From positions 166,687-230,686 of the forward strand of contig JAJZYM010000002.1 of the NCBI GenBank assembly GCA_021798115.1: a stretch of 64,000 nt of DNA, written 5' to 3'. Both the position numbers and the translations under genes were made by a program. The notes beneath the pieces were generated by a model. The model searched no databases. It saw nothing but the letters and a program-made list of their open reading frames with translations, and was not told the DNA's origin. Shown here one piece after another: positions 1 to 64,000 of this stretch. Source of the stretch: Pseudomonadota bacterium (GTDB lineage: Bacteria; Pseudomonadota; Gammaproteobacteria; JAKAQQ01). Each line of letters begins with the position of its first letter. Within the stretch, counting starts at the first letter, position 1.

Positions 1-827
1 GCGTAGGGCGCGTAGAAAATCGATCCTTCGAAAATCGGGCCACAATGCATCACAGAAATAGAACTCGCTGTACGCTGACTGCCACAGAAGAAAGCCCGAA
101 AGACGCTGCTCCCCGCTGGTCCGGATGATGAAATCCGGATCGGGAGTGCCAGCTGTGTACAGGTAGCGCTCCAAGTCTTCCGGAGTAAGATTCTTGGCCA
201 GTTCCTCCAGGGTCAGTTGCTTGGCCTGCGCGTCCCTAAGTAACGCTTTGCACGCGTCTGTAATTTCCTCCCGTCCACCGTAGGCCAAGGCGACCGTCAC
301 AAGCATGCCCTTGCGGTTGGCCGTGGATATCTCGATTTCCTCGGAAGCTTCAATGACGTGTTGAGGAAGACGATGACGCTGCCCAATGATCCTCACCCGC
401 ACCTCTTCAGAGGACAAGCGCGGATTCTTGAGCATCTCCGCGCTTTCCTTGACGAAAAGATCAAGAAGGGTCTGCACTTCTTCTGAAGATCGTGTGAAGT
501 TCTCTGTACTGAAGACGTAGAGAGTCACGTGTGAAATGCGGAAATCTAGGCACCACTGAAGAAATTCTCGAAGTTTCTTGATGCCGTATTCGTGCCCACG
601 GATGGCTCGTATTCCGAAGTTTCTGGCAAAGCGTCGGTTCCCGTCCAGAATGAGTCCTATGTGGCACGGCGGCTGCCCAGCTCGGACCTGCGTATCGAGT
701 CTCCTTTCGTAGTACCAGTAAATCGGCCTTAGGAGATAACCAAAGAGACGCAAAAAGTAGGCTCGGAGTGAACTATGAGCAACTGGAAGATGCGGAAGAG
801 AGCTCTGCCCGGAGACGTTGTTTGCAT
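1..827 (-). CDS. uppS: Cis-prenyltransferase (UppS family, isoprenyl diphosphate synthase). The C-terminus is cut by the window edge. This ORF is not in the supplied track because it runs off the edge.
   Basis: Manual translation of the minus strand gives ...YWYYERRLDTQVRAGQPPCHIGLILDGNRRFARNFG...HVTLYVFSTENFTRS...IIRTSGEQRLSGFLLWQSAYSEFYF. These are the diagnostic UppS motifs. An in-frame ATG lies at 827. Confidence 0.85.
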
Positions 828-986
828 CCGAATCCGAGTCGTTTTCTACATTTTCCTTGGGGCGTGGGTCTTGATGGATCGATTGTCTCATCTGGATCTC
901 GGGTGCCCTCCTACGTCACAAGAATCCAACGGTGCGGTGCCACTCCATGCCGGCACCGCATCATGGAGCGTCTTTCGTCCCACCCG

Positions 987-3900
987 TCAATGGAGAACCA
1001 CACCCGACACGTGGGGAATCTGCAAATGATAATTCCGATACGGTTCGCGATGATAGCGAGGAATGGGATGTTCACGAAGCATGCGCAATGCGAGATGGAC
1101 GGCTTCGACAAGCTGGGGGTCGATTCCTTTGCGCACAAGCGCCGGATTGTTCCAGATTCTGACCGTGGGCGCAATACCATGATCCTCGACTGGGAAATGC
1201 CCGTTCAGACCCTCAATCGCTTCACGAGGCGCGGTGACACTCCCTCCATCCATGAGCGGCGGGTATCCCCAAATCCCAACCAGACCACCCCATGTTCTCG
1301 TGCCTACCAAGGGTCCGAGGTGTGCCATTTTGAAAAACCACGGCAGCGCATCGCCCCCGGAACCCGAGTAGCGGTTGATGATCATGACCTTGGGGCCCTG
1401 CATGACTTGCGATGGCTCGACGTACGTTCGCCCGTAGCGATTAACATGAAGAGCCATCGGCCTGCGTTGCAGATACTGAATGATGTAGTCGGCCAGATCG
1501 CCCCCCGTGTTGAAACGTTCGTCGATGATCACCCCTCGCTTGTTGATCTGCGAGAAAAAATATCGATTGAAGTAGCGTAGTCCCGCACTATAGGTGTTGG
1601 GAAGATATACGTAACCCAACTGTCCATGGCTCATGCGATTCACCACACGAATATTGTGGTCGACCCAAGCCGCAAGATTGAGTGGAGCTTCGTTGCTGAT
1701 CGTATGCACCACCAGATTGCGTGCTCCAGCTCCGTTGGCGTTTTTGGCAACCGTCAGGAGAACGTCTTTGTTGGCCAAGCCCTGAAACGCCGCGTATAGG
1801 CTTTTGCCTGCCCGAATTTGATGTCCGTTCACCGCGAGCACGTAATCGCCTCTGTGGATGTTCAAGCCGGGTTGGGCCAGCGGAGCGTAGAGAGACGGGT
1901 TCCACTCCCCTCCCCTCAAAATTCTGGCGATTTGATAACGTCCATGCTTGATTCGGTAACGGGCACCGAGAAGACCGACACCGACATGGAGTGTGTGCGG
2001 CTTCATCCCTCCACGAACAAACATATGCCCCACAGCGAGATAACTGAGCATTTCTCTGAAGAGAATGTTGAGCCCGTGGCGGCTCCCGACCCCAGGGAGA
2101 TAGCGTTCAAAGACCTTGGCGACGCGGTCGATGGGTGTGCCGTCGAAGATGGGGCTGTAAAAATATGTGTGCTCCATACGCCAAATGTCCTGATACATTT
2201 CTGACCAAGCCAATTGGGGCACCACGCGAACCATCATGCTCCCTGTGGGGATTGGACGCCGTGTGAATTTGCCGATTGTCGAGTCGACATACCATTTCTG
2301 ACCAACGGCGACGAGCATGCTCTTTCCGTCTCTCGCAGCATGGAAAACGCGCGCCTTCATGACCAGCACGGTCTCTTTGCGTTTGATCAGATTGTAACGA
2401 AGCACGGAAAACACAGCGGGACTGCTGAGCGGTGGGATCGGGGCTGCGCGTAGCAGGATCAGGCGGTTTCCCGGCAAGGGTTCCAGCCCAACATAATTAG
2501 CCGGTGGCACCGGCAGTGCAACCAGACGATCCCTTAAGTGGTCCAGATCGATCCGTGGTTCTACGATGTCTGAAAGTTTCTTTGTGCCACTTGCGTTTTT
2601 GTTTCCCAGCCCGGGAAATTGTACGCGTTCTGGTATGGGCGAAGGAGTTCTTTGACCCAGAGCCAGAGCATATACACTGCGGCGGATCCTGTGGTCGAGA
2701 CCGGTCATGTCCAGCGTGGTGGCGGAAAGACCCAGGTCAGTGCTTACGGTGAAATACAAATAACGCCCATGAGGCGAGAAAACAGGATCACGGCAATCGC
2801 TTGAGCCGTGTGTGACCATGTGGTTTGTGTGTCGCCTCACAGAATACAGGGCAATCGCATGGCGGAAGTTCGGCTCAAGCCTGGTGTAGACAATCCACCG
2901 GCCGTTTGGCGACCAACGAGCATCGAAATGCTGTGCGGTCGAATCGTAGATGTCTGTAGCAACAAGGCGTGGGTGCGGATGATGTTTCTTGAGATTGATC
3001 TCGTAGAGGTGCAAACGCACGTCGGCATACAGGAGTCGGTTCCCGACTGGCGACCAGCGGAGATGCCTGTAAAAATCGTATCGAGAACCAAGCGAGAAGA
3101 CCCGAACCGGACCAATACCGTCGGCCTTGCGTACATAGAGAGCGTAGGCGCCAGATTTATCTGAAAAATATGCGATTCTCGTTCCACGCGGTGACCAAGC
3201 CGGATCGCGTACCATCTCTCCCGCATCATGAGTCAGTGTCACCATCGCTTTGTGCTGGACGGACAGTTCGAGCAGTTTGCCGTAGGCCGTGAAGGCCACC
3301 CAATCTCCGCGTGGGTCGATGGCTGAATTCTGGAGATAAGGTTGCGCCTTGACAAAGCGTGAGCGGAGGTCGGGAATGTTGCCCTCAAGCCGGATGGGAA
3401 TTGCCCGCACACGCTGTGTGTGTAGATTGTAGAGTTCAATCCGGCCAAACCTGTCGAGGACAATGCCGCCGGGTCCGCTGGCTGCAGAAAGCATGTCGAA
3501 ATGATGACGCGAAGCCGGCAGTCTTTCCCGGAGATGATGAGTGCGTATATTGTAGGAGTAAAGGGTGAATTGGCCGGCTGCATTTGAAAGAAAAAAGATG
3601 TGGTTCCCTATCCAAAGGGGATCGCGGTCTTCGGCAGGCCCGTGGGGGATGCGTGCAAGAATGCGTGAAGTCCCAAGCTGTGCAATGCGAATCGTGGTCT
3701 TTTGGCCGCCTTCGTAATGCTGCCAGAAACGCTCCCACTGAAGTTCGGGGACGTACGCGATTTTGTGATCGTGAGGAGAGAACGATCCAACCTGGCCTGT
3801 GGGCAAAGGAAGCGGCTGCGCGAATCCGCCCCGCCGAGAAACCAGAAAGAGGCGAGGAATATAGTGTGGCCCGTAACGATCGGAACGAAACAAAACATCC

Positions 3901-4265
3901 CGACTGTTCGCTGTCCAACCTACAGCAATGTTGGGCGATGGGTAATAGGTCAACCGACGGACGTCTGCGCCATCGGCACGGGCGACGTAGACATCCGTGT
4001 TGCCCTGGTATGTTGCGGTAAAAGCAATGTACCGGCCGTTCGGCGAATAAAGTGGCCGTCTCAGGTTGCCGTGCCCCGTGATCAGTGGGTGAGCCACTCC
4101 GCCCTGCCGCGGAACGACCCAGATCAGTCCACCGTATGCAAAAGCGATACTCGTCGTAGAGAGCGTTGGGTCTAGGAACAACTTGGGCAGGGTTTTCCCG
4201 TACCCGACACTTAGGAAAATTGTAAGGACCACAGGCAAGAAGAGGCTTGGAGCGAGGCGTTTCAT
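987..4265 (-). CDS. Tricorn-type protease homolog (TolB-like beta-propellers, PDZ domain and C-terminal S41 peptidase), secreted.
   Basis: The ORF is 1116 aa. The likely start is the internal MKRLAPSLFLPVVLTIFLSVGYG signal peptide at 4265. It has repeated SPNGRYIAF / SPRGTRIAYFSD / SPNGRWIVY / SPHGRYLYF propeller motifs and a C-terminal S41-like region (GVIIDERFNTGGDLADY, NRYSGSGGDALPWFFK). Confidence 0.9.
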   Translation of the reverse strand: MKRLAPSLFLPVVLTIFLSVGYGKTLPKLFLDPTLSTTSIAFAYGGLIWVVPRQGGVAHPLITGHGNLRRPLYSPNGRYIAFTATYQGNTDVYVARADGADVRRLTYYPSPNIAVGWTANSRDVLFRSDRYGPHYIPRLFLVSRRGGFAQPLPLPTGQVGSFSPHDHKIAYVPELQWERFWQHYEGGQKTTIRIAQLGTSRILARIPHGPAEDRDPLWIGNHIFFLSNAAGQFTLYSYNIRTHHLRERLPASRHHFDMLSAASGPGGIVLDRFGRIELYNLHTQRVRAIPIRLEGNIPDLRSRFVKAQPYLQNSAIDPRGDWVAFTAYGKLLELSVQHKAMVTLTHDAGEMVRDPAWSPRGTRIAYFSDKSGAYALYVRKADGIGPVRVFSLGSRYDFYRHLRWSPVGNRLLYADVRLHLYEINLKKHHPHPRLVATDIYDSTAQHFDARWSPNGRWIVYTRLEPNFRHAIALYSVRRHTNHMVTHGSSDCRDPVFSPHGRYLYFTVSTDLGLSATTLDMTGLDHRIRRSVYALALGQRTPSPIPERVQFPGLGNKNASGTKKLSDIVEPRIDLDHLRDRLVALPVPPANYVGLEPLPGNRLILLRAAPIPPLSSPAVFSVLRYNLIKRKETVLVMKARVFHAARDGKSMLVAVGQKWYVDSTIGKFTRRPIPTGSMMVRVVPQLAWSEMYQDIWRMEHTYFYSPIFDGTPIDRVAKVFERYLPGVGSRHGLNILFREMLSYLAVGHMFVRGGMKPHTLHVGVGLLGARYRIKHGRYQIARILRGGEWNPSLYAPLAQPGLNIHRGDYVLAVNGHQIRAGKSLYAAFQGLANKDVLLTVAKNANGAGARNLVVHTISNEAPLNLAAWVDHNIRVVNRMSHGQLGYVYLPNTYSAGLRYFNRYFFSQINKRGVIIDERFNTGGDLADYIIQYLQRRPMALHVNRYGRTYVEPSQVMQGPKVMIINRYSGSGGDALPWFFKMAHLGPLVGTRTWGGLVGIWGYPPLMDGGSVTAPREAIEGLNGHFPVEDHGIAPTVRIWNNPALVRKGIDPQLVEAVHLALRMLREHPIPRYHREPYRNYHLQIPHVSGVVLH

Positions 4266-4374
4266 GGCCTTGGATTCTCCCGAGACAGTGAAGCTCAGAC
4301 CCATCCTACACGAAATATTTACCATCGGGTCAACCAAACCGGGTTGCGTGCGTTAGACTTCACGTGTTCTGCCC

Positions 4375-4992
4375 TTGATTTCTATAGAGGGTTTTCCCGT
4401 GCACGTGCGCCTTTATCTTCGCCCTCAACAATTTCTTGCCGCTCTCTCCGTGCTTGCGGCGATGGCAATCCCAGCGCACGCTTACATCATAAGGACGAAA
4501 ATTCTTCAACACACTCACTTCTCGAGCTACAAAGATTTTTATCTCATCGATCAAGGAGTTTCGCCTCGTCTTCTCAGACTGGTCGCCCATGACTACGAGA
4601 CCCTCTCATACAAGAGAGTTGCCGACCCTGACCAGGCCCAGTTTTTTCTCAGGGTCAGTGTTCGTCGAAAGATCATCAGGCTGCGCGTCCCCGTGCCGTA
4701 CCCCAGCTACGGGTATGGTTATGGTTACGGGCCCTTTTGGGGTCCGGGATGGGGACCGTTCCCGTTCTGTTGCGTCTATGGGCCCGCGTGGGGATGGGGC
4801 GTTTACGGCTATCCCGCTTACGGTCCAGCGTACCGATGGATCAGAAGAAGAGTGAGGGTCATCGAAATTACGGCCGTCAGCCGCCGTGACAATGTCCCGG
4901 TATGGAGAGGAACGGCCATCACGCGTATTCGCAGCCGAACCGCCCTGTGGGCCATCGTGTGGCATCTGGTGAACACCTTCCCGATCATTTGA
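4375..4992 (+). CDS. Secreted hypothetical protein, DUF4136-like, with a Gly/Tyr/Trp/Pro-rich insert.
   Basis: It has an N-terminal signal-like segment (LAALSVLAAMAIPAHA) and a low-complexity core (YPSYGYGYGYGPFWGPGWGPFPF...GWGVYGYPAYGPAY). The C-terminal VIEITAVSRRDNVPVWRGTA resembles the DUF4136 end motif. The start is uncertain; GTG at 4399 is possible. Confidence 0.55.
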   Translation: MISIEGFPVHVRLYLRPQQFLAALSVLAAMAIPAHAYIIRTKILQHTHFSSYKDFYLIDQGVSPRLLRLVAHDYETLSYKRVADPDQAQFFLRVSVRRKIIRLRVPVPYPSYGYGYGYGPFWGPGWGPFPFCCVYGPAWGWGVYGYPAYGPAYRWIRRRVRVIEITAVSRRDNVPVWRGTAITRIRSRTALWAIVWHLVNTFPII

Positions 4993-5108
4993 TCGGCTCT
5001 GTCGAATCGTCTTCAGCCGGAAGCCTCTATCTCTTACGCGTAGAGAGCGCATCACTCAACTCCGAGTAGCCTTATCATTTAGGGAATCGTCGCGTCTGGC
5101 TACCGCCT

Positions 5109-6005
5109 ATGAAAGACCGTTGTGCTCTCCGTTTCGCTGCCGCGACTGTGCTGCTGGTCCTTCTGGCATCTTGCAGTCGACCGCGATACACAGTTCCGCT
5201 GCACCTCGTGATGGGGATTGGCCCAAAAATCGTGAATGTGAGCACAGGAACACGCGGTCAGCTCCAAATGACGGTTATGGGTCGACTACCGCACTCACTG
5301 AATGTCGATGTTCTCAGCCGCGTCAGTCCGACAAAGCTCCTTGTCAGCACTTATCCTAAGCATGAAATCTTTCTTTTCGATACGACTGATCATCGTTTTC
5401 GACTTGTGCATCAAGGCTGGAACGCCGTCTATTTCCCAGCGCTCAAAGCCTTCGTATTCCTAAACAGCCCAAAGGGGGAATTCATGGCGCAAGAGCTCTG
5501 GATCGCCCCGCTTGCGCACCCCGATGCTGCCAAACGTTTGGACCGTGGGCCCTTTCCCATCCCTATGCCGGTTGTTCCGATCGCACCCAATGCTTTTGTC
5601 TACAGCAGCTGGCGGAAAACCGGCAAACAAAGACTGTGGCTCTACAACATGACTTTCGGAACATATATCCCACTGCACATCTCCGGTGTCTACCCTGAGC
5701 TTTGGCTTCCACACAGTCATCTTCTCCTTTGCGTAAACCTTGCCAAGCTCGACCGCCCCTACTCTTTTCGCTCTCTCAACGGCAAAATTGTCTCTCACCT
5801 CTCCCTGGGTAATTGGTACACTCCGGCGCTCGCCCTCCCCCATCGCCATATCGTCCTTGTCGGACGGCAGGGGGAGGCCATGTCGTCACCGTTTACCGGC
5901 GACACGCTGATGGCTTACGCTCTCAAGAGCAAACACTTGCGTGTTGTCCTTCAGCATACTTTCGTTGGACTTGGAACGATTGTGCAATCGGGAGGGAAGG
6001 GTTAA
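5109..6005 (+). CDS. Hypothetical lipoprotein.
   Basis: The N-terminus is MKDRCALRFAAATVLLVLLASCS, a lipobox (LLASC). I recognised no other family motif. Confidence 0.6.
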   Translation: MKDRCALRFAAATVLLVLLASCSRPRYTVPLHLVMGIGPKIVNVSTGTRGQLQMTVMGRLPHSLNVDVLSRVSPTKLLVSTYPKHEIFLFDTTDHRFRLVHQGWNAVYFPALKAFVFLNSPKGEFMAQELWIAPLAHPDAAKRLDRGPFPIPMPVVPIAPNAFVYSSWRKTGKQRLWLYNMTFGTYIPLHISGVYPELWLPHSHLLLCVNLAKLDRPYSFRSLNGKIVSHLSLGNWYTPALALPHRHIVLVGRQGEAMSSPFTGDTLMAYALKSKHLRVVLQHTFVGLGTIVQSGGKG

Positions 6006-6554
6006 TTGCAAAACATCATTTTCTACGCTCGTCGTTTAGGAGCGCTACTGTACGATGGTTTTCTTCTTGTGGCGTTCTGGCTGCTCGCCACGTTTTGCCT
6101 CGTTCTCGCTAAAGGGCACGGGCTCGTTGCGCCCGGAACCGGAACGGTCGCCAAAGCTCCGTACTGGCTTTTCCTGCTCGTTATCGCCTGGGCTTTTTTT
6201 TCTTGGTTCTGGTCTCACGGAGGCCAGACTCTCGGCATGAGGGCCTGGAAGCTTCAACTTCATCTTGCGGTGAGGCACGATGAAAACCGCGAAAAGCATC
6301 CCTCAAGCGTTAGCTGGGGTCGTGCAAGCCAACGTTTTGTGGTTACGCTTGCCGTATGGATCGTTGGAGCGGCGGTGGTCATCACTCCGGTATGGGACCT
6401 CACGACAAGCATACACTTGCCTTTTGCAACACGGGTCACAGCTCTACTCTTCACGTGGATAGCCGTCTCATTTTTGCTTTCCTTGGTACCGATCTGTCAT
6501 GGCAAGACACTTATTGATACTTTATCTGGCACAAGCATTGTTTCCGTTGCTTAA
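6006..6554 (+). CDS. RDD family membrane protein.
   Basis: RRLGALLYDGFLLVAFWLL ... GQTLGMRAWKLQL, with several TM segments. A TTG start lies directly after the upstream stop. Confidence 0.7.
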   Translation: MQNIIFYARRLGALLYDGFLLVAFWLLATFCLVLAKGHGLVAPGTGTVAKAPYWLFLLVIAWAFFSWFWSHGGQTLGMRAWKLQLHLAVRHDENREKHPSSVSWGRASQRFVVTLAVWIVGAAVVITPVWDLTTSIHLPFATRVTALLFTWIAVSFLLSLVPICHGKTLIDTLSGTSIVSVA

Positions 6555-6914
6555 CCGGTCGAGAGCCATTCCTTGAATCAAAGCAAGACTAACATCTTTC
6601 CATCCGAGCAGTGCCCCGCCGGCCACGCGCCAGAGCCGCACACGCAACGGGCAAGGCAACTTGCGCCAGCAGCCAACTGAGCTTCGTCGAGGATTGTGTT
6701 ACTCAGCGACGTGCCACGCCCGTGCCGCCGCATAGGTAAAGTGCTAGATAGTCCTCAAACGCACCAACCCTAACTCTTCGGGTCGTGATCACTCGTAAGC
6801 AAGTCTTCGAAACAATGTCGGCAAAGCAATCATGAAGCCAGTCTTGCTCTGCTGCAGCGGGATGTATGCGAAGACCTTTACTGCCCCGGTGTCAATACCT
6901 GGGTGTTAACGGGT

Positions 6915-7562
6915 TTATCGACTGCCCATCTTGAGGAGCATGTTGTATTGGTGCTGTATGGCGTTCAAGAGAGCAGGCACCGATCCATGATGCAGGAACG
7001 TCTGATATTCCGCCCGCCTGATCGCCATGTCGCTTACACCGTCAGCCACGATGTTCACAATCAACCAACGACTACCGCTGTGATGCAAAACATAATCAAA
7101 CTGGTGTTTGTGGCCGTGGCCGGGGGTAAAAAATGTTGTGTAGACGTAAGCGTTATTTCCCCTGACGAGACTACGATCGATCTTGATTTCCTGCCCACCG
7201 TACCCGTTGAAATTGTACGCATAGGTCGCCGCCACGAGGCGTGAAAAGAGATGCATGAAGCGGGTTTGTTGAGCGGGCGTGAAACTGTTCCAGTAGTGAC
7301 CAAGAACAAGCCGGGAGATGAACGGCAGCCCAAAGGAATTGTGTACGGCGCTTCTCATGATGGCGCAGCGTTTGAGCATCCCTGCGCTCTTCCCCGCTTT
7401 CATCGTGGCCAGGAGCGATTGATCAAAGCGGCTCACAACGCTAGCCGGTGTCTTATGGGGTCTGGACTCGACGTTGGCCCGGGAAATTTGAAAAAGAGGG
7501 ATGGCTAGGACAAGAAACAGAAATGTATTCAGGACATATTTGTGGTGGCCGGTTTTTGGCAT
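6915..7562 (-). CDS. hpnM: MlaC/Ttg2D-family periplasmic lipid-binding protein (HpnM-like).
   Basis: The core is LLATMKAG...FGLPFISRLVLGHYWNSFTPAQQTRFMHLFSRLVAATYAYNFNGY, typical of MlaC/toluene-tolerance family proteins. It has an N-terminal TM/signal segment and the likely start is MPKTGHHKYV at 7562. It is divergent from an HpnN-like RND gene. Confidence 0.7.
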   Translation of the reverse strand: MPKTGHHKYVLNTFLFLVLAIPLFQISRANVESRPHKTPASVVSRFDQSLLATMKAGKSAGMLKRCAIMRSAVHNSFGLPFISRLVLGHYWNSFTPAQQTRFMHLFSRLVAATYAYNFNGYGGQEIKIDRSLVRGNNAYVYTTFFTPGHGHKHQFDYVLHHSGSRWLIVNIVADGVSDMAIRRAEYQTFLHHGSVPALLNAIQHQYNMLLKMGSR

Positions 7563-7719
7563 GTTTACTCCACCTGCTGTAAAGGCAGGCTTGGCTATGT
7601 CTTTGGTGCGGTGGTCAGTCATTCGTGAGAGTGTGTCGTGATTGAATTATAGCTGAGCGACAGCTGAGTTGATACCAAGAATATGGGCTGCCTTCCGCAA
7701 CCGTTGGTGTAACAAATTG

Positions 7720-7731
7720 TTATAGCTATAA
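7720..7731. promoter_or_regulatory. Perfect 12-bp palindrome TTATAGCTATAA in the hpnM/hpnN-like divergent intergenic region; candidate operator.
   Basis: The sequence is self-complementary. The half-site TTATAGCT recurs at 7647-7654. A TATAAT hexamer lies at 7742-7747, upstream of the gene starting at 7877. Confidence 0.4.
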
Positions 7732-7876
7732 AACATTCGCTTATAATACTCAACGGGTCGCGGCTCAGACTGAAGTCACGGTTGGGGGGATGTACACAGA
7801 AGAATATCGCTCACCGTTACATCTGTGTTTATGTCTCACTCTTGCGGACACACACACCTTGGCCTGATGTGACGCA

Positions 7877-10555
7877 ATGAATACGCCGAACACACCAAAA
7901 GAATCTGGACGGTGGACTCGCCGAATGCTCGTGGGAACCGTCATGTTCTCACGGCGTCGCGCGGGCTGGGTGACAGCACTGGCAACGGTCCTGGCTCTCG
8001 CCGGTCTCGTTTTTATCATCTCGAGCTTCAAAATTGATACCAGTGTATCCCGTCTTCTCTTTCGAAAAGGCGATTTCACGCACGTCAATGAGGAGCTTGT
8101 CCATGATTTCCCCTCGCTCGGACGGCGGATCATCATCGAGGTAGACAGCGACGAAGCATCTACGACAGTGCGGGCGGTCCTTGACATTGTCCAGATCCTC
8201 AAACTCCATCCTCGTTCCTATCCGTTTGTTTACGCCCCGACTTCCGAGCCCCTATTCAGGGAAGATGGCCTTTTGTACCTTTCGACCTCTCGTCTTCGAC
8301 AGGTTTTGGCACGCCTCACGAAGGCCGAACCCCTTTTGGGGACGCTCCAGGATAGCCCTAACATACGCGGCTACGCGCAGCTTCTTGGGGAGATTCTCCG
8401 TAACCTCCGGAAACTTCCCGCCCCGGAAAGACGGATGGTTGCCTCCATCGTCGACAGAGCCACCTTCGCGATGAATCGGAAGGCACAGAACTCACCTGGC
8501 GCGAGGGTTCCCTTGGCGCTTGAGAACACACTCCTTGGATCCTCATCACGGCTTGCGCAGGCGCATACGAGAACCGGTATCGTCATCGTATCTCTCCCAC
8601 GCACCGACAGCACCAGCGCCCGCCTGCGTGAAGCTGTTTCTCGCCTGAAATCCCTTCTTCGCAGTGACGCCCAACTTTTGCACACACACGCGCACTGGGC
8701 GTATACGGGTTCCGTCATTCTCAGTCTTGACCAGCTACGGGCGGTGACAAGCGGTACGGATCTTGCAACGCTGCTTTCTTTAGCCTTAAGCATCGTGATC
8801 CTGATCGTGGGGTTGCGTAGCGCCAGGCTTCTCCTGCCGATTTTGATCTGTTTGCTGATCGGCTTGATCGTGACCGCAGCGTTTGCCCTCGCGGTTCTTG
8901 GCCCCCTTAACCTGATCACTGTAGCGTTTGGCGTACTCTTTATCGGACTAGGGGTCGACTTCAGTATCCAGTTCTGCATTCGTCTGCAGGAAGAACTATC
9001 CAAGCAAGCCAGCGCGGACATGGCGTTTAGCGCCACTGCTTACCGGATCGGCTTCGCGCTCTTTCTGGCCGCTCTCGCGGCCGCCAGCTGTTTCTATGCC
9101 GTGATCCCCTCCGGTTATAGCGGTATTCGCGATCTCGGCATCATTGCCGGCACCGGTGCACTCATTGCGCTTGTCTTGAACCTTACTCTACTGCCCGCCC
9201 TTCTGACACTGTTCCGTGCGGGTCGCATCACAATTGCTCGCCCCCCTGTTCCGTTCGCCAAACTACCCGTCAAAAAGCTTGCCCGTCCCGTTTTTCTGTT
9301 TTCGCTTGTCATGCTGGCCATCTCGGTTGTCGTCATCCCGCGGCTCGAGTTCGATTTTGACCTAGCTCATCTCGAAAATCACAACACTTCTGCCTACCGT
9401 GTTCTTCATCGACTGGAAAGCAAACTGTCTTTCTCTCCGTATACCCTCGAAGCAATAGCACCGAATCTGGCGCAGGCGAACCGTTGGGCAGCCACACTCG
9501 GTCATCTCACATCGGTGGGTCGTGTCCTGACGCTCAGCAGTTATATTCCTGGGCATCAGAAAACAAAGATGGCGATGATATCGAATGTCGCACTGCTTTA
9601 TCCACCACCGTTGACCTCAACGCCTCCAGCCTCCTTGGCTCGCGATCCGCAACGAGACTGCCACGTTTTGCGGAGCTTGGGCCGCGAGGCTCGGCAACAA
9701 AGTCGAACCGCGCCTGTCTCGATGCGGGGGGTACTCGTCCGCTTCGCGAACGCAACAAGCTCGTCTTTCGGAAGTCGCTGTGCTCTCCCGGCGCTGGAAT
9801 CCTTGGATCGGCGCGCGGTTCTACCGTTGCTCGAGCTGAGTCGTGAAGTGGCCAGGCTGCTTAATCCGGTGCCCGTCACAATCCGTTCGCTTCCGGCAAC
9901 GATCCGTGAGGATTATCTCGCCCCCAACGGGAAAGCTCGTGTCGAAATCTTTTCACGGCTCGATCTTCACAAATCTCGGAACCTTCAGAAGTTTGTCTCG
10001 CAAGTCACACGTCTCATCCCTGACGTCGGTGGTACCCCCGTCCTGTTTGTTCGTGGTGGCAAAATCGTGACAACGGCTTTTCGTGAGGCCAGCCTTCTGG
10101 CTTTTCTTTTCATCATCATAGTTGTCAGCATTGTTCTACGGAATCTTCGCGATCTTTCCCTCACCATTGTTCCACTTGCTCTCAGTGTCAGCTTGACGCT
10201 GACCACGCTGTCTCTTCTAGGGATACAGTTCAACATCGCCAACATCATCGTTATCCCACTTTCTATCGGGTTGAGCGTGGCTTTTGGCATCTACATGATT
10301 CTGCGTTGGAAGAACAATCACTACGACATTCGGCAGGTGTTGCGCTCCAGTGTGCCCGAAGGAATTCTTGTCAGCGGCATGACGACGCTCCTCGTGTTTG
10401 GAACGCTGGTTTTGACTCCGAGTCCCGGTCTTTTTAGCCTGGGCATCACGCTGGTGATTGCGCTCTTTTGGACCCTCGTCAGCAGTCTTGTCATCCTTCC
10501 GCCGATGCTTTATATGGTCGAAGCCTCGATCCATCATCGGGGGACACAAACATGA
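7877..10555 (+). CDS. hpnN: RND/MMPL-type transporter, HpnN-like (copy 1).
   Basis: The protein is 892 aa with two 6-TM bundles. It shares conserved blocks with the copy inside the hpn cluster: LNLITVAFGVLFIGLGVDFSIQF vs FNLISVAFSVLFVGLGVDFGVQY, and NIANIIVIPLSIGLSVAFGIYMILRWKN vs NLANIIVLPLLLGLSLAYGIYFILRWRD. Confidence 0.8.
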   Translation: MNTPNTPKESGRWTRRMLVGTVMFSRRRAGWVTALATVLALAGLVFIISSFKIDTSVSRLLFRKGDFTHVNEELVHDFPSLGRRIIIEVDSDEASTTVRAVLDIVQILKLHPRSYPFVYAPTSEPLFREDGLLYLSTSRLRQVLARLTKAEPLLGTLQDSPNIRGYAQLLGEILRNLRKLPAPERRMVASIVDRATFAMNRKAQNSPGARVPLALENTLLGSSSRLAQAHTRTGIVIVSLPRTDSTSARLREAVSRLKSLLRSDAQLLHTHAHWAYTGSVILSLDQLRAVTSGTDLATLLSLALSIVILIVGLRSARLLLPILICLLIGLIVTAAFALAVLGPLNLITVAFGVLFIGLGVDFSIQFCIRLQEELSKQASADMAFSATAYRIGFALFLAALAAASCFYAVIPSGYSGIRDLGIIAGTGALIALVLNLTLLPALLTLFRAGRITIARPPVPFAKLPVKKLARPVFLFSLVMLAISVVVIPRLEFDFDLAHLENHNTSAYRVLHRLESKLSFSPYTLEAIAPNLAQANRWAATLGHLTSVGRVLTLSSYIPGHQKTKMAMISNVALLYPPPLTSTPPASLARDPQRDCHVLRSLGREARQQSRTAPVSMRGVLVRFANATSSSFGSRCALPALESLDRRAVLPLLELSREVARLLNPVPVTIRSLPATIREDYLAPNGKARVEIFSRLDLHKSRNLQKFVSQVTRLIPDVGGTPVLFVRGGKIVTTAFREASLLAFLFIIIVVSIVLRNLRDLSLTIVPLALSVSLTLTTLSLLGIQFNIANIIVIPLSIGLSVAFGIYMILRWKNNHYDIRQVLRSSVPEGILVSGMTTLLVFGTLVLTPSPGLFSLGITLVIALFWTLVSSLVILPPMLYMVEASIHHRGTQT

Positions 10556-11628
10556 ACGGGGCGTCGCGCTCCCCAATAACGAGGAGCATCCGTTCACGCT
10601 TTGGCCTCTTGATTCAGATGCTGGGCGTGGCGGGGGGACTGGCACTCACGGGTTTTTTGATCACTCATGTCCATATCGTTGCGCTTGAGCATGCTCTCTC
10701 CGAGATTGGATACGGCATCGTTTTTCTTGTCTTGCTGCATCTCGTCTCGATCCTCTTGGACTCACAGGCTTGGTACATTGCACTTCGCAGGCTACGCGCA
10801 CGACTCGGACGAGATCTTGTGGCCGGTGCTGCGTGCCTGCGCAATGCGGTACAAACCCTCGTGCCGCTAGGAGCCAGCGGCTTTATCTCCGGCTATCGCA
10901 CGTTGCGCCACCATCAGGTCTCACCCCATACCGCCCTCTCGAGCCTCATTTTTGAAACCACGATCACGACAGCCGGGGAACTTTTCCTGTTGCTTGCATC
11001 GGCCGTGATGGTTTTCCGAGGTGCGTCTCCGACGGAACGCTCCACTTTCCTTAATTACGCCCCATTGGCCATGTTTCTTGCTGTGGTACTGGCCGTGGCA
11101 CTTGTCCTTCAGCTACGCGGCAAGGTCTTCGATACTCTTGGCCGCGGCCTGGAAAAATTGGGTCCGGGCACCCGCCGCTCGTCATGGAGTCGCTTCCCTC
11201 GGCGAGTCAAACATGGACTCTGGCGTCTTTACCGGTCACCGGCCGTGTGGGGTTGGGGCTTTCTTTGGCAGCTGGCCAGCCTCTTTGTCGGCGCTGGTGC
11301 TGTCTGGTTGGCTTTCTCCCTGATTCATGCACAGGTCCCGTTCATGGATGCGGTTTTCTTTCTGTGTCTTGCGCGGGCGTTACGCTCCTTTGGGTTTTTG
11401 ATCCCTTCGGCCTGGGGCCTTCAGGAAGGGCTCTTCATCCTGCTCGCACCTTTGGCGGCCGTTTCGCCCACTGCCGGTCTGACGGTGTCGCTCATCCTTC
11501 GCGTTCGTGACTTTTTCTTTGCTTTTGCGACCGTTGCGGTCGGACGCTTTGCTCGGCGTGGGCATTCCGAAAAAATCTCTCCCCCGCCGCTTCCGGAGGG
11601 CGTCCGGGGTTCCTTGGTGGACGAGTGA
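10552..11628 (+). CDS. hpnL: Flippase-like / UPF0104 (LPG-synthase TM domain) membrane protein, HpnL-like (copy 1).
   Basis: It is polytopic with an RSIRSRFGLLIQMLGVAGGLAL N-terminus. ATG at 10552 overlaps the upstream TGA (ATGA), which argues for this start over the longer 10468 ORF. Confidence 0.7.
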   Translation: MNGASRSPITRSIRSRFGLLIQMLGVAGGLALTGFLITHVHIVALEHALSEIGYGIVFLVLLHLVSILLDSQAWYIALRRLRARLGRDLVAGAACLRNAVQTLVPLGASGFISGYRTLRHHQVSPHTALSSLIFETTITTAGELFLLLASAVMVFRGASPTERSTFLNYAPLAMFLAVVLAVALVLQLRGKVFDTLGRGLEKLGPGTRRSSWSRFPRRVKHGLWRLYRSPAVWGWGFLWQLASLFVGAGAVWLAFSLIHAQVPFMDAVFFLCLARALRSFGFLIPSAWGLQEGLFILLAPLAAVSPTAGLTVSLILRVRDFFFAFATVAVGRFARRGHSEKISPPPLPEGVRGSLVDE

Positions 11629-11632
11629 TTTC

Positions 11633-12904
11633 ATGAGTGCGCGCTACGATCTCAGCTACCAGCTCCGCCTCCTCCGCGCGCGGGCGTTGCGCCGTTCCTT
11701 CCGTGTAACCACCCCGATTTTCGATACGCTACGGTCTTCGTTCTCGACTTCCGTCTATGACGCGGAAGCCATGATCCTCAAGGCCCAGAGCCAGACAGGT
11801 CTTCGAGATTTTTTTACCCCTCCCCCGAAAGAAGCTCTCTCCGCGCTCCTGTCCTCGATACGCGCAAACAACACTTTGAACGCTATCGGGCGGACGGCCC
11901 TGCGCGTGGATGTTCTGCGTCTTTTGTCCAACCACCTTCGTCTGGTCGAATTGTGCCGGCAAAACCCCAACCTTGCACGTCAACCGATTTTTTCACCCGT
12001 GTTCATCATGGGGTTGCCGCGAACTGCAAGCACCTTTCTTCACTCCATGTTGATCCTGGACACCCGGCACCGAGCGCCCACGATTGCGGAGGTAACTTAC
12101 CCCTACTTTGCGCTCGCCTCCCCTCCGGGTAGCAACTTACGCATGCGTCGAGCTCTTCATTGGCTGGACGTTCTTGAGCCCGACTTCCAAAACGCATATC
12201 CGTCACACCCCAAATCACCGCAGGAATGCTCCGAGATTCTCAGCAACACCATGGAAAGTTTGCGTTTCGACAGCACTTACGACGTGCCTGAGTATCTGAC
12301 GTGGATGGATCAGCGCACACACACCGGTGCCTACGAGTTTCATCGTCGCTTTCTTCAATCTCTCGACCACGTCTCATCCGGGGAGAAGCGTTGGGTCCTG
12401 AAATGCCCGGACCACGTGTTCTATTACCAGGATCTTCTCCGGGTTTATCCTGACGCGCGCATCATCGTGACCCACAGGGATCCCGGTCGAGTGCTTCCTT
12501 CTGTGGCATCGTTGACGATGATCCTCCAGGGCCTGTTCAGCGATCGTGTCGATCCCGCGCGTGTCGCTCAGCGGGTTTTGGACCGTTGGATCCTCGGGGC
12601 GCGGCGAGTGATCGAAATCGCCGATTCCGAGCACGCACGTTCACAGAGAGTCCTGCATGTGGTTTACGACGAGCTCGTCCGGTCTCCCCTTCCGATGCTC
12701 GAGAAGATTTACCGGTTCCTCGAAACACCGTTTCATGAAACGACAGCATCCAAGGTTCGTGAGCACCTTGATCGCTCCGAAGTCGGCAGCTATCGGGCCA
12801 ACCGCTACAGTGAGCAATTTCAGAAGCTCCTCCCCGCTGCGCTCGTGCGCGAGCACTTCCGTGATTACCTTGCCCGCTTTGATTTGCGGGAAAGAGAAAA
12901 ATAA
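11633..12904 (+). CDS. Sulfotransferase family protein (Sulfotransfer_3-like, PAPS-dependent).
   Basis: It has a 5'-PSB-like motif (FIMGLPRTASTFLHSML) and a 3'-PB-like motif (IIVTHRDPGRVLPSVASL). ATG at 11633 lies 4 nt after the hpnL-like stop. Confidence 0.8.
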   Translation: MSARYDLSYQLRLLRARALRRSFRVTTPIFDTLRSSFSTSVYDAEAMILKAQSQTGLRDFFTPPPKEALSALLSSIRANNTLNAIGRTALRVDVLRLLSNHLRLVELCRQNPNLARQPIFSPVFIMGLPRTASTFLHSMLILDTRHRAPTIAEVTYPYFALASPPGSNLRMRRALHWLDVLEPDFQNAYPSHPKSPQECSEILSNTMESLRFDSTYDVPEYLTWMDQRTHTGAYEFHRRFLQSLDHVSSGEKRWVLKCPDHVFYYQDLLRVYPDARIIVTHRDPGRVLPSVASLTMILQGLFSDRVDPARVAQRVLDRWILGARRVIEIADSEHARSQRVLHVVYDELVRSPLPMLEKIYRFLETPFHETTASKVREHLDRSEVGSYRANRYSEQFQKLLPAALVREHFRDYLARFDLREREK

Positions 12905-12940
12905 TGAGGGGTTAGGGGGCACGGGTTCCGCTCAACATAC

Positions 12941-13249
12941 TCACGGGCCGCGCAGTTTGATCCGACCCGTGAGCATCTCTACGTACATCCGCCAGTCGCT
13001 GACAAAGCTCCAGAAAGGCGCACCAAAGGTGGCCGGTCGATTGTGCTCGAACACGTAATGCCCGATCCAGGCACATCCATAACCCAGGACCGGCGCAAGA
13101 ACGAGGAGCCACATCGAGAAAAGAAGCGAGAGGGCGATGTCGATGAGCACGAGGCTCGAACCAACGACATGAAGAAGGCGGCATCCGTATGTTGAGTGCT
13201 GTTTTAGATAATAAGAATAAAACTCTGAATACGATGAAAATTCTTTCAT
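12941..13249 (-). CDS. DUF962 (Mpo1-like) membrane protein.
   Basis: MKEFSSYSEFYSYYLKQHSTYGCRLLHVVG...GYGCAWIGHYVFEHNRPATFGAPFWSFVSDWRMY matches the DUF962 pattern. Confidence 0.7.
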   Translation of the reverse strand: MKEFSSYSEFYSYYLKQHSTYGCRLLHVVGSSLVLIDIALSLLFSMWLLVLAPVLGYGCAWIGHYVFEHNRPATFGAPFWSFVSDWRMYVEMLTGRIKLRGP

Positions 13250-13744
13250 ACTCTGGCGCTCCAAAATCACTTCGTCTCAGAAGATTACCAGAACATGGCA
13301 ACAAGCCCCTGCCTTCGGGCATGCGGATAGCGTGCACAAGGCGCACGCCGATGCCTAAGCTGATGAATATTCGGGACTGCTATGGGCACGGCTGTCCGCT
13401 GGGTCTTGAGATTCCGATGGGCGGGCCGATGAACCCGCCCCTGAATCCGGCAAGCCAAGCTGCCGCGCAAGCGGCAGCGTAACGCGAACGGGAACTTCCC
13501 GGCTTGAGACGTGGGAAGGTTCTACGAAGGTTTCATACTTCAGCGAGCCGTTTGTTGGATAGGCCGCATAGACCACTGGATGGGCTCTGTTTGGTCATAA
13601 CCAGATATCCACCACGCGGGGCCTTCTTGCGCGGCCTACGTAGTCTCATTTTTTTCTTTTTTGGGTGAATTTAGGAGAAGCTCAGAAACCTTTGGTACTC
13701 ATTCGATCTTTGAGGAGGCCATGCGGGTTTAGCTCATCAGGTCC

Positions 13745-14150
13745 GGGATCTTCAGCACCCGCAAGTGTGTAAAAATCATGCCCCGCCTCGCGCAGACCCG
13801 GCACGGCTTCCGCGGCCAACTCGGCGCCGAGCGCGACAAACCAGGTAGTCCGCATCGAGGATCTCGCCGGATACCGCGACGCGGCGGGCTTCGGGATCGA
13901 TTTTCTCCACCTCGCCGAGGCGCACCTGGAGGCCCTTGCGCTGCAGCCGGGCGAGTGGCTGCTGGATGGATACGGCCTTGCGCAGCCCTACCATCAGCCA
14001 CGGCAGCGATGGCGCGTAGAGGTGCTCGCGTTTCCGATCGACGAGCACGACGCGATGGGTACATGGAAGGCGCCTGCGCAGCGCGCTGGCGGCGACGAGA
14101 CCACCCACGCCGTCGCCGAGGACGACGACTACTGTCTTGGCAGCATCCAT
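13745..14150 (-). pseudogene. N-terminal remnant of an FAD-dependent sulfide:quinone/flavocytochrome-c-type oxidoreductase. It is frameshifted near 13835-13842 and 3'-truncated near 13745.
   Basis: Frame 1 reads MDAAKTVVVVLGDGVGGLVAASAL...EILDADYLV and then becomes nonsense. A shift of one nt restores ALGAELAAEAVPGLREAGHDFYTLAGAE. After that, similarity to the family pattern ends and a stop follows at 13682. Roughly 150 of an expected ~400 aa remain. Confidence 0.6.
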
Positions 14151-14500
14151 CAGAACACCAGCGTCTTATCGGCCCACTGCGTCCACGCGACGAGCTGCTC
14201 CATCGTGCTACGCGGCGCGCCTTCGATCAGCTCCGTGGCGGCGATGCCGCGGGCGTCGATGCAAGTGCCACACACGCCGACTTCGCCGCCATGGCGGACG
14301 ATCATGCCCAGCATGTCGCCGATGTTGTAGTAGCCCGGCGCCACTTTCTGTCCAGCCTTGGCACAAGCCACCGCATCGCCGATCAGAAACAGCTTCACCT
14401 CCTCGCTGCCGGTCTTGAGCATCTGCCGGGCGAGTCGCAGAGCGTTGTAGCTGCGCTCGCTGCCGTAGGGAGCATCGTTGAGTACGAAGAGAGTTTTCAT
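14150..14500 (-). CDS. DsrE/DsrF/TusD-like sulfur-relay family protein.
   Basis: MKTLFVLNDAPYGSERSYNALRLA...LFLIGDAVACAK...VCGTCIDARG is typical of the DsrE fold. Its stop overlaps the start of the downstream pseudogene by 1 nt. Confidence 0.8.
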   Translation of the reverse strand: MKTLFVLNDAPYGSERSYNALRLARQMLKTGSEEVKLFLIGDAVACAKAGQKVAPGYYNIGDMLGMIVRHGGEVGVCGTCIDARGIAATELIEGAPRSTMEQLVAWTQWADKTLVF

Positions 14501-14583
14501 TGTGCCTCCACGGGGTTGGGACCCAGTGCATCCTATGCATTCTACGTGAACCCCTCCGACCCCTCACTGGGCGAATGTCTTGG

Positions 14584-14618
14584 TTGACAACGGGCTTTAA
14601 TCAGGACTAGAATAGTCC
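14584..14618 (+). promoter_or_regulatory. Candidate sigma70 promoter of the Rrf2-suf operon with an overlapping inverted repeat (putative Rrf2 operator).
   Basis: TTGACA lies at 14584-14589, followed by an 18-nt spacer and TAGAAT at 14608-14613. The inverted repeat GGACTA-gaa-TAGTCC (14604-14618) overlaps the -10 element, 22 nt upstream of the Rrf2 ATG. Confidence 0.5.
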
Positions 14619-14639
14619 AGTATTGAAGCGATCGCCCCT

Positions 14640-15227
14640 ATGCTCAGACTCCGACGGCTTACCGACTACGGCACCGTGATCCTCGCCCAGCTAGCGGCAA
14701 TGCGAGGGGGATGGATGACTGTCTCCTCGATTGCTCAGGCGACGAGGCTTCCGGAGGCTACGGTGGGCAAGCTTCTCAAGCAATTAACCCATCAAGGCCT
14801 TGTGGTTTCACAGCGTGGAACCCATGGTGGGTATCGGCTCTCACGCGATCCGACGGACATCTCGGCGCTCGAAATCCTGGAATCCCTTGAAGGCAGTGTG
14901 GCGGTCACGGAATGCAGCCTCGGGAACCTCGGCTGCAACCATGCCGGCTACTGCCGTGTCCGAACACCGTGGCAAACGATCAACGAGGCCATTCGACGCA
15001 CTCTCGTGGGCATCACACTCGCCGAACTCGCGGCCGCCTTGCCCATTCCCGCGCTTTACATGAGCCGCTCAGCTCCCCTCTCCAAGAATGCTCTCCCCGG
15101 TGTCGCTCAGGACGAATCGACGGCTCACGAACCCGAGCAATCTCGTTCCGCCACCGCCCCATCACGCCATCGCCCTGCCCTTCCGTCCGGAGCACAAGAC
15201 AGCAACCGTGAACACGTCCACCGATGA
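14640..15227 (+). CDS. Rrf2-family transcriptional regulator (SUF/IscR-type, Cys-ligated Fe-S sensor).
   Basis: It has an N-terminal wHTH ([18 protein letters not shown]...[21 protein letters not shown]...[11 protein letters not shown]) and three Cys ([15 protein letters not shown]). It sits directly upstream of sufB. Confidence 0.85.
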
Positions 15228-16659
15228 GCTGACGCCGCTTCTTCAGCGCGGCTACGAAGCGGGTTTCGTCACCGATATTGAGACGGATCAGTCCCCGCCG
15301 GGACTGTCCGAGGAGGTGATCACCCGTCTTTCGGAGACCAAAAAAGAGCCACGTTATCTTCTTGACTGGCGTCTCCAGGCCTACCGCGCCTGGATCGGGA
15401 TGCAAGAACCCCACTGGTCGATCGCCACCTATCCTCCGATCGACTATCAGGCCATCAGTTACTACGCCGCCCCGCGAAGTGTCGATCCCAAGCGACCCAA
15501 ATCTCTCGACGAGGTCGACCCTCGCCTTCTCGAAACGTACCGCAAGCTCGGCGTCCCGTTGCACGAACAGGCGGCCCTCGCCGGGGTGGCCATGGACGCC
15601 GTCTTCGACAGCGTCTCCGTCGCCACAACGTTCCGGGAAACACTGAAGAAAGCGGGAGTAATTTTTTGCCCCTTTTCAGAGGCGGCCATCGAATATCCTG
15701 AGCTTGTACACCAATACCTGGGGAGCGTCGTTCCTTTCCGCGACAATTTCTTTGCCGCGCTCAACTCGGCGGTCTTCAGCGACGGATCTTTCGTCTACGT
15801 TCCCCCGGGTGTCCGCTGCCCGATGGAACTCTCCACCTATTTTCGGATCAACGCAGCCAAGACGGGGCAGTTCGAGAGAACATTGATCATTGCCGATCGT
15901 GGCTCCTACGTCAGCTATCTTGAGGGCTGCACAGCCCCCATGCGTGACGAAAACCAGCTCCACGCCGCGGTGGTTGAACTCGTGGCCCTGGAAGGCGCCG
16001 AAATTCGCTATGCCACCGTGCAGAACTGGTACCCCGGTGACGAGGAGGGGCGCGGCGGGATTTATAATTTCGTCACGAAGCGCGGCGATTGTCGAGGAGC
16101 CCGATCCAAGATCTCGTGGACCCAAGTTGAAACGGGCTCGGCGATCACATGGAAATATCCGAGTTGCATTCTGCGCGGCGACGAGTCTATCGGGGAGTTC
16201 TACTCAGTCGCACTCGCCCGCCACCGCCAGCAGGCTGACACAGGAACAAAGATGATTCACATGGGGCGACGTACACGAAGCGTCGTGATATCGAAGGGAA
16301 TTTCGGCGGGCCATGGCCGCAACGCCTATCGTGGCATGGTGCGGATGGCCCCCACCGCTCTCCATGCGCACAACTACACGCGCTGCGACTCACTCCTGAT
16401 CGGCCCCCACTCGCAGGCGTACACGATCCCGGTCCTCGAGGTGCGTCATCCCTCGGCACGTATCGAACATGAGGCGACGACGTCCAAGATTGCCGACGAT
16501 CAGATTTTTTACTGCCGACAGCGTGGGCTGGACGAGGAAACGGCTGTCCACCTGCTCGTCAATGGGTTCTGCCGCGAAGTCTTTCAAAAGCTGCCGCTAG
16601 AGTTCGCTGTCGAGGCCCAGAAACTGATAGCCGTCAGTCTGGAAGGAGCCGTCGGATGA
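15208..16659 (+). CDS. sufB: Fe-S cluster assembly scaffold SufB.
   Basis: [23 protein letters not shown]..., ...[19 protein letters not shown], ...[13 protein letters not shown]. The in-frame GTG at 15208 gives a typical ~480-aa length; the longer ORF begins at 15088. Confidence 0.93.
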
Positions 16660-17423
16660 ACAATGAACAGCCTCTCCTGGACGTCCGAAATCTCTGGATC
16701 AAGGCCCAGGATCAATTCATCCTGAACGGCCTCGATCTCCAGATCAGGCCCGGGGAAGTGCATGCCATCATGGGCCCGAACGGCTCCGGTAAGAGCACTC
16801 TCGTTCAGAGTCTTGCGGGGCACCCGGGCTACACCATCGAGAAGGGAGAGATCTCGTTCGACGGCGAGGATCTCTTGACGTTGACACCAGAGGAACGGGC
16901 CCGGCGCGGGCTTTTCCTTGCCTTCCAGTATCCCGTCGAAATTTCCGGCCTCGGCAACGGCTACTTCCTCAAAGCGGCGGTCAACGCCGTCCGCGAAGCC
17001 CGGGGCCAGATCCCCTATGACGCCGTCGAATTCCTCAAGGCCTTCCGCGAGCTCGCTCCGCTTGTCGGCCTCGGGCAGGATTTTCTCGAGCGGGGCGTCA
17101 ACGCCGGCTTTTCCGGAGGGGAGAAGAAGCGCAACGAAATCCTCCAGATGCTCCTTCTCGAGCCTCGCCTCGCGCTCCTCGACGAAACGGATTCGGGGCT
17201 CGATGTCGATGCTCTCAAGCTGGTTGCCCGCGGAGTCAACGCCACCCGCTCCAAAGACCGGAGCATCGTGCTCGTCACTCACTACCAACGTTTGCTCGAT
17301 TACATCGATCCCGATGTTGTCCACGTCCTGATCAAAGGGCGGATCGTGCGCTCGGGAACACGGGAACTCGCGCATGAGATCGAGCGGGGGGGTTACGAGC
17401 CTCTTCTTGCGACCATGGCTTGA
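16656..17423 (+). CDS. sufC: Fe-S cluster assembly ATPase SufC.
   Basis: It has a Walker A motif (GPNGSGKST), an ABC signature ([13 protein letters not shown]) and a Walker B motif ([12 protein letters not shown]). Confidence 0.95.
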
Positions 17424-17430
17424 AACGTTG

Positions 17431-18741
17431 ATGTCTTCCCCCGTCGAATCGTTCCGCCCACGTGCACTTCCCGGATCCTCACCGACACGGATCCGCAGCT
17501 GGGACGACGCCCTCAAGCACGCGGCGAAAGCTCTCGAGATCCACGCTCCACCCGACAGACACGACGAACGCTGGCTCTACACGCGGGCACAGGATTTTCT
17601 GCCTCCTCTTACGGATTCCGGCGAAATTGCGGCGTCGCCAGAGAGTGAGCTTGGAACAGAACTCACCCCTCCGACATCGTCGGAAGAGGTTCTTCTTCTC
17701 GAAGACGGGAAGCTCGGTGATCCCGAGGCCCGCCGCCGAGACGGGCTTCGTCACGGTGTGACCCTGCGGACGATGCGCGAGGCTTGGTCCGAGGACCCGG
17801 CGCTCATGAAACGCATCGCTTTACGCTCGCCGATCCGCGACCGCTACTTTGTCTGGTGGAATACCGCTCACCTCGACGACGGTTACGTGGTCGTGGTTTC
17901 TCGGGAGCGCCCCCATCACCGCCCGCTACAGATCCTCTGGCGAAGCCCGAATGCGCTCGCCGTCAGGCGTCTTCTGCTCATTCTCGAGCCCGGAGCACGG
18001 CTGGACCTCGTAGAATGCGAGGCCGCCCGCCCAAACCAGCTCCGGCATCTCGTCCGCGACATTCATTTGGAGCGCGAAGCCACGCTTCACCACGCGCTCC
18101 TCGACGTACCCGGGGTCAACGAAAACTGGCTCTGGACGACAGGTGTCGTCGCTGACGAAAAGGCGGCGTACCACGCCCTTGGTGTGCACGCGGGCGCCCG
18201 CAAAGCCCGTCACGAGATCTGCGTCGACCTGATCGGGGCGCGGGCGCATGCGACCCTTGACGCGGCGGTTCTACTTCCTTCAAAACATGTTTTCGACCTT
18301 CAAACGGAAATCGTCCACCGGGCCGACGCCACAGAAAGCCGCCAGCTCGTTCACGCCGCAACGTCCGCTCGAGCGACAGCCGTTTACGGCGGTACGATCG
18401 TGGTCGAATCCGCCACCAAAGGTGTTGTCGCTCACCAGCAGAGCCGGGGCTTGCTGCTCGATCCTGCCTCGGACATCGACAGCCGACCCGAACTTCATAT
18501 CCGCAGCGACGACGTCCTCTGCACGCACGGTGCCAGCATCGGGGCGATCGATCCGGAGGGGTTGTTCTATCTCCAAAGCCGTGGTCTCAACGCCTCTCAG
18601 GCCCGCGCCCTTCTTCTCAGGGCGTTTGCCCTACGTGTGCTCGAGACGTTTCCTGCTGCGGCATCTGCCGCCCTTCGGACAACCCTCGCGGAGCGCCTGG
18701 AGGTTCTCGTGCGCCTTCTTGTCCCCGAGGCTGGTCTGTGA
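17431..18741 (+). CDS. sufD: Fe-S cluster assembly protein SufD.
   Basis: It sits between sufC and sufS and has a SufB/D-type C-terminal beta-helix region (GGTIVVESATKGVVAHQQSRGLLL...SRPELHIRSDDVLCTHGASIG). ATG at 17431 follows the sufC stop. Confidence 0.88.
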   Translation: MSSPVESFRPRALPGSSPTRIRSWDDALKHAAKALEIHAPPDRHDERWLYTRAQDFLPPLTDSGEIAASPESELGTELTPPTSSEEVLLLEDGKLGDPEARRRDGLRHGVTLRTMREAWSEDPALMKRIALRSPIRDRYFVWWNTAHLDDGYVVVVSRERPHHRPLQILWRSPNALAVRRLLLILEPGARLDLVECEAARPNQLRHLVRDIHLEREATLHHALLDVPGVNENWLWTTGVVADEKAAYHALGVHAGARKARHEICVDLIGARAHATLDAAVLLPSKHVFDLQTEIVHRADATESRQLVHAATSARATAVYGGTIVVESATKGVVAHQQSRGLLLDPASDIDSRPELHIRSDDVLCTHGASIGAIDPEGLFYLQSRGLNASQARALLLRAFALRVLETFPAAASAALRTTLAERLEVLVRLLVPEAGL

Positions 18742-19997
18742 ACGCCCCCCCCCTTCGTACGCCACCGCCTCCGAGCGGCTACGACGTGGACCGTGTGCGT
18801 GAAGATTTTCCGATTCTCCGCACGCGCGTCCACGGTCACCCTCTGGTGTATCTCGACAACGCCGCGACCACGCAAAAGCCGCAGTCCGTCATTGACGCTC
18901 TCGTCCGGTATTACACGGAAGAGAACGCCAACGTGCACCGTGGGGTCTATCAGCTCAGCGCTCTCGCCACGGAACGCTACGAGGAAGCCCGCGAGGCCGT
19001 CCGTACCTATCTTCATGCGCAAACGTCCAACGAAATCGTCTTTTTGCGCGGGGCCACCGAAGCGATCAACCTTGTCGCCAACAGTTTCGGGCAGGCCTTC
19101 GTTCGCGCGGGGGACGAGATTGTTCTGACGGAAATCGAACACCATTCCAACATTGTCCCGTGGCAGATGCTTTGTGCACGCAGCGGCGCGCGTCTGCGAA
19201 TCATCCCCGTCGATGAGACCGGTGAGATCAATCTCAAACAGGCCGCTGAAATTATCGGCCCGAAAACACGGATGGTCGCTTTTTCCCACGTTTCGAACGC
19301 CCTGGGGACGATTCTCCCGGTTGCCGAGTTGACTTCGCTTGCCCACGCCCAAGGGGCCGCTGTCCTCATCGACGGCGCTCAGGCCGCCTCGCACATAGCC
19401 GTCGACGTTCGGCGCTTGGCTTGCGACTTCTACGTCTGTTCGGGACACAAAATGTACGGACCGACGGGCATCGGGGTTCTCTACGCCCGCGAGCGGTGGC
19501 TCGAAGATCTTCCCCCCTGGCAAGGGGGCGGAGACATGATCGAAACGGTCCATTTCGACAAGACCACCTACGCGTCCGCACCGGCCAAGTTTGAAGCCGG
19601 GACGCCCAACATCGCCGGGGCCTGCGGCCTGACCGCCGCTCTTCGCTACCTTCAGACCCTCGGGCTCTCGCGCATCGCCCACCACGAGCACGATCTTCTC
19701 GAGTACGCGACGGCACGCATGCGCGAGCTCGAGGGAGTGCGGATCATCGGCCAATCCACCCACAAGGCCGCAGTCCTTTCCTTTGTGGTCGAAGGCGTCC
19801 ACCCCCACGATGTCGGCACCCTCCTCGACCAGGACGGGATTGCGGTGCGCGCCGGTCACCATTGCGCGATGCCCACCATTGAGCGTTACCGGGTGCCGGC
19901 GACAGTCCGCGCGTCGTTCGGGCTGTACAACACACACGAGGAAGTGAACCGTTTCATCGAAGCTTTGGCCCGTGTGCGCGAGATGTTCCTGACATGA
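18738..19997 (+). CDS. sufS: Cysteine desulfurase SufS (class II, PLP-dependent).
   Basis: YLDNAATTQKP, NVHRGVY, the PLP-lysine region FYVCSGHKMYGPTGIG and the active-site loop RAGHHCAMP. Confidence 0.95.
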   Translation: MNAPPLRTPPPPSGYDVDRVREDFPILRTRVHGHPLVYLDNAATTQKPQSVIDALVRYYTEENANVHRGVYQLSALATERYEEAREAVRTYLHAQTSNEIVFLRGATEAINLVANSFGQAFVRAGDEIVLTEIEHHSNIVPWQMLCARSGARLRIIPVDETGEINLKQAAEIIGPKTRMVAFSHVSNALGTILPVAELTSLAHAQGAAVLIDGAQAASHIAVDVRRLACDFYVCSGHKMYGPTGIGVLYARERWLEDLPPWQGGGDMIETVHFDKTTYASAPAKFEAGTPNIAGACGLTAALRYLQTLGLSRIAHHEHDLLEYATARMRELEGVRIIGQSTHKAAVLSFVVEGVHPHDVGTLLDQDGIAVRAGHHCAMPTIERYRVPATVRASFGLYNTHEEVNRFIEALARVREMFLT

Positions 19998-20464
19998 ACC
20001 CGATGCTTTCTCTTTATCAGGAAATCATTCTGGACCACAACCGTCACCCGCGAAACTTCGGACATCTCGATCCGTGCACGCATAAGGCGCAGGGCTTCAA
20101 CCCGCTCTGCGGCGACAAGGTGCTTCTGACCCTCAATGTGGGCGATGAAGACAAGCAAATTCTTGAGATCGCCTTCGAAGGCACGGGCTGCGCCATCTCC
20201 GTGGCGTCGGCTTCCCTCATGACCGAAGCTCTCCGCAATCTCCCCGTCGAGGATGCCCGTGGGCTCATCGAGGCGGTTCATGACCTCATCGTCGAAGGAA
20301 CGGTCCCCGAGCTTCTCGAGGAGGAACGCTACGCCCGCCTGAAGGCCCTCGCGGGCGTTCACGAATTTCCAGCCCGTGTCAAGTGTGCCACGCTGGCCTG
20401 GCAGACCCTGCGTGCGGCGCTCGACCGGAAGACGCAGGAAATCAGCTCCGATCCCCGCTTCTGA
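19994..20464 (+). CDS. sufU: SufU (NifU N-terminal-like sulfur acceptor/scaffold).
   Basis: LYQEIILDHNRHPRNFG, NPLCGD, FEGTGCAIS, ARVKCATLAW. Confidence 0.9.
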   Translation: MNPMLSLYQEIILDHNRHPRNFGHLDPCTHKAQGFNPLCGDKVLLTLNVGDEDKQILEIAFEGTGCAISVASASLMTEALRNLPVEDARGLIEAVHDLIVEGTVPELLEEERYARLKALAGVHEFPARVKCATLAWQTLRAALDRKTQEISSDPRF

Positions 20465-20470
20465 CCCGCG

Positions 20471-21025
20471 ATGCCCCGCGTCTACGAACCCGTCCGTTTC
20501 ATCCGCGACTGCAACGCCACTCTTGTCCCTTCCGGAGCGGAAGTGATCGTCCCCGAAGGCGCCGAAGGAACGCTCACCCAGGCTCTCGGGGGAAGTTTCA
20601 CCGTTTACGTCGGCGGGAGCCTTCTCCGTATCAAGGGATCCGACGCTGAGGCCATCGGCCGTGAGCCCCCTCCCCCCGTCCCTGTCCCGGAGAATCCGAC
20701 GGCGGATGACATCGAGAAGCTCGTCCGTGAGCAGCTCCGTGAAGTCTACGACCCCGAGATTCCGATCAATATCGTCGACCTGGGACTCGTCTACGAACTC
20801 ACGGTTGAACGGATCGCACCCGACCAGAACACGTTCCGTGTGACGATCAACATGACACTGACGGCCCCGGGATGCGGGATGGGAGGTGTCCTGGTTGACG
20901 AGATCCGCACACGTCTCACCGCGATCCCTCCTGTTCAGGACGTCCAGGTCGATCTCGTTTTTGATCCGCCGTGGGACACAAGCCGCATGTCGGAAGAGGC
21001 CCGTTTGGAATCCGGGCTGCTCTGA
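20471..21025 (+). CDS. sufT: SufT-type Fe-S assembly protein (N-terminal extension plus DUF59/MIP18 domain).
   Basis: The DUF59 core is VYDPEIPINIVDLGLVY...TLTAPGCGMG. It has the SufT-like N-terminal domain and is the last gene of the suf operon. Confidence 0.85.
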   Translation: MPRVYEPVRFIRDCNATLVPSGAEVIVPEGAEGTLTQALGGSFTVYVGGSLLRIKGSDAEAIGREPPPPVPVPENPTADDIEKLVREQLREVYDPEIPINIVDLGLVYELTVERIAPDQNTFRVTINMTLTAPGCGMGGVLVDEIRTRLTAIPPVQDVQVDLVFDPPWDTSRMSEEARLESGLL

Positions 21026-21654
21026 AAACGACTCGGGCGGACGACCCGCGAAACGGGATTCGACAAGGGAGCGGGCTCCCACTGCCGAGAGAGCACCTCA
21101 ACACGCTCGCGCTTACAGAGCGGTGTGGGGGGTTCTGTCCCGGGCGGGCAGAGCCGCGCCGTCATCACGTACGACGGTTCGAAGCTGTAGATTCGGGCTC
21201 CGCCGAACGGGGTCCAGCGAACGAGAGAGAGCACGGAATGGCGCAGCGGGTGAGGTACGGCCTTGAGCCAACCCGGCAGGTGCGCCCGGAGGAATATGTA
21301 GAGACGAAGGGGCTCTTTCATCTGTGTCGCACGCCGGAGGATGTTTTGGTCGGGACCGCTTCGAAAATCGACGGGGATACCGGTCCTGATGGACAAAACT
21401 TCGCCCAAATGAACCATGGGGCCGCCGCGTCGTACGACAATGGCGGCTGGAAGGGAAAAACGTAACAGGCGAGCGACATTGTGAGCGAGAGCCAGCTCCT
21501 CATGCGGGCGGTGAAGCGGAGCGGCCGGGAGCGTCAGGAGGAGAAAATCACGGCGCTCACGCACAAGGTCGAGCGTTCGGACAATGAGAACGATGAGAAC
21601 GGCGGCGACGAGAAGGGCGCCGATGAAGACCGTCCGGCGGCGAAGATCCGACAT
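20935..21654 (-). CDS. Hypothetical membrane-anchored protein (uncertain).
   Basis: It has a single N-terminal TM segment (RRRTVFIGALLVAAVLIVLIV) and I recognised no family motif. The 3' end overlaps the sufT 3' end by 91 nt, so either its C-terminus or the whole call may be wrong. Confidence 0.35.
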   Translation of the reverse strand: MSDLRRRTVFIGALLVAAVLIVLIVRTLDLVRERRDFLLLTLPAAPLHRPHEELALAHNVARLLRFSLPAAIVVRRGGPMVHLGEVLSIRTGIPVDFRSGPDQNILRRATQMKEPLRLYIFLRAHLPGWLKAVPHPLRHSVLSLVRWTPFGGARIYSFEPSYVMTARLCPPGTEPPTPLCKRERVEVLSRQWEPAPLSNPVSRVVRPSRFQSSPDSKRASSDMRLVSHGGSKTRSTWTS

Positions 21655-21721
21655 ATTCTTGGCACCGATCATGCTGGCCCCTATGATACGATCGCGGAAT
21701 CGCCTTCGCATTCGTCAACCC

Positions 21722-22516
21722 ATGCCCTCTCCTTTGTTGACCGCCGTCGTTCTCGCACGCGATGAGGCGGATAACCTCGAAGAGCTTCTTCCCACCCTCG
21801 GCTTCGCGGACCGCATCCTCGTCGTCGACGGTGGAAGCCGCGATGCGACGCTCGAAGTGGCACGCCGCCACGGCGCCGACATTCTCGTCGCGGGCGACTG
21901 GCAGGGGTTTGGCGTTCAGAGACAGCGGGCCGAAGCGGCCATTCGAGAAGCCGTGTGGATTTTCATGATCGACAGCGATGAGCGAGTTCCCCCCGAGCTC
22001 GCCAAGGAAATCCGCGAGGTCATCACGACGACGACAGAGCCCACGGTATTCACAGTGCGTCGTAAAACCTGGGTCTTCGGGCGTTATCTCCGTTACGGAG
22101 GGTGGTATCCAGACGAAGTGGCACGACTTTACACAAAAAGCGGCGCCGGTTATGACTCAAATCCCGTCCATGAAAAGCTCGTCCCCTTCAAGGGAACCCG
22201 GGTGAAGAATCTTGCCAACCCGCTCCTGCACTACTCCTACCGTGATCTCGAGCATTATCTGGTGAAATCGGCCCGCTACGCCGCCCTTTCCGGCCGCGAG
22301 AAAAAACGCCGAGGCGAACGCTGCCTTCTCGCAAGGGGAATATGGCACGGAACTTGGGGTTTCTTTCGTATGTATTTTATAAGACTGGGTTTTCTCGATG
22401 GGCGACCCGGCCTTCTGATTGCGATTCTCTCCGCTCACTCGATCTTCTGCAAATACGCCGATGCCTGGGTCCGCAATCGAGACGTCACTGCGGCGGAAAG
22501 TGCGAAATCGGCTTGA
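21722..22516 (+). CDS. Glycosyltransferase family 2 (LPS core-type).
   Basis: LTAVVLARDEADNLEELL...ILVVDGGSRDAT...FMIDSDERV has the GT-A fold and a DxD motif. The start was chosen at MPSPLL (21722) rather than the long Arg-rich extension. Confidence 0.8.
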   Translation: MPSPLLTAVVLARDEADNLEELLPTLGFADRILVVDGGSRDATLEVARRHGADILVAGDWQGFGVQRQRAEAAIREAVWIFMIDSDERVPPELAKEIREVITTTTEPTVFTVRRKTWVFGRYLRYGGWYPDEVARLYTKSGAGYDSNPVHEKLVPFKGTRVKNLANPLLHYSYRDLEHYLVKSARYAALSGREKKRRGERCLLARGIWHGTWGFFRMYFIRLGFLDGRPGLLIAILSAHSIFCKYADAWVRNRDVTAAESAKSA

Positions 22517-22654
22517 CTGAAGAACCGCACGACGGGCCGCAAACGTGTGCCGAGCTGTGACGATCCATAGCGTCCCGTGAGGATCGTACGCATATCACTT
22601 CCGTCGCCTCCTTTGAATCGGCCCGGGGATCAGGGTGACGAGGGTAACGGTGGC

Positions 22655-23731
22655 TCAAGGCGAACGCAAATGGCGCTCGAGAAACGCGCCGACGCGTCGG
22701 TTTTCTTCGTCCGAGGGTGCCATGAGCGCATCACCACGCACCGCTTCTGGACGCGTGACGGCCAGATGGAGCTCCTCCTTTGTCGGTGGACGCCAGCGTG
22801 TCGCGTTGGCGCTCCTCTTGTCGGGGAAAAATCCCACTGTCGGCACGCCCAGACATCCTGCAAGATGCAGGGGACCGGTCGAGCCCGAAACGAGGGCATC
22901 GACGACACTCAGATCAAGCGCAAAGCGTGCGAGACCCGCGTGCGAGACGTGCAAACGGTTGGTCAATCCTTCCGTGTGCAGCCGTTGGGAGAGATTCTCG
23001 GCGTGCGCACGTTCCTCAGGGGCTGGCCCGGAGGTCACGAGAAAGGTCACACCCGGCAACAGCCATCCGACGGAACCACAGAGTTTCGCGTATCCCTCAA
23101 GATCGAGGTTTCGGGCGGAGCCGCCGTGTCCCGGGTGCACGGCGATCAGGGGAGTCCGCTCCCCGAGCCCGTATTGCTCACGAAGTTCGCGAGCGTGCGC
23201 GCGACGGCGGTCGGCGGGGAAGCCGAGGTAGGGAGGATCCTCTAATGGATTGGGGGGTTCAATCCGCCAAAGCCCGAGCGCGAAAACCGCCAGGTCGAGG
23301 TTGTAGCGGTATTCGGGCTTCAACGAGCGCGAACGGTGCTGGTGCAGGCGATGAGTATGGTGGATTTGGGCCAGTTTGACGGCGGGGGCAATCCGGATCG
23401 GGATTCCAGCGCGACGGAACGCGCGAGCCGTATGGTAGTGCGAAAAAAAACTGAGGACGGACTCGTAACCCTGGTCTCGTAATCGTTCGGCCAAGGCGGC
23501 GCTGTCCGTTCTGTTGCGCACGGAACGCGGAACGACGAGGACATCATCGAGACTGGGGCAGAGTCGACCCAACGGAGCGGTGTACTCGGGAACCAGGGCC
23601 GTGATTCTCGTCTCCGGCAAAGCTCGTCGGAGAAGGGCAAACGCTGGCCACGCCAGCATGAAATCGCCGAGTCGGTCATCGCGAACGACGAGCAGAGATC
23701 GCGGCGGGGAGATTGGGCGGGCGGCACTCAT
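22655..23731 (-). CDS. Glycosyltransferase family 9 (heptosyltransferase-like).
   Basis: LLVVRDDRLGDFMLAWPAFALLRRALP...ITALV and the C-terminal LVSGSTGPLHLAGCLGVPTVGFF are typical GT9 motifs. Confidence 0.85.
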   Translation of the reverse strand: MSAARPISPPRSLLVVRDDRLGDFMLAWPAFALLRRALPETRITALVPEYTAPLGRLCPSLDDVLVVPRSVRNRTDSAALAERLRDQGYESVLSFFSHYHTARAFRRAGIPIRIAPAVKLAQIHHTHRLHQHRSRSLKPEYRYNLDLAVFALGLWRIEPPNPLEDPPYLGFPADRRRAHARELREQYGLGERTPLIAVHPGHGGSARNLDLEGYAKLCGSVGWLLPGVTFLVTSGPAPEERAHAENLSQRLHTEGLTNRLHVSHAGLARFALDLSVVDALVSGSTGPLHLAGCLGVPTVGFFPDKRSANATRWRPPTKEELHLAVTRPEAVRGDALMAPSDEENRRVGAFLERHLRSP

Positions 23732-23938
23732 GGAACGGCTCAGGATACACGAAGAGTCTTTCGCATCGATCGCGGAGGGAATCTCTCAACACGGGGGTCG
23801 GTCGCACAAGTTCTCCCATGCACGGACCTTCAACCCGCTTGACGAAGGAAGAGCATCCTGGACCAGCCGTCCGGATGACGAACATCAGCCTCCCTGGAGA
23901 AGCGCCCTCCTTCGACGATCGGGACCCGACTTCTATTC

Positions 23939-24028
23939 TGGCGGAGGCGGTGGGATTCGAACCCACGGTACCCGTGTAGGTACGGCTGATTTCAAGTCAG
24001 CTGCGTTCAACCGCTCCGCCACGCCTCC
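23939..24028 (-). tRNA. tRNA-Ser (anticodon TGA), with encoded CCA.
   Basis: The minus strand folds as a cloverleaf. The acceptor is GGAGGCG/CGCCTCC, the anticodon stem is GCTGA/TCAGC with loop CTTGAAA, the long variable arm is GTACC..GGTAC, the T-arm is GTGGG-TTCGAAT-CCCAC, and the discriminator is G followed by CCA. Confidence 0.9.
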
Positions 24029-24076
24029 GCCGGATATTGTAACGATGTGGACAAACCGGTCGTCTACGCCACGCCC

Positions 24077-25294
24077 TCACGGAGCGCGCCGGCGACACCG
24101 TCCGTGTCGTTGAAGAGCGTAGAGGGCCACGACGCTCGTAGCCAAGGAGAAGATGATCACAGCCTGGGGTTGGGTCGCCTCGAGCCACCCCATCATCAAC
24201 CCCCCAAGCATCCACGCGCCTCCGTAGACAGCATCGAAGATCCCGAAGAGCCGTGCCCGCGCCGCCGGCGTGGATGCGTGCCGTGCCACAGCGGCGTGGA
24301 GCATTCCCTCCATCGCGCCTATGCTGAGACCCCATCCTGTCAGTCCCCACACCAAGTCGGCGAACGACGGGTGTGCCGCGCTTAGGGCGAACATCGTCAG
24401 GGGAACAAGCACGATCGGGAACTTGAGAGCCGGTGTCCCGTAGCGGTCATAGACTCTCCCGAAAACAAGCGCCGAAAGTGCGCTGACCGCCATGGACCAA
24501 GCAAAACCCAGCGCGATGAGGCGGGCCGACCAGTCTCCACGCGCCATCAGGGTGTAGCCGAAGAGAATCATGGGCGAAAGCCCCATGATCAGAAGCCCCG
24601 CGCATGCGCACAGCCAGAAAAATCCCTGCGACGGCCGATCATCGGAACGGGCAACGCCCCCCGCGGATGGCGTCCCGGTCGGAACGCTGACACGGCTCGT
24701 ACGCCGGTGGAGGCGCATGGCCAGGACCAGGACGAAGACGGCTCCTGCGGCCGGAACGAAAAGCCAGAGAAAGGCCCGGCTGTATCCGCCGGCAATTGTC
24801 GCGGCGATCAGAAGCGGTCCGGCGACAGCCCCGATCTGGTCCATGGCCTCGTGCAGCCCAAAAACCCGACCCGACCCGAGAACGTCCCCGGCGCCAGCCA
24901 ACAAGGTCTTTTTGGGGGGATTGCGCAAACCCCGTCCCAGCCGTTCAAGAAAAAGAAGCGCGATAGCGAGTCCAAGCTCGTGGACGAAGGCCATGAGCGG
25001 CAACGCCACGAGATTGATCAGATAACCGAGATAGAGAAGAACCGTCCGCGAACGCTCGCTCTTGGCCAGCAATCCGGCGGGGTAGCGAACGGCGTAACCC
25101 AGGAACTCACCCCCCCCCGCCACGAGGCCGACCGCCACGGGGCCCGCGCCCAAGACCAGCAGGAACGGACCAAGGAGGCTTCGTCCGCCCTCGTAGGTCG
25201 CGTCGGCAAAGAAGCTGACGGCTCCGAGAAGGAGAACAAAACGAAAAAGAAGAGTTCTCTGTTTCTGCGGACGATCGCCGACAGCACGATTCAT
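24077..25294 (-). CDS. MFS transporter.
   Basis: About 12 predicted TM segments with an MFS-like loop (ERLGRGLRNPPKKTLLA). Confidence 0.75.
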   Translation of the reverse strand: MNRAVGDRPQKQRTLLFRFVLLLGAVSFFADATYEGGRSLLGPFLLVLGAGPVAVGLVAGGGEFLGYAVRYPAGLLAKSERSRTVLLYLGYLINLVALPLMAFVHELGLAIALLFLERLGRGLRNPPKKTLLAGAGDVLGSGRVFGLHEAMDQIGAVAGPLLIAATIAGGYSRAFLWLFVPAAGAVFVLVLAMRLHRRTSRVSVPTGTPSAGGVARSDDRPSQGFFWLCACAGLLIMGLSPMILFGYTLMARGDWSARLIALGFAWSMAVSALSALVFGRVYDRYGTPALKFPIVLVPLTMFALSAAHPSFADLVWGLTGWGLSIGAMEGMLHAAVARHASTPAARARLFGIFDAVYGGAWMLGGLMMGWLEATQPQAVIIFSLATSVVALYALQRHGRCRRRAP

Positions 25295-25466
25295 GCTTGA
25301 AACCTCTCGCTCCGGAAAGCGAAGCCAGTATAGCGGGAGGCCACGAACTGAAACGGGCTGGACATGCGGCCCTCTTCATGATGCGTAGGATGTCGCGTCG
25401 GGAATCGTGTCTATAATGAATCTCCCGATGACGCACTTGCGCTTCGGGGTATGATCCTTCGCATTC

Positions 25467-26564
25467 GTGTCCCCGCGCCTCATGTCCGGTTCCTCTGTCG
25501 TTTTCTCCGCCCCTGGTAAAGTGGTCCTCATCGGCGAATACGCTGTTCTGGAAAATGGAGCAGCCTACGTACGTGCGGTCGACGTGCGCGCACGCGTGCG
25601 TATCGATTCGCACGCCTCCAAACACCTTCTGGAAGCGCCGGACATCAACGTCGCGGAAATCGAGTTTGAGGCTACGGCAGGCCGCAAACCGATCTGGCGA
25701 CGCTCGGACGGCAATCTCCAAGCTCCGCGCGAACTTGACCTGGCGGGCACCGTTCTGGCTGACGTCCTCGCCAGGAGCACGCCGCCACCTTGCCGCATCC
25801 GTCTTGATACCTCGGCGTTTTTTGCCGAACTCGGCCGAGGAGGACGCACCAAGATCGGGCTCGGATCGAGCGCGGCGCTGACCGTCGCCCTCGATGCCGC
25901 CATCCACGTCTGGACGTGGGGGCCCGAACACGGCGGGAAGCATGAGGATCAGACCACGGTTCTGACCCGCCTTCAAGCACTCCACACGGGGCATCAGGGT
26001 GGCCGCGGAAGCGGTCTCGACATCGCGGCGAGCCTGTGTGGAGGGACCTTCGTCTATCGGCGGGGTGAATCTCACCCCAAAATCGCCCCTCTCCCGCTCC
26101 CGGACGGGCTTGAGTTTCTCTGCGTCTGGACCGGTCGTTCCTCCTCAACGGGCGGATTTCTCGAACGCCTGGCGGCCTGGCGTCGCCGCAACGAGCGCGC
26201 GTACGAACGCTTCATGAATGATCTTGCACATCTCTCGGATCAAGGAATCGACGCGGCATCCCGCGGCGACGCCGATCGGTTTTGCGCGACTGTCAGTGAC
26301 TACAGGCGACTCCTGGACGGGCTCGGATCGGCCGCGTCGCTTCCGATCGTCTCACCCGTTCACCGGCGCCTCGAACACCTTGCAACAAAAAACGGCGTGA
26401 CGTACAAACCGTCCGGCGCCGGCGGCGGGGACATCGGTATAGCGTTCGCAGCGGATCCCCGTGGGGCGCAGCGTTTCCGGGATGCGGCCAGCAACGAGGG
26501 GTTCCTCGTCCTCTCCTGCCCTGAGGCCCCCGCCGGTCTCCGGCGGGAGGCGGAGACGACTTAG
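25467..26564 (+). CDS. mvaK2: Phosphomevalonate kinase (GHMP kinase family).
   Basis: [58 protein letters not shown]. Mevalonate kinase is encoded separately in the fusion gene. Confidence 0.8.
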
Positions 26565-27703
26565 GCGCTTCGTCCGGCTTGGCGCCGCAGTTCGTCGAGG
26601 CTGATGGCGACTGTAGACCCGGCAAGAGATTCACTCGTGCTCGGCCTCTCGTAAAGGATGGGAAGCTCGGGTGCGAGAGATCCTTCGGTGCGCGGCCCGC
26701 GCAAGTGCACCAGGAGGGCCTTGAGGGGGTGGGCGAACGTGTCGTTGACCGCCGTTCCCTCGTAGCCGCAATGCGCCATGCAGTTGTCGCATTTGGGATG
26801 CTTGCCATACCCGTAGGATTCCCAATCGGTTTCTTCCATGAGAGCACGGAACGTCGGCGCTGTCCCCTCCCCGACCAGAAGGTAACAGGGCTTCTGCCAG
26901 CCGAAAATGTTATACGTCGGGTTGCTCCACGGGGTGCACTGGTAGGTTTGGTTCCCGGCGAGGAAATCAAGGAAGAGGCTCGACTGGTTGAACACCCAGC
27001 GGCGGCGGCCTTCTTTCCCCCGACGAAAAATGGCACGAAAGAGTTCCTTGCTCTTTTGACGGGGTAGAAAACGGTCTTGGCGCGGAGCCCGCTCGTAACT
27101 GTAGCCCGGTGAGACCGTGATCCCTTCCACGCCGAGGTCCATGCAGTAATCAAAGAAGCGCGCGACCTCGTCGGGGTCTTCGCTCTGAAAAAGGGTGCAG
27201 TTGACGGTGACACGGTGACCCCGATCGCGCGCAGCGCGGATGGCCTCCGTCGCACGGACGAACACCCCGGTCTGGCACACCGAGGCGTCGTGACGTTCTT
27301 CAAGCCCGTCGAGATGGACCGAGAAGGTCAAGTAGGGCGAAGGTTTGTAATCGTCGAGTCTCTTCACGAGAAGAAGAGCGTTCGTGCACAGGTAGACGAA
27401 CTTCTTGCGCGCGATGATCCCCTCGACGATCGTGGGGAGCTCCTTGTGAAGAAGGGGTTCACCTCCCGGAATCGAGACGATCGGAGCGCCACATTCGTCG
27501 ACGGCATGAAGCGCATCCTCAACGCTCATGCGACGGCGCAAAGTCTCCTCGGGGTAATCGATTTTTCCACAACCACTGCAGGCCAGGTTGCACTGGAAGA
27601 GTGGCTCGAGCATCAGCACGAGAGGGTAACGTTTGTTGCCCTTGAGCTTTTGAGACAGGATGTAGCGACCGACACGGTACTGTTGAATCAGGGGAACAGA
27701 CAT
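26561..27703 (-). CDS. hpnH: Adenosylhopane synthase HpnH (radical SAM).
   Basis: [22 protein letters not shown]...[22 protein letters not shown], which contains the CxxxCxxC motif. Start chosen at 27703. Confidence 0.9.
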
Positions 27704-27723
27704 GATTGCGAACCTCGAGGCGG

Positions 27724-28356
27724 TCAGGTCACCGCGGGAGAAACGGGGGTGTGGGCCCGGAGGCCGGACGGGGGGAAACAAAGAAGATCCTGGACACGAT
27801 CGAAGTATTCGCCGCGAAGGGCCCACCATTCCATCAGAAACCAGGGCGTGAAGATTCCGGGCGTCTCCTCCACCGCCGTGTCGAGCTCGTCGGGAGCATA
27901 GTTACGGTACGCCGCAACCTCCTCGGGATGAACGACAGGAACGGTTGATGTCCGTCCCACGAAAACCCAGCACAGTTCGTGTTCCGAACCGGCGGCTCCA
28001 TACGAAGCCTGATAACGGAACTTGTAGACGTAATGGAGAGGGGTCTCGAGCCCGAGCTCTTGGCCCATGCGGCGGCGGGCGGCCTCCGCCGTCTCCTCCC
28101 CCAGACGCGGGTGGCTACAGCAAGCGTTCGACCAGTAAAGCGGCCACAGACGTTTGCCCGAGCTCCTCTGCTGGAGAAGCACCGAACCATCGTCTCGGAA
28201 AAGAAACACCGAAAAGGCACGGTGAAGAAGGCCCTCGCCGTCGTGGCAGAGTCGTTTGCTGGCGCTCCCGGTCGGCCGGTCATCCGCGTCGACCAGGATG
28301 AGAGGTTCCTCATCGTTCGAGACAGAAACGGATGCAGCGGGGCGATCAAGGAGCAC
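27724..28356 (-). CDS. idi: Isopentenyl-diphosphate delta-isomerase, type 1 (Nudix fold).
   Basis: [10 protein letters not shown]...[24 protein letters not shown]...[11 protein letters not shown]. The GTG start overlaps the upstream stop region by 11 nt. Confidence 0.9.
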
Positions 28357-30634
28357 GAACGCTCACCTCAAAGGCCTGATAGCCCGCGTCGTTCATCGCG
28401 TGAAGGATGCGTTTCGTATCCTCCGGGCAGAGCGCGATGACGGCGCCGCCGCCGCCGCCGCCGGTCAATTTGGCGCCCAGAGCGCCGTTTTCGCGCGCAA
28501 TCTGGACAAGCTCTTCAAGTTCCCATGTCGAGACACGAAGCGATGTCAGAAGCCCGTGGCAGAGGTTCATGAGCTCTCCGAGTTTGGCCAGATCACCCTC
28601 GCGCACGGCCGCCAAACCTTCTTGTGTGAGGTGGTCGATCTCATCAAAAATCCGCTCGTACAGTACCGGGTGCTTTTCCCATGAAGAACGTACCCGTGCC
28701 ACCATCTTGGCGGTCAGGCTTTCGACACGGCTCAGGGCGACAACGAACTTCAGCTCGCTGGCCGGTTCGAGAAACGTCATCGCGGGTTGAGCCTTGGCAT
28801 CGTAAAGAAGAAAACGTCCGTACGTCGCCACGGTGTTATCGATCCCGGAAGCCGTTCCGTGCGCGTTCTGCTCGCAGGCGTAGGCCAGGGTGTTGATCTG
28901 TTCGTCGTCCAGGCCGATCTTGTAATAGAGGTTGAGCGCGCGCGCGATCGATACCGCCATGGCGGCGGACCCGCCCAGCCCCATCGCCCGTGGCACCTGT
29001 GGATAGACCTCGATGCGCATCGGCTGGTCTTGAATACCCAACCGTTCGAGCAACATCAGAATCGAGTTCTGGAACGTGTCCGGATTGTCCGGCCGTCGGT
29101 GGACCCTCTGCTCGAGACTCCAGCGTGGAACGATCAAATGTACCCCTTCGTCTGCAGGCCTGATACGTGTGCGGATGGCGAGCGGAATGGGCGCACTCAA
29201 CGCGCGGCGCTTGTAAACAACGGCGTGTTCCCCGAGAAGAATGATCTTCCCGTGGCCCACCCCCCAGGGACCGTCGTTCGTTTCAGCGCGCACAGGCGTT
29301 TTCTCGACATGCTGGGAACGTATCTCCCGGAGCACCTCCTGAGCTTTCCATACCTTGATCTCCCCGCTTTCAATCAGTTGTTCGACCACCCGATCAAAGA
29401 CATCCGGCGTGGCACCAGCGGCCGCGGCGACGGTACGGGCGTGAAGCGTCATGTGGCCACGCTGGATGCCGTCGGTCACCAGAGCACGCAGCGCGGAAAA
29501 ATTCTGGGCGAGGCCCACCGCCCCCATGACTTCCGCAAGTTCCGTGGCCGAGCGAACACCCATCATTCTCAGGTTGACGGCGACCGTGGGGTTGGACTGC
29601 AAGGGACCACCCACGATCCCGACCTTGAGGGGGAGGGAAATCTGCCCAACGAGATCCCCCTGCTCGTTGCGGGTCCAGCGTGTCAAGGAACGGTAACGTC
29701 CGTCTCGGGCGGCGTAGGCGTGCGCGGCCGCCTCGATCGCCCGCCAGTCGTTGCCGGTCGCCAGCGCGACGGCGTCGATACCGTTCATGATCCCTTTGTT
29801 GTGTGTGGCCGCCCGATAAGGATCCACCAGCGCAAGATCCGTGGCCTGAACGATCCCGTCACAGACTTCCTGCCCGTCGTAGACCTGCTTGCCCAGCATG
29901 CGGGCCGGAATGGTGCAGGTGGCCGTCACCATGGCCCGATCGGTCAAATTGGAAAGAATACGAAGAAGAGCACGCCCCCCGGTGATGTTTTCGACAAGCG
30001 TCGCGATGCCTTCACACATCGTGTTGACCAGATTCGCGCCCATCGCGTCGCGCGTGTCGACGAGAAGATGTAGAACAAGCATATCGCGACCGGTCGAGGG
30101 TGCCACATGGCTGTGCACCTCGATATCGCGCGCCCCTCCCCCACGCGCCAGCATCTTCGGATGGATGCTGTTGGCCAACGCGAGAATCTCATCCTTGCGC
30201 TGGAGCAGTGCCGCTCGGGCCTCGGCAGGGTGCGGGACGTCAAGAACCTGGATTTGCCCGATCAGGATGGGATCGGTGGAGACACTGCGGAAGCCACCCG
30301 CAGCGCGCACGAGTTTCGCGGCCGAGCAGAGCGCGGCCACAATCGAAGGCTCCTCAACAACCAGCGGGACGACATAATCGCGGCCGTTCACGAAAAAGTT
30401 GAGACCGAGACCTACGGGAAGACCCATGACCGCGATCACGTTCTCGATCATCTTGTCCGCGTGGTGCAGACGAAGGGTGTGCTTGCCGACGGTCAGGAGA
30501 CGGTAATCATCCTCGTCGATAAACCCACGTTCGTGGATGGCCCGCACCCGCTCGGTCACGCTGAGCTTATGAAAGTTCGGTATACGCGAACGCTCCATGA
30601 CAAGCCCCTTCGAAGCCGTAAGGTTGTTCGTCAC
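28346..30634 (-). CDS. mvaA-mvk: Bifunctional fusion of class II HMG-CoA reductase (aa ~1-440) and mevalonate kinase (aa ~456-762).
   Basis: The HMGR part has ENVIAVMGLPVG, VVPLVVEEPSIVAA, DAMGANLVNTMCEG and THNKGIMNGIDAVALATGNDWRA. After the linker QHVEKTPVRAETND, the MVK part has HGKIILLGEHAVVY, GLGGSAAMAVS and KLTGGGGGGAVIAL. This is one uninterrupted 762-aa ORF. Confidence 0.9.
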   Translation of the reverse strand: MTNNLTASKGLVMERSRIPNFHKLSVTERVRAIHERGFIDEDDYRLLTVGKHTLRLHHADKMIENVIAVMGLPVGLGLNFFVNGRDYVVPLVVEEPSIVAALCSAAKLVRAAGGFRSVSTDPILIGQIQVLDVPHPAEARAALLQRKDEILALANSIHPKMLARGGGARDIEVHSHVAPSTGRDMLVLHLLVDTRDAMGANLVNTMCEGIATLVENITGGRALLRILSNLTDRAMVTATCTIPARMLGKQVYDGQEVCDGIVQATDLALVDPYRAATHNKGIMNGIDAVALATGNDWRAIEAAAHAYAARDGRYRSLTRWTRNEQGDLVGQISLPLKVGIVGGPLQSNPTVAVNLRMMGVRSATELAEVMGAVGLAQNFSALRALVTDGIQRGHMTLHARTVAAAAGATPDVFDRVVEQLIESGEIKVWKAQEVLREIRSQHVEKTPVRAETNDGPWGVGHGKIILLGEHAVVYKRRALSAPIPLAIRTRIRPADEGVHLIVPRWSLEQRVHRRPDNPDTFQNSILMLLERLGIQDQPMRIEVYPQVPRAMGLGGSAAMAVSIARALNLYYKIGLDDEQINTLAYACEQNAHGTASGIDNTVATYGRFLLYDAKAQPAMTFLEPASELKFVVALSRVESLTAKMVARVRSSWEKHPVLYERIFDEIDHLTQEGLAAVREGDLAKLGELMNLCHGLLTSLRVSTWELEELVQIARENGALGAKLTGGGGGGAVIALCPEDTKRILHAMNDAGYQAFEVSVRAP

Positions 30635-30756
30635 CGCCCCGTTCGTTCAGGATTGCGTACGGACAACCGTCGGTTCATTATAAACCGTTCAGGACTTGAA
30701 ACCCCGCGGGGCCGTCCTTGGTCTCTCTATCTCGGGCCACACCTTTCGAGCTCCGT

Positions 30757-31842
30757 TCAGGGGGATTCCATGGAAGGTGCCCGTCGCCGTGACCAGAACC
30801 GACGTCCTTCCGCCCACTGCCAGGAAAGCAGCGCAAAGCCGCCGTAGACGATTTCACGCAGGCGCTTGAGCACCGAAACCGCAAGCATGAGGTCGGCCGG
30901 GAGTCCGAGCACCCCGCCAAGGAAGACGAGGCCCATTTCCTGGATGCCCAAAGCCCCGGGAACGAAGAACCCCCCCGTTCGCAAGGCCTGAACGCCGGCC
31001 TCAAGAATCATCGCATCGAGAGGGTCGACTGGACGTCCCATGAGACGGAGTGCAATCCACACTTCTCCCGCGCCCACCAGAAGACCGGCGATCTGGCCGG
31101 CAAAGCACCACAGAAGTGCTGCACCACGGCGATAGATCGCACGAATGTCCCGATCGATCTCCGCGGCCGTATCTCCGTTCTTGCCGGCGAGCACCTCAAG
31201 CCCCGTAAGACGCCGAAGAGCCCGTCCGCAGAAACCGACCAACCCTCCGTGCTGGAAAAGAACAAAAATCCCCACAATGGCCAGCGCCACGGCCACCGCT
31301 GGCAAGGCGTGGACGAAGAGCGAGCCTCGGCCGACAAAGACGGCAAGCAGCACGAACCCGAAGAGCGCGAGCACAATCTGGCTCAAGAGAGTCACAGTGA
31401 CTTCCACCACCACCGTCGCTGTCGCAAACGCAAGAGGCAGGCCTCGGCGTGTCACGAGATGCACACCGGCAACCTCTCCCCCGATGCGCACGACCGGAAG
31501 GACAGACCCGACAGCCTCGCGAATCGACGCAACCCAGAAAAGGTAGGGGACAGATGCCGCTTCGGGATATTCCGGCCGGAGCCGGATGAGCGAACGCCAC
31601 CCTAAAGCATCAAGGGTCAGCGGAAGTGCATGATAGGGAACAAGCCAAAAAGCCCCCAGGCCGGCCGCGGCCAAAGCGGCCACGACGGCCTCGCCGGCAT
31701 GTCGGGCGAAAACGAGGAAAGCCGCTGCCAGAAGAGCGAGCCCCCCGAGGTAGAGAGCAAAGGAGCCCCATACACGGCGAGGACTCGCGCGAGGAGACAG
31801 GTCGGCTTGGGAGCCCGACGAGGAAACGGCCGCATCAAGCAT
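30757..31842 (-). CDS. hpnL: Flippase-like / UPF0104 membrane protein, HpnL-like (copy 2).
   Basis: It is polytopic with the same architecture as 10552-11628. It starts 2 nt after the hpnN stop. Confidence 0.7.
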   Translation of the reverse strand: MLDAAVSSSGSQADLSPRASPRRVWGSFALYLGGLALLAAAFLVFARHAGEAVVAALAAAGLGAFWLVPYHALPLTLDALGWRSLIRLRPEYPEAASVPYLFWVASIREAVGSVLPVVRIGGEVAGVHLVTRRGLPLAFATATVVVEVTVTLLSQIVLALFGFVLLAVFVGRGSLFVHALPAVAVALAIVGIFVLFQHGGLVGFCGRALRRLTGLEVLAGKNGDTAAEIDRDIRAIYRRGAALLWCFAGQIAGLLVGAGEVWIALRLMGRPVDPLDAMILEAGVQALRTGGFFVPGALGIQEMGLVFLGGVLGLPADLMLAVSVLKRLREIVYGGFALLSWQWAEGRRFWSRRRAPSMESP

Positions 31843-31844
31843 CT

Positions 31845-34511
31845 CTACCCTGCACCCTGCATTTTCATCTTGCCGGGATTGTGCGCCACCAGCGTCAACA
31901 GAGACGGCAACACAACCAGTGTACTCACAAGAACCCAGGCCAGAGCGATCACGAGCGCCTGGCCCAGGCTGCTCACGCCGGGATCGGCCGCCAACATAAG
32001 ACTGCCGAAGGTCCCCAGGGTCGTGACTCCACTGTAGAGCACGCCCCGCGGTGTGCTGCTTCGAAGCACATTTTCAACCGGGATGCCGTCACGCCAGCGG
32101 AGAATGAAATAGATGCCGTAGGCCAGCGACAGACCCAAAAGCAGGGGGAGCACGATGATATTGGCCAGATTGTACGATAGATGCAGGACGGCCATGCTCG
32201 CCGTCGTGAGCACGACGGTGATGACGGTGGTGCCGAGAATCAGACCGACGTCCCGCCAGCGGCGGAGCACGAGATAAAGAAGTGCGGCCGTCAGCACGAG
32301 AGCGATCAAGGACGCCTCGACGAAGGCGTCGAGCACGGTCTCTCCACCCGCGACGAGCATCACCGGAGTGCCGACGGCGTTCGGGGCCAGGCGACGAACC
32401 TGGCGAACGAATCGCTGCAGAGCCGTCTCGCGGGCCAGATCGAGTCGGGAAAAGATTTCCAGGCGGTAGATTCGCCCGGGGGCTCGAAACAAGCGGACTA
32501 CGGTGTGCGGAAGTGTCGCCGCCGTGACCGCGGGAGGACGCAACGCATGGCTCAGGAAATCAAGATTCGAAACCAATCCCCCAAGAAGAGTGTGTTGCAA
32601 GCGGCTGAGCGCCGTGGACCCGCGGTCGCGAAGCAAGCGACTCAGGGAGGACGCAAAGCGCCGAAGGGCGGAGCGAAGGCGGGGATTGTGGACCGACGCC
32701 TTCGTGAGATCCTTGAACACCGCGGCGTCCCTCTTTAATCGCGCCACGGCATCGACGGGAAGGCTGAGATAACGCTTTCGATCGGGACGCAGGGTGAACG
32801 GGGGGAGAATCAAGCGCAGACGCCGCAGGAGAGCCTGTTTGCGCCGCTGGTTTCGCGGGATCAGGGTGCGGAGGCTGACGACACGACCCACGCTCGACAA
32901 TCGGGCGAGACGATCAGCCATGAGGCGGGCACGACGACGGCCGCGCACGAGAAGATTGATACTGTACGGCGAGTAACGGCTCCGCGCCGCAAGACGATCG
33001 AGTGTGCGGACGGCGGGGGCCTGCGGGTTCATGAGGTGAAGAGGGTTGAAATCGAAACGCGTCCGGAGAGCCAACGGTACAGCGGCAACGGCCAAAAGCA
33101 CAGCCATCACCAAAACGGGTCGAGCCCAGGTGCGAATCAAGGACGCGTAGCGCGCCGCCAGCCGGTGGGCGGACGGCGGAAAGCGGTGCGCTCGACCGAA
33201 AAGGCGGATCCAGACCGGCATCAGGGTGATATAGGCGAAAACGGCAACAAACATGCTCGTTCCCGCAACCAAACCCAGATCAATGATGCCCGTGTAATCC
33301 GTGGGCAGGAACGAATAAAAACTGATGGCCGCCGCCGACGCAGCCAGCGCAAGCGGCCACGTCAGACCCCGGGCCGTACGGGTGAGCGCCCGGGTTGTGT
33401 CGGCTTGTGCGTGGTATTCCTCAAGATACCGAACACCGTACTGCACACCGAAATCGACGCCCAAACCAACGAAGAGGACGGAGAAAGCCACTGAAATGAG
33501 GTTGAACGGCCCGAAAGCGAGGGTGGCCAAGGCCGTCGTCCAGGCCAGCCCCACGACGAGAGTCAAGAGAATCGCCGCAGTCATGCGGACACTGCGCACG
33601 GCCAGAGCCACAAGGACGAGAATGATCAGGAACGAGACCACCAGGGCCCCCCCGAGACCTTGGCGCACGGTCACAAGCTGCTCGTCGGCGAGCACCGCTC
33701 CACCGGTCCAGCCCACGCGGATCCCGTGCGCCGGGTCGATCCCAAGCTCGGGGAGAACACGGCGAAGCCGCTCCAGCGCCGCATGGTACGGGCGAAGTTT
33801 CTGGGATTGCGCCCGAGGACGAACCGTTACGATCGTTCGTGGGACACGCGCCCTTCGGGCGAGCCTGCCCGGCATCAGGATCCGCGCCCAGTCGAGGCGT
33901 ACGGGCCGATGTCTGCGGAAACGACCGAAGGAGCGGGTGAGCGCGTGGAGAACCGGTGGGAGGAGACGGTCCTTGAGACGGTGGAGTCCGTGATGCTCGA
34001 TCGCCGTTTTGAGAAGTCCCGTCAACCCCGTAAGCGTGGGCCGGCGGGCCAGGCGGCCCAGGAGCGGGCCGGCACGTGTCAGGCGCCTCGCAAAATGTCT
34101 CAACTCGGGAAGGGACAGATAGAGGAGCGCCGCACGATGAAAGAACGGATCGACCTCCGGGTCGAGAGGATCCTGGTACTCGTGCGGGTGCTGACGAAGC
34201 CACACAAGGAGCTTCCGTGCGGCCCGATCGACGGCGTGACGCGTCGGTCCGTGGAGCACAAGAACGACCGCGTTGTGCCGTTGGGGGAAAAGCTTCTCGA
34301 AACGGCGGTTGAGAACGTGAAAACGAAGCTCTTTCGAGAGAAGATTGCTCGTCCGCGTATCGATTCCCGCTCGCGTGGCGATCACGTAACCGGAACCCGC
34401 CGTGAGCAGAAGGGTCGCGAGAAGGATCCAAGGTGCACGGCGGGCGGTCCACGTCTGATAAGTCGCCAGCGCGGAAATCCCGCGGGAAAGAAAACGATCC
34501 CATCGCGTCAT
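31845..34511 (-). CDS. hpnN: RND/MMPL-type hopanoid transporter HpnN-like (copy 2).
   Basis: The protein is 888 aa from MTRWDRFLSRGISA. This ATG forms an ATGA overlap with the mvaD stop. The RND blocks are as for copy 1, and the gene is embedded in the hpn cluster. Confidence 0.85.
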   Translation of the reverse strand: MTRWDRFLSRGISALATYQTWTARRAPWILLATLLLTAGSGYVIATRAGIDTRTSNLLSKELRFHVLNRRFEKLFPQRHNAVVLVLHGPTRHAVDRAARKLLVWLRQHPHEYQDPLDPEVDPFFHRAALLYLSLPELRHFARRLTRAGPLLGRLARRPTLTGLTGLLKTAIEHHGLHRLKDRLLPPVLHALTRSFGRFRRHRPVRLDWARILMPGRLARRARVPRTIVTVRPRAQSQKLRPYHAALERLRRVLPELGIDPAHGIRVGWTGGAVLADEQLVTVRQGLGGALVVSFLIILVLVALAVRSVRMTAAILLTLVVGLAWTTALATLAFGPFNLISVAFSVLFVGLGVDFGVQYGVRYLEEYHAQADTTRALTRTARGLTWPLALAASAAAISFYSFLPTDYTGIIDLGLVAGTSMFVAVFAYITLMPVWIRLFGRAHRFPPSAHRLAARYASLIRTWARPVLVMAVLLAVAAVPLALRTRFDFNPLHLMNPQAPAVRTLDRLAARSRYSPYSINLLVRGRRRARLMADRLARLSSVGRVVSLRTLIPRNQRRKQALLRRLRLILPPFTLRPDRKRYLSLPVDAVARLKRDAAVFKDLTKASVHNPRLRSALRRFASSLSRLLRDRGSTALSRLQHTLLGGLVSNLDFLSHALRPPAVTAATLPHTVVRLFRAPGRIYRLEIFSRLDLARETALQRFVRQVRRLAPNAVGTPVMLVAGGETVLDAFVEASLIALVLTAALLYLVLRRWRDVGLILGTTVITVVLTTASMAVLHLSYNLANIIVLPLLLGLSLAYGIYFILRWRDGIPVENVLRSSTPRGVLYSGVTTLGTFGSLMLAADPGVSSLGQALVIALAWVLVSTLVVLPSLLTLVAHNPGKMKMQGAG

Positions 34512-35578
34512 GGATTCGTTTCCCGCCATGCATCCCGCCCCCCGGCGCAGGGCTCCTCGGGCGGGAGGAGACGAGCCCCCTCCCCGAGCCGGCAGACAAT
34601 CAGGCGACGCACGCCTGCCACGCTCAAGAGCCGCTCTCGAACAGCCGCGAGCGCCTCGTTCGTGCAGACGGCCTTGACCTGCGGCCCGGCGTCCACGGTG
34701 AAGAACACCTCGTGGCCGCTCCGTCGAAGAGCCACAATTTCGTGCAGCGCCTCGACCGTTGCCCCGCGCCAATAAAGAAGACCCGGGCGGGCGGACATCG
34801 CGAGCGCGTGCATCTTGAGGCAGCTGGCTTCGGACACCGCGGCGAGACGTGAAAAATCATGATGGCGAATGGCCTCACGCGCCTCATCGAGATCCGCGGG
34901 ATGGCTGGAGACCCAGGCCGTGGCGTACGGAGAGGTCGCAAAGCTTCGACGCATACCCTCCCCGGAACCGATTTCTTTTTCCTCCTCGCGGATCACGGCG
35001 ACCACGACGTTGAGCGGCCAATCCGTGGGGGACAGAAGTGGACGGGCTACAGCATCACTCCCGTCCGGACTCTGGCCCGTCGACATTTCGACAAACCCGC
35101 CGTAGAGCGAGCGGGGGGCCGAACCGGAGGCCTCACGGGCGAGACAGGAGCGCTCGTTTTCCGAGAGACGAAGTCCGAGGGCGGCCTCCGCGGCGACGAG
35201 GAGCGCGGCGAAGCCCGAAGCGGAGGAAGCGAGCCCCGCACCCGTCGGAAAATCGTTGACACTCTCGACTTCCGCCGCACCCGCATCGGGAACGTAACGG
35301 CGAAGACGGTCGAGAAGCGCTCGAACACGGCGGCGTGTGTTGACGTCGGCCTCCGCTCTTCCGAGCCGGATCCGGTCGTCGCCACCGGATCCCGTGAAAT
35401 GCACGCACGTCTGTGTCGCCATCCCATTGAGCGTCATCGAAATCGACCCGACGGCGGGACGGTTGCCCTCCCCGTCTTTTTTCCCCCAGTACTTGACGAG
35501 CGCAATGTTCGGATGCGCCACTGCGCAGGCTTGTCCGAACGTGCCGTCGGCGCGGGAGGATCGAGGGGAGTACGTCAT
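34508..35578 (-). CDS. mvaD: Diphosphomevalonate decarboxylase.
   Basis: PNIALVKYWGKKD, NDFPTGAGLASSASGFAALL, SGSAPRSLYGGF. Start chosen at MTYSPRS (35578). Confidence 0.9.
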   Translation of the reverse strand: MTYSPRSSRADGTFGQACAVAHPNIALVKYWGKKDGEGNRPAVGSISMTLNGMATQTCVHFTGSGGDDRIRLGRAEADVNTRRRVRALLDRLRRYVPDAGAAEVESVNDFPTGAGLASSASGFAALLVAAEAALGLRLSENERSCLAREASGSAPRSLYGGFVEMSTGQSPDGSDAVARPLLSPTDWPLNVVVAVIREEEKEIGSGEGMRRSFATSPYATAWVSSHPADLDEAREAIRHHDFSRLAAVSEASCLKMHALAMSARPGLLYWRGATVEALHEIVALRRSGHEVFFTVDAGPQVKAVCTNEALAAVRERLLSVAGVRRLIVCRLGEGARLLPPEEPCAGGRDAWRETNP

Positions 35579-35726
35579 GGATGAAAGTCGAGGCAACCGT
35601 CTTGGGGATCCCAGGCGGAGAAGTTTGACTAGAACCTTTGATTCTATCAGAGCAGCTTTGGGCGATCGGGTCAAAAGTGGTGACTTGCGTGTCTTGCCAT
35701 GCCAGGACGCGCTGTCGGTTGGAGTT

Positions 35727-36464
35727 TTAGAACGGGAGAAACGGCCCCGAATCGCTCAGGCAACGCGCGGACCGCGCCAGGGCGTCGAAGGCTTTTTTCT
35801 GACTGTGGGCCAGCATCCAGAGTCTCCGCGGCGACACACCCATGACAGCCGTGAGCCGCTGCCACAAGGGAGCATCCCACCGTCCCCACGGATCGAGAAG
35901 GCGGGTCAACGAGGAGGGGATTTCGTCGTCACGGCGATCAAGGACGGCGCGAAGGACACCCCACGGGACGCCGTGTTCCCTGGCCGCTCGGGCGATCGCG
36001 CAACTCTCCATATCGACGACGGCTCCGGGCCAGCGCCGGTCCCAGGCGCGCTTGTCTTCGACCCCGAGAACACGCGCCGAACCCACCAGAACGTGGGCCG
36101 AAGAGACGTGCGGGAGTGCCGTAAGTCGTTGCCTGAGGGCCGCATGCATCCCACTGTCCGCCTCGAATTCTTCTCCGCTCTCGGCGTCCACGAGGAGAGA
36201 GGGAAGAACCAGAGATCCCGGAACAAGACCGGGGCTGAGGGCCCCGCAGTATCCGAATGAAAGCAGTGCGTCGCAACCGGCCTTGAGAAGGCTCTCGGCG
36301 GCTGCCCCGGCCCGCGCAGCTCCCATGCCAGAGACCCACAGGCGTAGGTTCGGGCGCAGGATGATCTCACGGTCCAGAGAGGGACGTTTGAGGCCGAATA
36401 CCCGGGCTTCATCGGCGAGGGCGCAGACAACCCCGAGGCGCAGCGGGTCGTTCAAACGACGCAA
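35727..36464 (-). CDS. hpnG: Hopanoid-associated phosphorylase HpnG (PNP/MTAN family).
   Basis: LGVVCALADEAR...SGMGAARA...LLSFGYCGAL...VVDMESCAIA, immediately downstream of shc. Confidence 0.8.
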   Translation of the reverse strand: MRRLNDPLRLGVVCALADEARVFGLKRPSLDREIILRPNLRLWVSGMGAARAGAAAESLLKAGCDALLSFGYCGALSPGLVPGSLVLPSLLVDAESGEEFEADSGMHAALRQRLTALPHVSSAHVLVGSARVLGVEDKRAWDRRWPGAVVDMESCAIARAAREHGVPWGVLRAVLDRRDDEIPSSLTRLLDPWGRWDAPLWQRLTAVMGVSPRRLWMLAHSQKKAFDALARSARCLSDSGPFLPF

Positions 36465-38458
36465 TGCGCCGCTTCGTCCCCACCGCTCGCCTGTACGGAT
36501 GCCCGTGTCTTTCGGGACAACCGTCGGTACATTGCGAGCGCCCAGAGTGGAAAGTACAAACTGTAGCCGTGGTATTTCAGGTAGAACACGCGGGGGAACC
36601 CCGGGGCGGTGTACTCGGGGTCACGCCAGGTGCCGTCCGATTCTTGGGTGCGGACGAGATAAGCGATCCCCCGCTGCACCGCGGGGCTCCGCGTCCGCTT
36701 CGCCGCCATCAACGCCAAAACCGCCCAAGCGGTCTGGAACGCCGTGCCACGCAGGTGCGTGCCGGCCAGAGAAGGATTGTCGTAACTGTCGTTCGATTCC
36801 CCCCAACTCCCATCCTCACGCTGCACAGACTCCAGCCAATGTACAGCACGGCGGATCGGTCCCGCGTCCATGTCGTACCCAGCCAACTCGAGTGCAAGAA
36901 GGACGGAAAACGTTCCGTAGATATAGTTTGTCCCCCATCGGCCATACCAGCCGCCGAACTCCTCTTGGTCGTCGAGGAGATATTCGAGGCAACGGTGCAT
37001 GCTCGTCTGCACCTCTTCGGTCGGAGATGGAAGAGATGCGAAATAACCGTAAACGTGGGCGCTCACATCGACGGTGGGGGGATCGAGAAGCGCCCCGTGA
37101 TCGGCAAAGGGAATCTCGTTGAGGTAGTCGTGGGTGTTGTCGGCATCGAAAGAGGCAAATCCTCCGTTGGCGCTCTGCATTCCGAGCAACCACCGTGTCG
37201 CCCCCTCCAGGGCCGAGGCGTAGCGCGCACGGGCCGGAAACCAACGCTGAAACGCCCAAGCGACCATCGATGTGTCGTCAAGGTCGGGGTAATACGCGTT
37301 GTTGTACTGGAACGCCCAGCCTCCCGGCTCGAGATCAGGCCGTTCGACGGCCCAATCCCCGCGCAGTTCGGTGACCTGCCGCTCGGCAAGCCAGGCGAGC
37401 GCACGGTCAATCGCCTCGCACGGAGGGTTCTCGAGCTCTTCGAGCGCGAGCACCGCGAGCGCCGTGTCCCAAATCGGGGAGACGCACGGCTGACAGTAGG
37501 CTTCATCGTCACGCTCGACGACGAGACGGCGGAGAGCCTCGCGCGCATCTTCACAAAGCGGATGATCCGCAGGATAGCCGAGAAGACGAAATGCTTCGTA
37601 GGCATTGACCATGGCAGGGAAAATGGCGCCCAATCCGTCGCGGCCATTGAGACGTTCGGTGAACCAGAGAAGAGCCCGACGGAGGGCACGGCGACGCACA
37701 AATCCCGGAATCAGGGGTTCGAGGCCTCGACCCAGTCGATCAAGAAAGAAGAAGAACCTGTTCAGTGTCGATCGGGCAATGAAGTAATGATGTTCCTGCC
37801 ACGGTGGGGTCACGAAGAGTTCCGGAATGTCAACACCGCGCGGATTGCGCGCCCGCGCCTTGAGGCTGGTCAGGACAAAAAGAGGAACCATCACGGTCCG
37901 CGACCAGTAGGAAACCTTGGTGATGTGAAACGGGAACCACCGGGGAAGGAGGACGACCTCGACCGGAATGAACGGAACCGCTCGCCAGGGCACCTGGGCA
38001 AACATGGCGAGGGCGATGCGTGTGAAAACGTTACACCGCGCGGCACCACCGCGTGCGAGCACCAGCGCGCGTGCTCGGCGCATGTGATCCGCGTCAGGAT
38101 CGTCCCCGGCCAGCTTGAGAGCGTAATACGCTTTCACGGTTGCGCTGAGATCGCTTCGCCCCCCCTGATAAAGCGGCCAACCGCCCTCGGAGTTCTGCAC
38201 GCGCCGAATGTATACGGCCAGGCGCGCTTCCAGGAAACTATCGATTTCGTCCATGAAGTGCATCATGAGGATATATTCGGCCGGGATGGTGACATCGGCT
38301 TCGAGCTCGTAGCACCAGTGCCCGTCGGGCGCCTGATCTCCGAGCAGCGCATCGGTCGCCGCACGAAGGGCGTCGTGCAACACCTCATCGTCCGCTCCGT
38401 CGAGAATCGTCCGCGGCGGAGGCATCCGTTCCTTCGTCCGTGGTTCGGCAGAGATCAT
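36452..38458 (-). CDS. shc: Squalene-hopene cyclase.
   Basis: DGHWCYELEADVTIPAEYILMMHF, the DxDD motif (YYPDLDDTSMVAWAF), and repeated QW-type segments (EDGSWGE..., SDGTWRD...). The ATGA overlap with the sqs stop sets the start at 38458. Confidence 0.95.
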   Translation of the reverse strand: MISAEPRTKERMPPPRTILDGADDEVLHDALRAATDALLGDQAPDGHWCYELEADVTIPAEYILMMHFMDEIDSFLEARLAVYIRRVQNSEGGWPLYQGGRSDLSATVKAYYALKLAGDDPDADHMRRARALVLARGGAARCNVFTRIALAMFAQVPWRAVPFIPVEVVLLPRWFPFHITKVSYWSRTVMVPLFVLTSLKARARNPRGVDIPELFVTPPWQEHHYFIARSTLNRFFFFLDRLGRGLEPLIPGFVRRRALRRALLWFTERLNGRDGLGAIFPAMVNAYEAFRLLGYPADHPLCEDAREALRRLVVERDDEAYCQPCVSPIWDTALAVLALEELENPPCEAIDRALAWLAERQVTELRGDWAVERPDLEPGGWAFQYNNAYYPDLDDTSMVAWAFQRWFPARARYASALEGATRWLLGMQSANGGFASFDADNTHDYLNEIPFADHGALLDPPTVDVSAHVYGYFASLPSPTEEVQTSMHRCLEYLLDDQEEFGGWYGRWGTNYIYGTFSVLLALELAGYDMDAGPIRRAVHWLESVQREDGSWGESNDSYDNPSLAGTHLRGTAFQTAWAVLALMAAKRTRSPAVQRGIAYLVRTQESDGTWRDPEYTAPGFPRVFYLKYHGYSLYFPLWALAMYRRLSRKTRASVQASGGDEAAHCVV

Positions 38459-39582
38459 TCGGGGGGGGACTGCGTGGGGTAGGGCGAAGCTTCGAAAGCC
38501 ACGCTCTCGTCGTTCGCCAACGGCAGGGATCGGGTCGTGAGAGAGAAGAGTGTCCGCAGCGTCCCGTCCTGCCCTGCCGTCAGGGCGAGAACGCGGCTGA
38601 TGGTGCGTACACTGCGCCGGCTGATTTTGACGTCTTCTCCGCACCGGTATCCCGGGTGTGTCGCCAATTTCCGTAACGTGAAGACGGCGTAACCGATGGC
38701 CCAGAGACAAAATTCGCGGATGCCGCGCTGCTCACGAGGAATCGTCAATGTGAACGTCAAGGCGCGATGAAGATGACGGTGGGCAAGCGCCATGAGATCC
38801 CGCACACCGGCCTCGAAGCCCGCGCGAGGTTCAAGCGTCGCCAGGCTGCAACCGCGGCGGGCAAAAACATCCCGCGGGAACCAGCACACACCGTGTTTGC
38901 GATCCTCCCAAAAATCCTTGAGAATGTTCGTCATCTGCAAACCGAGGCCGAAAGAGACGGCAAGAGACGAGAGCTTGGCGCGCCGCTCCGCCACGCGAGC
39001 GTCGTAAAGGCAGAAGAGCTCGGTCAGCATCTCTCCAACGACGCCTGCGACGTAATAGCAGTATCGGTCGAGCTCAGCGACGTCTTCGAGACCCTCGAGA
39101 CTCACGTGGCGCTGGAAACGGGGCATGCCCTCACACATGATCTCGAGAGTGCGGTTGAGGCAGCGACGAACGGAGGTGTCGAGTTTGTGCGTAAACGCCA
39201 CCACCCGCGGCAACTCGGCCAAAAGCTCCCGCTCGGCAGGTGTGGTGCGCTGCGAGAGTCGGGGCAGAAGCTCGGACACGAAGGGCTTCGGATCCTGATC
39301 GCCGGAGACGACCGCACGAAAGCGGAGGTGAAAACGGTTCTTGTCCTGAGGATCGAGTTCCGGTTCGTCCTCGATCGTGTCCGCGATGCGGCAAAGAAGA
39401 TACGCGTCCGCCACCACCCAGCGCAGGACCGGAGGGAGACGCGGGATGGTCAACGCGAACGTCCGCGACGTTCCGGCCAGCATGGCGGAGAGGAAGCGGG
39501 CCTCGTCGTCGCTGACGACCGTCGCTCTGAGGGGGCTTTCCGTAACGCTCACCGGGACTCGTGCATCAGCAAGGAAGGACAA
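38455..39582 (-). CDS. sqs: Squalene synthase (single-enzyme SQS type, trans-isoprenyl diphosphate synthase head-to-head family).
   Basis: SRTFALTIPRLP, LLCRIADTIEDEP, YCYYVAGVVGEML, GLGLQMTNILKDFWED. At 375 aa it is longer than typical HpnC/HpnD. No second paralog or hpnE is present in the window. Confidence 0.8.
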   Translation of the reverse strand: MSFLADARVPVSVTESPLRATVVSDDEARFLSAMLAGTSRTFALTIPRLPPVLRWVVADAYLLCRIADTIEDEPELDPQDKNRFHLRFRAVVSGDQDPKPFVSELLPRLSQRTTPAERELLAELPRVVAFTHKLDTSVRRCLNRTLEIMCEGMPRFQRHVSLEGLEDVAELDRYCYYVAGVVGEMLTELFCLYDARVAERRAKLSSLAVSFGLGLQMTNILKDFWEDRKHGVCWFPRDVFARRGCSLATLEPRAGFEAGVRDLMALAHRHLHRALTFTLTIPREQRGIREFCLWAIGYAVFTLRKLATHPGYRCGEDVKISRRSVRTISRVLALTAGQDGTLRTLFSLTTRSLPLANDESVAFEASPYPTQSPPE

Positions 39583-39687
39583 TGTCCGTGAGTGGTTGCG
39601 GCGTTTTGCCGACGCTTCTCAGACGGGTCGACGAAGCGGGTTTGCGCCGCATTCTTGTAGCCGGGTTGTTCATTAAACGTGTCACTA

Positions 39688-40719
39688 TTATAACGAACGC
39701 CGGACGGGCGGCGAAGGGAGATCCAGCCACCCACGGCTGGAAAACCATTCCAGAGCATCCGCAACGGCTTCGCGCCACGGGCGGGCCTGATAGCCGAGTT
39801 CTTTTTGCGCTTTTTCAGAACTGTAATACATCTTCTTACGAGCCATCCGTAGCGCATCGAGCGTCACGCGCGGTTCGCGCCCCGTGCGCCGGGCCCAAAA
39901 CTCGTCGATCCAGGCCACGGGGTAGAGAGGCTGTCGGGGAAGTCTGATACTTGGGGGGCGCCGGCCGGCTTCCTCGGCAACCCCGCGAAGGAGTTCCTTG
40001 AGGGAAAGATTGGTCCCACCGAGAATGTAGCGTTCGCCGATCCGCCCCTGCTCGTAGGCCAGCCGATGCCCGCGCGCGACGTCCGCGACATGCACAACGT
40101 TCAGCCCCGTATCCACGTAGGCGGGAATTCGGCCCCGTGCGGCGTCAAGGATCATGAGGCCGGTCGGTGTGGGCTTGATGTCGCGGGGGCCGACGGGCGC
40201 CGAAGGGCAGACGATGACCACGGGGGCCCCGTCTCGGGCCACGCGAGCCCGAACTCGCTCTTCGGCCAGGAATTTCGAACGTTTGTACGCACCCACCATG
40301 TCCGCAAGGCTCACAGGGGTGGATTCATCGGCCAGTCGGCCGTCGGTAAAGGCGGCGAGTGTCGCCACGCTGCTCGTGTAAACGATCCGCTCGACGCCCT
40401 CCCTGAGAGCCGCGGTGAGGAGATTTTCCGTGCCGCCGACATTGATTCGCTCAAGCTCTTCGGGGTCGCGGACCCAAAGGCGGTAATCGGCGGCGACGTG
40501 GAAGAGGGCTCGGCAGCCTTTCAGGGCCCGGACGAGCGATGCGGGGTCACGAAGGTCGCCCTCCACGATCTCGACGTCGAGCCCGTCGAGATTGTCTCGT
40601 GGGCTGCCCGGACGCACCAGGACACGGAGTTCGTGTCCTGCGGCGAGAAGCTCGCGCGCGACGGCCGATCCCACGAATCCCGTTCCTCCGGTCAAGAGAG
40701 TCGTCACGCGGGGCCTCAC
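39688..40719 (-). CDS. hpnA: Hopanoid-associated sugar epimerase/dehydratase-family protein HpnA.
   Basis: It has a Rossmann motif (LLTGGTGFVGSAV), ...FHVAADYRLW..., and the YKRSK catalytic motif. It lies at the head of the hpn array. Confidence 0.85.
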   Translation of the reverse strand: MRPRVTTLLTGGTGFVGSAVARELLAAGHELRVLVRPGSPRDNLDGLDVEIVEGDLRDPASLVRALKGCRALFHVAADYRLWVRDPEELERINVGGTENLLTAALREGVERIVYTSSVATLAAFTDGRLADESTPVSLADMVGAYKRSKFLAEERVRARVARDGAPVVIVCPSAPVGPRDIKPTPTGLMILDAARGRIPAYVDTGLNVVHVADVARGHRLAYEQGRIGERYILGGTNLSLKELLRGVAEEAGRRPPSIRLPRQPLYPVAWIDEFWARRTGREPRVTLDALRMARKKMYYSSEKAQKELGYQARPWREAVADALEWFSSRGWLDLPSPPVRRSL

Positions 40720-40852
40720 GTAGCTCGATCGCAGGCATTCTAACCCGCGCCAAGGGCCGAGAATCTCGGGCCCGCCGCGGCCGCCGTATACTGCGGCGCG
40801 TGAACTTTGCGCCGCCCGTCACCCCCTTGCCCGCCCCTCCCCCGGAGCCTCT

Positions 40853-42007
40853 GTGGTCGGCGTGCTGACGGTTCTCGGCATACTCGCGTACGCCCTCGCC
40901 GGCGGCTACCTTTTCCTGGCCACCTTCGCTCTCCTCGGGGGAGCACGCACACTCCGCCCCCCTTCCCTCTCGCTGCCCGAAGGAGTGAGCGTCCTCGTCC
41001 CCTTGCACGGCTCGTTCGCGGGCCTGGAGAGATGCCTCGAATCGCTCTTCCGGCAGGATCACCCCTGCTACGAACTTTTGTTTGGAACCTGCGATCCCGA
41101 AGACTCTGCGCTCGCGACGCTCGAAGAGGCCGCGCGTCGCCACCCGAAGACGCCTGTCCGGGTGTTCATCACGCCGCCTCCACCCGTGGGCACGAACCCC
41201 AAAGTCGTCAATCTTGAAGCTCTCGAGCCGCACGCACAACACAATCTCCTGGTTCTGATTGACGCCGACATCGTCCTCGAAACCGAGCACCTGCGCCGCG
41301 TCACGGCGGCTCTCCACGACCCCGCAACCGGCCTGGTGACCTGTCCCTACGGCGTCGAGATGCCGGCTCGGGCCAATCTCTGGCAGAAACTCGCCGCTCT
41401 CTACATCGGCGACTGGTTCTACACCTCCGTCCTCATCGGCTCTCTTGTCGCGCCTGAGGAGCACGGCTTCGGAGCCACCCTCGCGCTCCGTCGCTCCACC
41501 CTTGCGGCCGCGGGCGGGCTGGCCGCTCTGCGGCATGTCCTGGCCGACGATCACGTCCTTCCCGCACGTGTTCGTGCCCTGGGCCTTCGCACCGGGATCC
41601 TGGAGAGCGGGGTAAAAACCGTTGTCAACGAAACCACGTTCCGCACTCTTTGGGCGCACGAAAAACGCTGGCTTGGGACGATCCGAGCCCTCGATCCCTG
41701 GGGCTACCTCGGTCTTCCCGTGGGGTTGACGAGCGTCCCGCTCCTCTTGGGGGTTGTTCTGCTCGGGGGTGGTGCTGTCGCTTGGGGGGGATTTCTGATC
41801 CTTGCCGCCGGGCGGCTTGTGTTACACTTTCTTGCGTGGAATCGCTCGCGAAGCGGAAGGTTGAGCGCCGCCGTCTTGCTCCTTCCGGCGCGCGATTTTC
41901 TGACCCTGGCCGAGTGGCTAGCCGCCCTGGGCGCACGACGTCTCGTGTGGAGCGGGTCCCCTCTTACGATCGACGGCCGCGGGCAGTTGGAGGACAACGA
42001 TCCATGA
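40853..42007 (+). CDS. hpnI: Hopanoid glycosyltransferase HpnI (GT2).
   Basis: It has an N-terminal TM segment, VSVLVPLHG, and the DxD motif LVLIDADIV. It is followed by hpnJ and hpnK. Confidence 0.8.
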   Translation: MVGVLTVLGILAYALAGGYLFLATFALLGGARTLRPPSLSLPEGVSVLVPLHGSFAGLERCLESLFRQDHPCYELLFGTCDPEDSALATLEEAARRHPKTPVRVFITPPPPVGTNPKVVNLEALEPHAQHNLLVLIDADIVLETEHLRRVTAALHDPATGLVTCPYGVEMPARANLWQKLAALYIGDWFYTSVLIGSLVAPEEHGFGATLALRRSTLAAAGGLAALRHVLADDHVLPARVRALGLRTGILESGVKTVVNETTFRTLWAHEKRWLGTIRALDPWGYLGLPVGLTSVPLLLGVVLLGGGAVAWGGFLILAAGRLVLHFLAWNRSRSGRLSAAVLLLPARDFLTLAEWLAALGARRLVWSGSPLTIDGRGQLEDNDP

Positions 42008-43437
42008 GCCTTAAAACCCTTCTTCTCCACCCCCCTTCCTACGACGGCTTCGACGGCGGCGCCGGCTCCCGCTATCAGGCTCGTCGCGAAATCCGCTCTT
42101 TCTGGTACCCGACGTGGCTGGCCCAGCCCGCCGCTCTCATTCCGGGCAGCAAACTCATCGATGCTCCGGCCGACGGGCTCAGTGTCGAGGAAGTGCTCGA
42201 GCGTTCCCGTGACTACGAGTTCGTGGTCATGCACACGAGCTCTCCCTCGTTCGCGGCCGACGCCGAGTTCGCCGCGCGTCTCAAGGAGCGTTCGCCGGGC
42301 CTCCTCATCGCGATGGTCGGCGCGAAAGTGGCGGTAGAGCCGGAAGCCTCCCTTCAGGGGGCTCCCGCCGTCGATTTTGTCGCCCGCGAGGAGTTCGACT
42401 ACACACTCCTCGAAGTCGCGCAGGGCCGCCCCTTCCGTGAGGTTGACGGCGTGAGTTACCGGGCAGCGGACGGTGGCTTCGTCCACAACAAGCCGCGCGC
42501 GACGCTCGAGAACATGGACGAGCTTCCGTTCGTTTCCGAGGTCTATAAGCGGGATCTCACGATCGAGAACTACTTCATCGGCTACCTCAAGCACCCCTAT
42601 ATCTCGTTCTACACCGGACGGGGTTGCCGTTCCAAATGCACATTCTGTCTGTGGCCACAGACCGTCGGTGGGCACCGCTACCGTGTGCGCAGTCCGGAGC
42701 ACGTGATCGAGGAAGTCCGCTACATCCAGAAAAACTTCCCGCAGGTCAAAGAGATCTTCTTTGACGACGACACGTTCACCGACTTCAAACCCCGCGCCGA
42801 AGAGATCGCACGTGGTCTGGGCAAACTCGGTGTCACCTGGTCGTGCAATGCCAAGGCCAACGTCCCCTACGAGACGCTCAAGGTCATGCGCGACAACGGG
42901 CTCAGGCTTCTGCTCGTCGGCTACGAGAGCGGGAACCAGGATATTCTCTTCAACATCAAAAAAGGACTCCGTCTCGACATCGCCCGCCGCTTCTCGAAGG
43001 ATTGCCGCGATCTCGGCATCACGATCCACGGCACCTTCATTCTCGGACTCCCGGGAGAAACGCGCGAGACGATCCAGGAGACCATACGTTTCGCCCAGGA
43101 GATCAACCCGCACACCATTCAGGTGTCCCTCGCCGCCCCCTACCCCGGCACGCGTCTTTACCGCGAGGCGATCGAGAACGGCTGGCTCGACCTGAGTCAG
43201 GCGGACCGCCTGGTCAGCGACAACGGCTTTCAGCTCATTCCTCTGAGCTACCCGCATCTCGACCATAAGGAAATCTTCGAATCGGTCGCCACGTTTTACA
43301 AGCGTTTCTACTTTCGCCCGAGCAAGATCGCCGAGCTTGTCGGGGAGATGCTGCGCAGCCCCGAGATGATGAAACGGCGCTTGCGCGAAGGGCTGGAGTT
43401 CGCCCGCTTCCTTCGTGAGCGACACGCGGCGCTCTGA
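42004..43437 (+). CDS. hpnJ: Hopanoid biosynthesis B12-binding radical SAM protein HpnJ.
   Basis: MSLKTLLLHPPSYDGFDGGAGSRYQARREI..., with radical SAM motif GRGCRSKCTFCLWP. It has an ATGA overlap with the hpnI stop. Confidence 0.88.
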   Translation: MSLKTLLLHPPSYDGFDGGAGSRYQARREIRSFWYPTWLAQPAALIPGSKLIDAPADGLSVEEVLERSRDYEFVVMHTSSPSFAADAEFAARLKERSPGLLIAMVGAKVAVEPEASLQGAPAVDFVAREEFDYTLLEVAQGRPFREVDGVSYRAADGGFVHNKPRATLENMDELPFVSEVYKRDLTIENYFIGYLKHPYISFYTGRGCRSKCTFCLWPQTVGGHRYRVRSPEHVIEEVRYIQKNFPQVKEIFFDDDTFTDFKPRAEEIARGLGKLGVTWSCNAKANVPYETLKVMRDNGLRLLLVGYESGNQDILFNIKKGLRLDIARRFSKDCRDLGITIHGTFILGLPGETRETIQETIRFAQEINPHTIQVSLAAPYPGTRLYREAIENGWLDLSQADRLVSDNGFQLIPLSYPHLDHKEIFESVATFYKRFYFRPSKIAELVGEMLRSPEMMKRRLREGLEFARFLRERHAAL

Positions 43438-44398
43438 GTCTCTCACTTCCGTGACCGGGCCGGCCACGGCTCAGCCGACGACGCCGCGAAGGACGCTCAT
43501 CGTCACGGCCGATGATTTCGGGCTCAGCCTCGAGATCAACGAAGCGGTCGAAGAAGCACACCGCACGGGAATTCTCACCTGTGCCAGCCTCATGGTCGGC
43601 GGGCCCGCCTCCGCCGACGCCATCGCCCGCGCCCGACGCCTTCCCCGTCTCGGGGTGGGACTGCATCTCACCCTGACAGCCGGACAGGCCCTTCTCGATC
43701 ACGCGTCCCTCCCCCACCTCACGGATCGTGCAGGCCGGTTTCGGGGTTCGATGCAGACGGTCTCCTTTCGCCTCGTGATCGACCGCGCCCTCCGTCGTGA
43801 GCTCCGACGCGAGATCCACGCTCAGTTCGAGGCGTTTCGCGCCAGTGGTCTTCCCCTCGATCACGTCGACACGCACAAGCACTTTCATACGCACCCTTTC
43901 GTGTTCGAAGATCTTGTAGGGATCGGACGCTCTTACGGACTTCGGAGCCTGCGGATCCCCTACGAACCTCGTCGACCGGGGCGAGCCATTACGGGCGGCT
44001 CAGCCCCTCGGGCCTCCGTTTCGACACTCGCGATGGCGCTTCCGCTCCGACGGATGCGTCGGCGATGTCGCGAGCTTGGGCTCGTATCGAACGACTGCGT
44101 CCTCGGCCTTCGCGCGAGCGGAGCCATGGACAAGGCTCATATCCTGCGGGCTCTCCGCGCCCCTCTGACGGGAGTCGTGGAACTCTATCTCCACCCGGCC
44201 ATGATTTCCGGCGCCGGAGTCGATCCACAGGCCGCCACGGCCCGCCATGCCGAGGAATACCAGGCCCTGATCGACCCCGAGATCAAGCGCGCCGCACACG
44301 ATCTCGGCTGGAAACTTTCGACGTACGGAGAATTAGCCTCCGGAACGGAGGATCGTCCGTCTTCTCCAAGCATCCCGCAGCCCGACGCCTTAGAATAA
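43415..44398 (+). CDS. hpnK: Hopanoid biosynthesis protein HpnK (YdjC-like deacetylase).
   Basis: LIVTADDFGLSLEINEAVEEAHRTGILTCASLMV...GLHLTL...HVDTHKHFH. The start is ambiguous (43415 or GTG at 43451). Confidence 0.85.
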   Translation: MSDTRRSESLTSVTGPATAQPTTPRRTLIVTADDFGLSLEINEAVEEAHRTGILTCASLMVGGPASADAIARARRLPRLGVGLHLTLTAGQALLDHASLPHLTDRAGRFRGSMQTVSFRLVIDRALRRELRREIHAQFEAFRASGLPLDHVDTHKHFHTHPFVFEDLVGIGRSYGLRSLRIPYEPRRPGRAITGGSAPRASVSTLAMALPLRRMRRRCRELGLVSNDCVLGLRASGAMDKAHILRALRAPLTGVVELYLHPAMISGAGVDPQAATARHAEEYQALIDPEIKRAAHDLGWKLSTYGELASGTEDRPSSPSIPQPDALE

Positions 44399-44441
44399 GT
44401 CTAGTGTTGCTGTCCCACTCCCGCCTCTGGAGGGTCTTCCC

Positions 44442-44804
44442 ATGACACATGTTTCGACCGTGACCCCATCGCAACTCTCCGCTCTTCTTGACGTCGGTGA
44501 AGAGGTCGTCCTCGTGGACGTCCGGACCGACGAGGAATACGAAGCTCTGCACGCCAGAGGGGCAGTCCACCTGCCGCTTCACACTTTCACATGGAAGGAA
44601 CTCCAGACCCAGATCAAGCGTCATGGCTTGCCTGAAGACGAACCCGTCTACATTCTCTGCCAGCACGGGACGCGGGCCACACGTGCCTGTGAAAAAGCCC
44701 TTGAGGAAGGGGCGGAAAAGGTGCATGTTGTCACCGGGGGGACTGTGGCCTGGGCCCAGGAAGGATTGCCCGTCGTCCGCGGTCGCACTCCAAACGGTGA
44801 TTGA
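44442..44804 (+). CDS. Rhodanese-domain sulfurtransferase.
   Basis: VLVDVRTDEEYEALHARGAVHLP...VYILCQHGTRA, with the active-site Cys loop CQHGTR. Confidence 0.85.
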   Translation: MTHVSTVTPSQLSALLDVGEEVVLVDVRTDEEYEALHARGAVHLPLHTFTWKELQTQIKRHGLPEDEPVYILCQHGTRATRACEKALEEGAEKVHVVTGGTVAWAQEGLPVVRGRTPNGD

Positions 44805-45115
44805 ACCGTAGAATCATCAGTTTTCTCCCCGGAGAAGTTTCGTCGGTAAGGGGGGGAACGGACATCCTGCCCAAGGCTGTTTGGTACTCTTTGACCCCCG
44901 TGAGCCCCCCGTGACTACGGAAAGGTACCCAATGTCCATCGGACGGGTGCAACGGTGCACTTCCGCCAGGAGGGCGGAGTTACGGTCGTCCTCTACCGTC
45001 GTGGTGCGTCAGGAGAAATATTCAGCGATATCCAAGGCGCGCCTCCTCGGAAGAGGCCGATGTTTGCAAAGCCCCACTGGTCTGGCGACGAGCGGGAGAG
45101 GGTTCCGATCGTTTT

Positions 45116-45397
45116 TCAATTCCGGCAGAGAGACCGCAAGATCTCGACCAGGGACGAGGTGGCGGCATCCGGCGGCGGGCCGTTCCCCAGCAGGACGCCC
45201 ATGATGTCGGGATCAGACCATACCGTCAACCGCTCGAACGCCGACCGTTCCTCACCTCCCGCGTACGGATAGCGTTTCTCGAGATAAGCGTTCAGCAGAA
45301 GATCGAGTTCCTTGGCCCCGCGTCGGCAGCGCCAGCGCAACCAGCCCGGTGGACGATCGCCCACGGGATCCATCTCCGGGCGCTTCCCGCCGTTCAT
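45116..45397 (-). CDS. sdhE: FAD assembly factor SdhE.
   Basis: LRWRCRRGAKELDLLL...DPDIMGVLLG, directly downstream of sdhB. Confidence 0.85.
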   Translation of the reverse strand: MNGGKRPEMDPVGDRPPGWLRWRCRRGAKELDLLLNAYLEKRYPYAGGEERSAFERLTVWSDPDIMGVLLGNGPPPDAATSSLVEILRSLCRN

Positions 45398-45419
45398 TTC
45401 CGTCGTCCGGGATTCGCCC

Positions 45420-46202
45420 TCAGGTCTCGCGGGCCACCATCATTTTTTTGATTTCACCGATGGCCTTGGCGGGATTGAGCCCCTTGGGGCAGGTGTTCGT
45501 GCAATTCATAATGGTGTGGCAACGGTAGAGACGAAACGGGTCTTCCAAAGACTCGAGACGCTCCCCTTTGGCCAAATCGCGGCTGTCCGCAAGCCAGCGG
45601 TACGCCTGAAGAAGTACGGCAGGGCCGAGATATTTCTCGGGGTTCCACCAGTAACTGGGACAGGCCGTCGAGCAGCAGGCACACAGGATGCACTCGTAGA
45701 GGCCGTCGAGCTTGGCGCGGTCCTCGTGGGTCTGAAGGCGTTCGCGATCGCCCGCCGGGGTGTCGTTCTTGATCCAGGGTTCAATGAGCGCGTACTGGGC
45801 GTAAAGGTTTTCGAGATCAGGAACGAGATCGCGAAGGACCGGCATGTGCGGAAGCGGGTAGATCTTGATATCGCCCTTGACGGTGTCGATCGCCTTGGTG
45901 CAAGCGAGAGTGTTCATTCCCCCGATGTTCATGGCGCACGAGCCGCACACCCCCTCACGGCAGGAGCGGCGGAACGAAAGCGTCGGGTCGATCTCGTTCT
46001 TGATGTGGATGAGTGCGTCGAGGACCATGGGTCCCACCCGGTCGAGATCGAGTTCGTAGACGTCCATGCGTGGGACGGCGGGCGATTCTTCCGGATTGAA
46101 GCGGTAGATGTGAAAACGCCGAACGCGCTTGGCTTCGTGATCAAGACGGTGCGTGCGGCCGGGCCGGAGGCGGGAGTGTTCGGGAAGACGCAGCTGAACC
46201 AT
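45420..46202 (-). CDS. sdhB: Succinate dehydrogenase iron-sulfur subunit.
   Basis: [45 protein letters not shown]. Confidence 0.95.
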
Positions 46203-46226
46203 GGAAGGAATCTCCGGAGAGGTCGG

Positions 46227-48008
46227 TCAGTAGACGCGGGCCTTGAGAGGGATCGAAGGAACCTCGCCGCTCAGGGGTTCGAGGTGCACGGGACGGTACG
46301 CAAACGACAGGCGCCCCTCGGCATCGAGGGTGGCCTGCGTGTGCTTGAGCCAGTTTTTGTCGTCACGCTTGGGAAAATCTTCCCGCGCGTGGGCTCCACG
46401 GGATTCTTCGCGACGAAGGGCACTTTCCGCCGTCACGGTCGCGCAGGCCAGGAGATTCTCGTACTCGAGCGTCTCGACGAGATCCGTGTTCCACACGAGG
46501 CCGTGATCGGAAAGACGAATGTCCTGCGTCGCCTTGCGGAGTTCCGCAAGATCTCGGCAGGCTTGTTCGAGAGTTTCTTTCGTGCGAAACACGCTCGCCT
46601 CGGATTGCATCGTTCTCTGCATCCGTTCGCGAAGGCGCGCGGTGGGCTCCGAGCCTGCCGCGTTTCGAAGGGCGTCGAAGCGGGCGAGGATCCGATCCGT
46701 CGTTTCTTCGGGGAGCGCGGGAAGGCGGGCGTCCGCCGTCAGGATTTCACCGCAGCGAAGCGCGGTGGCCCGACCGAACACGACGAGATCGAGCAGTGAG
46801 TTGGATCCGAGCCGGTTGGCACCGTGGACGGAAACGCACGCCGTTTCACCGACGGCGAACACTCCGGGAACGATCTCATCACGGCCTTGGCTATCAACCC
46901 GGCGGACCTCGCCGTGGTAATTGGCGGGGATCCCGCCCATGTTGTAGTGAGCGGTCGGAAGAACGGGGATCGGTTCCTTGGTGACGTCGACACCGGCGAA
47001 GATCCGGGCCGTTTCGGCGATACCGGGCAGACGTTCGTGTATCAGTGCGGGATCGAGATGTTCGAGATGCAGATGCGCGTGATCTTTGCGCGGGCCGACG
47101 CCGCGTCCTTCACGAATCTCGACGGTGATGGCACGTGAGACGACGTCGCGCGAGGCGAGATCCTTGGCATGGGGCGCGTAACGCTCCATGAACCTTTCGC
47201 CTTCGCTGTTCGTGAGGTAGCCGCCTTCGCCGCGCACGCCCTCGGTGATGAGGCAGCCGGCTCCGTAAATCCCGGTCGGATGAAACTGCACGAACTCCAT
47301 GTCCTCGAGCGGAAGACCGGCACGGAGCGCCATGCCGTTGCCGTCACCCGTGCAGGTGTGCGCCGAGGTGCACGAGAGATAACTCCGCCCGTAACCGCCG
47401 GTGGCGAGAACGGTCGCCTGCGCGCGGAACCGATGAAGCGTCCCGTCCGCGAGGTTCCAGGCGAGCACGCCGTGCACCTGCCCGTCGTGAACGAGAAGAT
47501 CGATGGCAAAATATTCAACGAAGAAGTTCACGCGGTGGCGCAGCGCCTGCTGATAGAGGGTGTGGAGGATGGCGTGCCCCGTCCGATCGGCGGCGGCGCA
47601 GGTACGCTGCGCGGTGCCTTCTCCGAAGCGGGTTGTCATCCCGCCAAACGCCCGTTGGTAGATTTTCCCGTCCTCGCAGCGCGAGAAGGGCACCCCGTAG
47701 TGCTCGAGTTCGACGACCGCGCGAACGGCTTCCCGACACATGTATTCGATGGCGTCCTGATCGCCGAGCCAGTCCGACCCTTTCACGGTGTCGTACATGT
47801 GCCAGCTCCAGTGGTCCTCCCCCATGTTGCCGAGCGAGGCGCTGATTCCCCCTTGAGCGGCCACCGTGTGGCTGCGCGTCGGAAAGACTTTTGTCACACA
47901 GGCGGTCGATAGCCCAAGCTCGGCGAGGCCCACCGCAGCCCGGAGGCCCGAGCCCCCCGCGCCGACGACGACCACATCGTGGCTGTGATCAATGACGGTG
48001 TAGGCCAT
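46227..48008 (-). CDS. sdhA: Succinate dehydrogenase flavoprotein subunit.
   Basis: [25 protein letters not shown]..., [11 protein letters not shown] (FAD-linking His), HPTGIYGAG. Start at 48008, not the 48221 extension. Confidence 0.95.
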
Positions 48009-48010
48009 GC

Positions 48011-48388
48011 TTACCTCACGAAGAGAAGCCGCAAGAGCTCGAAGACGTCGATCGCGAACACGAAGGCCAATCCCAGACGAAAGGCCCAGAGGAGCACGAA
48101 CCGGCTCGCGAGCGCGGGCGCGTAGTCTTTGACCACGCTCTCGAGTCCGCACAGAAGATGGTAGAAGAGAGCGGCAAGAAAGAGTGCAAAGAAAAACGCT
48201 GTCCACGGCCGTTCCAGCCAAAGAAGCGCCGTGGCGCGCCCGCGGTCCAGAATCAGCGGGAAAACCGTGAGGAGCCAGAAAACGAAGGCGATGAGAGCCA
48301 CAGCGCTCAGGCGTTGGCCGAGCCAGGAGCGGCTCCCCCGGCGGCTGGAGCCCAAACCGTGAACCCGGGCGTTGACGTCGTCGATCAC
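48011..48388 (-). CDS. sdhD: Succinate dehydrogenase membrane anchor subunit SdhD.
   Basis: It has three TM helices and the heme-ligand region ([15 protein letters not shown]). The GTG at 48388 is preceded by AGGAGG with a 9-nt spacer. Confidence 0.8.
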
Positions 48389-48401
48389 AGTGATCCCCCT
48401 C

Positions 48402-48782
48402 CTAGACGAGCCGCGGGATCCAGAAGACGATCGTGAGCGCAAGACTCAAGACGACGACCGTCCAGCCGGTGGCGACGTAGCGCGCGCGTTCGAATCCCCA
48501 GCCGAGATCCCAGAAAAGATGCCGAAGGCCGTTCAACAAATGATAAAAAAGCGCCCAGCTCCAGGTGACGAGAAAAAAGATCCCGAACGGCGTATGGAAG
48601 AACCCCACGTACGCGCGAAACGCGGCAGGCGCGTCGACGAGCATCACGAGCCAGGCGGAAAGAGCGAGGGCTCCCACACCGAGCCAGAGACCCGTCAGGC
48701 GATGCGTGATGGAGAGCACCGAGGTGATCTGCCAGCGGTAAACCTGGATGTGAGGGGAGAGAGGTCGATGAAGCTCGGGCAT
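48402..48782 (-). CDS. sdhC: Succinate dehydrogenase cytochrome b556 subunit SdhC.
   Basis: RPLSPHIQVYRWQITSVLSITHRLTG...HLLNGLRHLFWD. Confidence 0.88.
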   Translation of the reverse strand: MPELHRPLSPHIQVYRWQITSVLSITHRLTGLWLGVGALALSAWLVMLVDAPAAFRAYVGFFHTPFGIFFLVTWSWALFYHLLNGLRHLFWDLGWGFERARYVATGWTVVVLSLALTIVFWIPRLV

Positions 48783-48981
48783 GGAGGTCGTCTCGATCGC
48801 CTTTCAGAAGTCGATGCAGCGTCCGCGTCGCTCCCAGTCACCGAAGCGGGTGGGCTCGGGACCGCTCGGGCCGCCGATTTCGCGCCCAGTCGCATGCGTT
48901 CGCTCGGAGGAATCGGAGGGGCGCAGTGGAGAGGTGACGTTTTTGGTCTTGTTCTTTGTCGGTGGCGTCTCGGTTTTGCGC

Positions 48982-49959
48982 ATGCGCCTATTATACACAG
49001 GCGTTTTCCGCTTCTCACCACCCGTGAGGACGACAGCCGTGGACAGCAACGCAGCGGTTCTCATCCGGCGTTCAGAAGAGGCGCGGACCAGGGCATGGGG
49101 CCCCGCATGTCTCAACGAGACCGTTCTCGAGCTCCGGGGCCCGGATGCACTCGCCTTTCTCGAGAGTTTGTCGGCAACGTCGCTCGCCTCGATTCCCGTC
49201 GGCGGCTGGCGGTGCGCGGCTTTTGCGAACGCTCAGGGACGTCTCGTGGCCTGGGGGCGCCTCGTTTCCTGCGGTGAGTACTTTCTTCTGGCCATTCCGG
49301 GTGAGGGCACGGGGACGCTCCTCGCCGCGCATTTCGCGCGCCACCGTCTCCGGAGCCGGTTCACGATCGAGGCACGAGACGACCTCACCGTCTCAGGCGA
49401 ACCGGAGGGATCCTCCTGGAATCCGGCCGCGGTCGCGGGCACCGTGAGCCGGGGGGGAACGGAAGAGACCTGGAGGCTCGAACCCTCCTCGGTGGTGATC
49501 CGAGGGGCTCGTGAGGGGACGATGGCGCCCGATCCCGACGCCGACCGCGCCTGGAGTATCCGCGAACTCGCGGCGGGGATCGTGCGCCTCCCCGCCTCTC
49601 TCACGGGCACATTCACGATTCCGGCGCTTGGGCCCTTCACCGCCTCGTTGGTCGCGCTCGACAAAGGCTGCTTCCCGGGTCAGGAAGTCGTGCGCAAGAT
49701 GCTCCGCCTGGGGCACGGGAAACGGGTTCTCGCCTGGGCTGAAAGCGACGTCACGTTCGAGGCGGGAGCCACGCTCGTCGATGAGACAGAACGAGAACGT
49801 GGACGCGTCCTCGGCTCGATCGCCGACGAGGGGCGATTTCTCGTTCAGCTCGTCGTCCAGCTCGAAGGCGGCTCGGAACCCCAGGAACTACACGCCCCCG
49901 ATCGCGCGTCCGTCTGCCGGATCCGCGGGCTCATGCCCCCGGTCGGCGCTGGGGGTTAG
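48982..49959 (+). CDS. ygfZ: Folate-binding Fe-S/tRNA-modification protein YgfZ.
   Basis: VLELRGPDALAFLESL and the signature KGCFPGQEVVRKM...GHGKR. The start is uncertain (48982 ATG or 49036 GTG). It is divergent from sdhC. Confidence 0.78.
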   Translation: MRLLYTGVFRFSPPVRTTAVDSNAAVLIRRSEEARTRAWGPACLNETVLELRGPDALAFLESLSATSLASIPVGGWRCAAFANAQGRLVAWGRLVSCGEYFLLAIPGEGTGTLLAAHFARHRLRSRFTIEARDDLTVSGEPEGSSWNPAAVAGTVSRGGTEETWRLEPSSVVIRGAREGTMAPDPDADRAWSIRELAAGIVRLPASLTGTFTIPALGPFTASLVALDKGCFPGQEVVRKMLRLGHGKRVLAWAESDVTFEAGATLVDETERERGRVLGSIADEGRFLVQLVVQLEGGSEPQELHAPDRASVCRIRGLMPPVGAGG

Positions 49960-50014
49960 ACCGCCCGTCTCGGAGAGGGGGTGGCCCAATTCGGGACCGG
50001 CCCGGGCGAACGGC

Positions 50015-51313
50015 TCAACTGCTCCGCGAGGTTCCGAGAACCCGCGACTGCAGGCGCTCAAAACCAATCAGGCGCAGAAGATATCTCTCGTAAAGAGGCT
50101 CTGAAGTGCCCTTGCGCATCTTGCGCAGAAAATATTTTTCGAAAGCGATCTTCGCGAGATGCACCCACACGCCGTCGCCGAACCAGTTGACGTCGCGCGG
50201 CGGAATCTGGGGGACGGCCGCGAAGGCGGCCCCGTTCCAACCGAAATCGGCGAGACAGATCGCCTGCCAAGTGCCCTTGTGCGAGGGTTCCCGACCGGAG
50301 AGTTCTTCCTCGAGATTGCGGCTGATGGCGCCGATCATGGACTCGATCATGAAGCCCGTCTTCGGGACGCCACAGGGGACGGGCGTAGGTCCGACGGGCG
50401 GAATGGCGATGCAGACTCCGGCCGAGTAGATGTTGCGGTACTTGGCATTGCGCTGGCAGGCATCGACGAGCGTGAAACCGCGCGGGTTCGAGAGTCCTTC
50501 GATGCCGGAAACGGCGTCGACGCCTTTGAAGGCCGGGAGCATCATGGCGTGGACAAAAGGAAGCTTGTGGGTGCGTGCGACCTGGCCCTGGGCGTCGAGC
50601 TCCTCGACGTGGAGAGTCCCGTCCTCGACGCGCGTGGTGCGGGCGTTGGTGATCCAGCGGATGTCGTGCTCGCGGAACTCGTGCTCCATGATGCCTTTGG
50701 AGTCGCCGACGCCGTCGAGCCCCATGTGACCGATGTACGGCTCCGGGGTGACGAACGTCATCGGAACCTTGCTCCGCAGCCTCTTTTTCCGCAGAATCGT
50801 GTCGAGGATCATGACGTACTCGTAGGCCGGCCCGAAGCAGCTCGCTCCGGGAAGCGCGCCGACGATGACCGGGCCGGGTTCGCGCAGAAGCTTCATAAAG
50901 CTCTCATGGGCCCGTTCGGCATGATCGACGGTACAGATCGACTGCGTGTATCCCTCAGGGCCTGTCCCGGGAACCTCGTCAAACGCCAGCTTGGGCCCGG
51001 TCGTGATCACGAGATGGTCGTAGGTCACGAACGAGCCGTCGTCGAGGACGAGCCGGTTTTCGCCTGGTTCGACCTTGCGTGCCGCCCGGGCGATGAAATC
51101 AATCTTTCGCCGCTCGAGATACGGTCGGAGAGGAAAAGTGATCTTCTCGCGTGTCCTCCGGCCCACCGCCACCCACGGGTTGGAAGGAACGAACTGGAAA
51201 TAATCCCGTTCGCTGACGACCGTGACTTTGTGCTCCCGTCCGAGCCGCCCACGGATCTCGTACGCGGCGGGAAGCCCGCCGATGCCCGCACCCAAAACGA
51301 CGATGTGTGCCAT
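50015..51313 (-). CDS. sqr: Sulfide:quinone oxidoreductase (type I-like).
   Basis: MAHIVVLGAGIGGLPAA, with conserved Cys contexts QSICTVDH, GASCFGPAYEY and VPCGVPKTGFM, plus a C-terminal amphipathic tail. Confidence 0.88.
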   Translation of the reverse strand: MAHIVVLGAGIGGLPAAYEIRGRLGREHKVTVVSERDYFQFVPSNPWVAVGRRTREKITFPLRPYLERRKIDFIARAARKVEPGENRLVLDDGSFVTYDHLVITTGPKLAFDEVPGTGPEGYTQSICTVDHAERAHESFMKLLREPGPVIVGALPGASCFGPAYEYVMILDTILRKKRLRSKVPMTFVTPEPYIGHMGLDGVGDSKGIMEHEFREHDIRWITNARTTRVEDGTLHVEELDAQGQVARTHKLPFVHAMMLPAFKGVDAVSGIEGLSNPRGFTLVDACQRNAKYRNIYSAGVCIAIPPVGPTPVPCGVPKTGFMIESMIGAISRNLEEELSGREPSHKGTWQAICLADFGWNGAAFAAVPQIPPRDVNWFGDGVWVHLAKIAFEKYFLRKMRKGTSEPLYERYLLRLIGFERLQSRVLGTSRSS

Positions 51314-51518
51314 GAGCCCTGATCCTCTAACGGTGAAAACCGATCGGCACTAAAGGTTGGACGAAGCGTCGCGACCCTTGCGCCTTACTCGTAAGCCTAG
51401 CGCAAGAAATCCCCGCACACGCTCTTCGTTCGCCCCGGATTCCTCATTCTTTGTCCTGATGGAATAAGGGGTGTCTTCACGACCCCCGCCCTCTGCCCGC
51501 GTCCATTGGCGTCTCCGT

Positions 51519-53159
51519 TCAACCGTGACGGATCGCCTCGAGAAGGGCAAAAGCCTCGAGACGGAGGGTCTCGAGGGCGCTTTCACCATGCTCGGTCTCG
51601 CCATAGATCTTGACGATCCGTTCCGTCCCGGAGGGACGGACGAGAATCCACGAAGAGGCGGTCTCGATCTTGAGCCCGCCGATGGGGGCCCCGTTTCCCC
51701 GGGCGTGGGTGAGGACACGCCGGACGGGCTCGCCGCCGAGTCTGGCGATGGGGCATTCTTCCGGGCGCAGGGCGAGGAGCCGATGCCGGTCGCTCTCTTC
51801 GAGCCCAACCTCCCAACGGGCCCCCACCGGGGCCCCGTGCACGGGAGTGAGATCCTCGTAGAGAAGCGCGGGATTGCGTCCGCGGCGCGCGGTCATTTCG
51901 GCGGCGAGAAGCGAAGCCACGATGCCGTCCTTGTCCGTGGTCCAGACCGTGCCGTCGCGGCGGAGAAAAGTCGCTCCGGCGCTCTCCTCGCCGGCGAAGG
52001 CCAGGCGACCGGCGTCCAGTCCCTCCGCGTACCACTTGAAGCCCACCGGTGTCTCATAGACCATGCGCAGACGGTGGACGGCCACCCGGGCAAGCGCCCG
52101 TGTCGTCGCCACCGTCGTCCCGACAGCGGCCGCCGGGGACCAGCCGGTACGTTCCTCGAGAAGATAGTCCGCAGCAACGGTGAGGTAACGGTTGGGCACG
52201 AGAAGACCCGAGCCCGGCACGACGATGCCGTGACGGTCGTGGTCGGTGTCACAAGCGAAAGCGAGATCGTAACGATCCTGGCATTCGCGAAGGCGGCGGA
52301 GCACGTAACTCGACGAGGGATCGAGGCGGATGCGTCCGTCGTGATCGAACGGCACGAACCGGAACGTCGGGTCGACCTCATCGTTCACCACGTCCAGATC
52401 GAGGCCGTAGCGTTCGGCGATGCGCGGCCAGTAGTGCACCCCCGCTCCCCCCAGGGGATCGACCGCGAGCCGTAAGCCCGAGTCACGCACGAGTTCGAGA
52501 TCGACCACCGTCCCGAGGTCAGAGACATAGGCCTCAAGATAATCGTAGCGGCGGACGGAGGGGGCGGCAAGGGCCCGCGCGTGCGGGATGCGACGCACAC
52601 CCGCGAGGTTCGTTTCGAGAAGCCGGTTCGCCTCCGCTCCGATCCGTCCGGTCAACCCATCGTCGGCCACCCCGCCGTGGGTGGTGTGGTACTTGAACCC
52701 TCCGTCGCACGGAGGATTGTGCGACGGCGTCACGGCCAATCCGTCCGCCTTCCCCGAGCGTCGGCCGCGGTTGTAGGCGAGGACTGCGTGGCAGATCACC
52801 GGTGTAGGCGTCGGGCCGTCATGGACGTCGAGGAAGACCGGAACCTCGTGGGCAGCGAGGACCTCGAGCGCCGTCGCGGCGGCCGGCACCGAGAGGGCGT
52901 GGGTGTCAACGCCGAGAAAAAGTGGTCCTTCCACTCCCTCCTCGCGGCGAACCCGGCAGAGGGCCTCGGTAATGGCCAGGATGTGCGCCTCGTTGAAAGT
53001 CCCGTCGAGGGAGGACCCACGGTGCCCGGAGGTTCCGAACGCCACCCGCTCTTGTGGGCGTGACGGGTCGGGACGCCGGTCGTAGTACGCACGGAGCAGT
53101 GCGGCGAGATCGATGAGATCCTCAGCGCGGGCGAACTCGCCGGCGCGCGGATGGATCAC
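51519..53159 (-). CDS. pgm: Phosphoglucomutase (alpha-D-glucose phosphate-specific).
   Basis: [10 protein letters not shown] (active-site Ser), [24 protein letters not shown]; 546 aa. Confidence 0.9.
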
Positions 53160-54442
53160 GCCCCCTCCCCCGTCGGCGGGCGGAGGATCCGTTCGCCGTT
53201 CATGTAAGGGACGAGTGCCGCGGGGAGATGGATGGCGCCTTCGTCGTCCTGAAAGTTCTCGAGGAGAGCGACGAGGGCGCGGCCGACGGCGACCCCCGAG
53301 CCGTTGAGCGTGTGTGCCCAGGTCTTCTGCGTCCCGATCCGGCAGCGAAGACCGAGACGACGCGCCTGAAAATCACGGCAGTTTGAGCACGACGATATTT
53401 CGCGGTAACGCTTCTGCGAAGGGAGCCAGACCTCGAGGTCGTGCGTGCGGGCGGCGGCGAAGCCCATATCGCCGGCGCAGAGGAGCATCACACGGTAGGG
53501 GAGTTCGAGTTTCTTGAGCACGGCCTCGGCGTGGGCCGTGAGCTCCTCGAGGGCTTGCGCCGAACGCTCGGGCGTGGTGATCTGGACGAGCTCGACCTTC
53601 TCGAACTGATGCTGACGGATCATGCCGCGCACGTCACGTCCGTAGGAACCGGCCTCGGAGCGGTAACACGGGCTGTGGGCGACGTAACGGAGCGGGAGTT
53701 CGTCCCCGTCGAGGGTCTCTCCGCGCACGAGATTGACGAGCGGGACCTCGGCGGTCGGAATGAGGAAGAGCGGCGGGTCCTCGGTGAGTCGGAAGAGATC
53801 CGCCTCGAACTTGGGAAGCTGCCCACTGGCGGTGAGACTCTCGGCGTTCGCGAGATGCGGAACGTAAACTTCGGTGTACCCGTGTTCGCGGGTGTGAAGA
53901 TCGAGCATCAGGGCCACAAGCGCCCGCTGGAGGCGGGCGAGCGGTCCGCTCAGGACGACGAAGCGGCTACGGGCGATCGCGGCCGCCCGCCCGAAGTCCA
54001 TGCCGCGGTGGAGCTCCCCGATCGCCACATGGTCGCGTCGCCCGCCATCCGTCCCCGGCTCCCCCCAGCGGCGCAGTTCGCGGTTGTCGTTTTCGTCGCG
54101 CCCGTCGGGGACCTCAGGCTCGGGGAGGTTCGGAAGACAGAGAAGGAGTGTCTCGAGCGCCGCGTCCAGACGTCGGAGCTCAGCTTCGAGCTCCACCGCG
54201 CGGGCGTCCTCGTCCTGGGCATGCTCGAGAAGCGCGCGTATGTCTTCGCCACGGGCGCGCGCGGCCCCGATCGCCTTGGCCTGTTCGTTGCGGCGGTGGC
54301 GGAGAGCGTCGAGTTCCTGACGGCTTGCGCGTCGCTTTTCGTCAAGGACACGGAACGCTTCGCGGTCGAGGCTGTGACCGCGACGGGCCAGCATTTGGGA
54401 GGCCGCCTCGGGATCGTCACGGAGAAGGCGAATGTCAAGCAT
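53156..54442 (-). CDS. serS: Seryl-tRNA synthetase.
   Basis: [12 protein letters not shown]..., a coiled-coil N-terminal arm, and class II motifs ([31 protein letters not shown]). Confidence 0.95.
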
Positions 54443-54478
54443 GGAGATCGGGTCCTGTGGCAAGTCGTCCGCAACGCA

Positions 54479-55801
54479 TCAGTCGCCGCCCTCCGGAGAA
54501 CTCTCCGCAGCGGGCGAAGCCCGTCGGTCGAGTTCCCGAAGACGTTCGAGCCGCTCTTTCAAACGCTTCTCGAAGCCGCGCGAACCGGCATTATAGTAAC
54601 GGCGGAGTTCCAGCCCGGCGGGCATGTAGACGACACCGGGAGCGTAACCGTCGGGTTCGTCGTGCGGGTAACGGTAGCCCGCGCCGTGACCGAGACTCCG
54701 GGCGAGATCGGTGGGCGCGTTACGGAGATGGAGCGGCACCTCCCGGCTCGTGTCGTGGCGGATCTCACGTTCCGCCCGGAGGTGGGCAAGATAGACGCTG
54801 TTGCTCTTTTCGGCGGCGGCAAGATACACGGCCGCCTCGACGAGCGCGAGGAGCCCCTCGGGCTCACCCAACCGTTCATACGTCTCCCAGGCATGAAGCG
54901 TGAATCCCAGGGCGGCGGGGTCGGCGAGACCCACGTCTTCGGAGGCGGCGCGGAGAAGCCGGCGGGCCACGACACGTGGATCGACACCGGCGTCGAACAG
55001 GCGCACGACCCAGTAGAGCGTGGCGTCCGGCGATGAGCCGCGGAGACTTTTGTGCATCGCCGAGAGAAGATCGTAGTACCAGTCCCCGGACTTGTCGGCC
55101 TTGCGGAAGGCTTCCCCGAGGACACGCCCGAGGAGGTCACGCCCGACCGTCTCGCGCCCGAGGCTCCGCGCGACGTGCGCCGCCACTTCGAGGTAGTTGT
55201 AAAGACGGCGGGCGTCGTGGTCGCAGGCACGGAGAAGGATCGCCCGCGCGTCGGCGTCGAGTGAGAGAGGCGGCCGGGCGGGCGGATGGAAGAGCTCATC
55301 GGTCAGCGCCCGGTCGATCAGCCGTTCGAGCGCCTCCTCCGGGAGCGGGCGGAGGATCACGACCCGCGTCCGTGAGAGGAGCGCCCCGTTGAGCGCAAAG
55401 GCCGGATTCTCGGTCGTGGCGCCAATCAGGACGAGAACGCCCTTTTCGACCCAGGGAAGGAGGACGTCCTGCTGCGCCCGGCTGAAGCGGTGGATCTCGT
55501 CGAGGAAGAGGACCGTTCGCTGGGGAAGGCGCGTTTCGGCCGCTTCGGCGGCCTGGCGGACTTCGCGCACCCCCGCCTGGACGGCCGAGAGGGAAACGAG
55601 TTCGGCGTTCCAGCTTCGGGCGAGAAGGATGCCGAGAGTCGTCTTGCCCGTGCCCGGAGGACCCCAGAGGATCAGGGAGTGGGGTGAGGCGCGGGCCGCG
55701 GAATGGAGCGGGCCCTCGGGCCCGAGGAGCTCGTCCTGCCCGAGAATGTCTTCGAGCGCCTGCGGACGGAGACGTTCGGCGAGCGGCGCGACCTCCGTCA
55801 C
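54479..55801 (-). CDS. rarA: Replication-associated recombination protein RarA/MgsA.
   Basis: LAERLRPQALEDILGQ, GPPGTGKTT, LFLDEIHRFSRAQQD. The GTG start overlaps the lolA stop. Confidence 0.95.
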   Translation of the reverse strand: MTEVAPLAERLRPQALEDILGQDELLGPEGPLHSAARASPHSLILWGPPGTGKTTLGILLARSWNAELVSLSAVQAGVREVRQAAEAAETRLPQRTVLFLDEIHRFSRAQQDVLLPWVEKGVLVLIGATTENPAFALNGALLSRTRVVILRPLPEEALERLIDRALTDELFHPPARPPLSLDADARAILLRACDHDARRLYNYLEVAAHVARSLGRETVGRDLLGRVLGEAFRKADKSGDWYYDLLSAMHKSLRGSSPDATLYWVVRLFDAGVDPRVVARRLLRAASEDVGLADPAALGFTLHAWETYERLGEPEGLLALVEAAVYLAAAEKSNSVYLAHLRAEREIRHDTSREVPLHLRNAPTDLARSLGHGAGYRYPHDEPDGYAPGVVYMPAGLELRRYYNAGSRGFEKRLKERLERLRELDRRASPAAESSPEGGD

Positions 55802-56493
55802 GGGGGCGTTCGCGCCCCTCCCAGCACCGCCGTTCCGGGCGGGGGACGAAAACGGAAGCGCGTGGCGGGGATCGGGGCGTTCAGAACGACCCGGTGAAAG
55901 CGAAGATCCGTGCGTTCCCCCAGTCGGTCGCGAAGCCGCATCGCGACGGGGATTCCCGCTCTCAGGCCGAGGGCGATGCGCTTGAACGGTCCCGGGTGAC
56001 GGGGACGAAGAACGTACCAGTCGGTCCGGCCGATGCGTCCCTCGTAGGTGATCCGGTAGAGCCGGCTCACGTTGCTGTCACCGGCGAGGAGGAGCGAGGG
56101 CCGTCGGCCAAGCTCCGCCCGTTCGGGGCGCACCGTGGCCTGTTCGAGTTCCTCGTCGTAGACCCAGATCCGCCGACCGTCCGCGACGATCCGTTCGGGT
56201 GAGGGCGCCTCGTAAACCCAGGCAAACTTCCCCGGACGAGCGATCCAGACACGGCCCGTGCGCCGGCGGGCGGTGTCGAGTGCAGGATCGTGGACGACCT
56301 GGGTGAACCGCGCTTCGAACGTGCGGGTGGCGGCAAGGACGCGGACGAGCTCCTGCGTCGCGGCCGCCTGGACGGCGGAAGAGCCGGCGGGCGGCGGCGG
56401 TGCGGCGTGCCCGGCGGAGAACGCACACCACACGAAAACCACTGCGGCCAGGACCCCCGCGAATCGTCTCGGGCACCTGCCAACCTCGTGCAT
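55798..56493 (-). CDS. lolA: Outer-membrane lipoprotein carrier LolA.
   Basis: It has a signal peptide, FEARFTQVV and GRVWIARPGKFAWVY. It sits between ftsK and rarA. Confidence 0.85.
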   Translation of the reverse strand: MHEVGRCPRRFAGVLAAVVFVWCAFSAGHAAPPPPAGSSAVQAAATQELVRVLAATRTFEARFTQVVHDPALDTARRRTGRVWIARPGKFAWVYEAPSPERIVADGRRIWVYDEELEQATVRPERAELGRRPSLLLAGDSNVSRLYRITYEGRIGRTDWYVLRPRHPGPFKRIALGLRAGIPVAMRLRDRLGERTDLRFHRVVLNAPIPATRFRFRPPPGTAVLGGARTPP

Positions 56494-58847
56494 CAATCTT
56501 CCTCCGGACGGCGGACGAGAACCTCGCGCATCCCGTTGGACTGCAGCGGGCCCACGAGCCCATCGTGTTCCATGCGCTCGATCAGGCGTGCGGCCCGATT
56601 ATAGCCAATGCGCAAGCGGCGCTGGACACCCGACGTCGACGCCCGTTTCGAGGCGAGGACGATACGCACCGCCTCATCGTAAAGGGGGTCGCTCCCCTCC
56701 CCCCCTCCGCCGCCCCCGCTCGGAGCGTCGGCGTCGCCCTCGTCGCCCGGGCCCTGCTCGCTCAGAATCTCCTCGTGGTACTGAGGAGGAGCGGTCCGGC
56801 GCAGGTGCTCGACGACACGGTGCACCTCGCTGTCCGAGACGAACGCCCCGTGCACACGCAGGGGAACACTCTGTCCGGCGGGCAGATAGAGCATGTCGCC
56901 TTGTCCGAGGAGCGATTCCGCTCCGTTCTGGTCGAGGATGGTCCGCGAATCGGTGCGTGAGGAAACCTGGAAGGCCACCCGCGCGGGAACGTTGGCCTTG
57001 ATGAGACCGGTGATCACGTCCACCGTTGGTCTCTGGGTGGCGAGAATGAGGTGAAGACCGGAAGCACGGGCTTTCTGCGCGAGACGGGCGACGAGCTGCT
57101 CGACTTTCTTGCCGGCCACGAGCATGAGGTCCGCGAGTTCGTCAATGACGATGACGACCTGCGGGAGAGCCGGCAAGAGTTCGGGTTCCGGGTAGCCGAG
57201 CTCCGCGAGGAGAGCGCGGACCTCGGCCGTCGTCGGTCCGCTCTCTTCCGTCCGCCGCCGGCGGTACCCGACAAGACCGCGTACCCCAAGGGCGGCCATC
57301 AGACGGTAGCGGCGGTCCATCTCGTGAACCGCCCAGCGGAGCGCGGTCGCCGCCTCACGGACGTCGATCACGACGGGGGTCAGGAGATGGGGGATATCCG
57401 CATAGGCGGAGAGTTCGAGCATCTTCGGATCGATCAGAACGAGCCGGACCTGCGCCGGCGCATTCTTGTAGAGGAGGCTCAGGATCATCGCGTTCAAGGC
57501 CACCGATTTCCCCGACCCCGTGGTCCCGGCGATCAGGAGATGGGGCATGCGCTCGAGATCGGCGACGACGGGCTGGCCGGCGATGTCCTTGCCCAGAGCG
57601 AGGGTGAGGGGAGACGGGGCCTCGGCGTAGAGACGGGTACGCAGAATTTCGCCCAAAGTCACGATTTCGCGGGCGGCATTCGGGACCTCAAGACCGATGT
57701 AGGGCTTCCCGGGAATGATGTCCACGACACGGACACTCGTCGTCGAGAGGCTTCGTGCGAGATCGCGGGCCAGCGTGGCGATCTGGCTCACCTTGACGCC
57801 GGGCGCGGGCTGGAGTTCAAGACGGGTCACGACCGGTCCCTGTTCGACGGCGACGACGTGGACCTTGACGCCGAAATCGCCGAGCTTGTCCTCGACGAGA
57901 CGGGACATGGCCTCGAGTGATTCGCGATCTTCGTGTCGCGGCCGCTCGGGCGGAGGGTCCAGGAGCGAGAGCGGCGGAAGCGCGTGGCCTTCCGCCCCCT
58001 CGAAAAGCCGGCCCTGCCGCTCGCGGAGCGCACGCGGGCTCGGATCCGCGGCTGCCTGTGCTTGTTCGGCCATGCGCACAAGAGGACGCGGGCGCGCAGG
58101 TTCGGGAGGACTCTCCCCGTCACCGGCGCGGGCGGGATCGACGACGGCCGCAACTTCCGGAAGAGGGTCCACCGCGCGCAGGACGGGAAGCTCGCGCTCC
58201 GCGCGCCGATCTTTACGCTCTTGGCGCCAGCGCAGGAGGAGCCAGGCTCCGAACGTGTGAAAGAGATCGCGAAGACGACGCACGAGATCGAGCCATGAAA
58301 CCCGGGTGGCCAGGGTCAGGGCGGCCAGGAAGAGGCCCGCCAGGAGAAGGGCGGCGCCGAGCGTCCCGAGCCCCGCCCGAACGAGGCCGGCCAGGGCACG
58401 CCCCTCAAGTCCTCCGCTCGTCGTGCCGAGCCCGAAGGACGGCGTGTGGGGGAAAAGAAGCGCCGCGAGCGCCGCCAGGCAGGCCAGCGCCACGAGCGCC
58501 GCGAGGGCGCGGAAGACAAGCGGACGTCGAGGGACGACGAGCGGAGGCCGGTGAAGGGCGACGAGGAGGCTCAGGGCCAGGGGCGGAAGGAGGAGCGACG
58601 TCATTCCCGCCAGGAAATAGAGCGTGGCCGCCGTGTCCGCCCCCAGGCGCCCCATCCAGTTGCGGACCGGGCGGGCGGAAGCATAGAACCAGCTGGGGTC
58701 GTGCCTGTGGTACCCGAGAAGCGCGAGAAAGATGATGAGAGCGATGACGCCGCCCATCCAGAACGCGGCCTCGTGAAGCGCCCGCGACGAGGTCTCGTGG
58801 GTCCGCTGAGTGCCACGTCGTCCAGGGGGCCGCGGGCGTGCTCTCAT
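56493..58847 (-). CDS. ftsK: DNA translocase FtsK.
   Basis: It has N-terminal TM helices, a Pro/Arg-rich linker, Walker A (LLIAGTTGSGKSV), VIVIDELADLM, and the gamma domain (SGVQRRLRIGYNRAARLIERME). Start chosen at 58847, after the ald stop. Confidence 0.93.
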   Translation of the reverse strand: MRARPRPPGRRGTQRTHETSSRALHEAAFWMGGVIALIIFLALLGYHRHDPSWFYASARPVRNWMGRLGADTAATLYFLAGMTSLLLPPLALSLLVALHRPPLVVPRRPLVFRALAALVALACLAALAALLFPHTPSFGLGTTSGGLEGRALAGLVRAGLGTLGAALLLAGLFLAALTLATRVSWLDLVRRLRDLFHTFGAWLLLRWRQERKDRRAERELPVLRAVDPLPEVAAVVDPARAGDGESPPEPARPRPLVRMAEQAQAAADPSPRALRERQGRLFEGAEGHALPPLSLLDPPPERPRHEDRESLEAMSRLVEDKLGDFGVKVHVVAVEQGPVVTRLELQPAPGVKVSQIATLARDLARSLSTTSVRVVDIIPGKPYIGLEVPNAAREIVTLGEILRTRLYAEAPSPLTLALGKDIAGQPVVADLERMPHLLIAGTTGSGKSVALNAMILSLLYKNAPAQVRLVLIDPKMLELSAYADIPHLLTPVVIDVREAATALRWAVHEMDRRYRLMAALGVRGLVGYRRRRTEESGPTTAEVRALLAELGYPEPELLPALPQVVIVIDELADLMLVAGKKVEQLVARLAQKARASGLHLILATQRPTVDVITGLIKANVPARVAFQVSSRTDSRTILDQNGAESLLGQGDMLYLPAGQSVPLRVHGAFVSDSEVHRVVEHLRRTAPPQYHEEILSEQGPGDEGDADAPSGGGGGGEGSDPLYDEAVRIVLASKRASTSGVQRRLRIGYNRAARLIERMEHDGLVGPLQSNGMREVLVRRPEED

Positions 58848-58887
58848 CCGGCCTCTTGCGGGCCACCGCCGTGCGGCGCTTCCCCTC

Positions 58888-59946
58888 TCACCCCTTGAGC
58901 GCCTGGAGGCGGATCTCGCCCGCCTCAACGTTGAGGCCACGGACGAGCGCCGGATCGTTGCGCCAGTCGCCCGCCGCAAGACGCAGGACATAGGGCGCGA
59001 CGGCGGCCGAGAGCGCCTGCGAGCTTGTCCGCGGGACGGCGCCCGGCATGTTGGTGACCGTGAAATGCACGACGTCGTGATAACGGTAGGTCGGATCGTC
59101 GTACGTTCGTGGCTCGGTGGTCTCGATGCAACCGCCCTGGTCGACCGAGATATCGACGACGACGCTCCCCGGCTGCATCGCTTCAATCATCTCGCGGCTG
59201 ATCACGTGCGGGGCACGTGCCCCGGTGATGAGGACGGCCCCGACCACAAGATCCGCACGGCTTACGGCTTCGGCCACATCGTGGGTGTGCGGATAGAGCG
59301 CCGTGACGTTGGGGCCGAGGGCGCGCATCTTCTCGAGTTTGTCGCGGTCGGTGTCGAAGACCGTCACCTGGGCGCCCAGGGCGGCGGCCACTTCGGCGGC
59401 GTTGCCGCCGGCCACGCCTGCGCCCACGATCACCACGCGCCCCCGCCGGGTGGTCGCGACACCCCCCAGCAGAATCCCCTTGCCACCCTGGGGCTGGTGC
59501 AGGAGATGGGTCCCGATCTGGATCGAAAGACGGCCCGCGATGTCGCTCATCGGAGCGAGAAGCGGGAGACGCCCGCGGGCATCCTCCACCGTCTCGAAAG
59601 CAATGGCCGTGAGCCCGATGTCGAGAAGGGCGCGGGTGAGCTGGGGCAACGGCGCGAGATGGAGATAACAGAACAAAAGATGTCGTTTCTCGAGTGAGCG
59701 GAGATCCTCGGCGATGGGCTCTTTGACTTTGACGATGAGATCACCACGTGCAAAGACGTCGGGGTGGGTCGGGACGATCGTGCACCCGACGGCGGAATAT
59801 TCCTCGTCGGGGTACCCGCTCATGACACCGGCATCGTGCTCGACAAACACCTGGTGACCGTGGCGGACGAGTTCCGCGCAGGCGGGGGGGATGAGCCCGA
59901 CGCGGCCTTCACGGGGTTTGAGTTCGCGGGGAATACCGATACGCAT
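58888..59946 (-). CDS. ald: Alanine dehydrogenase.
   Basis: MRIGIPRELKPREGRVGL, KVKEP, VIVGAGVAGGNAA, DISVDQGG. Confidence 0.93.
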   Translation of the reverse strand: MRIGIPRELKPREGRVGLIPPACAELVRHGHQVFVEHDAGVMSGYPDEEYSAVGCTIVPTHPDVFARGDLIVKVKEPIAEDLRSLEKRHLLFCYLHLAPLPQLTRALLDIGLTAIAFETVEDARGRLPLLAPMSDIAGRLSIQIGTHLLHQPQGGKGILLGGVATTRRGRVVIVGAGVAGGNAAEVAAALGAQVTVFDTDRDKLEKMRALGPNVTALYPHTHDVAEAVSRADLVVGAVLITGARAPHVISREMIEAMQPGSVVVDISVDQGGCIETTEPRTYDDPTYRYHDVVHFTVTNMPGAVPRTSSQALSAAVAPYVLRLAAGDWRNDPALVRGLNVEAGEIRLQALKG

Positions 59947-59966
59947 AGATGGCCTCGTGGGTTTGA

Positions 59967-61013
<1,047 letters not shown>

Positions 61014-61037
61014 GATCTCCCCCGGAAAATCCCCGGC

Positions 61038-62576
61038 TCAAGCCTCGGGTTTGAGGAGCGGGAAGAGAAGCACCTCACGGATGCTCTCAACACCGTTGAG
61101 GGCCATCACCAACCGATCGACGCCCACGCCCAACCCGCCGGTCGGCGGCATGCCGTATTCGAGCGCCCGGATATAGTCTGCGTCGTACGCCATGGCCTCT
61201 TCGTCGCCCGCCGCCTTGCGTGCGAGTTGCGCCCGGAAGCGGCGTTCCTGCTCCTCGGGGTCGTTGAGTTCGCTGAAACCGTTGGCGAGTTCACGCCCCC
61301 CGAGGTAGAGCTCGAACCGCTCGGTAAAAAACGGGTCGGAGGGATCGTTTTGCGCGAGCGGCGAGACCTCGGCCGGATAGTGGGTCACGAAGGTGGGCTG
61401 CCGGAGACGGGTCTCGACGAGCCCCTCGAAGAGGGCGAAGAGAAGCTCGCCCGCACCCGCTTGCACCGGGGGAGGAAGACGGTGCGTGTCGAGAAGGGCC
61501 CGCAGGGTTTTCGGGTCCCGCAGAGGCGCGGTCCCATCGAGGCCCAAAGCCTCGGCGACGAGTTCGTCCATGCGGCAACGGCGAAAGGCGGGAGCCAGAT
61601 CGAGACCCTGTTCGTCTTCCGCACCCGGTGCGTCCGGGCCTTCCCCGCGCGGGGGAGGAAGGCGCGTCTCGCCGAGAACCTCGAGCGCCGTGTGGCGGAG
61701 GAGCTGCTCGGTGATCGCCATCATGTCGTTCCAGTCGGCGTAGGCCTGGTAGAGTTCAAGCATCGTGAACTCGGGGTTGTGACGACTCGAAACGCCCTCG
61801 TTGCGGAAATTGCGGTTGATCTCGTAGACACGCTCAAACCCGCCGACGATGAGACGCTTGAGGTAAAGCTCAGGGGCGATGCGGAGGTAAAGATCGAGAT
61901 CGAGGGCATTGTGATGTGTCACGAAAGGACGTGCCGCCGCCCCGCCCGGGAGCGTGTGCATCATGGGGGTCTCAACCTCGAGGAAGCCGAGAGCATCGAG
62001 GTAGCGGCGGAGGGCGGTCACGGCGCGGCTACGGCGGACGAACAGCGCGCGCACATCGGCGTCGCTCAGAAGATCCACATAGCGGCGGCGGTAGCGTTGT
62101 TCCGGATCGCGAAGTCCCTTGTGCTTCTCGGGAAGAGGGCGGATGCTCTTCGCAAGAAGGTCGAGCTCCTCGACGTCGAGACTCAGCTCCCCCTTGCGGG
62201 TTTTCATGAGCCGCCCGCGCACACGAACGATGTCCCCGAGATCGAGTTCGCTGGTGAAGCGTTTCCAGAGATCCTCGCCGGTGCGGTCACGGGCAAAGTG
62301 GAGCTGAAGACGTCCCGTGACGTCATGAAGATCGGCAAAAGCCACCCGTCCCATCACCCGCCGCCCCATGAGGCGTCCGCAGACGGCGAGACGCACCGCC
62401 TCGCGTTCGATCTCTTCCGCTCCGCGCGCGTCGTAGAGCGCATGGAGCTCGCCGGCGCGGGCGTCACGTGACGCCCGAAACGGCGCGTAGTGGAACCCCG
62501 CGGCACGCAGCCCCGTGAGTTTCAATCGCCGCTCGCGGACGAGTCGCTCCTCTTCCTCGCGATCGGGTGTGGTCAT
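61038..62576 (-). CDS. lysS: Lysyl-tRNA synthetase (class II).
   Basis: [50 protein letters not shown]. The ATG at 62576 forms an ATGA overlap with the prfB stop. Confidence 0.95.
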
Positions 62577-63695
62577 CCGTTGGCCTCCGTCGCCTTGAGT
62601 GCGGCGGCAAGAAAGGGTTTGATCGCCCCGTCGAGAACCGCTTGGGTATTCATGGTCTCGACCCCCGTCCTGAGATCCTTGATCCGGGACTGGTCGAGGA
62701 CGTAAGAACGAATCTGGTGCCCCCAACTGATGTCCGGTTTCTCGGCCTCGCGCGCAATGTGCTCGGCCCGTCGGCGCGCTTCCTCTCGTTCGTAGAGCTT
62801 GGCCCTGAGCTGTTTCATCGCCGTCTCGCGGTTCTTGTGCTGGGAGCGTTCATTCTGGCAGGCAACGACGATTCCGGAGGGGAGGTGCGTGATGCGGATC
62901 GCCGATTCGGTCCGGTTCACGTGTTGCCCACCGGCGCCGCTCGCCCGATAGGTGTCGATCCGTAAATCCGCGGGGTTGATCTCGATCTCGATCGAATCGT
63001 CGATTTCGGGGGTCACGTCGACCGACGCAAAGGACGTGTGGCGGCGGTTCCCGGCGTCGAAAGGCGACTTGCGGACAAGGCGATGAATGCCCGTCTCAGT
63101 GCGCAACCAGCCGTAGGCGTAATCGCCCGCGACGTGAACCGTCACGCTCTTCAATCCGGCGACCTCGCCTTGCGACTCGTCGATGATTTCGTTGCGAAAG
63201 CCTTGCTCGTCGCAAAAACGCAGGTACATCCTCAGCAGCATGGCGACCCAATCCTGGGCTTCGGTTCCCCCCGCCCCGGCGTTGATCTCGAGAAATGCGT
63301 TGTTGCGATCGACAGGGCCGGAAAACATCCGTTCGAATTCGAGAGCGGCGACCTCCTTTTCGAGGGTGTCGAGGTCCGCGGCGGTTTCGACGAGAAGCGC
63401 GGGTTCGTCCTCGGTGTCGAGAAGATCAAGAAGCCCCGAGGCCTCCCGACGGTAGACGTCGACCCGCCCGAAACGGCCCGTCAGATCCTCAAGCTCGGCC
63501 CGCTCCTTGTTGAGCGCGGTCGCCCGGGTGGGGTCGTTCCAGAGATCCGGAGCTTCAAGCTCGCGACGGACTTCCTCGAGACGCAAGAGGCGACGGTCGT
63601 AGTCAAAGAGACCTCCGGAGACTCTCGAGTCTCGGCTCGAGCTCGCTCAGGCGACGGCGAAGGACCCCGACAGCCGGAGCCCCCGCCCCATCCAT
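62573..63695 (-). CDS. prfB: Peptide chain release factor 2, requiring a programmed +1 frameshift.
   Basis: The main ORF has SPF ([15 protein letters not shown]) and GGQ (SGAGGQHVN) motifs. The upstream short frame ...LESLRRSL ends at an in-frame TGA. The +1 frame continues [12 protein letters not shown]... into the main ORF. The start is either 63695 (MDGAG...) or 63752. Confidence 0.9.
63602..63618 (-). other. prfB +1 frameshift site with internal Shine-Dalgarno-like element.
   Basis: The minus strand reads CCGGAGG TCT CTT TGA C, which is the canonical CTT-TGA-C slippery/stop context with GGAGG a few nt upstream. Confidence 0.85.
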
Positions 63696-64000
63696 CGCGG
63701 AAGCAGAGGCGGATCGCGAACCCCTCGGAGTTTGATCGTCGGCAACGGACATGGGCTCCTCTGCGTGTCGGTCAACGTGCGGCGTCGATTATACGGGAGG
63801 GGCGCGCGGCCGCAGCGGTGCCTCTTCCATCCTCTTCATCCTTCACGCATACGACGGAGAGCCTGCCCCTTGAGCGCATTGAGGTCATCGACAGCCATGA
63901 TGGGATGCTGATTTTCCCAGCACTGCCGCACCGGGCCAAGACGCCAAGGGCGACGGAACCTGGTCGACCAAAAACAAAAATGAACCGGGCAGAAGAATCG

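Follow-up and report, generated by a model that had tools for sequence, protein, structure and literature searches.

A Stf1/Stf9-like sulfotransferase encoded with a second, divergent HpnN–HpnL pair: a candidate hopanoid tailoring-and-export branch in a Pseudomonadota bacterium

Results

The locus described here encodes a predicted second, divergent copy of the hopanoid-export HpnN–HpnL pair in one operon with a PAPS-type sulfotransferase (ST), and relatives of this ST beside hopanoid genes in other genomes point to a class of sulfated hopanoid lipids that has so far not been described. We propose that the locus is a hopanoid-pathway tailoring-and-export branch, in which cytoplasmic sulfation would be followed by flipping by the HpnL-like protein, extraction by the HpnN-like protein and shuttling by the HpnM-like protein, and we put the probability of this reading at roughly one half.

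Organisation of the locus

The window, i.e. the whole stretch of DNA analysed, comprises 64,000 nucleotides from an uncultured acid-mine bacterium. The module and its neighbour are as follows (positions counted from the first letter of the window).

6915–7622, minus strand: HpnM-like periplasmic lipid carrier of the MlaC family, transcribed divergently from the operon (PF05494, 114.5 bits)
7623–7876: divergent intergenic region of 254 bp, presumed to be a shared promoter/regulatory region
7877–10555, plus strand: HpnN-like RND (HAE3/MMPL) transporter N2, paralogue of the window's canonical HpnN (TIGR03480, 653.6)
10552–11628, plus strand: HpnL-like, LPG_synthase_TM membrane protein L2 (PF03706, 80.5 bits; TIGR03476, 143.9)
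11633–12904, plus strand: PAPS-type ST of the Stf1/Stf9 type, 423 aa, last gene of the operon (PF13469, 125.7 bits)
12941–13270, minus strand: DUF962/Mpo1-like gene, convergent neighbour (PF06127, 119.2 bits)

The original prediction, made from the sequence, had described the N2, L2 and ST genes as an operon, and the gene boundaries agree with it. The ATG of L2 at 10552 runs into the stop codon of N2, an ATGA overlap through which the two genes are predicted to be translationally coupled, and the ATG of the ST (11633) follows the TGA of L2 (11626–11628) after 4 nt. The ST has the expected 423 residues and both peptides quoted from it (GLPRTASTFLHSML and THRDPGRVLPSVASL) occur in the translation, whilst the HpnM/MlaC-like gene is indeed divergent from N2 (6915–7622 on the minus strand, N2 from 7877 on the plus strand). 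The co-directional N-L-ST order is kept in relatives (L001, L011, L095–L097, L010 and L093), and together with the overlap and the 4-nt gap it makes the unit look like one operon, presumably co-transcribed. The divergent position of the HpnM-like gene is retained in L001, L011 and L095–L097, and the 4-nt coupling of the ST is kept down to about 39–45% identity. As N-L-ST with a divergent HpnM recurs in relatives at 54–96% protein identity, the arrangement is no chance juxtaposition. Contigs of an acid-mine-drainage (AMD) metatranscriptome covered parts of all four genes as low-coverage fragments, none of which crossed a gene junction of the module, and the intergenic region (7623–7876) gave no consensus sigma-70 match and no Rfam match.

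The DUF962 gene does lie downstream of the ST, as had been noted, but its inclusion in the system did not hold, since it is absent from a relative of 70% identity (L001) and, being on the minus strand and convergent with the ST, it cannot belong to the operon. It is present in the close relatives L002, L011, L095 and L096 and missing from all distant ST loci, with only L011 carrying one among the 80 genome loci surveyed below; the gene is lineage-specific and probably no member of the system.

A canonical hopanoid cluster in the same window

A canonical hopanoid cluster, overlooked in the original prediction, occupies about 26.5–44.4 kb of the window and includes its own HpnN and HpnL above the family cut-offs.

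26561–27829, minus strand: HpnH, adenosylhopane synthase (TIGR03470, 542.1 against a cut-off of 225)
30757–31842, minus strand: canonical HpnL (L1), directly downstream of canonical HpnN (TIGR03476, 255.9 against 195.65)
31845–34772, minus strand: canonical HpnN (N1) (TIGR03480, 797.4 against 751.85; PF03176)
36452–38710, minus strand: squalene-hopene cyclase, SHC (PF13243, 434 bits; PF13249, 416 bits)
40853–44398, plus strand: hpnI-hpnJ-hpnK side-chain genes (HpnI 304.6 against 310; HpnJ 811.8 against 577.6; HpnK 323.8 against 232.6)

Therefore the module is a second, divergent N-L pair with an ST, and N2 and L2 are not the canonical hpnN and hpnL of the organism. The SHC gene indicates that the organism is able to make the presumed substrate backbone, and the mevalonate pathway is also encoded in the window. 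The HpnH step is the first towards extended C35 hopanoids, and hpnI/J/K are side-chain genes leading to the glucosamine and cyclitol-ether derivatives of bacteriohopanetetrol (BHT), both of which are candidate acceptors for sulfation.

The transport proteins of the module stand at some distance from the canonical families. N2 is 36% identical to the canonical HpnN and L2 27% identical to the canonical HpnL of the window, and in profile searches the scores of the three hpn-like proteins with the HpnL, HpnM and HpnN models all fell below the NCBIfam cut-offs. The HpnM-like protein, the sole MlaC-type protein found in the window by tblastn, was 2 bits short (TIGR03481, 157.9 bits against 160.1); reading of its sequence places a hydrophobic, signal-like segment after an internal Met21. 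N2 scored below the cut-offs of both TIGR03480 (751.85) and NF052374 (501.3 against 1100), and L2 was below that of TIGR03476 (195.65) and above that of PF03706 (33.4), which makes it a homologue of the transmembrane (flippase) region of MprF. These paralogues may have changed substrate, since their scores are below the family cut-offs. The closest PDB protein to N2 is nevertheless the solved HpnN of Burkholderia multivorans (5khn), which aligns end to end (residues 17–878, E 2.3e-101). N2 keeps the Asp of GVDFS and a TM10 Thr aligned with D344 and T818 of that protein, which we take to be the proton-relay residues. N2 sits between the HpnM-like and HpnL-like genes; of the biosynthesis genes, HpnH is the closest to it, at 16 kb, and shc is 26 kb away.

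The sulfotransferase

The last gene of the operon encodes a PAPS-type sulfotransferase, as had been predicted. The protein matches PF13469 (Sulfotransfer_3) over residues 122–369, far above the gathering score of 27, and no NCBIfam model. A profile of its family retrieved mycobacterial Stf1 (2zq5, E 2.9e-70) and Stf9 (2z6v, E 7.9e-61) from the PDB, and the same two structures were the top Foldseek matches of its AF2 model (pLDDT 90.1, pTM 0.90), each with probability 1.00 and a target-normalised TM-score of 0.80; the other significant matches were all sulfotransferases, including tyrosylprotein sulfotransferases and PKS-associated ST domains. Among 24 homologues, the 5'-phosphosulfate-binding (5'-PSB) loop (G127-L-P-R130-T-A-S-T) and the 3'-phosphate-binding (3'-PB) motif (H281-R282-D-P...S290) are invariant or conservatively substituted, with G127-L-P-R130 and R282...S290 invariant, as are E198, E201, K257 and H261. 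The cofactor motifs align with GLVRTGTT and THR...S of 2zq5 and with GMPRTGTT and HRDP...S of 2z6v, so the PAPS-binding residues are kept on alignment. Taken together, sequence and model identify the ST as a PAPS-type sulfotransferase with intact cofactor motifs, homologous to Stf1 and Stf9.

Linkage of the sulfotransferase family to hpn genes

An HpnM-, HpnN- or HpnL-like gene, or in rare cases HpnH or HpnK, lies within 1 kb of the ST homologue in 51 of the 80 genomes encoding one, and an hpn-like gene lies within 8 kb at 53 of the 80 loci. The chance expectation for an immediate hpn neighbour is about 0.15%, a rough figure that assumes about 4000 genes, three of them of this kind; most of the genomes surveyed are related Acetobacteraceae metagenome-assembled genomes (MAGs), and therefore the 51 cases are not independent events. 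At least four arrangements occur across the ST clades, among them N-L-ST, ST then L, ST convergent with N, and M divergent from ST. As partner and orientation vary between clades, the ST-hpn link has outlasted rearrangements. Many of the ST carriers are named for acid habitats.

Across deep clades, no gene adjoins the ST in the same direction more often than HpnL. It precedes the ST in the clade of the window, where an L2-clade gene is followed by the ST in L001, L002, L004, L006, L010, L011, L012, L091 and L095–L097, and follows it in L034, L064, L065, L069, L081 and L082. In Alphaproteobacteria and in L093, a gammaproteobacterial MAG, the ST lies beside canonical hpn genes above the cut-offs, including the side-chain genes hpnI/J/K. 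One such locus (L071) reads ST-HpnI-HpnJ-HpnN in a single direction, no gap exceeding 35 bp and all three hpn genes scoring above the cut-offs (HpnN equivalog 1100.5 against 1100), and in the cultured type strain Rhodopila globiformis DSM 161 (L025) an HpnM gene that passes its cut-off is transcribed divergently from the ST. In L093, MlaA and MlaC come after MMPL-LPG_synthase_TM-ST, and then a radical-SAM and a GT21 gene. The sulfated-hopanoid guess of the original prediction gains real support from these neighbourhoods, because ST homologues lie beside hpnM/N/L, hpnI/J or hpnK in 51 of the 80 genomes.

Discussion

Proposed mechanism

In the model that we propose, a soluble, cytoplasmic, PAPS-dependent ST of the Stf1/Stf9 type would act on the inner side of the cytoplasmic membrane and sulfate an extended hopanoid with a polar head; this acceptor would be BHT or its glucosamine or cyclitol-ether derivative, supplied by the canonical hpn cluster 14–31 kb downstream. 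The HpnL-like protein, homologous to the flippase region of MprF but encoded on its own, would then take the now-anionic lipid to the periplasmic leaflet, from which the HpnN-like RND pump, driven by the proton gradient, would extract it, and the HpnM-like MlaC-family protein would ferry it through the periplasm to the outer membrane. The flippase role of HpnL, the substrate, and which way and in which order transport proceeds are inferred. One may speculate that a permanently charged sulfate ester would keep the cell surface negative even when the pH is very low, as might suit the habitat.

Relation to known systems

The module shares its three transport families with the HpnN/HpnM/HpnL system (HpnN structures 5khn and 5khs), and has the N-then-L order of the canonical pair in the window; in contrast to that system, it lies outside the hpn cluster and carries an ST, which no description of an hpn locus in the literature searched includes. 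HpnM has been proposed to act as an MlaC-like periplasmic hopanoid shuttle (PMC12324291). The Mla system (MlaC/MlaA) and the proposed HpnM/HpnS shuttle likewise employ the family of the HpnM-like protein, and genes for MlaA (HpnS) and MlaC (HpnM) directly adjoin the N-L-ST operon of L093; here, however, an RND pump takes the place of the MlaFEDB ABC transporter as inner-membrane partner, and no MlaA-type gene was found near the module in the window.

The original prediction had drawn an analogy with mycobacterial MmpL transporters that work with sulfotransferases, and this analogy is strengthened because the ST is homologous to mycobacterial Stf enzymes. It resembles Stf1 and Stf9 over nearly its whole length, in fold and in the GxxR(T/S)(G/A)(T/S)T and HRDP...S motifs, but is only 21–26% identical to them in structural alignment and is proteobacterial, not actinobacterial. 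We know of no established substrate for either enzyme. The Stf0-MmpL8 pathway of sulfolipid-1 in Mycobacterium tuberculosis couples cytoplasmic PAPS-dependent sulfation to a lipid exporter of the MMPL/RND family (PMC3141025, PMC3318749), a pairing found here in adjacent genes. The module differs in that its lipid core would presumably be a triterpenoid and not trehalose, and in that a diderm cell adds a periplasmic MlaC-type carrier; no PKS or acyltransferase genes of the Pks2, PapA1/2 or Chp1 type occur in the conserved block (987–13270). Stf3 makes the sulfated menaquinone S881, so such enzymes can sulfate an isoprenoid membrane lipid (PMC3141025).

Two further systems invite comparison. The HpnL-like protein may share with MprF, whose PF03706 transmembrane region it matches, the idea of translocating a charge-modified lipid, but it lacks the C-terminal synthase domain and the charge would be negative (sulfate) and not positive (lysine). 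The BstABC sterol transporters of Methylococcus include an RND exporter of polycyclic triterpenoids, as N2 would be; the match of N2 to BstA is weak (136 bits, far under the cut-off of 1400), and no BstB- or BstC-type genes were seen.

Alternative explanations

The same genes could serve another lipid. We consider it a less probable alternative, with perhaps half the weight of our own reading, that the substrate of the ST is not a hopanoid but another lipid or glycolipid of the envelope (for instance a quinone, a polyprenyl lipid, a glycolipid or lipid A/LPS core), that N2 and L2 are re-purposed exporters, and that the linkage to hpnM/N/L reflects shared outer-membrane lipid trafficking and not hopanoid chemistry. 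The sub-cut-off scores of N2, L2 and the HpnM-like protein, next to canonical copies in the same window, would fit this, as would the GT1 gene after the ST in L010 and the products of the nearest characterised relatives, sulfated menaquinone for Stf3 and sulfolipid-1 for Stf0 (PMC3141025). Moreover, 27 of the 80 ST loci have no hpn neighbour, and the two of these that were examined adjoin lipid A, glycosyltransferase or outer-membrane genes (LpxI, GT1, GT2, OmpA-like, DUF2092), and therefore the ST family is envelope-linked and not exclusively hopanoid-linked. Against a non-hopanoid lipid speak the above-cut-off hpn genes beside the ST in Alphaproteobacteria and L093, hpnI/J/K among them, the lack of any acyltransferase, PKS or other lipid-synthesis gene with the window module, and the fact that no protein in the PDB is closer to N2 than the solved HpnN.

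It is rather unlikely that N2, L2 and HpnM form a second, condition-specific hopanoid export set with the ST as a functionally unrelated passenger on the transcript, whose substrate would be a peptide, a polysaccharide or some soluble metabolite. The acceptors of Sulfotransfer_3 enzymes are very diverse, as the Foldseek matches illustrate, and some close RND relatives have no ST, including L092 (43% identity), a full hpn transport locus; yet a passenger would hardly re-associate with differing hpn partners and orientations across deep branches of the tree, nor keep its tight 4-nt coupling at the identities given above. A slightly more improbable variant of the tailoring-and-export reading makes the HpnL-like protein and the ST a two-part enzyme, with HpnL as a membrane scaffold or acceptor-presenting subunit and not a flippase, and with export by N2 and HpnM only. 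The frequency of HpnL as immediate partner, before or after the ST, and the L-ST pairs without a nearby RND gene (L004, L006, L012 and L091) would suit it. The transmembrane region of MprF, however, carries flippase activity and not the synthase, and PF03706 models that very region; in addition, the HpnL profile had no sequence match in the PDB. No study has yet demonstrated flippase activity for HpnL itself (PMC12324291, PMC12583986).

Significance

Hopanoids rank among the major membrane lipids of bacteria and gave rise to the most abundant molecular fossils, and the inventory of polar hopanoid derivatives underpins the interpretation of these biomarkers. The bacteriohopanepolyol (BHP) analyses in use typically rely on positive-ion LC-MS. 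In agreement with the original prediction, no hpn-associated ST was found described in the hopanoid literature searched, which also held no report of a sulfated hopanoid, although an overlooked lipid would look alike. Two large hopanoid surveys of 2025, genomic and lipidomic, assign no known function to HpnL and HpnM and do not mention an ST, and one of them found no other candidates in the vicinity of hpn clusters (PMC12324291, PMC12583986). We tentatively suggest, with somewhat less confidence than in the reading of the locus itself, that the Stf1/Stf9-like STs are an unrecognised hopanoid-associated family, that sulfated bacteriohopanepolyols may be widespread but overlooked in Alpha- and Gammaproteobacteria, with HpnL as translocase or partner, and that this acid-mine lineage may dedicate a duplicated hpnN-hpnL-hpnM export route to them. 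The recurrent association of an ST family with hpnL, hpnM, hpnN and hpnI/J/K predicts a new class of hopanoids with a permanent negative charge and gives HpnL a concrete, testable role; if the prediction is true, a fraction of the BHP pool would have escaped the analyses now in use.

Gene organisation

The 423-aa PAPS-type sulfotransferase (ST) of the window is encoded at the end of a compact group of genes for hopanoid-type transport proteins. We propose that this group, here called the module (the HpnM-like gene, the HpnN-like N2, the HpnL-like L2 and ST), forms a sulfated-lipid system. The gene anatomy claimed in the original prediction was borne out by the ORF map and by direct reading of the junctions.

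6915-7622, minus strand: HpnM-like gene of the MlaC family, 235 aa
7623-7876: divergent spacer of 254 bp between the HpnM-like gene and N2
7877-10555, plus strand: N2, RND/MMPL gene, 892 aa
10552-11628, plus strand: L2, LPG_synthase_TM gene, 358 aa, whose ATG at 10552 overlaps the N2 TGA as ATGA
11633-12904, plus strand: ST, 423 aa, starting four bases past the L2 stop codon at 11626-11628
12941-13270, minus strand: DUF962/Mpo1-like gene, 109 aa, convergent with ST and 36 bp from its stop

On the strength of the ATGA overlap, a gap of 4 nt and the kept gene order, N2, L2 and ST are probably co-transcribed, and the claim that they form one unit holds to that extent; DUF962, noted as lying downstream, was rejected as a pathway member, as a convergent gene on the minus strand cannot be part of the operon and the gene, found only in close relatives, is missing even from L001. 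Contigs of 180-240 nt from three acid-mine-drainage (AMD) metatranscriptomes match parts of all four module genes, N2 at three places, and none of them crosses a junction between module genes. A consensus scan gave no promoter match within the divergent intergenic region and placed its terminator-like matches inside genes, an Rfam search gave no match, and no meaningful repeats or mobile-element ends were found.

The proteins are clear members of their Pfam families (MlaC, 114.5 bits; MMPL, 47.4; LPG_synthase_TM, 80.5; Sulfotransfer_3, 125.7; Mpo1-like, 119.2). Among the NCBIfam models, HpnM, HpnN and HpnL were the best matches of the predicted transport proteins, although all three scored below the curated cut-offs (157.9 vs 160.1 for HpnM, 653.6 vs 751.85 for N2, with 501 vs 1100 for the HpnN equivalog, and 143.9 vs 195.65 for L2), and ST had no match. 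No PDB sequence matched the HpnL profile.

These scores are best read beside the canonical hopanoid cluster, which lies in the same window at about 26.5-44.4 kb. It encodes HpnH (542 bits), HpnA, HpnI, HpnJ, HpnK, HpnG-like, squalene-hopene cyclase and squalene-synthase-like proteins, and an HpnN (N1, 797.4) and HpnL (L1, 255.9) that both score above cut-off. Mevalonate-pathway genes are interleaved with hpnH, hpnL and hpnN in this proteobacterial cluster, over 25467-35674 of the window.

25467-26564: phosphomevalonate-kinase-like gene
28346-30634: HMG-CoA reductase fused to GHMP (mevalonate) kinase, 762 aa
34508-35674: diphosphomevalonate decarboxylase

In both pairs hpnL lies directly downstream of hpnN. 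The canonical pair, with which N2 and L2 share 36% and 27% identity, respectively, therefore marks the module as a second, anciently diverged N-L pair with ST appended. The sole MlaC/HpnM-type gene of the window is the divergently placed one of the module.

The sulfotransferase

A profile built from 24 ST homologues matches 2zq5 (E 2.9e-70) and 2z6v (E 7.9e-61) over almost the full length; Foldseek identifies these structures as STF1 of Mycobacterium tuberculosis and STF9 of M. avium. The AlphaFold2 model of ST (pLDDT 90.1) has a target-normalised TM-score of 0.80 against both, and the other significant Foldseek matches were likewise sulfotransferases or sulfotransferase-fold enzymes (tyrosylprotein sulfotransferases, CurM/OLS ST domains, retinol dehydratase and cytosolic SULTs). 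The predicted assignment to the PAPS type survived alignment, on which the PAPS-binding residues are not lost: among homologues, at most conservative substitutions occur in the 5'-phosphosulfate loop (G127-L-P-R130-T-A-S-T) and in the 3'-phosphate motif (H281-R282-D-P...S290), and the candidate catalytic residues E198 and E201 (in PQECSE) and K257 and H261 (in KCPDH) are invariant. No membrane segment was predicted in ST. As PAPS is cytoplasmic, sulfation is expected on the inner side of the membrane.

Conservation of the module in close relatives

The sequence of the window's species recurs in AMD, tailings and sediment metagenomes, and the MAG 'Proteobacteria bacterium YF3.bin4' (L011; ST 96% identical) is a close relative. 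Four further loci (L001 and L095-L097), with ST 68-71% and L2 54-55% identical, keep a block of Tricorn-like protease, DUF4136, unknown, RDD, MlaC (minus), MMPL, LPG_synthase_TM and ST genes; L002, truncated upstream of L2, falls in the same identity range. The downstream Mpo1-like, Rrf2 and Suf genes are also kept in L002, L095 and L096. The upstream part of the block is strictly syntenic with the module wherever the flank suffices (L001, L095-L097).

987-6554: Tricorn-like S41 protease (1116 aa), DUF4136 lipoprotein-like protein, 298-aa protein without family match, RDD-family membrane protein

GC content is 0.52-0.59 in the module vs 0.60-0.66 in the hpn cluster; it steps up near 14 kb, from about 0.55 over 1-14 kb of the window to 0.61-0.69 elsewhere. 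A chimeric contig or a recent island or horizontal transfer was rejected despite this step, because relatives at 55-71% identity share the synteny of both the ST-Mpo1-Rrf2-Suf junction and the whole upstream block. The ~1.3 kb between the Mpo1-like gene and Rrf2 (about 13300-14640) are absent from L002, L095 and L096; they carry a DsrE-like ORF (14150-14500, minus) and a truncated Pyr_redox_2 fragment (13776-14150, minus) that looks like a gene remnant. At 55798-59186, LolA (outer-membrane lipoprotein carrier) adjoins FtsK, followed by an MgsA-type AAA+ ATPase and seryl-tRNA synthetase, and these housekeeping genes show that the window is chromosomal.

Among more distant loci, the order N-L-ST occurs in L010 (ST 45%) and L093 (RND 39%; MMPL-LPG_synthase_TM-ST, then MlaA, MlaC, a radical-SAM gene and a GT21 gene), L-ST in L004, L006, L012 and L091, and N-ST in L008. 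A reciprocal scan of metagenomes with L2 peptide patterns returned one locus, L091, where L2 precedes ST, and a word-indexed protein search with L2 gave 7 matches.

Association of sulfotransferase and hopanoid genes across genomes

A scan of one genome per species yielded 80 loci with homologues of ST, the majority of which share 36-43% identity with the query. Acetobacteraceae and other alphaproteobacterial MAGs predominate; Rhodopila globiformis DSM 161, Acidocella aquatica and MAGs of Chromatiaceae, Stellaceae, Rhizomicrobium, Phenylobacterium and 'Candidatus Binataceae' are also represented. Linkage to hpn genes was frequent: in tblastn searches with the window's own proteins, a gene resembling HpnM, HpnN or HpnL (in rare cases HpnH, J, K or A) lay within 8 kb of ST in 53 loci and within 1 kb in 51, counts which overstate the number of independent events, as the 80 loci are phylogenetically clustered. 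If a genome of ~4000 genes has three of this kind, an immediate hpn neighbour would be expected by chance in about 0.15% of cases, by a rough estimate.

Arrangement varies among the clades of a neighbour-joining (NJ) tree of ST: N-L-ST or L-ST co-directional, ST then L co-directional, ST convergent with HpnN (12 loci) and HpnM divergent from ST (27 loci), the last including R. globiformis (L025), whose HpnM is above cut-off (180.2). In DSM 161 the ST gene lies on NZ_NHRY01000260.1 at about 134659-135789 and HpnM at about 136078-136707. Detailed annotation covered L025, L071 and L093. At L071, ST, HpnI, HpnJ and HpnN follow one another on one strand, no more than 35 bp apart; their hpn genes score above cut-offs (HpnN equivalog 1100.5 vs 1100), and HpnM and HpnL follow on the opposite strand. 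This alphaproteobacterial MAG also encodes a CysZ-like 'sulfate transporter family protein' (3415-4116; PRK12768, 132 bits, below the cut-off of 191) 4 kb upstream of the ST-hpnI-hpnJ-hpnN genes. The RND and HpnL neighbours at alphaproteobacterial loci score slightly higher against N1/L1 than against N2/L2; ST goes with ordinary hpn genes there and with a duplicated pair in the window's lineage.

Other genes accompany ST in particular clades. In the Acetobacteraceae/Rhodopila clade a cytochrome P450 occurs with the HpnM-ST pair in 21 loci besides L025 (P450/dioxygenase region, 4826-6634 and 10669-13320), usually convergent with ST and in several loci no more than ~100 bp from the end of the ST gene, a set-up reminiscent of mycobacterial cyp128-stf3, in which hydroxylation is followed by sulfation. 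Tandem TauD/AtsK-family dioxygenases lie near the pair in 16 loci besides L025, sometimes with a luciferase-like monooxygenase, and hint at sulfate-ester turnover. A GT1-family glycosyltransferase directly follows ST in two unrelated loci (L010, 11703-13082, with N-L-ST; L085, 9100-10188, with no hpn neighbour), a hint that the acceptor may be glycosylated.

Proposed model and alternatives

We infer a pathway of four steps. At the cytoplasmic face, ST would add sulfate to the head group of an extended hopanoid, on a hydroxyl or an amine; the anionic lipid would then be translocated or presented by the HpnL-like protein, which corresponds to the MprF transmembrane region (PF03706) as a homologue that stands alone; the HpnN-like RND pump, which keeps the residues aligned with D344 and T818 of solved HpnN, would extract it; and the HpnM-like MlaC-family protein would carry it to the outer membrane, HpnM having been proposed as a shuttle to that membrane (PMC12324291). 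Across deep branches of the NJ tree the most persistent co-directional partner of ST is HpnL, so that direct partnership of HpnL with ST deserves to be taken seriously as a variant.

We put the probability that the acceptor is a hopanoid, and the product a sulfated hopanoid, at about 0.5. Action of ST on another envelope lipid is a less probable reading, at about half that weight. No hpn neighbour was found by tblastn within 8 kb of ST in 27 of the 80 loci, and the two of these that were looked at have an envelope and not a hopanoid context, with ST beside LpxI and GT1 in A. aquatica (L085) and beside an OmpA-like protein, DUF2092, a methyltransferase and GT2 in L024. Nor is the RND clade strictly bound to ST, an idea rejected because an RND protein 43% identical to N2 is encoded among a full set of hpn transport and side-chain genes that includes no ST (L092), and because Nitrococcus mobilis likewise lacks ST. 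Together with the 27 loci, these cases indicate that ST is an accessory, not an obligatory, component of hopanoid loci.

In a microsynteny survey of the shc and hpnN neighbourhoods, Lawrence et al. 2025 (PMC12324291) named hpnL, hpnM, hpnS (MlaA) and hpnT (DUF2147); HpnL function was called unclear and no sulfotransferase was mentioned. Sinninghe Damsté and colleagues 2025 (PMC12583986) analysed 54 Alphaproteobacteria, R. globiformis DSM 161 included, and saw no obvious further candidate genes near the hpn cluster; sulfate and sulfotransferase are not mentioned in the text or in eight supplementary files. Intact lipids were analysed there after Hopmans et al. 2021. Our literature search found no 'sulfated hopanoid' or related phrases, and papers combining hopanoid (or squalene-hopene cyclase) with sulfotransferase were mentions in unrelated contexts. 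The method of Hopmans and colleagues is said to use positive-ion detection. In mycobacteria, Stf0-3 and the sulfated menaquinone S881, dependent on stf3, have been described (PMC3141025).

The sulfated-lipid reading thus emerges strengthened in its core, the functional tie of ST to hopanoid-type transport genes, but altered in that the transporters are paralogues and DUF962 lies outside the system. We rate the module as a candidate hopanoid tailoring-and-export branch that would involve an enzyme class not earlier linked to hopanoids.

Follow-up and report, generated by a model that had tools for sequence, protein, structure and literature searches.

A hopanoid gene supercluster with interleaved mevalonate-pathway genes in a gammaproteobacterial genome

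In a 64,000-nt stretch of a bacterial contig (JAJZYM010000002.1; hereafter the window), we examined a chromosomal hopanoid (hpn) supercluster interleaved with mevalonate (MVA) pathway genes. We favor, at a probability of about 0.6, a reading in which this supercluster was rearranged from a widespread gene order and comprises three mixed units, and in which the MVA pathway is the general, and probably the only, route to isoprenoid precursors. A first-pass annotation had recognized the interleaving, and its interpretation is partly supported: the identities and positions of all 14 genes were confirmed (Table 1), whereas its proposals of novelty and of a hopanoid-dedicated pathway were not supported.

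The cluster spans window positions 25482-44398, with hpnA, sqs, shc, hpnG, mvaD, hpnN, hpnL, hmgr::mvk, idi and hpnH all running in one direction, pmk convergent with hpnH, and hpnI-J-K divergent from hpnA. Families were called using NCBIfam models with curated cut-offs, plus Pfam, and enzymatic activities are predicted from these matches. The hpn genes, with sqs and shc, would cover squalene synthesis, hopene cyclization, side-chain elaboration to bacteriohopanepolyols and export, and the embedded MVA part, made up of an HMGR-MVK fusion, PMK, MVD and a type 1 IDI, would provide HMG-CoA reductase and the lower pathway. The N-terminal half of the fusion matched HMGR (TIGR00532, 400.6 bits, residues 8-399, cut-off 260; PDB 1qax, P. 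mevalonii HMGR, E 1e-123) and the C-terminal half MVK (TIGR00549, 247 bits, residues 461-735, cut-off 163; PDB 2hfs). For pmk, PMK models were the top NCBIfam matches but all fell below cut-off (TIGR01220, 95 bits versus 165.7), and the Pfam GHMP_kinases_N match was weak; the solved structure nearest to it in sequence is 3k17 (Lin0012), and in 27 related loci a counterpart separates mvaD from hmgr::mvk. The top NCBIfam match of hpnG is the right family though sub-cut-off, with Pfam PNP_UDP_1 found on public gene calls. Sqs passes Pfam SQS_PSY (172.9 bits), has TIGR01559 as its top NCBIfam match (103.7 bits, below the cut-off of 287), and is nearest among PDB sequences to the squalene synthases 7wgh and 1ezf. 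Elsewhere in the window, at 6915..12904, lies a second, separate hopanoid-transport-like module, with a GC3 of 0.60-0.65 versus 0.66-0.79 for the main cluster.

Table 1. Features of the supercluster and of the second module, in window coordinates, with family matches (score; curated cut-off).
Feature	Position	Strand	Description
hpnM-like	6915-7562	-	HpnM TIGR03481 (157.9 bits; 160.1); Pfam MlaC
hpnN paralogue	7925-10555	+	TIGR03480 (653.6 bits; 751.85); Pfam MMPL
hpnL paralogue	10552-11628	+	TIGR03476 (143.6 bits; 195.65); Pfam LPG_synthase_TM
sulfotransferase	11633-12904	+	Pfam Sulfotransfer_3
tRNA-Ser(tga)	23939-24028		
sigma70-like match	25428-25455		directly upstream of pmk
pmk	25482..26564	+	probable phosphomevalonate kinase, divergent GHMP kinase
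hpnH	26561..27703	-	predicted adenosylhopane synthase (radical SAM); TIGR03470 (542.6 bits; 225)
idi	27724..28356	-	predicted type 1 isopentenyl-diphosphate isomerase; NF002995 (164 bits; 127)
hmgr::mvk	28346..30598	-	predicted class II HMG-CoA reductase and mevalonate kinase fused in one 750/762-aa ORF
hpnL-to-hmgr::mvk spacer	30599..30756	-	TATAAT box; candidate internal promoter
hpnL	30757..31842	-	LPG_synthase_TM-family membrane protein, hopanoid-associated; TIGR03476 (255.9 bits; 195.65)
hpnN	31845..34511	-	predicted RND/MMPL hopanoid transporter; TIGR03480 (797.9 bits; 751.85)
mvaD	34508..35578	-	predicted diphosphomevalonate decarboxylase; TIGR01240 (236.6 bits; 171.35)
hpnG-to-mvaD spacer	35579..35726	-	extended -10-like TGATAGAAT; candidate internal promoter
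hpnG	35727..36455	-	predicted hopanoid-associated nucleoside phosphorylase/nucleosidase; TIGR03468 (134.5 bits; below 187.1)
shc	36452..38425	-	predicted squalene-hopene cyclase; TIGR01507 (802.6 bits; 431)
sqs	38455..39552	-	predicted single-enzyme (eukaryote-type) squalene synthase, replacing HpnCDE
hpnA	39688..40707	-	hopanoid-associated NAD-dependent sugar epimerase/dehydratase family; TIGR03466 (500 bits; 367.65)
hpnI	40853..42007	+	predicted bacteriohopanetetrol glucosamine glycosyltransferase; TIGR03472 (304.6 bits; slightly below 310)
hpnJ	42004..43437	+	B12-binding radical SAM, predicted cyclitol ether formation; TIGR03471 (811.8 bits; 577.6)
hpnK	43451..44398	+	predicted YdjC-family deacetylase; TIGR03473 (323.8 bits; 232.6)

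Using the start codons of the first-pass annotation, we reproduced exactly its junction lengths from hpnA to hpnH (105, -4, -13, 148, -4, 2, 122, -11 and 20 nt) and the 4-nt convergent overlap of pmk with hpnH. Starts assigned by public gene callers on near-identical contigs alter four junctions (hpnA-sqs, 135 nt; sqs-shc, 29 nt, or -4 with one caller; shc-hpnG, -4; hpnL-hmgr::mvk, 158 nt), and the overall junction picture is unchanged by start-codon choice. Callers split between 657 and 668 aa for shc, for which an alternative start at 38458 gives an ATGA overlap with sqs. Where MVA and hpn genes meet, the mvaD stop and hpnN start overlap by 4 nt (ATGA), with the same hpnN start in five of six public gene calls; hmgr::mvk overlaps idi by 11 nt, and idi ends 20 nt upstream of hpnH. 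In alignments of the hpnL-to-hmgr::mvk spacer, GGTTTATAATGAAC is kept in related locus L247 and TATACT stands at the equivalent place in L245 and L246; the -10-like element of the hpnG-to-mvaD spacer is kept in L247 and is not alignable in L245. Terminator-like hairpins were absent from the three spacers, and a promoter scan returned no sigma70-type site within them, its sole sigma70-like match in the region being the one ahead of pmk. We infer that the MVA and hpn genes are co-transcribed and translationally coupled: three units, sqs-shc-hpnG, mvaD-hpnN-hpnL and hmgr::mvk-idi-hpnH, would probably arise from internal promoters, with stop/start overlaps coupling IPP/DMAPP output to hopanoid production and export, and pmk would be transcribed from its own promoter.

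The same layout could instead be a historical accident, in which MVA and hpn genes were acquired or shuffled together but are independently transcribed and regulated, leaving their linkage functionally meaningless. Each of the three 135-158 nt spacers could house a promoter, pmk lies on the opposite strand with its own promoter-like site, and mvaS is located elsewhere. We consider this improbable, because independent promoters would not fit within the mixed units, given the mvaD/hpnN and hmgr::mvk/idi overlaps and the short idi-hpnH gap. At least 23 near-identical contigs, differing by 19-50 mismatches per 21 kb, show the same order and flanks, as do two more distant lineages whose MvaD proteins are 94% and 72% identical, so the gene order is not due to chance. 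Values of dN/dS were 0.04-0.23 for MVA genes and 0.03-0.27 for hpn genes (hpnH, 0.045 against L245; mvaD, 0.10 against L247 and 0.19 against L245), with hmgr::mvk, at 0.043, being one of the cluster's most constrained genes. The split order is thus under purifying selection and conserved down to 72% MvaD identity, a distance at which dS is saturated (1.1-1.7), and this retention further argues against an accident. Among ~250 loci, mvaD adjoins hpnN only in the window's lineage; on this comparison, the split order mvaD-hpnN-hpnL together with the inverted pmk appears to be the lineage-specific feature.

The left flank carries sufBCDS and the right flank sdhB, sdhA, a weak ygfZ match, pgm, serS, rarA, lolA, ftsK, trxB, lysS and prfB, in keeping with the synteny initially described; the gammaproteobacterial background proposed on that basis also held, with the best SerS matches (53-60% identical) nearly all from Gammaproteobacteria. 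A tRNA-Ser(tga) gene 1.4 kb from pmk, and the spread of hpn-linked cassettes over several phyla, a sign that horizontal transfer has occurred at some point, would be compatible with the whole 19-kb block being a recently transferred genomic island inserted beside the tRNA. We regard such a recent arrival as very improbable: GC and GC3 equal those of flanking core genes (GC3 0.66-0.79 in cluster genes, 0.71-0.79 in core genes), no direct repeat derived from the tRNA frames the block, no integrase was seen, and lineages as distant as 72% identity have the same neighbors, with sdhB-sdhE-rhodanese to one side and MFS to the other.

To place the arrangement more widely, we compared the 80 closest hpnH-centered loci, 80 HMGR-centered loci and 48 loci with a fused HMGR::MVK. 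Of the 80 hpnH loci, 23 have an mvaD-pmk-hmgr::mvk-idi cassette immediately upstream of hpnH or at most a few kb away, and MVA-hpn linkage occurs in 13 of the 48 fusion loci, which contradicts the initial impression that no hpn cluster built around the MVA pathway was known. Carriers include cultured Dyella flava, D. psychrodurans, D. acidisoli and three Salinisphaera (annotated in RefSeq), as well as MAGs of Nevskia, Lysobacterales, Wenzhouxiangellaceae, Rhodospirillaceae and Acidobacteriota. Linkage is therefore already common, but the exact interleaved order is not. From a widespread, putatively ancestral order (hpnA)-mvaD-pmk-hmgr::mvk-idi-hpnH, the window's version would have arisen by placement of hpnN-hpnL between mvaD and hmgr::mvk and inversion of pmk to the far side of hpnH. 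Since linkage with a simpler order is common in sequenced relatives (Dyella, Salinisphaera), the window appears to show a rearranged form of a little-described arrangement rather than something new in kind; our search of the open literature returned a single passing precedent. In a neighbor-joining tree without bootstrap, most hpn-linked HMGR::MVK cassettes cluster, the window's included, and unlinked cassettes from Pseudomonadales, Woeseiaceae and Calditrichota are placed outside this group; Salinisphaera HMGR::MVK, though hpn-linked, sits with Cryobacterium and Calditrichota branches.

Across the 80 hpnH loci, the gene immediately upstream of hpnH is idi in 29 cases and ispH in 13, dxs is present in 26, and none carries MVA and MEP genes together. 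Because no locus combines the two pathways, the MVA cassette can be viewed as the counterpart of known MEP genes in hpn clusters, and would hold the position that ispH or dxs takes next to hpnH in MEP-using hopanoid producers. A precursor gene is linked to hpnH in 60 of the 80 loci, via two different pathways, a recurrence that again speaks against accident.

Whether the MVA genes serve hopanoids alone bears on the original proposal of a dedicated IPP supply, in which MEP would cover housekeeping and the MVA cassette would feed squalene and hopanoids, in parallel to Streptomyces MVA operons. Consistent with this, MVA genes are joined to hopanoid genes through start/stop overlaps, Steroidobacteraceae-type loci pair idi-hpnH with dxs, showing that precursor-balancing genes get recruited to hpn clusters in MEP users, and dual-pathway bacteria are known: both pathways occur in 2.42% of species, including the one Rhodanobacter species scored, in a published census (PMC13001223), with Streptomyces the classic case (PMC7591250). 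However, dxs, dxr and ispH were absent near all 23 MVA-carrying hpnH loci and all 80 HMGR-centered loci, whereas 34 of the 57 hpnH loci that lack the cassette have dxs or ispH. Nor is the cluster self-contained, as it lacks mvaS and thiolase: in agreement with the first-pass annotation, tblastn with genes from related loci found neither mvaS nor FPP synthase in the 64 kb, and no thiolase family came up for any ORF scanned with NCBIfam or Pfam; all three were likewise unseen in ~9 kb of further flank on public contigs, and E. coli Dxs, Dxr and IspH gave no tblastn match in the window. Most MVA-carrying Gammaproteobacteria in the census are scored as mevalonate-only, including Dyella caseinilytica, Wenzhouxiangella, Woeseia, Legionella and Coxiella, with two other Dyella MEP-only (PMC13001223 Table S1), and the low dN/dS of HMGR::MVK is as expected of an essential function. 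We therefore judge a dedicated second pathway unlikely. With mvaS unlinked, no MVA-plus-MEP hpn locus and several Gammaproteobacteria scored as mevalonate-only, the MVA genes are most likely the organism's general route to isoprenoid precursors, probably its only one if, by analogy with those taxa, MEP is absent. They probably do not form an additional route set aside for hopanoids.

The closest known loci are those of Dyella flava DHOC52, D. psychrodurans 4MSK11 and D. acidisoli 4MZ03 (NZ_CP064031.1, complete chromosome), with the order mvaD-pmk-hmgr::mvk-idi-hpnH, shared by Nevskia, Sinobacteraceae, Lysobacterales and Wenzhouxiangellaceae MAGs; in Salinisphaera the MVA cassette is ~2.5 kb off and convergent. 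Dyella-type loci share with the window, at 50-75% protein identity, the fused HMGR::MVK, divergent PMK, single Sqs and type 1 IDI directly upstream of hpnH, with hpnA, hpnI, hpnJ and hpnK nearby. There, however, the four MVA genes are contiguous and merely flanked by hpn genes, whereas the window has hpnN-hpnL interrupting the cassette, an inverted pmk downstream of hpnH and no mvaS; related loci carry a GT2 gene after hpnH in 22 cases and mvaS within a few kb in nine. Zymomonas mobilis, Rhodopseudomonas palustris and Burkholderia have the canonical hpn clusters of MEP users, in which ispH, dxs or both adjoin hpnH or shc. We saw loci of this type in Burkholderiales, Methylococcaceae, Opitutales and Planctomycetota, but not in Nitrosomonas loci L198, L206, L209 and L211. 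As in the window, a last-step IPP/DMAPP gene lies directly upstream of hpnH with other precursor genes close, but the pathway is MEP rather than MVA. Streptomyces carries MVA operons within terpenoid/meroterpenoid clusters such as endophenazine (PMC7591250). These cassettes, like the window's, are physically linked to genes that consume their product, but in those hosts primary metabolism is kept on MEP and MVA serves to make a secondary metabolite, whereas the window's product would be a membrane lipid. Streptomyces MVA cassettes include HMG-CoA synthase and a type 2 IDI and, to our knowledge, no HMGR::MVK fusion, whereas the window's idi is type 1 and mvaS is not linked. Finally, the subdivision 22 acidobacterium Mor1 is reported to lack MEP genes and to have shc, hpnH, a single squalene-synthase homologue replacing hpnCDE, and most of the MVA genes, which are drawn together in a gene-cluster figure and mentioned as an arrangement only in passing (Sinninghe Damste et al. 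2017, PMC5462960). Although it belongs to a different phylum and lacks interleaved hpnN or hpnL, Mor1 agrees with the sqs-hmgr::mvk-idi-hpnH order that we found in Acidobacteriota contigs L013/L189, L184 and L191.

The interleaving of mevalonate (MVA) pathway genes with hopanoid (hpn) genes in this cluster is real and well above chance. Gene calls from a six-frame ORF listing and family searches (NCBIfam at curated cut-offs, and Pfam) bore out the gene identities and interleaving proposed in the first-pass annotation: 10 of 14 proteins passed the NCBIfam curated cut-off for their named family (11 family matches), and for HpnG, HpnI, Sqs and PMK the correct family was the best match, with a score under that cut-off. 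HpnN also fell under the stricter NF052374 cut-off (637.8 versus 1100). The predicted content is that of a hopanoid cluster, with shc, hpnH and hpnG for side-chain extension, hpnN, and a route from FPP to squalene. This last step is predicted to be provided by Sqs, whose nearest solved structures are squalene synthases and whose scores against the NCBIfam equivalog models of squalene synthase, HpnC and HpnD fall short of the cut-offs.

Features of the hopanoid cluster and its surroundings, in window coordinates
Feature	Position	Strand	Evidence or remark
cis-prenyltransferase, 308 aa	1-891	-	UppS family, PF01255; continues past left window end
second hopanoid-transport-like module	6915-12904		HpnM-like MlaC protein, HpnN paralogue, HpnL paralogue, sulfotransferase
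DsrE-family and pyridine-nucleotide-disulfide-oxidoreductase-like small ORFs	~13776-14500		from contig L252, 3062-3786; adjoin suf operon
tRNA-Ser(tga)	23939-24028
pmk, probable; divergent GHMP kinase	25482-26564	+	converges on hpnH
hpnH	26561-27703	-	542.6 bits, cut-off 225
idi, type 1	27724-28356	-	NF002995 164.1 bits, above cut-off
hmgr::mvk	28346-30598	-	TIGR00532 400.6 and TIGR00549 247.3 bits, both above cut-off
hpnL	30757-31842	-	ORF and family search
hpnN	31845-34511	-	TIGR03480 797.9 bits, cut-off 751.85
mvaD	34508-35578	-	TIGR01240 236.6 bits, above cut-off
hpnG	35727-36455	-	best match 134.5 bits, below 187.1 cut-off; conserved position after shc
shc	36452-38425	-	TIGR01507 802.6 bits, cut-off 431.1
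sqs	38455-39552	-	one SQS_PSY protein, Pfam 172.9 bits
hpnA	39688-40707	-	ORF and family search
hpnI, hpnJ, hpnK	40853-44398	+	divergent from hpnA
rhodanese	44442-44804		between hpnK and sdhE
sulfide:quinone-reductase-like flavoprotein	50015-51313
prfB ORF	62573-63586		begins at position 23 of RF2 model

The fusion of class II HMG-CoA reductase with mevalonate kinase (hmgr::mvk) unites two consecutive MVA steps in a single protein. Catalytic motifs of both halves were found by eye in the translation (ENVI, DAMGAN, HNKGI, GNDWRA and GHMTLHAR for the reductase; GKIILLGEHAVV, GLGGSAA and SGIDN for the kinase). PDB sequences cover one half or the other, never both, indicating that no fused structure has been solved, and none of the top matches in a literature search for such a fusion was relevant. 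The best NCBIfam model labels the reductase "degradative", a misleading name here: mevalonate catabolism was rejected on account of the kinase fusion together with the PMK, MVD and IDI neighbours. PMK models top the matches of pmk, all below cut-off (95 versus 165.7 bits), and by synteny pmk corresponds to the gene found between mvaD and hmgr::mvk in 27 loci.

No gene for HMG-CoA synthase or thiolase was found in the window, in line with the first-pass annotation. Using tblastn with a relative's mvaS, we found no match in the window and none in the cluster; the family scan gave no HMG_CoA_synt or thiolase match among the scanned window ORFs; and no FPP synthase, dxs, dxr or ispH was detectable in the 64 kb. 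Public contigs added ~9 kb of flank that contains no mvaS, thiolase or MEP genes (the alternative route to IPP and DMAPP), and dxs, dxr and ispH are absent from the ~73 kb of this genome reached (window plus flank). The mvaS and thiolase genes may be located elsewhere in the genome.

The window SerS is at most 60% identical to that of any species representative, with best matches nearly all from Gammaproteobacteria of many orders; the host is therefore placed as an uncultured, deep-branching gammaproteobacterium, represented solely by MAG and metagenome contigs. In agreement with the synteny seen at first pass, the flanks are ordinary proteobacterial core genes: sufBCDS on the left, and sdhB, sdhA, a weak ygfZ match, pgm, serS, rarA, lolA, ftsK, trxB, lysS and prfB on the right, extended in public contigs by recJ, rpoS, nlpD, pcm, surE and Smr (~6 kb beyond the right end) and by the cis-prenyltransferase and an MFS transporter (~3 kb beyond the left end). 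The cis-prenyltransferase gene follows a tricorn-like protease, outside the canonical frr-dxr-uppS-cdsA context, and past it come a small ORF and then the MFS transporter. On right-flank contig L251 (1-3542, ~3-6 kb past the right window end), a Smr-domain gene precedes surE-pcm-nlpD-rpoS, where E. coli and Pseudomonas have ispF-truD upstream of surE; the difference hints weakly, short of evidence, that ispF may be missing from its usual place. Programmed +1 frameshifting is usual for RF2, with the first ~25 codons of prfB in another frame, and the start of the prfB ORF fits this. Sulfur-related genes surround the hopanoid cluster, namely those for the rhodanese, the sulfide:quinone-reductase-like flavoprotein and the small ORFs beside the suf operon.

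The cluster is an old chromosomal resident and no fresh island. At least 23 public contigs encode an HpnL identical to the window's at every residue, among them contigs of MAGs GCA_021852405.1, GCA_023487365.1 and GCA_027455965.1, of one JGI metagenome and of ENA metagenome assemblies; the six of these that were compared show 19-50 mismatches to the window per 21 kb and the same gene order. MAG GCA_027455985.1 carries the locus as well. Outside the species, contigs carrying the closest MvaD homologues, at 94% (GCA_021842065.1) and 72% identity (two JGI metagenomes), share gene order and flanks with the window, the order in all being sdhB-sdhE-rhodanese-hpnK-J-I <> hpnA-sqs-shc-hpnG-mvaD-hpnN-hpnL-hmgr::mvk-idi-hpnH >< pmk-MFS. 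GC3 is 0.66-0.79 in cluster genes versus 0.71-0.79 in neighbouring core genes. The tRNA-Ser(tga), sole Rfam or ARAGORN match in the 64 kb, lies 1.4 kb from pmk, between a heptosyltransferase-like gene and the pmk-flanking MFS gene, with no att-like repeat elsewhere in the window; the block is not bounded by any tRNA-derived repeat. Composition, the absence of flanking repeats and the conserved flanks together argue against a recent genomic island. Pairwise dN/dS between the window and the 72% lineage is 0.043 for hmgr::mvk, 0.14 for idi, 0.19 for mvaD and 0.23 for pmk, with hpn genes at 0.03-0.27; hmgr::mvk ranks with the most tightly constrained genes in the block, and these low values argue that the MVA genes are not decaying. 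In one 72%-lineage contig (L245, 11056-13731) the hpnN call follows a 600-nt gap and yields a product of 682 aa, which probably reflects an assembly or frameshift error; the otherwise identical L246 carries an intact 886-aa hpnN abutting mvaD. The second hopanoid-transport-like module lies 14 kb away from the main cluster and has a GC content of ~55% and a GC3 of 0.60-0.65 versus 0.66-0.79 in the main cluster; this composition suggests that it may have been acquired later.

With the start codons of the first-pass annotation, its nine junction lengths and the 4-nt pmk/hpnH overlap were reproduced exactly. Public gene callers' starts on near-identical contigs shift four junctions (135, 29, -4 and 158 nt versus 105, -4, -13 and 122), which does not change the conclusion on gene arrangement; independent of start choice are mvaD/hpnN (-4), hpnN/hpnL (+2), hmgr::mvk/idi (-11) and idi/hpnH (+20). 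None of the three spacers of 135-158 nt contains a terminator-like hairpin, and in two of them the 94% lineage conserves a -10-like box, TATAAT ahead of hmgr::mvk and TGATAGAAT ahead of mvaD. The region's sole sigma70-type scan match lies directly upstream of pmk, and Rfam gave no regulatory RNA in the cluster. We infer three transcription units, sqs-shc-hpnG, mvaD-hpnN-hpnL and hmgr::mvk-idi-hpnH, between which transcription may read through, with pmk probably monocistronic. Overlapping or near-abutting stop and start codons make co-translation likely in the two mixed units, as judged from sequence; this would pair synthesis of the IPP-making decarboxylase with that of the exporter, and synthesis of the reductase-kinase and the isomerase with that of the enzyme starting side-chain extension.

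To place this arrangement among other genomes, we compared the best 80 loci by HMGR::MVK and the best 80 by HpnH (65-75% identity to the window HpnH), with one genome per species. The fusion occurs in 48 of the 80 HMGR-centred loci, normally inside mvaD-pmk-hmgr::mvk-idi (the MVA cassette) and spread across Gammaproteobacteria, Acidobacteriota, Calditrichota, Myxococcota and Cryobacterium; hpnH, shc, hpnA or hpnJ lies within 10 kb in 13 of these 48. The cassette is present in 23 of the best 80 hpnH loci, with idi directly upstream of hpnH in 20 of them. Novelty, as claimed at first pass, thus fails for the linkage, which relatives share, and holds for the exact interleaved order: among roughly 250 loci, mvaD adjoins hpnN only in the window's lineage. 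RefSeq-annotated cultured carriers include Dyella flava DHOC52, D. psychrodurans 4MSK11 and D. acidisoli 4MZ03 (complete chromosome), each ordered hpnK-J-I <> mvaD-pmk-hmgr::mvk-idi-hpnH, and three Salinisphaera (S. aquimarina, S. japonica and Salinisphaera sp. RV14) that have a convergent cassette ~2.5 kb from hpnH. Carriers known from MAGs belong to Nevskia, Sinobacteraceae, Lysobacterales, Wenzhouxiangellaceae and Rhodospirillaceae, and three Acidobacteriota contigs (11-237 kb) have sqs-hmgr::mvk-idi-hpnH. A GT2 glycosyltransferase follows hpnH in 22 linked loci, where other neighbours are DUF2147 (10), HMG-CoA synthase (9), MlaC-like HpnM (7) and polyprenyl synthase (6); HpnM and the DUF2147 family (there HpnT) have been proposed as hopanoid trafficking factors (preprint 10.1101/2025.07.29.667474). 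In a neighbour-joining tree of the fusion protein, built without support values, one large group takes in most hpn-linked cassettes, the window's included. Cassettes without hpn linkage, from Pseudomonadales, Woeseiaceae and Calditrichota, fall outside it, as do the hpn-linked Salinisphaera cassettes, which sit beside Cryobacterium and Calditrichota branches.

MEP genes in hpn clusters are well known, and the MVA cassette is their counterpart. Probing the best 80 hpnH loci with E. coli IspH, Dxs and Dxr, we found ispH directly upstream of hpnH in 13 and dxs within the locus in 26; the cassette occurred together with any of the three in none of the 80. Some precursor gene was present in 60, and several of the other 20 are contigs ending close to hpnH. 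It is from these counts and the mutual exclusivity that the equivalence follows. The slot just upstream of hpnH holds an enzyme delivering IPP/DMAPP: IspH in MEP users, and IDI in MVA users and some MEP users. More generally, the usual neighbour of hpnH is a last-step gene of IPP/DMAPP supply, which is ispH or dxs in MEP users and idi, usually with the whole MVA cassette, in a large gammaproteobacterial group, some Acidobacteriota and Alphaproteobacteria. Nine of the 80 loci have idi-hpnH without the rest of the cassette (L177, L181, L186, L195, L196, L204, L222, L225 and L227, from Steroidobacteraceae and unclassified gammaproteobacterial or proteobacterial MAGs), five of them also with dxs, and may be intermediates between MEP-linked and MVA-linked states. 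One of the nine, L177, has mvaS and no hmgr within 21 kb.

Indirect evidence favours a general MVA pathway housed in a hopanoid cluster over the dedicated, second-pathway supply of IPP for hopanoids read from the locus at first pass. The cluster is not self-contained, lacking mvaS; MVA and MEP genes exclude each other in hpn loci; hmgr::mvk is very strongly constrained; and a census of 4,249 species scores Dyella caseinilytica, Wenzhouxiangella, Woeseia, Legionella and Coxiella as mevalonate-only, and Dyella telluris and D. thiooxydans as MEP-only (PMC13001223, Table S1). We consider a dedicated supply unlikely and retain it because the same table scores the one Rhodanobacter species with both pathways. 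Doubtful, too, is a broader proposal in which MVA and hpn genes are inherited as one module, which is horizontally mobile and supplies its own precursors for hopanoids; the module would have moved between Gammaproteobacteria, Alphaproteobacteria and Acidobacteriota and, on arrival, displaced the MEP pathway of its hosts. If true, it would account for the presence of both MVA-only and MEP-only species in a single genus such as Dyella, and integration would be furthest advanced in the window's lineage, where translational coupling would join MVA genes to genes for hopanoid export.

Hopanoids rigidify the membranes of bacteria, in which role they are major lipids, and geohopane biomarkers derive from them; to our knowledge the matching of isoprenoid precursor flux to hopanoid demand in cells is poorly understood. 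The hpnH-flanking rule and the extreme interleaving in the window offer a concrete case in which co-regulation of precursor supply with lipid export can be tested, with Dyella and Salinisphaera as cultured stand-ins for experiments. The pattern is also relevant to the question of why some close relatives use MVA and others MEP.

Collectively, the locus reveals neither a new enzyme nor a new kind of system; MVA-hopanoid linkage already exists in sequenced relatives but is barely described, and the interleaved order is new. Our full-text literature search found no described MVA-hopanoid supercluster beyond one passing remark on the subdivision 22 acidobacterium Mor1, reported to combine shc and hpnH with a squalene-synthase homologue and most MVA genes, as a cluster figure depicts, and to lack MEP genes (PMC5462960); a 2025-26 preprint on hopanoid microsynteny never mentions mevalonate (10.1101/2025.07.29.667474). 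In concept, the nearest parallel is offered by MVA operons that lie within terpenoid clusters of Streptomyces (PMC7591250). A dedicated second pathway of the Streptomyces type is a self-contained cassette with HMG-CoA synthase and coexists with a complete MEP pathway; the window cluster is without mvaS. With the Dyella/Nevskia-type supercluster the window shares the contiguous hmgr::mvk-idi-hpnH segment (-11 and 20 nt) and idi directly upstream of hpnH; in that type, however, mvaD-pmk-hmgr::mvk is contiguous, whereas in the window hpnN-hpnL separates mvaD from hmgr::mvk and pmk lies inverted beyond hpnH.

What the first reader, a model, noticed from the sequence alone, without database searches (positions are those of the whole stretch)
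28346..30634. Single-ORF fusion of class II HMG-CoA reductase with mevalonate kinase
A continuous 762-aa ORF carries a full class II HMGR (ENVIAVMGLP, EEPSIVAA, DAMGANLVN, THNKGIMNGIDAV; aa ~1-440). A short linker (QHVEKTPVRAETND) follows, then a full GHMP mevalonate kinase (GKIILLGEHAVVY, GLGGSAAMAVS, KLTGGGGGGAVIAL). The fusion joins two consecutive pathway steps, which suggests mevalonate channelling. The bacterial HMGR fusion I know of is thiolase-HMGR (enterococcal mvaE); I do not recall an HMGR-MVK fusion being characterised.
Basis: partly seen in the sequence, partly recalled or inferred. Interest (0 to 1): 0.6.

Follow-up and report, generated by a model that had tools for sequence, protein, structure and literature searches.

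The report
Fused HMG-CoA reductase–mevalonate kinase enzyme
One gene in this small mine-drainage bacterium encodes two consecutive mevalonate-pathway enzymes as a single protein, the genome's only detected copy of either, but the same fusion is common in public genomes, is labelled by its first half only, and I found no study of it.

Summary
The likely start is the ATG at 30598, giving 750 aa.

- **Domains.** Residues 1-430 are a complete class II HMG-CoA reductase and residues 446-750 a complete mevalonate kinase. A disordered linker of about 15 residues joins them.
- **Not an artefact.** Six relatives at about 63-99% identity keep one open frame. So do 149 fused homologues and a near-identical contig from another study.
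- **Not rare.** The fusion occurs in many Gammaproteobacteria and several other phyla. On an HMGR tree the fused state changed at least three times. Reversed and triple (plus IDI) forms exist. This scan has met the fusion before on other DNA.
- **No published study found.** Databases call it "HMG-CoA reductase, degradative".
- **Direction.** The genome shows no Dxs, Dxr or IspH, and no second HMGR or MVK. The gene sits among PMK-like, MVD, IDI and hopanoid genes. The cofactor helix looks NADPH-type. It is most likely biosynthetic and essential.
- **Channelling is not shown.** The model gives two well-folded domains with no confident contact.
- **Unexpected.** I found no HMG-CoA synthase in this genome, in eight relatives, or in seven of 24 other fusion carriers, one a chromosome-level record. 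A leucine-catabolism (liu) cluster may supply HMG-CoA.

The parts
28346..30598 (-). HMGR::MVK coding sequence (750 aa plus stop). The open frame extends upstream to a GTG at 30634.
   Evidence: 750-aa near-identical proteins.
29309..30598 (-). Class II HMG-CoA reductase domain, residues 1-430, including the C-terminal flap domain.
   Evidence: Aligns 4-429 to residues 5-428 of P. mevalonii HMGR (1QAX), E 1e-123. Fold TM 0.94, rmsd 2.1-2.2 A to PmHMGR ternary complexes. E83, K268, D284 and H382 conserved.
30143..30163 (-). Cofactor helix, residues 146-152, HPKMLAR. H replaces the Asp146 of the NADH-type P. mevalonii enzyme, and Arg is at position 7.
   Evidence: Alignment. Motif rule (NADH Dx(V/L)xxxL; NADPH (H/Y)xSxxxR) as quoted in PMC13488460.
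29264..29308 (-). Inter-domain linker, residues 431-445, variable in sequence and length among homologues.
   Evidence: pLDDT below 50 for residues 431-441. Median linker 17 aa in 149 fused proteins, rich in A/E/P/S/T/R. Relatives differ by in-frame length changes.
28349..29263 (-). Mevalonate kinase (GHMP) domain, residues 446-750.
   Evidence: TIGR00549 247 bits over a cut-off of 163. L. major MVK 2HFS 1e-44. Fold TM 0.87-0.88 to M. mazei MVK. K451, E457, H458, S544, E576 and D587 invariant.
30605..30611 (-). Shine-Dalgarno-like GAAGGGG, 6 nt before the ATG.
   Evidence: Sequence read.
27724..28356 (-). Type 1 isopentenyl-diphosphate isomerase (idi). Its longest ORF overlaps the fusion's last codons by 11 nt.
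   Evidence: NF002995 164 bits (cut-off 127) and TIGR02150 147.5 bits. NUDIX domain.
26561..27829 (-). hpnH, adenosyl-hopene transferase (radical SAM).
   Evidence: TIGR03470 542 bits.
25467..26564 (+). GHMP kinase, probable phosphomevalonate kinase (below the curated cut-offs), convergent with hpnH.
   Evidence: TIGR01220 95 bits (cut-off 165.7) and NF040957 78 bits.
30757..31842 (-). hpnL-like membrane protein, upstream neighbour.
   Evidence: TIGR03476 256 bits.
31845..34772 (-). hpnN hopanoid RND transporter. The listed ORF is over-long at its 5' end and overlaps mvaD.
   Evidence: TIGR03480 797 bits, match from residue 104.
34508..35674 (-). Diphosphomevalonate decarboxylase (mvaD).
   Evidence: TIGR01240 236.6 bits over a cut-off of 171. 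Pfam MVD-like_N and MDD_C.

Best explanation
The gene encodes a genuine bifunctional enzyme. An N-terminal class II HMG-CoA reductase reduces HMG-CoA to mevalonate, probably with NADPH. A C-terminal mevalonate kinase phosphorylates mevalonate to mevalonate-5-phosphate with ATP.

The two catalytic modules are complete. They are joined by a flexible, poorly conserved tether of about 15 residues attached to the end of the reductase's mobile flap domain.

In this genome the fusion is the only HMGR and the only MVK detected, and no MEP pathway was found. It would therefore carry all flux to isoprenoids (hopanoids, quinones, cell-wall carrier lipid). It is probably co-expressed with idi and hpnH, inside a mixed mevalonate/hopanoid gene block.

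Shown: architecture, intact catalytic residues, conservation of the frame, sole-copy status, genomic context.

Inferred: both activities, NADPH preference, and the benefit of fusion. I think the benefit is fixed 1:1 stoichiometry plus proximity. The irreversible kinase step would pull a freely reversible reductase forward and stop mevalonate escaping or being re-oxidised. I do not expect a sealed channel. Because stand-alone class II HMGRs and MVKs are both homo-oligomers (established knowledge), the fusion may also form larger assemblies that raise the local enzyme concentration. That last point is speculation.
For: - **Domain scores and full-length alignments:**
- **Fold matches:** TM 0.94 (HMGR) and 0.87-0.88 (MVK), with no PDB chain covering both halves.
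- **Catalytic residues:** E83, K268, D284 and H382 correspond to P. mevalonii E83/K267/D283/H381. MVK residues K451, E457, H458, S544, E576 and D587 are invariant or nearly so in 19 diverse fusions.
- **Frame kept:** in six relatives at 63-99% identity, in 149 fused homologues with linkers mostly 10-25 aa, and in contigs of four runs with substitutions but no indel in the CDS.
- **Expression hint:** metatranscriptome-library contigs cover 28461-30548, including the junction bin.
- **Sole copy:** only one HMGR and only one MVK over cut-off in the 97%-complete genome.
- **No MEP pathway found:** no Dxs over cut-off, no Dxr, no IspH. IspH was found in 0 of 9 family relatives against 6 of 7 other families of the class.
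- **Neighbours:** MVD, PMK-like, IDI, hpnH, hpnL, hpnN.
- **Cofactor helix:** HPKMLAR fits the NADPH-type H...R pattern and lacks the Asp of NADH enzymes.
- **Recurrent fusion:** at least 3 changes of the HMGR-MVK state are forced by well-supported branches. A true reversed MVK-HMGR (P0158) and HMGR-MVK-IDI triples (P0136, P0137) exist. This argues that physical linkage is selected.
Against: - No biochemical data exist for any member that I could find.
- The AlphaFold model shows no confident inter-domain contact (pTM 0.61, linker pLDDT below 50), so channelling in the strict sense is unsupported.
- NCBIfam's best model is named "degradative", after the catabolic P. mevalonii enzyme.
- Position 3 of the cofactor motif is Lys, not the Ser of characterised NADPH enzymes, so cofactor use is a prediction.
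- No HMG-CoA synthase was found, so the source of the substrate is unresolved.
- RNA evidence comes from assembled contigs of an RNA library, which cannot exclude contaminating DNA.
- The tree is a FastTree with many weak branches.
Confidence: 0.75

Rival explanations
1. Assembly or sequencing artefact: two adjacent genes (hmgr, mvk) wrongly joined by a missed stop or frameshift in the linker.
For: Adjacent but separate hmgr then mvk genes do exist in Myxococcus, Corallococcus, Virgibacillus and Paucisalibacillus, so the unfused arrangement is real elsewhere.
Against: No indel in the CDS in contigs of four runs from four studies, and a spanning contig with 0 gaps. Near-identical 750-aa proteins come from NCBI, JGI, ENA and Logan assemblies. 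Six relatives at 63-99% identity and 149 homologues keep one frame, with in-frame linker length changes.
Confidence: 0.01
2. Catabolic or branch-point enzyme. The organism takes up mevalonate, the kinase half sends part of it to isoprenoids, and the reductase half runs backwards (mevalonate to HMG-CoA). HMG-CoA lyase then yields acetyl-CoA and acetoacetate, as in Pseudomonas mevalonii.
For: The best NCBIfam model is the "degradative" HMGR, and the closest solved structure is the catabolic P. mevalonii enzyme at about 50% identity. The genome has an HMG-CoA lyase at 407 bits and no HMG-CoA synthase. An MFS transporter gene lies beside the PMK-like gene.
Against: The cofactor helix lacks the Asp that marks NADH/NAD+ enzymes and has the H...R of NADPH enzymes. 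The gene sits with MVD, IDI and hopanoid genes, not with the lyase, which is on another contig inside a leucine-catabolism cluster. Of 24 other carriers, 17 do have an HMGS-like gene, in at least six of them within a few kb of the fusion. Free mevalonate is not known to me as a common environmental substrate.
Confidence: 0.07
3. True substrate channelling through a defined inter-domain interface or tunnel, so that mevalonate never equilibrates with the cytosol.
For: The steps are consecutive. The tether is short (median 17 aa). Fusions arose repeatedly in both domain orders, and some have almost no linker (P0199, 2 aa) or start the kinase inside a truncated flap (P0147, P0150).
Against: The model gives no confident relative placement of the domains (pTM 0.61 against mean pLDDT 91). 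Linker sequence and length are not conserved. Both domain orders exist, which is hard to reconcile with one specific interface.
Confidence: 0.12
4. One half is a catalytically dead, regulatory or scaffolding domain.
For: None specific. This is a general possibility for fused paralogues, and a second GHMP kinase is nearby.
Against: All catalytic and nucleotide-binding motifs of both halves are conserved across fusions at 34-89% identity. Each half is the genome's only candidate for its step. The nearby GHMP kinase scores as PMK-like, not MVK.
Confidence: 0.03

Closest known systems
MvaE of Enterococcus faecalis (acetoacetyl-CoA thiolase fused to class II HMGR; PDB 7M1Z, 7M3H)
   Same: A natural bifunctional mevalonate-pathway protein containing a class II HMGR. 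The HMGR halves are homologous (E 4e-88).
   Different: In MvaE the partner is a thiolase, it lies N-terminal to HMGR, and the two steps are not consecutive. Here the partner is mevalonate kinase, it lies C-terminal, and the steps are consecutive. No thiolase domain is present.
Stand-alone class II HMGR of Pseudomonas mevalonii (1QAX, 4I4B) and of Delftia and Burkholderia
   Same: About 50% identity over the whole 428-aa enzyme including the flap domain. Same catalytic residues. TM 0.94.
   Different: Those enzymes end where the linker starts here. P. mevalonii uses NAD+ catabolically and has Asp146 and Leu148, where this protein has His146 and Lys148.
Stand-alone mevalonate kinases (Leishmania major 2HFS, Methanosarcina mazei 6MDE)
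   Same: GHMP fold and motifs, about 30% identity, TM 0.79-0.88.
   Different: They are free-standing proteins. Here the N-terminus is tethered to HMGR.
Adjacent, unfused hmgr then mvk genes of Myxococcus, Corallococcus and Virgibacillus
   Same: Same gene order, so plausibly the kind of arrangement from which the fusion arises by loss of a stop codon.
   Different: They are two separate ORFs of about 431-453 aa plus mvk. On the HMGR tree they fall outside the main fused clade.
HMGR-MVK-IDI triple fusions (P0136, P0137) and reversed MVK-HMGR (P0158)
   Same: Same enzymes linked physically. The triple form adds the gene that directly follows, and overlaps, the fusion in this window.
   Different: Extra Nudix-type IDI domain, or the opposite domain order.
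IspDF of the MEP pathway
   Same: A common natural fusion within an isoprenoid precursor pathway (cited in PMC13001223).
   Different: Different pathway and unrelated folds. It joins non-consecutive steps.

Membership tests
Class II HMG-CoA reductase (PF00368 / TIGR00532) | Full-length match to the family model above the curated cut-off | tested here: met
   PF00368 374.9 bits, profile 2-368 of 368. TIGR00532 400.6 bits against a cut-off of 259.95.
Class II HMG-CoA reductase (PF00368 / TIGR00532) | Catalytic Glu, Lys, Asp and His (P. mevalonii E83, K267, D283, H381; residue identities from my own knowledge of the literature) | tested here: met
   E83, K268, D284 and H382 align to those positions. 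They are invariant or at least 90% conserved in 19 fusions.
Class II HMG-CoA reductase (PF00368 / TIGR00532) | Soluble enzyme with a C-terminal flap domain and no class I membrane anchor | tested here: met
   The alignment covers P. mevalonii residues 5-428 starting at residue 4 here. TM 0.94 to closed ternary complexes.
Class II HMG-CoA reductase (PF00368 / TIGR00532) | Cofactor preference (NADH-type Dx(V/L)xxxL against NADPH-type (H/Y)xSxxxR cofactor helix) | tested here: inconclusive
   HPKMLAR has the H and R of the NADPH motif but Lys instead of Ser at position 3. It needs an assay.
Mevalonate kinase (TIGR00549; GHMP superfamily) | Score above the equivalog cut-off, plus both GHMP domains | tested here: met
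   TIGR00549 247.3 bits against 163.05. PF00288 and PF08544 both present.
Mevalonate kinase (TIGR00549; GHMP superfamily) | Catalytic and phosphate-binding residues (N-terminal Lys, motif II Ser, Glu, catalytic Asp; roles from my own knowledge of rat and human MVK) | tested here: met
   K451, S544, E576 and D587 are invariant in the alignment.
Mevalonate kinase (TIGR00549; GHMP superfamily) | Phosphorylates mevalonate rather than phosphomevalonate | not testable with these tools
   Indirect only. It scores far better as MVK than as PMK (247 against 41 bits), and a separate PMK-like gene lies nearby.
MvaE-type bifunctional enzyme | Thiolase domain fused N-terminally to HMGR | tested here: not met
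   No thiolase domain. HMGR starts at residue 4. It is not an MvaE.
Substrate-channelling bifunctional enzyme | A defined inter-domain interface or tunnel linking the two active sites | tested here: inconclusive
   Monomer model only: pTM 0.61, linker pLDDT below 50, no confident domain packing. The oligomer was not modelled.
Classical (eukaryote-type) mevalonate pathway | Full set: thiolase, HMGS, HMGR, MVK, PMK, MVD, IDI | tested here: not met
   Thiolase, HMGR, MVK, MVD and IDI are found, with a PMK-like gene below cut-off. HMG-CoA synthase was not found with TIGR01835, PF01154, PF08540 or three protein queries.

The most novel reading that the evidence does not exclude
In this lineage the mevalonate pathway has no HMG-CoA synthase. 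The same holds for other fusion carriers, including one with a 5.45-Mb chromosome-level record. HMG-CoA would instead be drawn from the leucine/isovalerate catabolic (liu) route, whose complete gene cluster ends in HMG-CoA lyase.

The HMGR-MVK fusion would then act as the commitment device. It competes with the lyase for HMG-CoA and traps the product irreversibly as mevalonate-5-phosphate. With no MEP pathway and no LeuA detected, all isoprenoids of this small-genome bacterium would derive from imported leucine or isovalerate.
Probability: 0.3. Interest if true: 0.7.

Novelty: new variant of a known kind. Interest (0 to 1): 0.45.

Why it matters
- **An untested natural design.** HMGR is the classic flux-controlling step of the mevalonate pathway, and mevalonate kinase is its main feedback-regulated partner. 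A fusion of the two that has been selected repeatedly is a ready-made experiment on whether tethering consecutive enzymes improves flux. It is also an off-the-shelf part for terpenoid engineering.
- **An annotation gap.** Many fused database proteins are named only "HMG-CoA reductase, degradative". Pathway reconstructions will then report mevalonate kinase as missing and imply the wrong direction.
- **A testable question about the substrate.** This genome has the fusion, no MEP pathway and no detectable HMG-CoA synthase. How does such a bacterium make HMG-CoA? A leucine-fed mevalonate route would be new for bacteria, as far as I could find.

Tried and rejected
- **Plus-strand reading.** The plus strand at the given coordinates is full of stops; the gene is on the minus strand.
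- **Wrong-frame neighbour.** The 171-aa ORF at 27834-28349 has no family hit. The real neighbour is the 210-aa idi frame.
- **Literature.** Eight full-text searches and six papers read found no description of an HMGR-MVK fusion. Hoshino & Gaucher 2018 only say that fused foreign parts were trimmed. The 2026 J Bacteriol review lists only MvaE and IspDF. Mi et al. 2014 treat M. xanthus hmgr and mvk as separate genes, which agrees with my finding that myxococcal genes are adjacent but not fused.
Context in other genomes came from the search for related loci and the genome search instead.
- **HMGS candidates.** The weak TIGR01835 hit at C28:50986-51492 appears in every genome searched at similar weak scores and also hits Thiolase_N weakly. 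It looks like FabH, not HMGS.
- **Promoter.** The sigma-70 scan found nothing in 26300-31000. A TATAAT-like hexamer is visible upstream of the start, but I make no claim from it. The terminator-like hits inside the CDS are close to chance expectation.
- **2-oxoacid dehydrogenase on contig C5.** The E1alpha/E1beta/E2 genes could supply isovaleryl-CoA, but they score as PDH-type subgroup x. Their specificity could not be settled.
- **Association test.** HMG-CoA lyase is over cut-off in 5 of the 7 HMGS-less carriers and in 9 of the 17 with HMGS. That is too weak to call an association.
- **RNA cover.** RNA-library contigs stop near both gene ends (28461, 30548). Contigs cannot define transcript ends, so I make no claim.
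- **One mistyped reference** was corrected.
Full report
**1. The observation**

The window contains a 762-codon ORF plus stop at 28346-30634, but on the minus strand. The plus-strand reading is full of stops.

Domain searches support both halves:
- Pfam finds HMG-CoA_red (5e-112, profile 2-368 of 368), GHMP_kinases_N and GHMP_kinases_C.
- NCBIfam finds TIGR00532 (400.6 bits, cut-off 260).
- NCBIfam also finds the mevalonate-kinase equivalog TIGR00549 (247.3 bits, cut-off 163), which covers all 276 model positions.

The probable start is the ATG at 30598, giving 750 aa, for three reasons:
- It is preceded by GAAGGGG at a spacing of 6 nt.
- Near-identical database proteins are 750 aa.
- One strain variant has a 1-nt insertion inside the GTG-to-ATG extension.

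All residue numbers below use the 750-aa numbering.

**2. It is not an artefact**

- The stretch occurs almost unchanged in mine-drainage, mine-tailings and sediment metagenomes from ten studies.
- I laid contigs of four runs from four studies on 28200-30800. They show many substitutions, but no insertion or deletion inside the 750-codon CDS was listed.
- One 9585-nt contig spans the whole gene with 4 substitutions and no gap. It comes from a study other than those flagged as the possible source. The tool nevertheless warns that it may be the source.
- Contigs from a metatranscriptome library cover 28461-30548, including the junction. This is compatible with transcription of the joined form but does not prove it.
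- Six of nine genomes of the same family carry the same uninterrupted frame at 63-99% identity. The three without it are only 65-80% complete.
- Close relatives differ in the linker by in-frame length changes.

**3. Anatomy**

*Reductase half.* Residues 4-429 align end to end with the 428-residue P. mevalonii HMGR (E 1e-123), including its C-terminal flap domain. The catalytic Glu, Lys, Asp and His are present as E83, K268, D284 and H382. They are conserved in 19 fusions that share as little as 34% identity.

*Kinase half.* It begins at about residue 446. Its GHMP motifs are invariant: K451, E457/H458, S544, E576 and D587, and the Gly-rich third motif is conserved (G705, G708, K710, G713, G717, G718). 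Its best solved relatives are the Leishmania major and Methanosarcina mazei mevalonate kinases.

*Model.* An AlphaFold2 model built on a 54-sequence alignment has mean pLDDT 91.2 but pTM only 0.61. Residues 431-441 are below pLDDT 50. This describes two well-defined domains on a flexible tether with no confident contact. Foldseek matches the halves separately: TM 0.94 to PmHMGR ternary complexes and 0.87-0.88 to M. mazei MVK. No solved chain covers both halves.

*Linker.* In 149 fused homologues the linker between domain-model ends has a median of 17 residues, mostly 10-25. It is enriched in Ala, Glu, Pro, Ser, Thr and Arg. A few proteins have almost no linker, or start the kinase inside a truncated flap.

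**4. Direction and cofactor**

NCBI's name, "degradative", comes from the catabolic P. mevalonii enzyme. In that enzyme the cofactor helix reads D146-x-L148. Here the same positions are H146-P-K148-M-L-A-R152. A 2026 paper summarises the rule of Miller and Kung: NADH enzymes carry Dx(V/L)xxxL and NADPH enzymes carry (H/Y)xSxxxR (PMC13488460). The fusion has the His and the Arg of the NADPH form and a Lys where Ser is usual. The helix consensus among the fusions is H-P-x-M-V-A-R.

I therefore predict NADPH, or dual, use and a biosynthetic direction. This is a prediction and has not been tested.

**5. Role in this genome**

The assembly is 1.88 Mb, 66% G+C and 97% complete.
- The fusion holds the only HMGR match and the only MVK match over cut-off.
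- No Dxs over cut-off, no Dxr and no IspH were found.
- IspH was found in none of nine family relatives, but in six of seven other families of the class.

Around the gene, on the minus strand, lie mvaD (TIGR01240, 237 bits), hpnN, hpnL, then the fusion. A type 1 idi follows, whose ORF overlaps the fusion's end by 11 nt, and then hpnH. A PMK-like GHMP kinase converges on hpnH from the other strand.

The protein is thus the entry point of what appears to be the cell's only isoprenoid route, embedded in a hopanoid gene block.

**6. How common, and how often invented**

- All 120 best hits of a 5.8-billion-protein search are about 750 aa with the same three Pfam domains. Many carry no name. Those that are named are mostly called only "hydroxymethylglutaryl-CoA reductase", with or without "degradative". 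They come from Rhodanobacter, Dyella, Nevskia, Wenzhouxiangella, Litchfieldella and many metagenome-assembled genomes (MAGs).
- In a library clustered at 50% identity, about 20 clusters are fused over their full length.
- Among species genomes, an uninterrupted fused ORF occurs in Rhodanobacteraceae, Nevskia, Woeseiaceae and Pseudomonadales. It also occurs in the isolates Endozoicomonas sp. G2_2 and Cryobacterium psychrotolerans, and in Caldithrix, Balneolaceae, Ignavibacteriaceae and Acidobacteria MAGs.
- Myxococcus, Corallococcus, Virgibacillus and Paucisalibacillus have adjacent but separate hmgr and mvk genes.

A FastTree of 142 HMGR domains gives the following:
- This protein falls in a well-supported clade (99) of 29 rows. 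Twenty-four are HMGR-MVK, two are HMGR-MVK-IDI and three are short HMGR-only entries.
- Six further HMGR-MVK proteins lie elsewhere.
- Well-supported branches force at least three changes of the fused state.
- Phyla are mixed within the fused clade. For example, Endozoicomonas pairs with Cryobacterium at support 99, which suggests horizontal transfer.

Other architectures exist:
- a true reversed MVK-HMGR (P0158, TIGR00549 204 bits);
- PMK-like-HMGR (P0166, P0192);
- thiolase-HMGR (P0230);
- HMGR-polyprenyl synthase (P0165);
- HMGR-squalene synthase-epimerase (P0177).

Repeated fusion in both orders argues that linkage itself is advantageous. It argues against one specific docking geometry.

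**7. Mechanism**

I consider a bifunctional, biosynthetic enzyme the best-supported reading (confidence 0.75). The sequence and the model support tethering rather than a tunnel. The likely gains are inferred:
- equal amounts of the two enzymes;
- proximity;
- an ATP-driven kinase step that pulls a reversible reductase forward.

Strict channelling, a catabolic branch-point role and a dead domain are the rivals. Their evidence is set out in the rival explanations. An artefact is excluded.

**8. An unexpected gap: no HMG-CoA synthase**

HMGS was not found by any of these searches:
- TIGR01835, PF01154 and PF08540 in this genome;
- TIGR01835 in eight family relatives;
- tblastn with three HMGS proteins taken from other fusion-bearing Gammaproteobacteria.

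Only a weak FabH-like hit appears, and the same hit is present in every genome searched.

As a positive control, the same model found an HMGS-like gene in 17 of 24 other fusion-bearing genomes, in at least six of them within a few kb of the fusion. It found none in seven, including the 5.45-Mb chromosome-level record OY762279.1. A protein query confirmed the absence in five of those seven.

The genome does carry a complete liu-type cluster on another contig. Its genes, in order, are:
1. a Leu-dehydrogenase-like gene;
2. an acyl-CoA dehydrogenase;
3. a thiolase;
4. a carboxyltransferase;
5. an enoyl-CoA hydratase of the LiuC/AtuE type;
6. a biotin carboxylase;
7. HMG-CoA lyase (407 bits).

The lyase-thiolase spacing is conserved in the five family relatives where both genes lie on one contig. 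LeuA was not found, and LeuB was not found over cut-off.

A leucine- or isovalerate-fed mevalonate pathway would fit these facts. Leucine is a known sterol precursor in trypanosomatids (PMC5993337). I found no bacterial example described. This rests on absences in MAGs plus one chromosome-level record, so I give it about 0.3.

**9. Comparison with what is known, and novelty**

Each half is an ordinary member of its family. All defining features that could be tested were met.

The whole is not an MvaE, because it has no thiolase and joins different steps. It works like a two-step module of the classical mevalonate pathway.

The architecture is visible in public databases and has been met repeatedly by this scan on other DNA. 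I found no paper that names or characterises it, and the recent review of bacterial isoprenoid pathway diversity lists only MvaE and IspDF.

I rate it a new variant of a known kind. It is genuine, widespread and unstudied. The finding itself is of moderate interest. The HMGS-less context is the more surprising part.

Noticed in passing
own genome, contig C26:27000-43000 (locus L024), and the whole genome: No HMG-CoA synthase is detectable in this genome, in eight family relatives, or in 7 of 24 other fusion carriers (one a chromosome-level record). A complete liu-type leucine-catabolism cluster ending in HMG-CoA lyase is present and could supply HMG-CoA.
   Followed up: partly
own genome (whole): No LeuA, and no LeuB over cut-off, in a 97%-complete 1.88-Mb genome. 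The organism may be a leucine auxotroph, which would tie its isoprenoid supply to imported leucine if the liu route feeds HMGR.
   Followed up: partly
window 28346-28356 (fusion stop / idi start overlap); proteins P0136, P0137: The idi ORF overlaps the end of the fusion by 11 nt. Elsewhere, HMGR-MVK-IDI triple fusions of 928-952 aa exist, in the same gene order as here.
   Followed up: partly
proteins P0165, P0177, P0166, P0192, P0158: Class II HMGR takes part in several other fusions: HMGR-polyprenyl synthase; HMGR-squalene/phytoene synthase-NAD epimerase (1253 aa); PMK-like-HMGR; and reversed MVK-HMGR.
   Followed up: partly
window 25467-35674: Mevalonate genes (PMK-like, idi, HMGR::MVK, mvaD) are interleaved with hopanoid genes (hpnH, hpnL, hpnN) rather than forming a separate operon.
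   Followed up: partly
window 24077-25294 (-): An MFS transporter gene lies next to the PMK-like gene. Its substrate is unknown, and it could matter for the mevalonate-uptake rival.
   Followed up: no
window 30600: One contig of run X12 has a T inserted just upstream of the ATG at 30598. It falls inside the longer GTG-started frame, which supports the shorter gene model.
   Followed up: yes
own genome, contig C5:16000-24500 (locus L105): E1alpha/E1beta/E2 genes of a 2-oxoacid dehydrogenase complex score as PDH subgroup x (TIGR03181, 466 bits). Whether it is a branched-chain keto-acid dehydrogenase that makes isovaleryl-CoA is unresolved.
   Followed up: partly
genomes G042, G043, G045 (loci L027, L029, L032; L029 and L032 are titled Rhodanobacter and Chiayiivirga): These carriers have IspH (MEP pathway) together with the fusion and no HMGS. 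In them the fused enzyme cannot be the sole isoprenoid route, and it may serve a side pathway.
   Followed up: no
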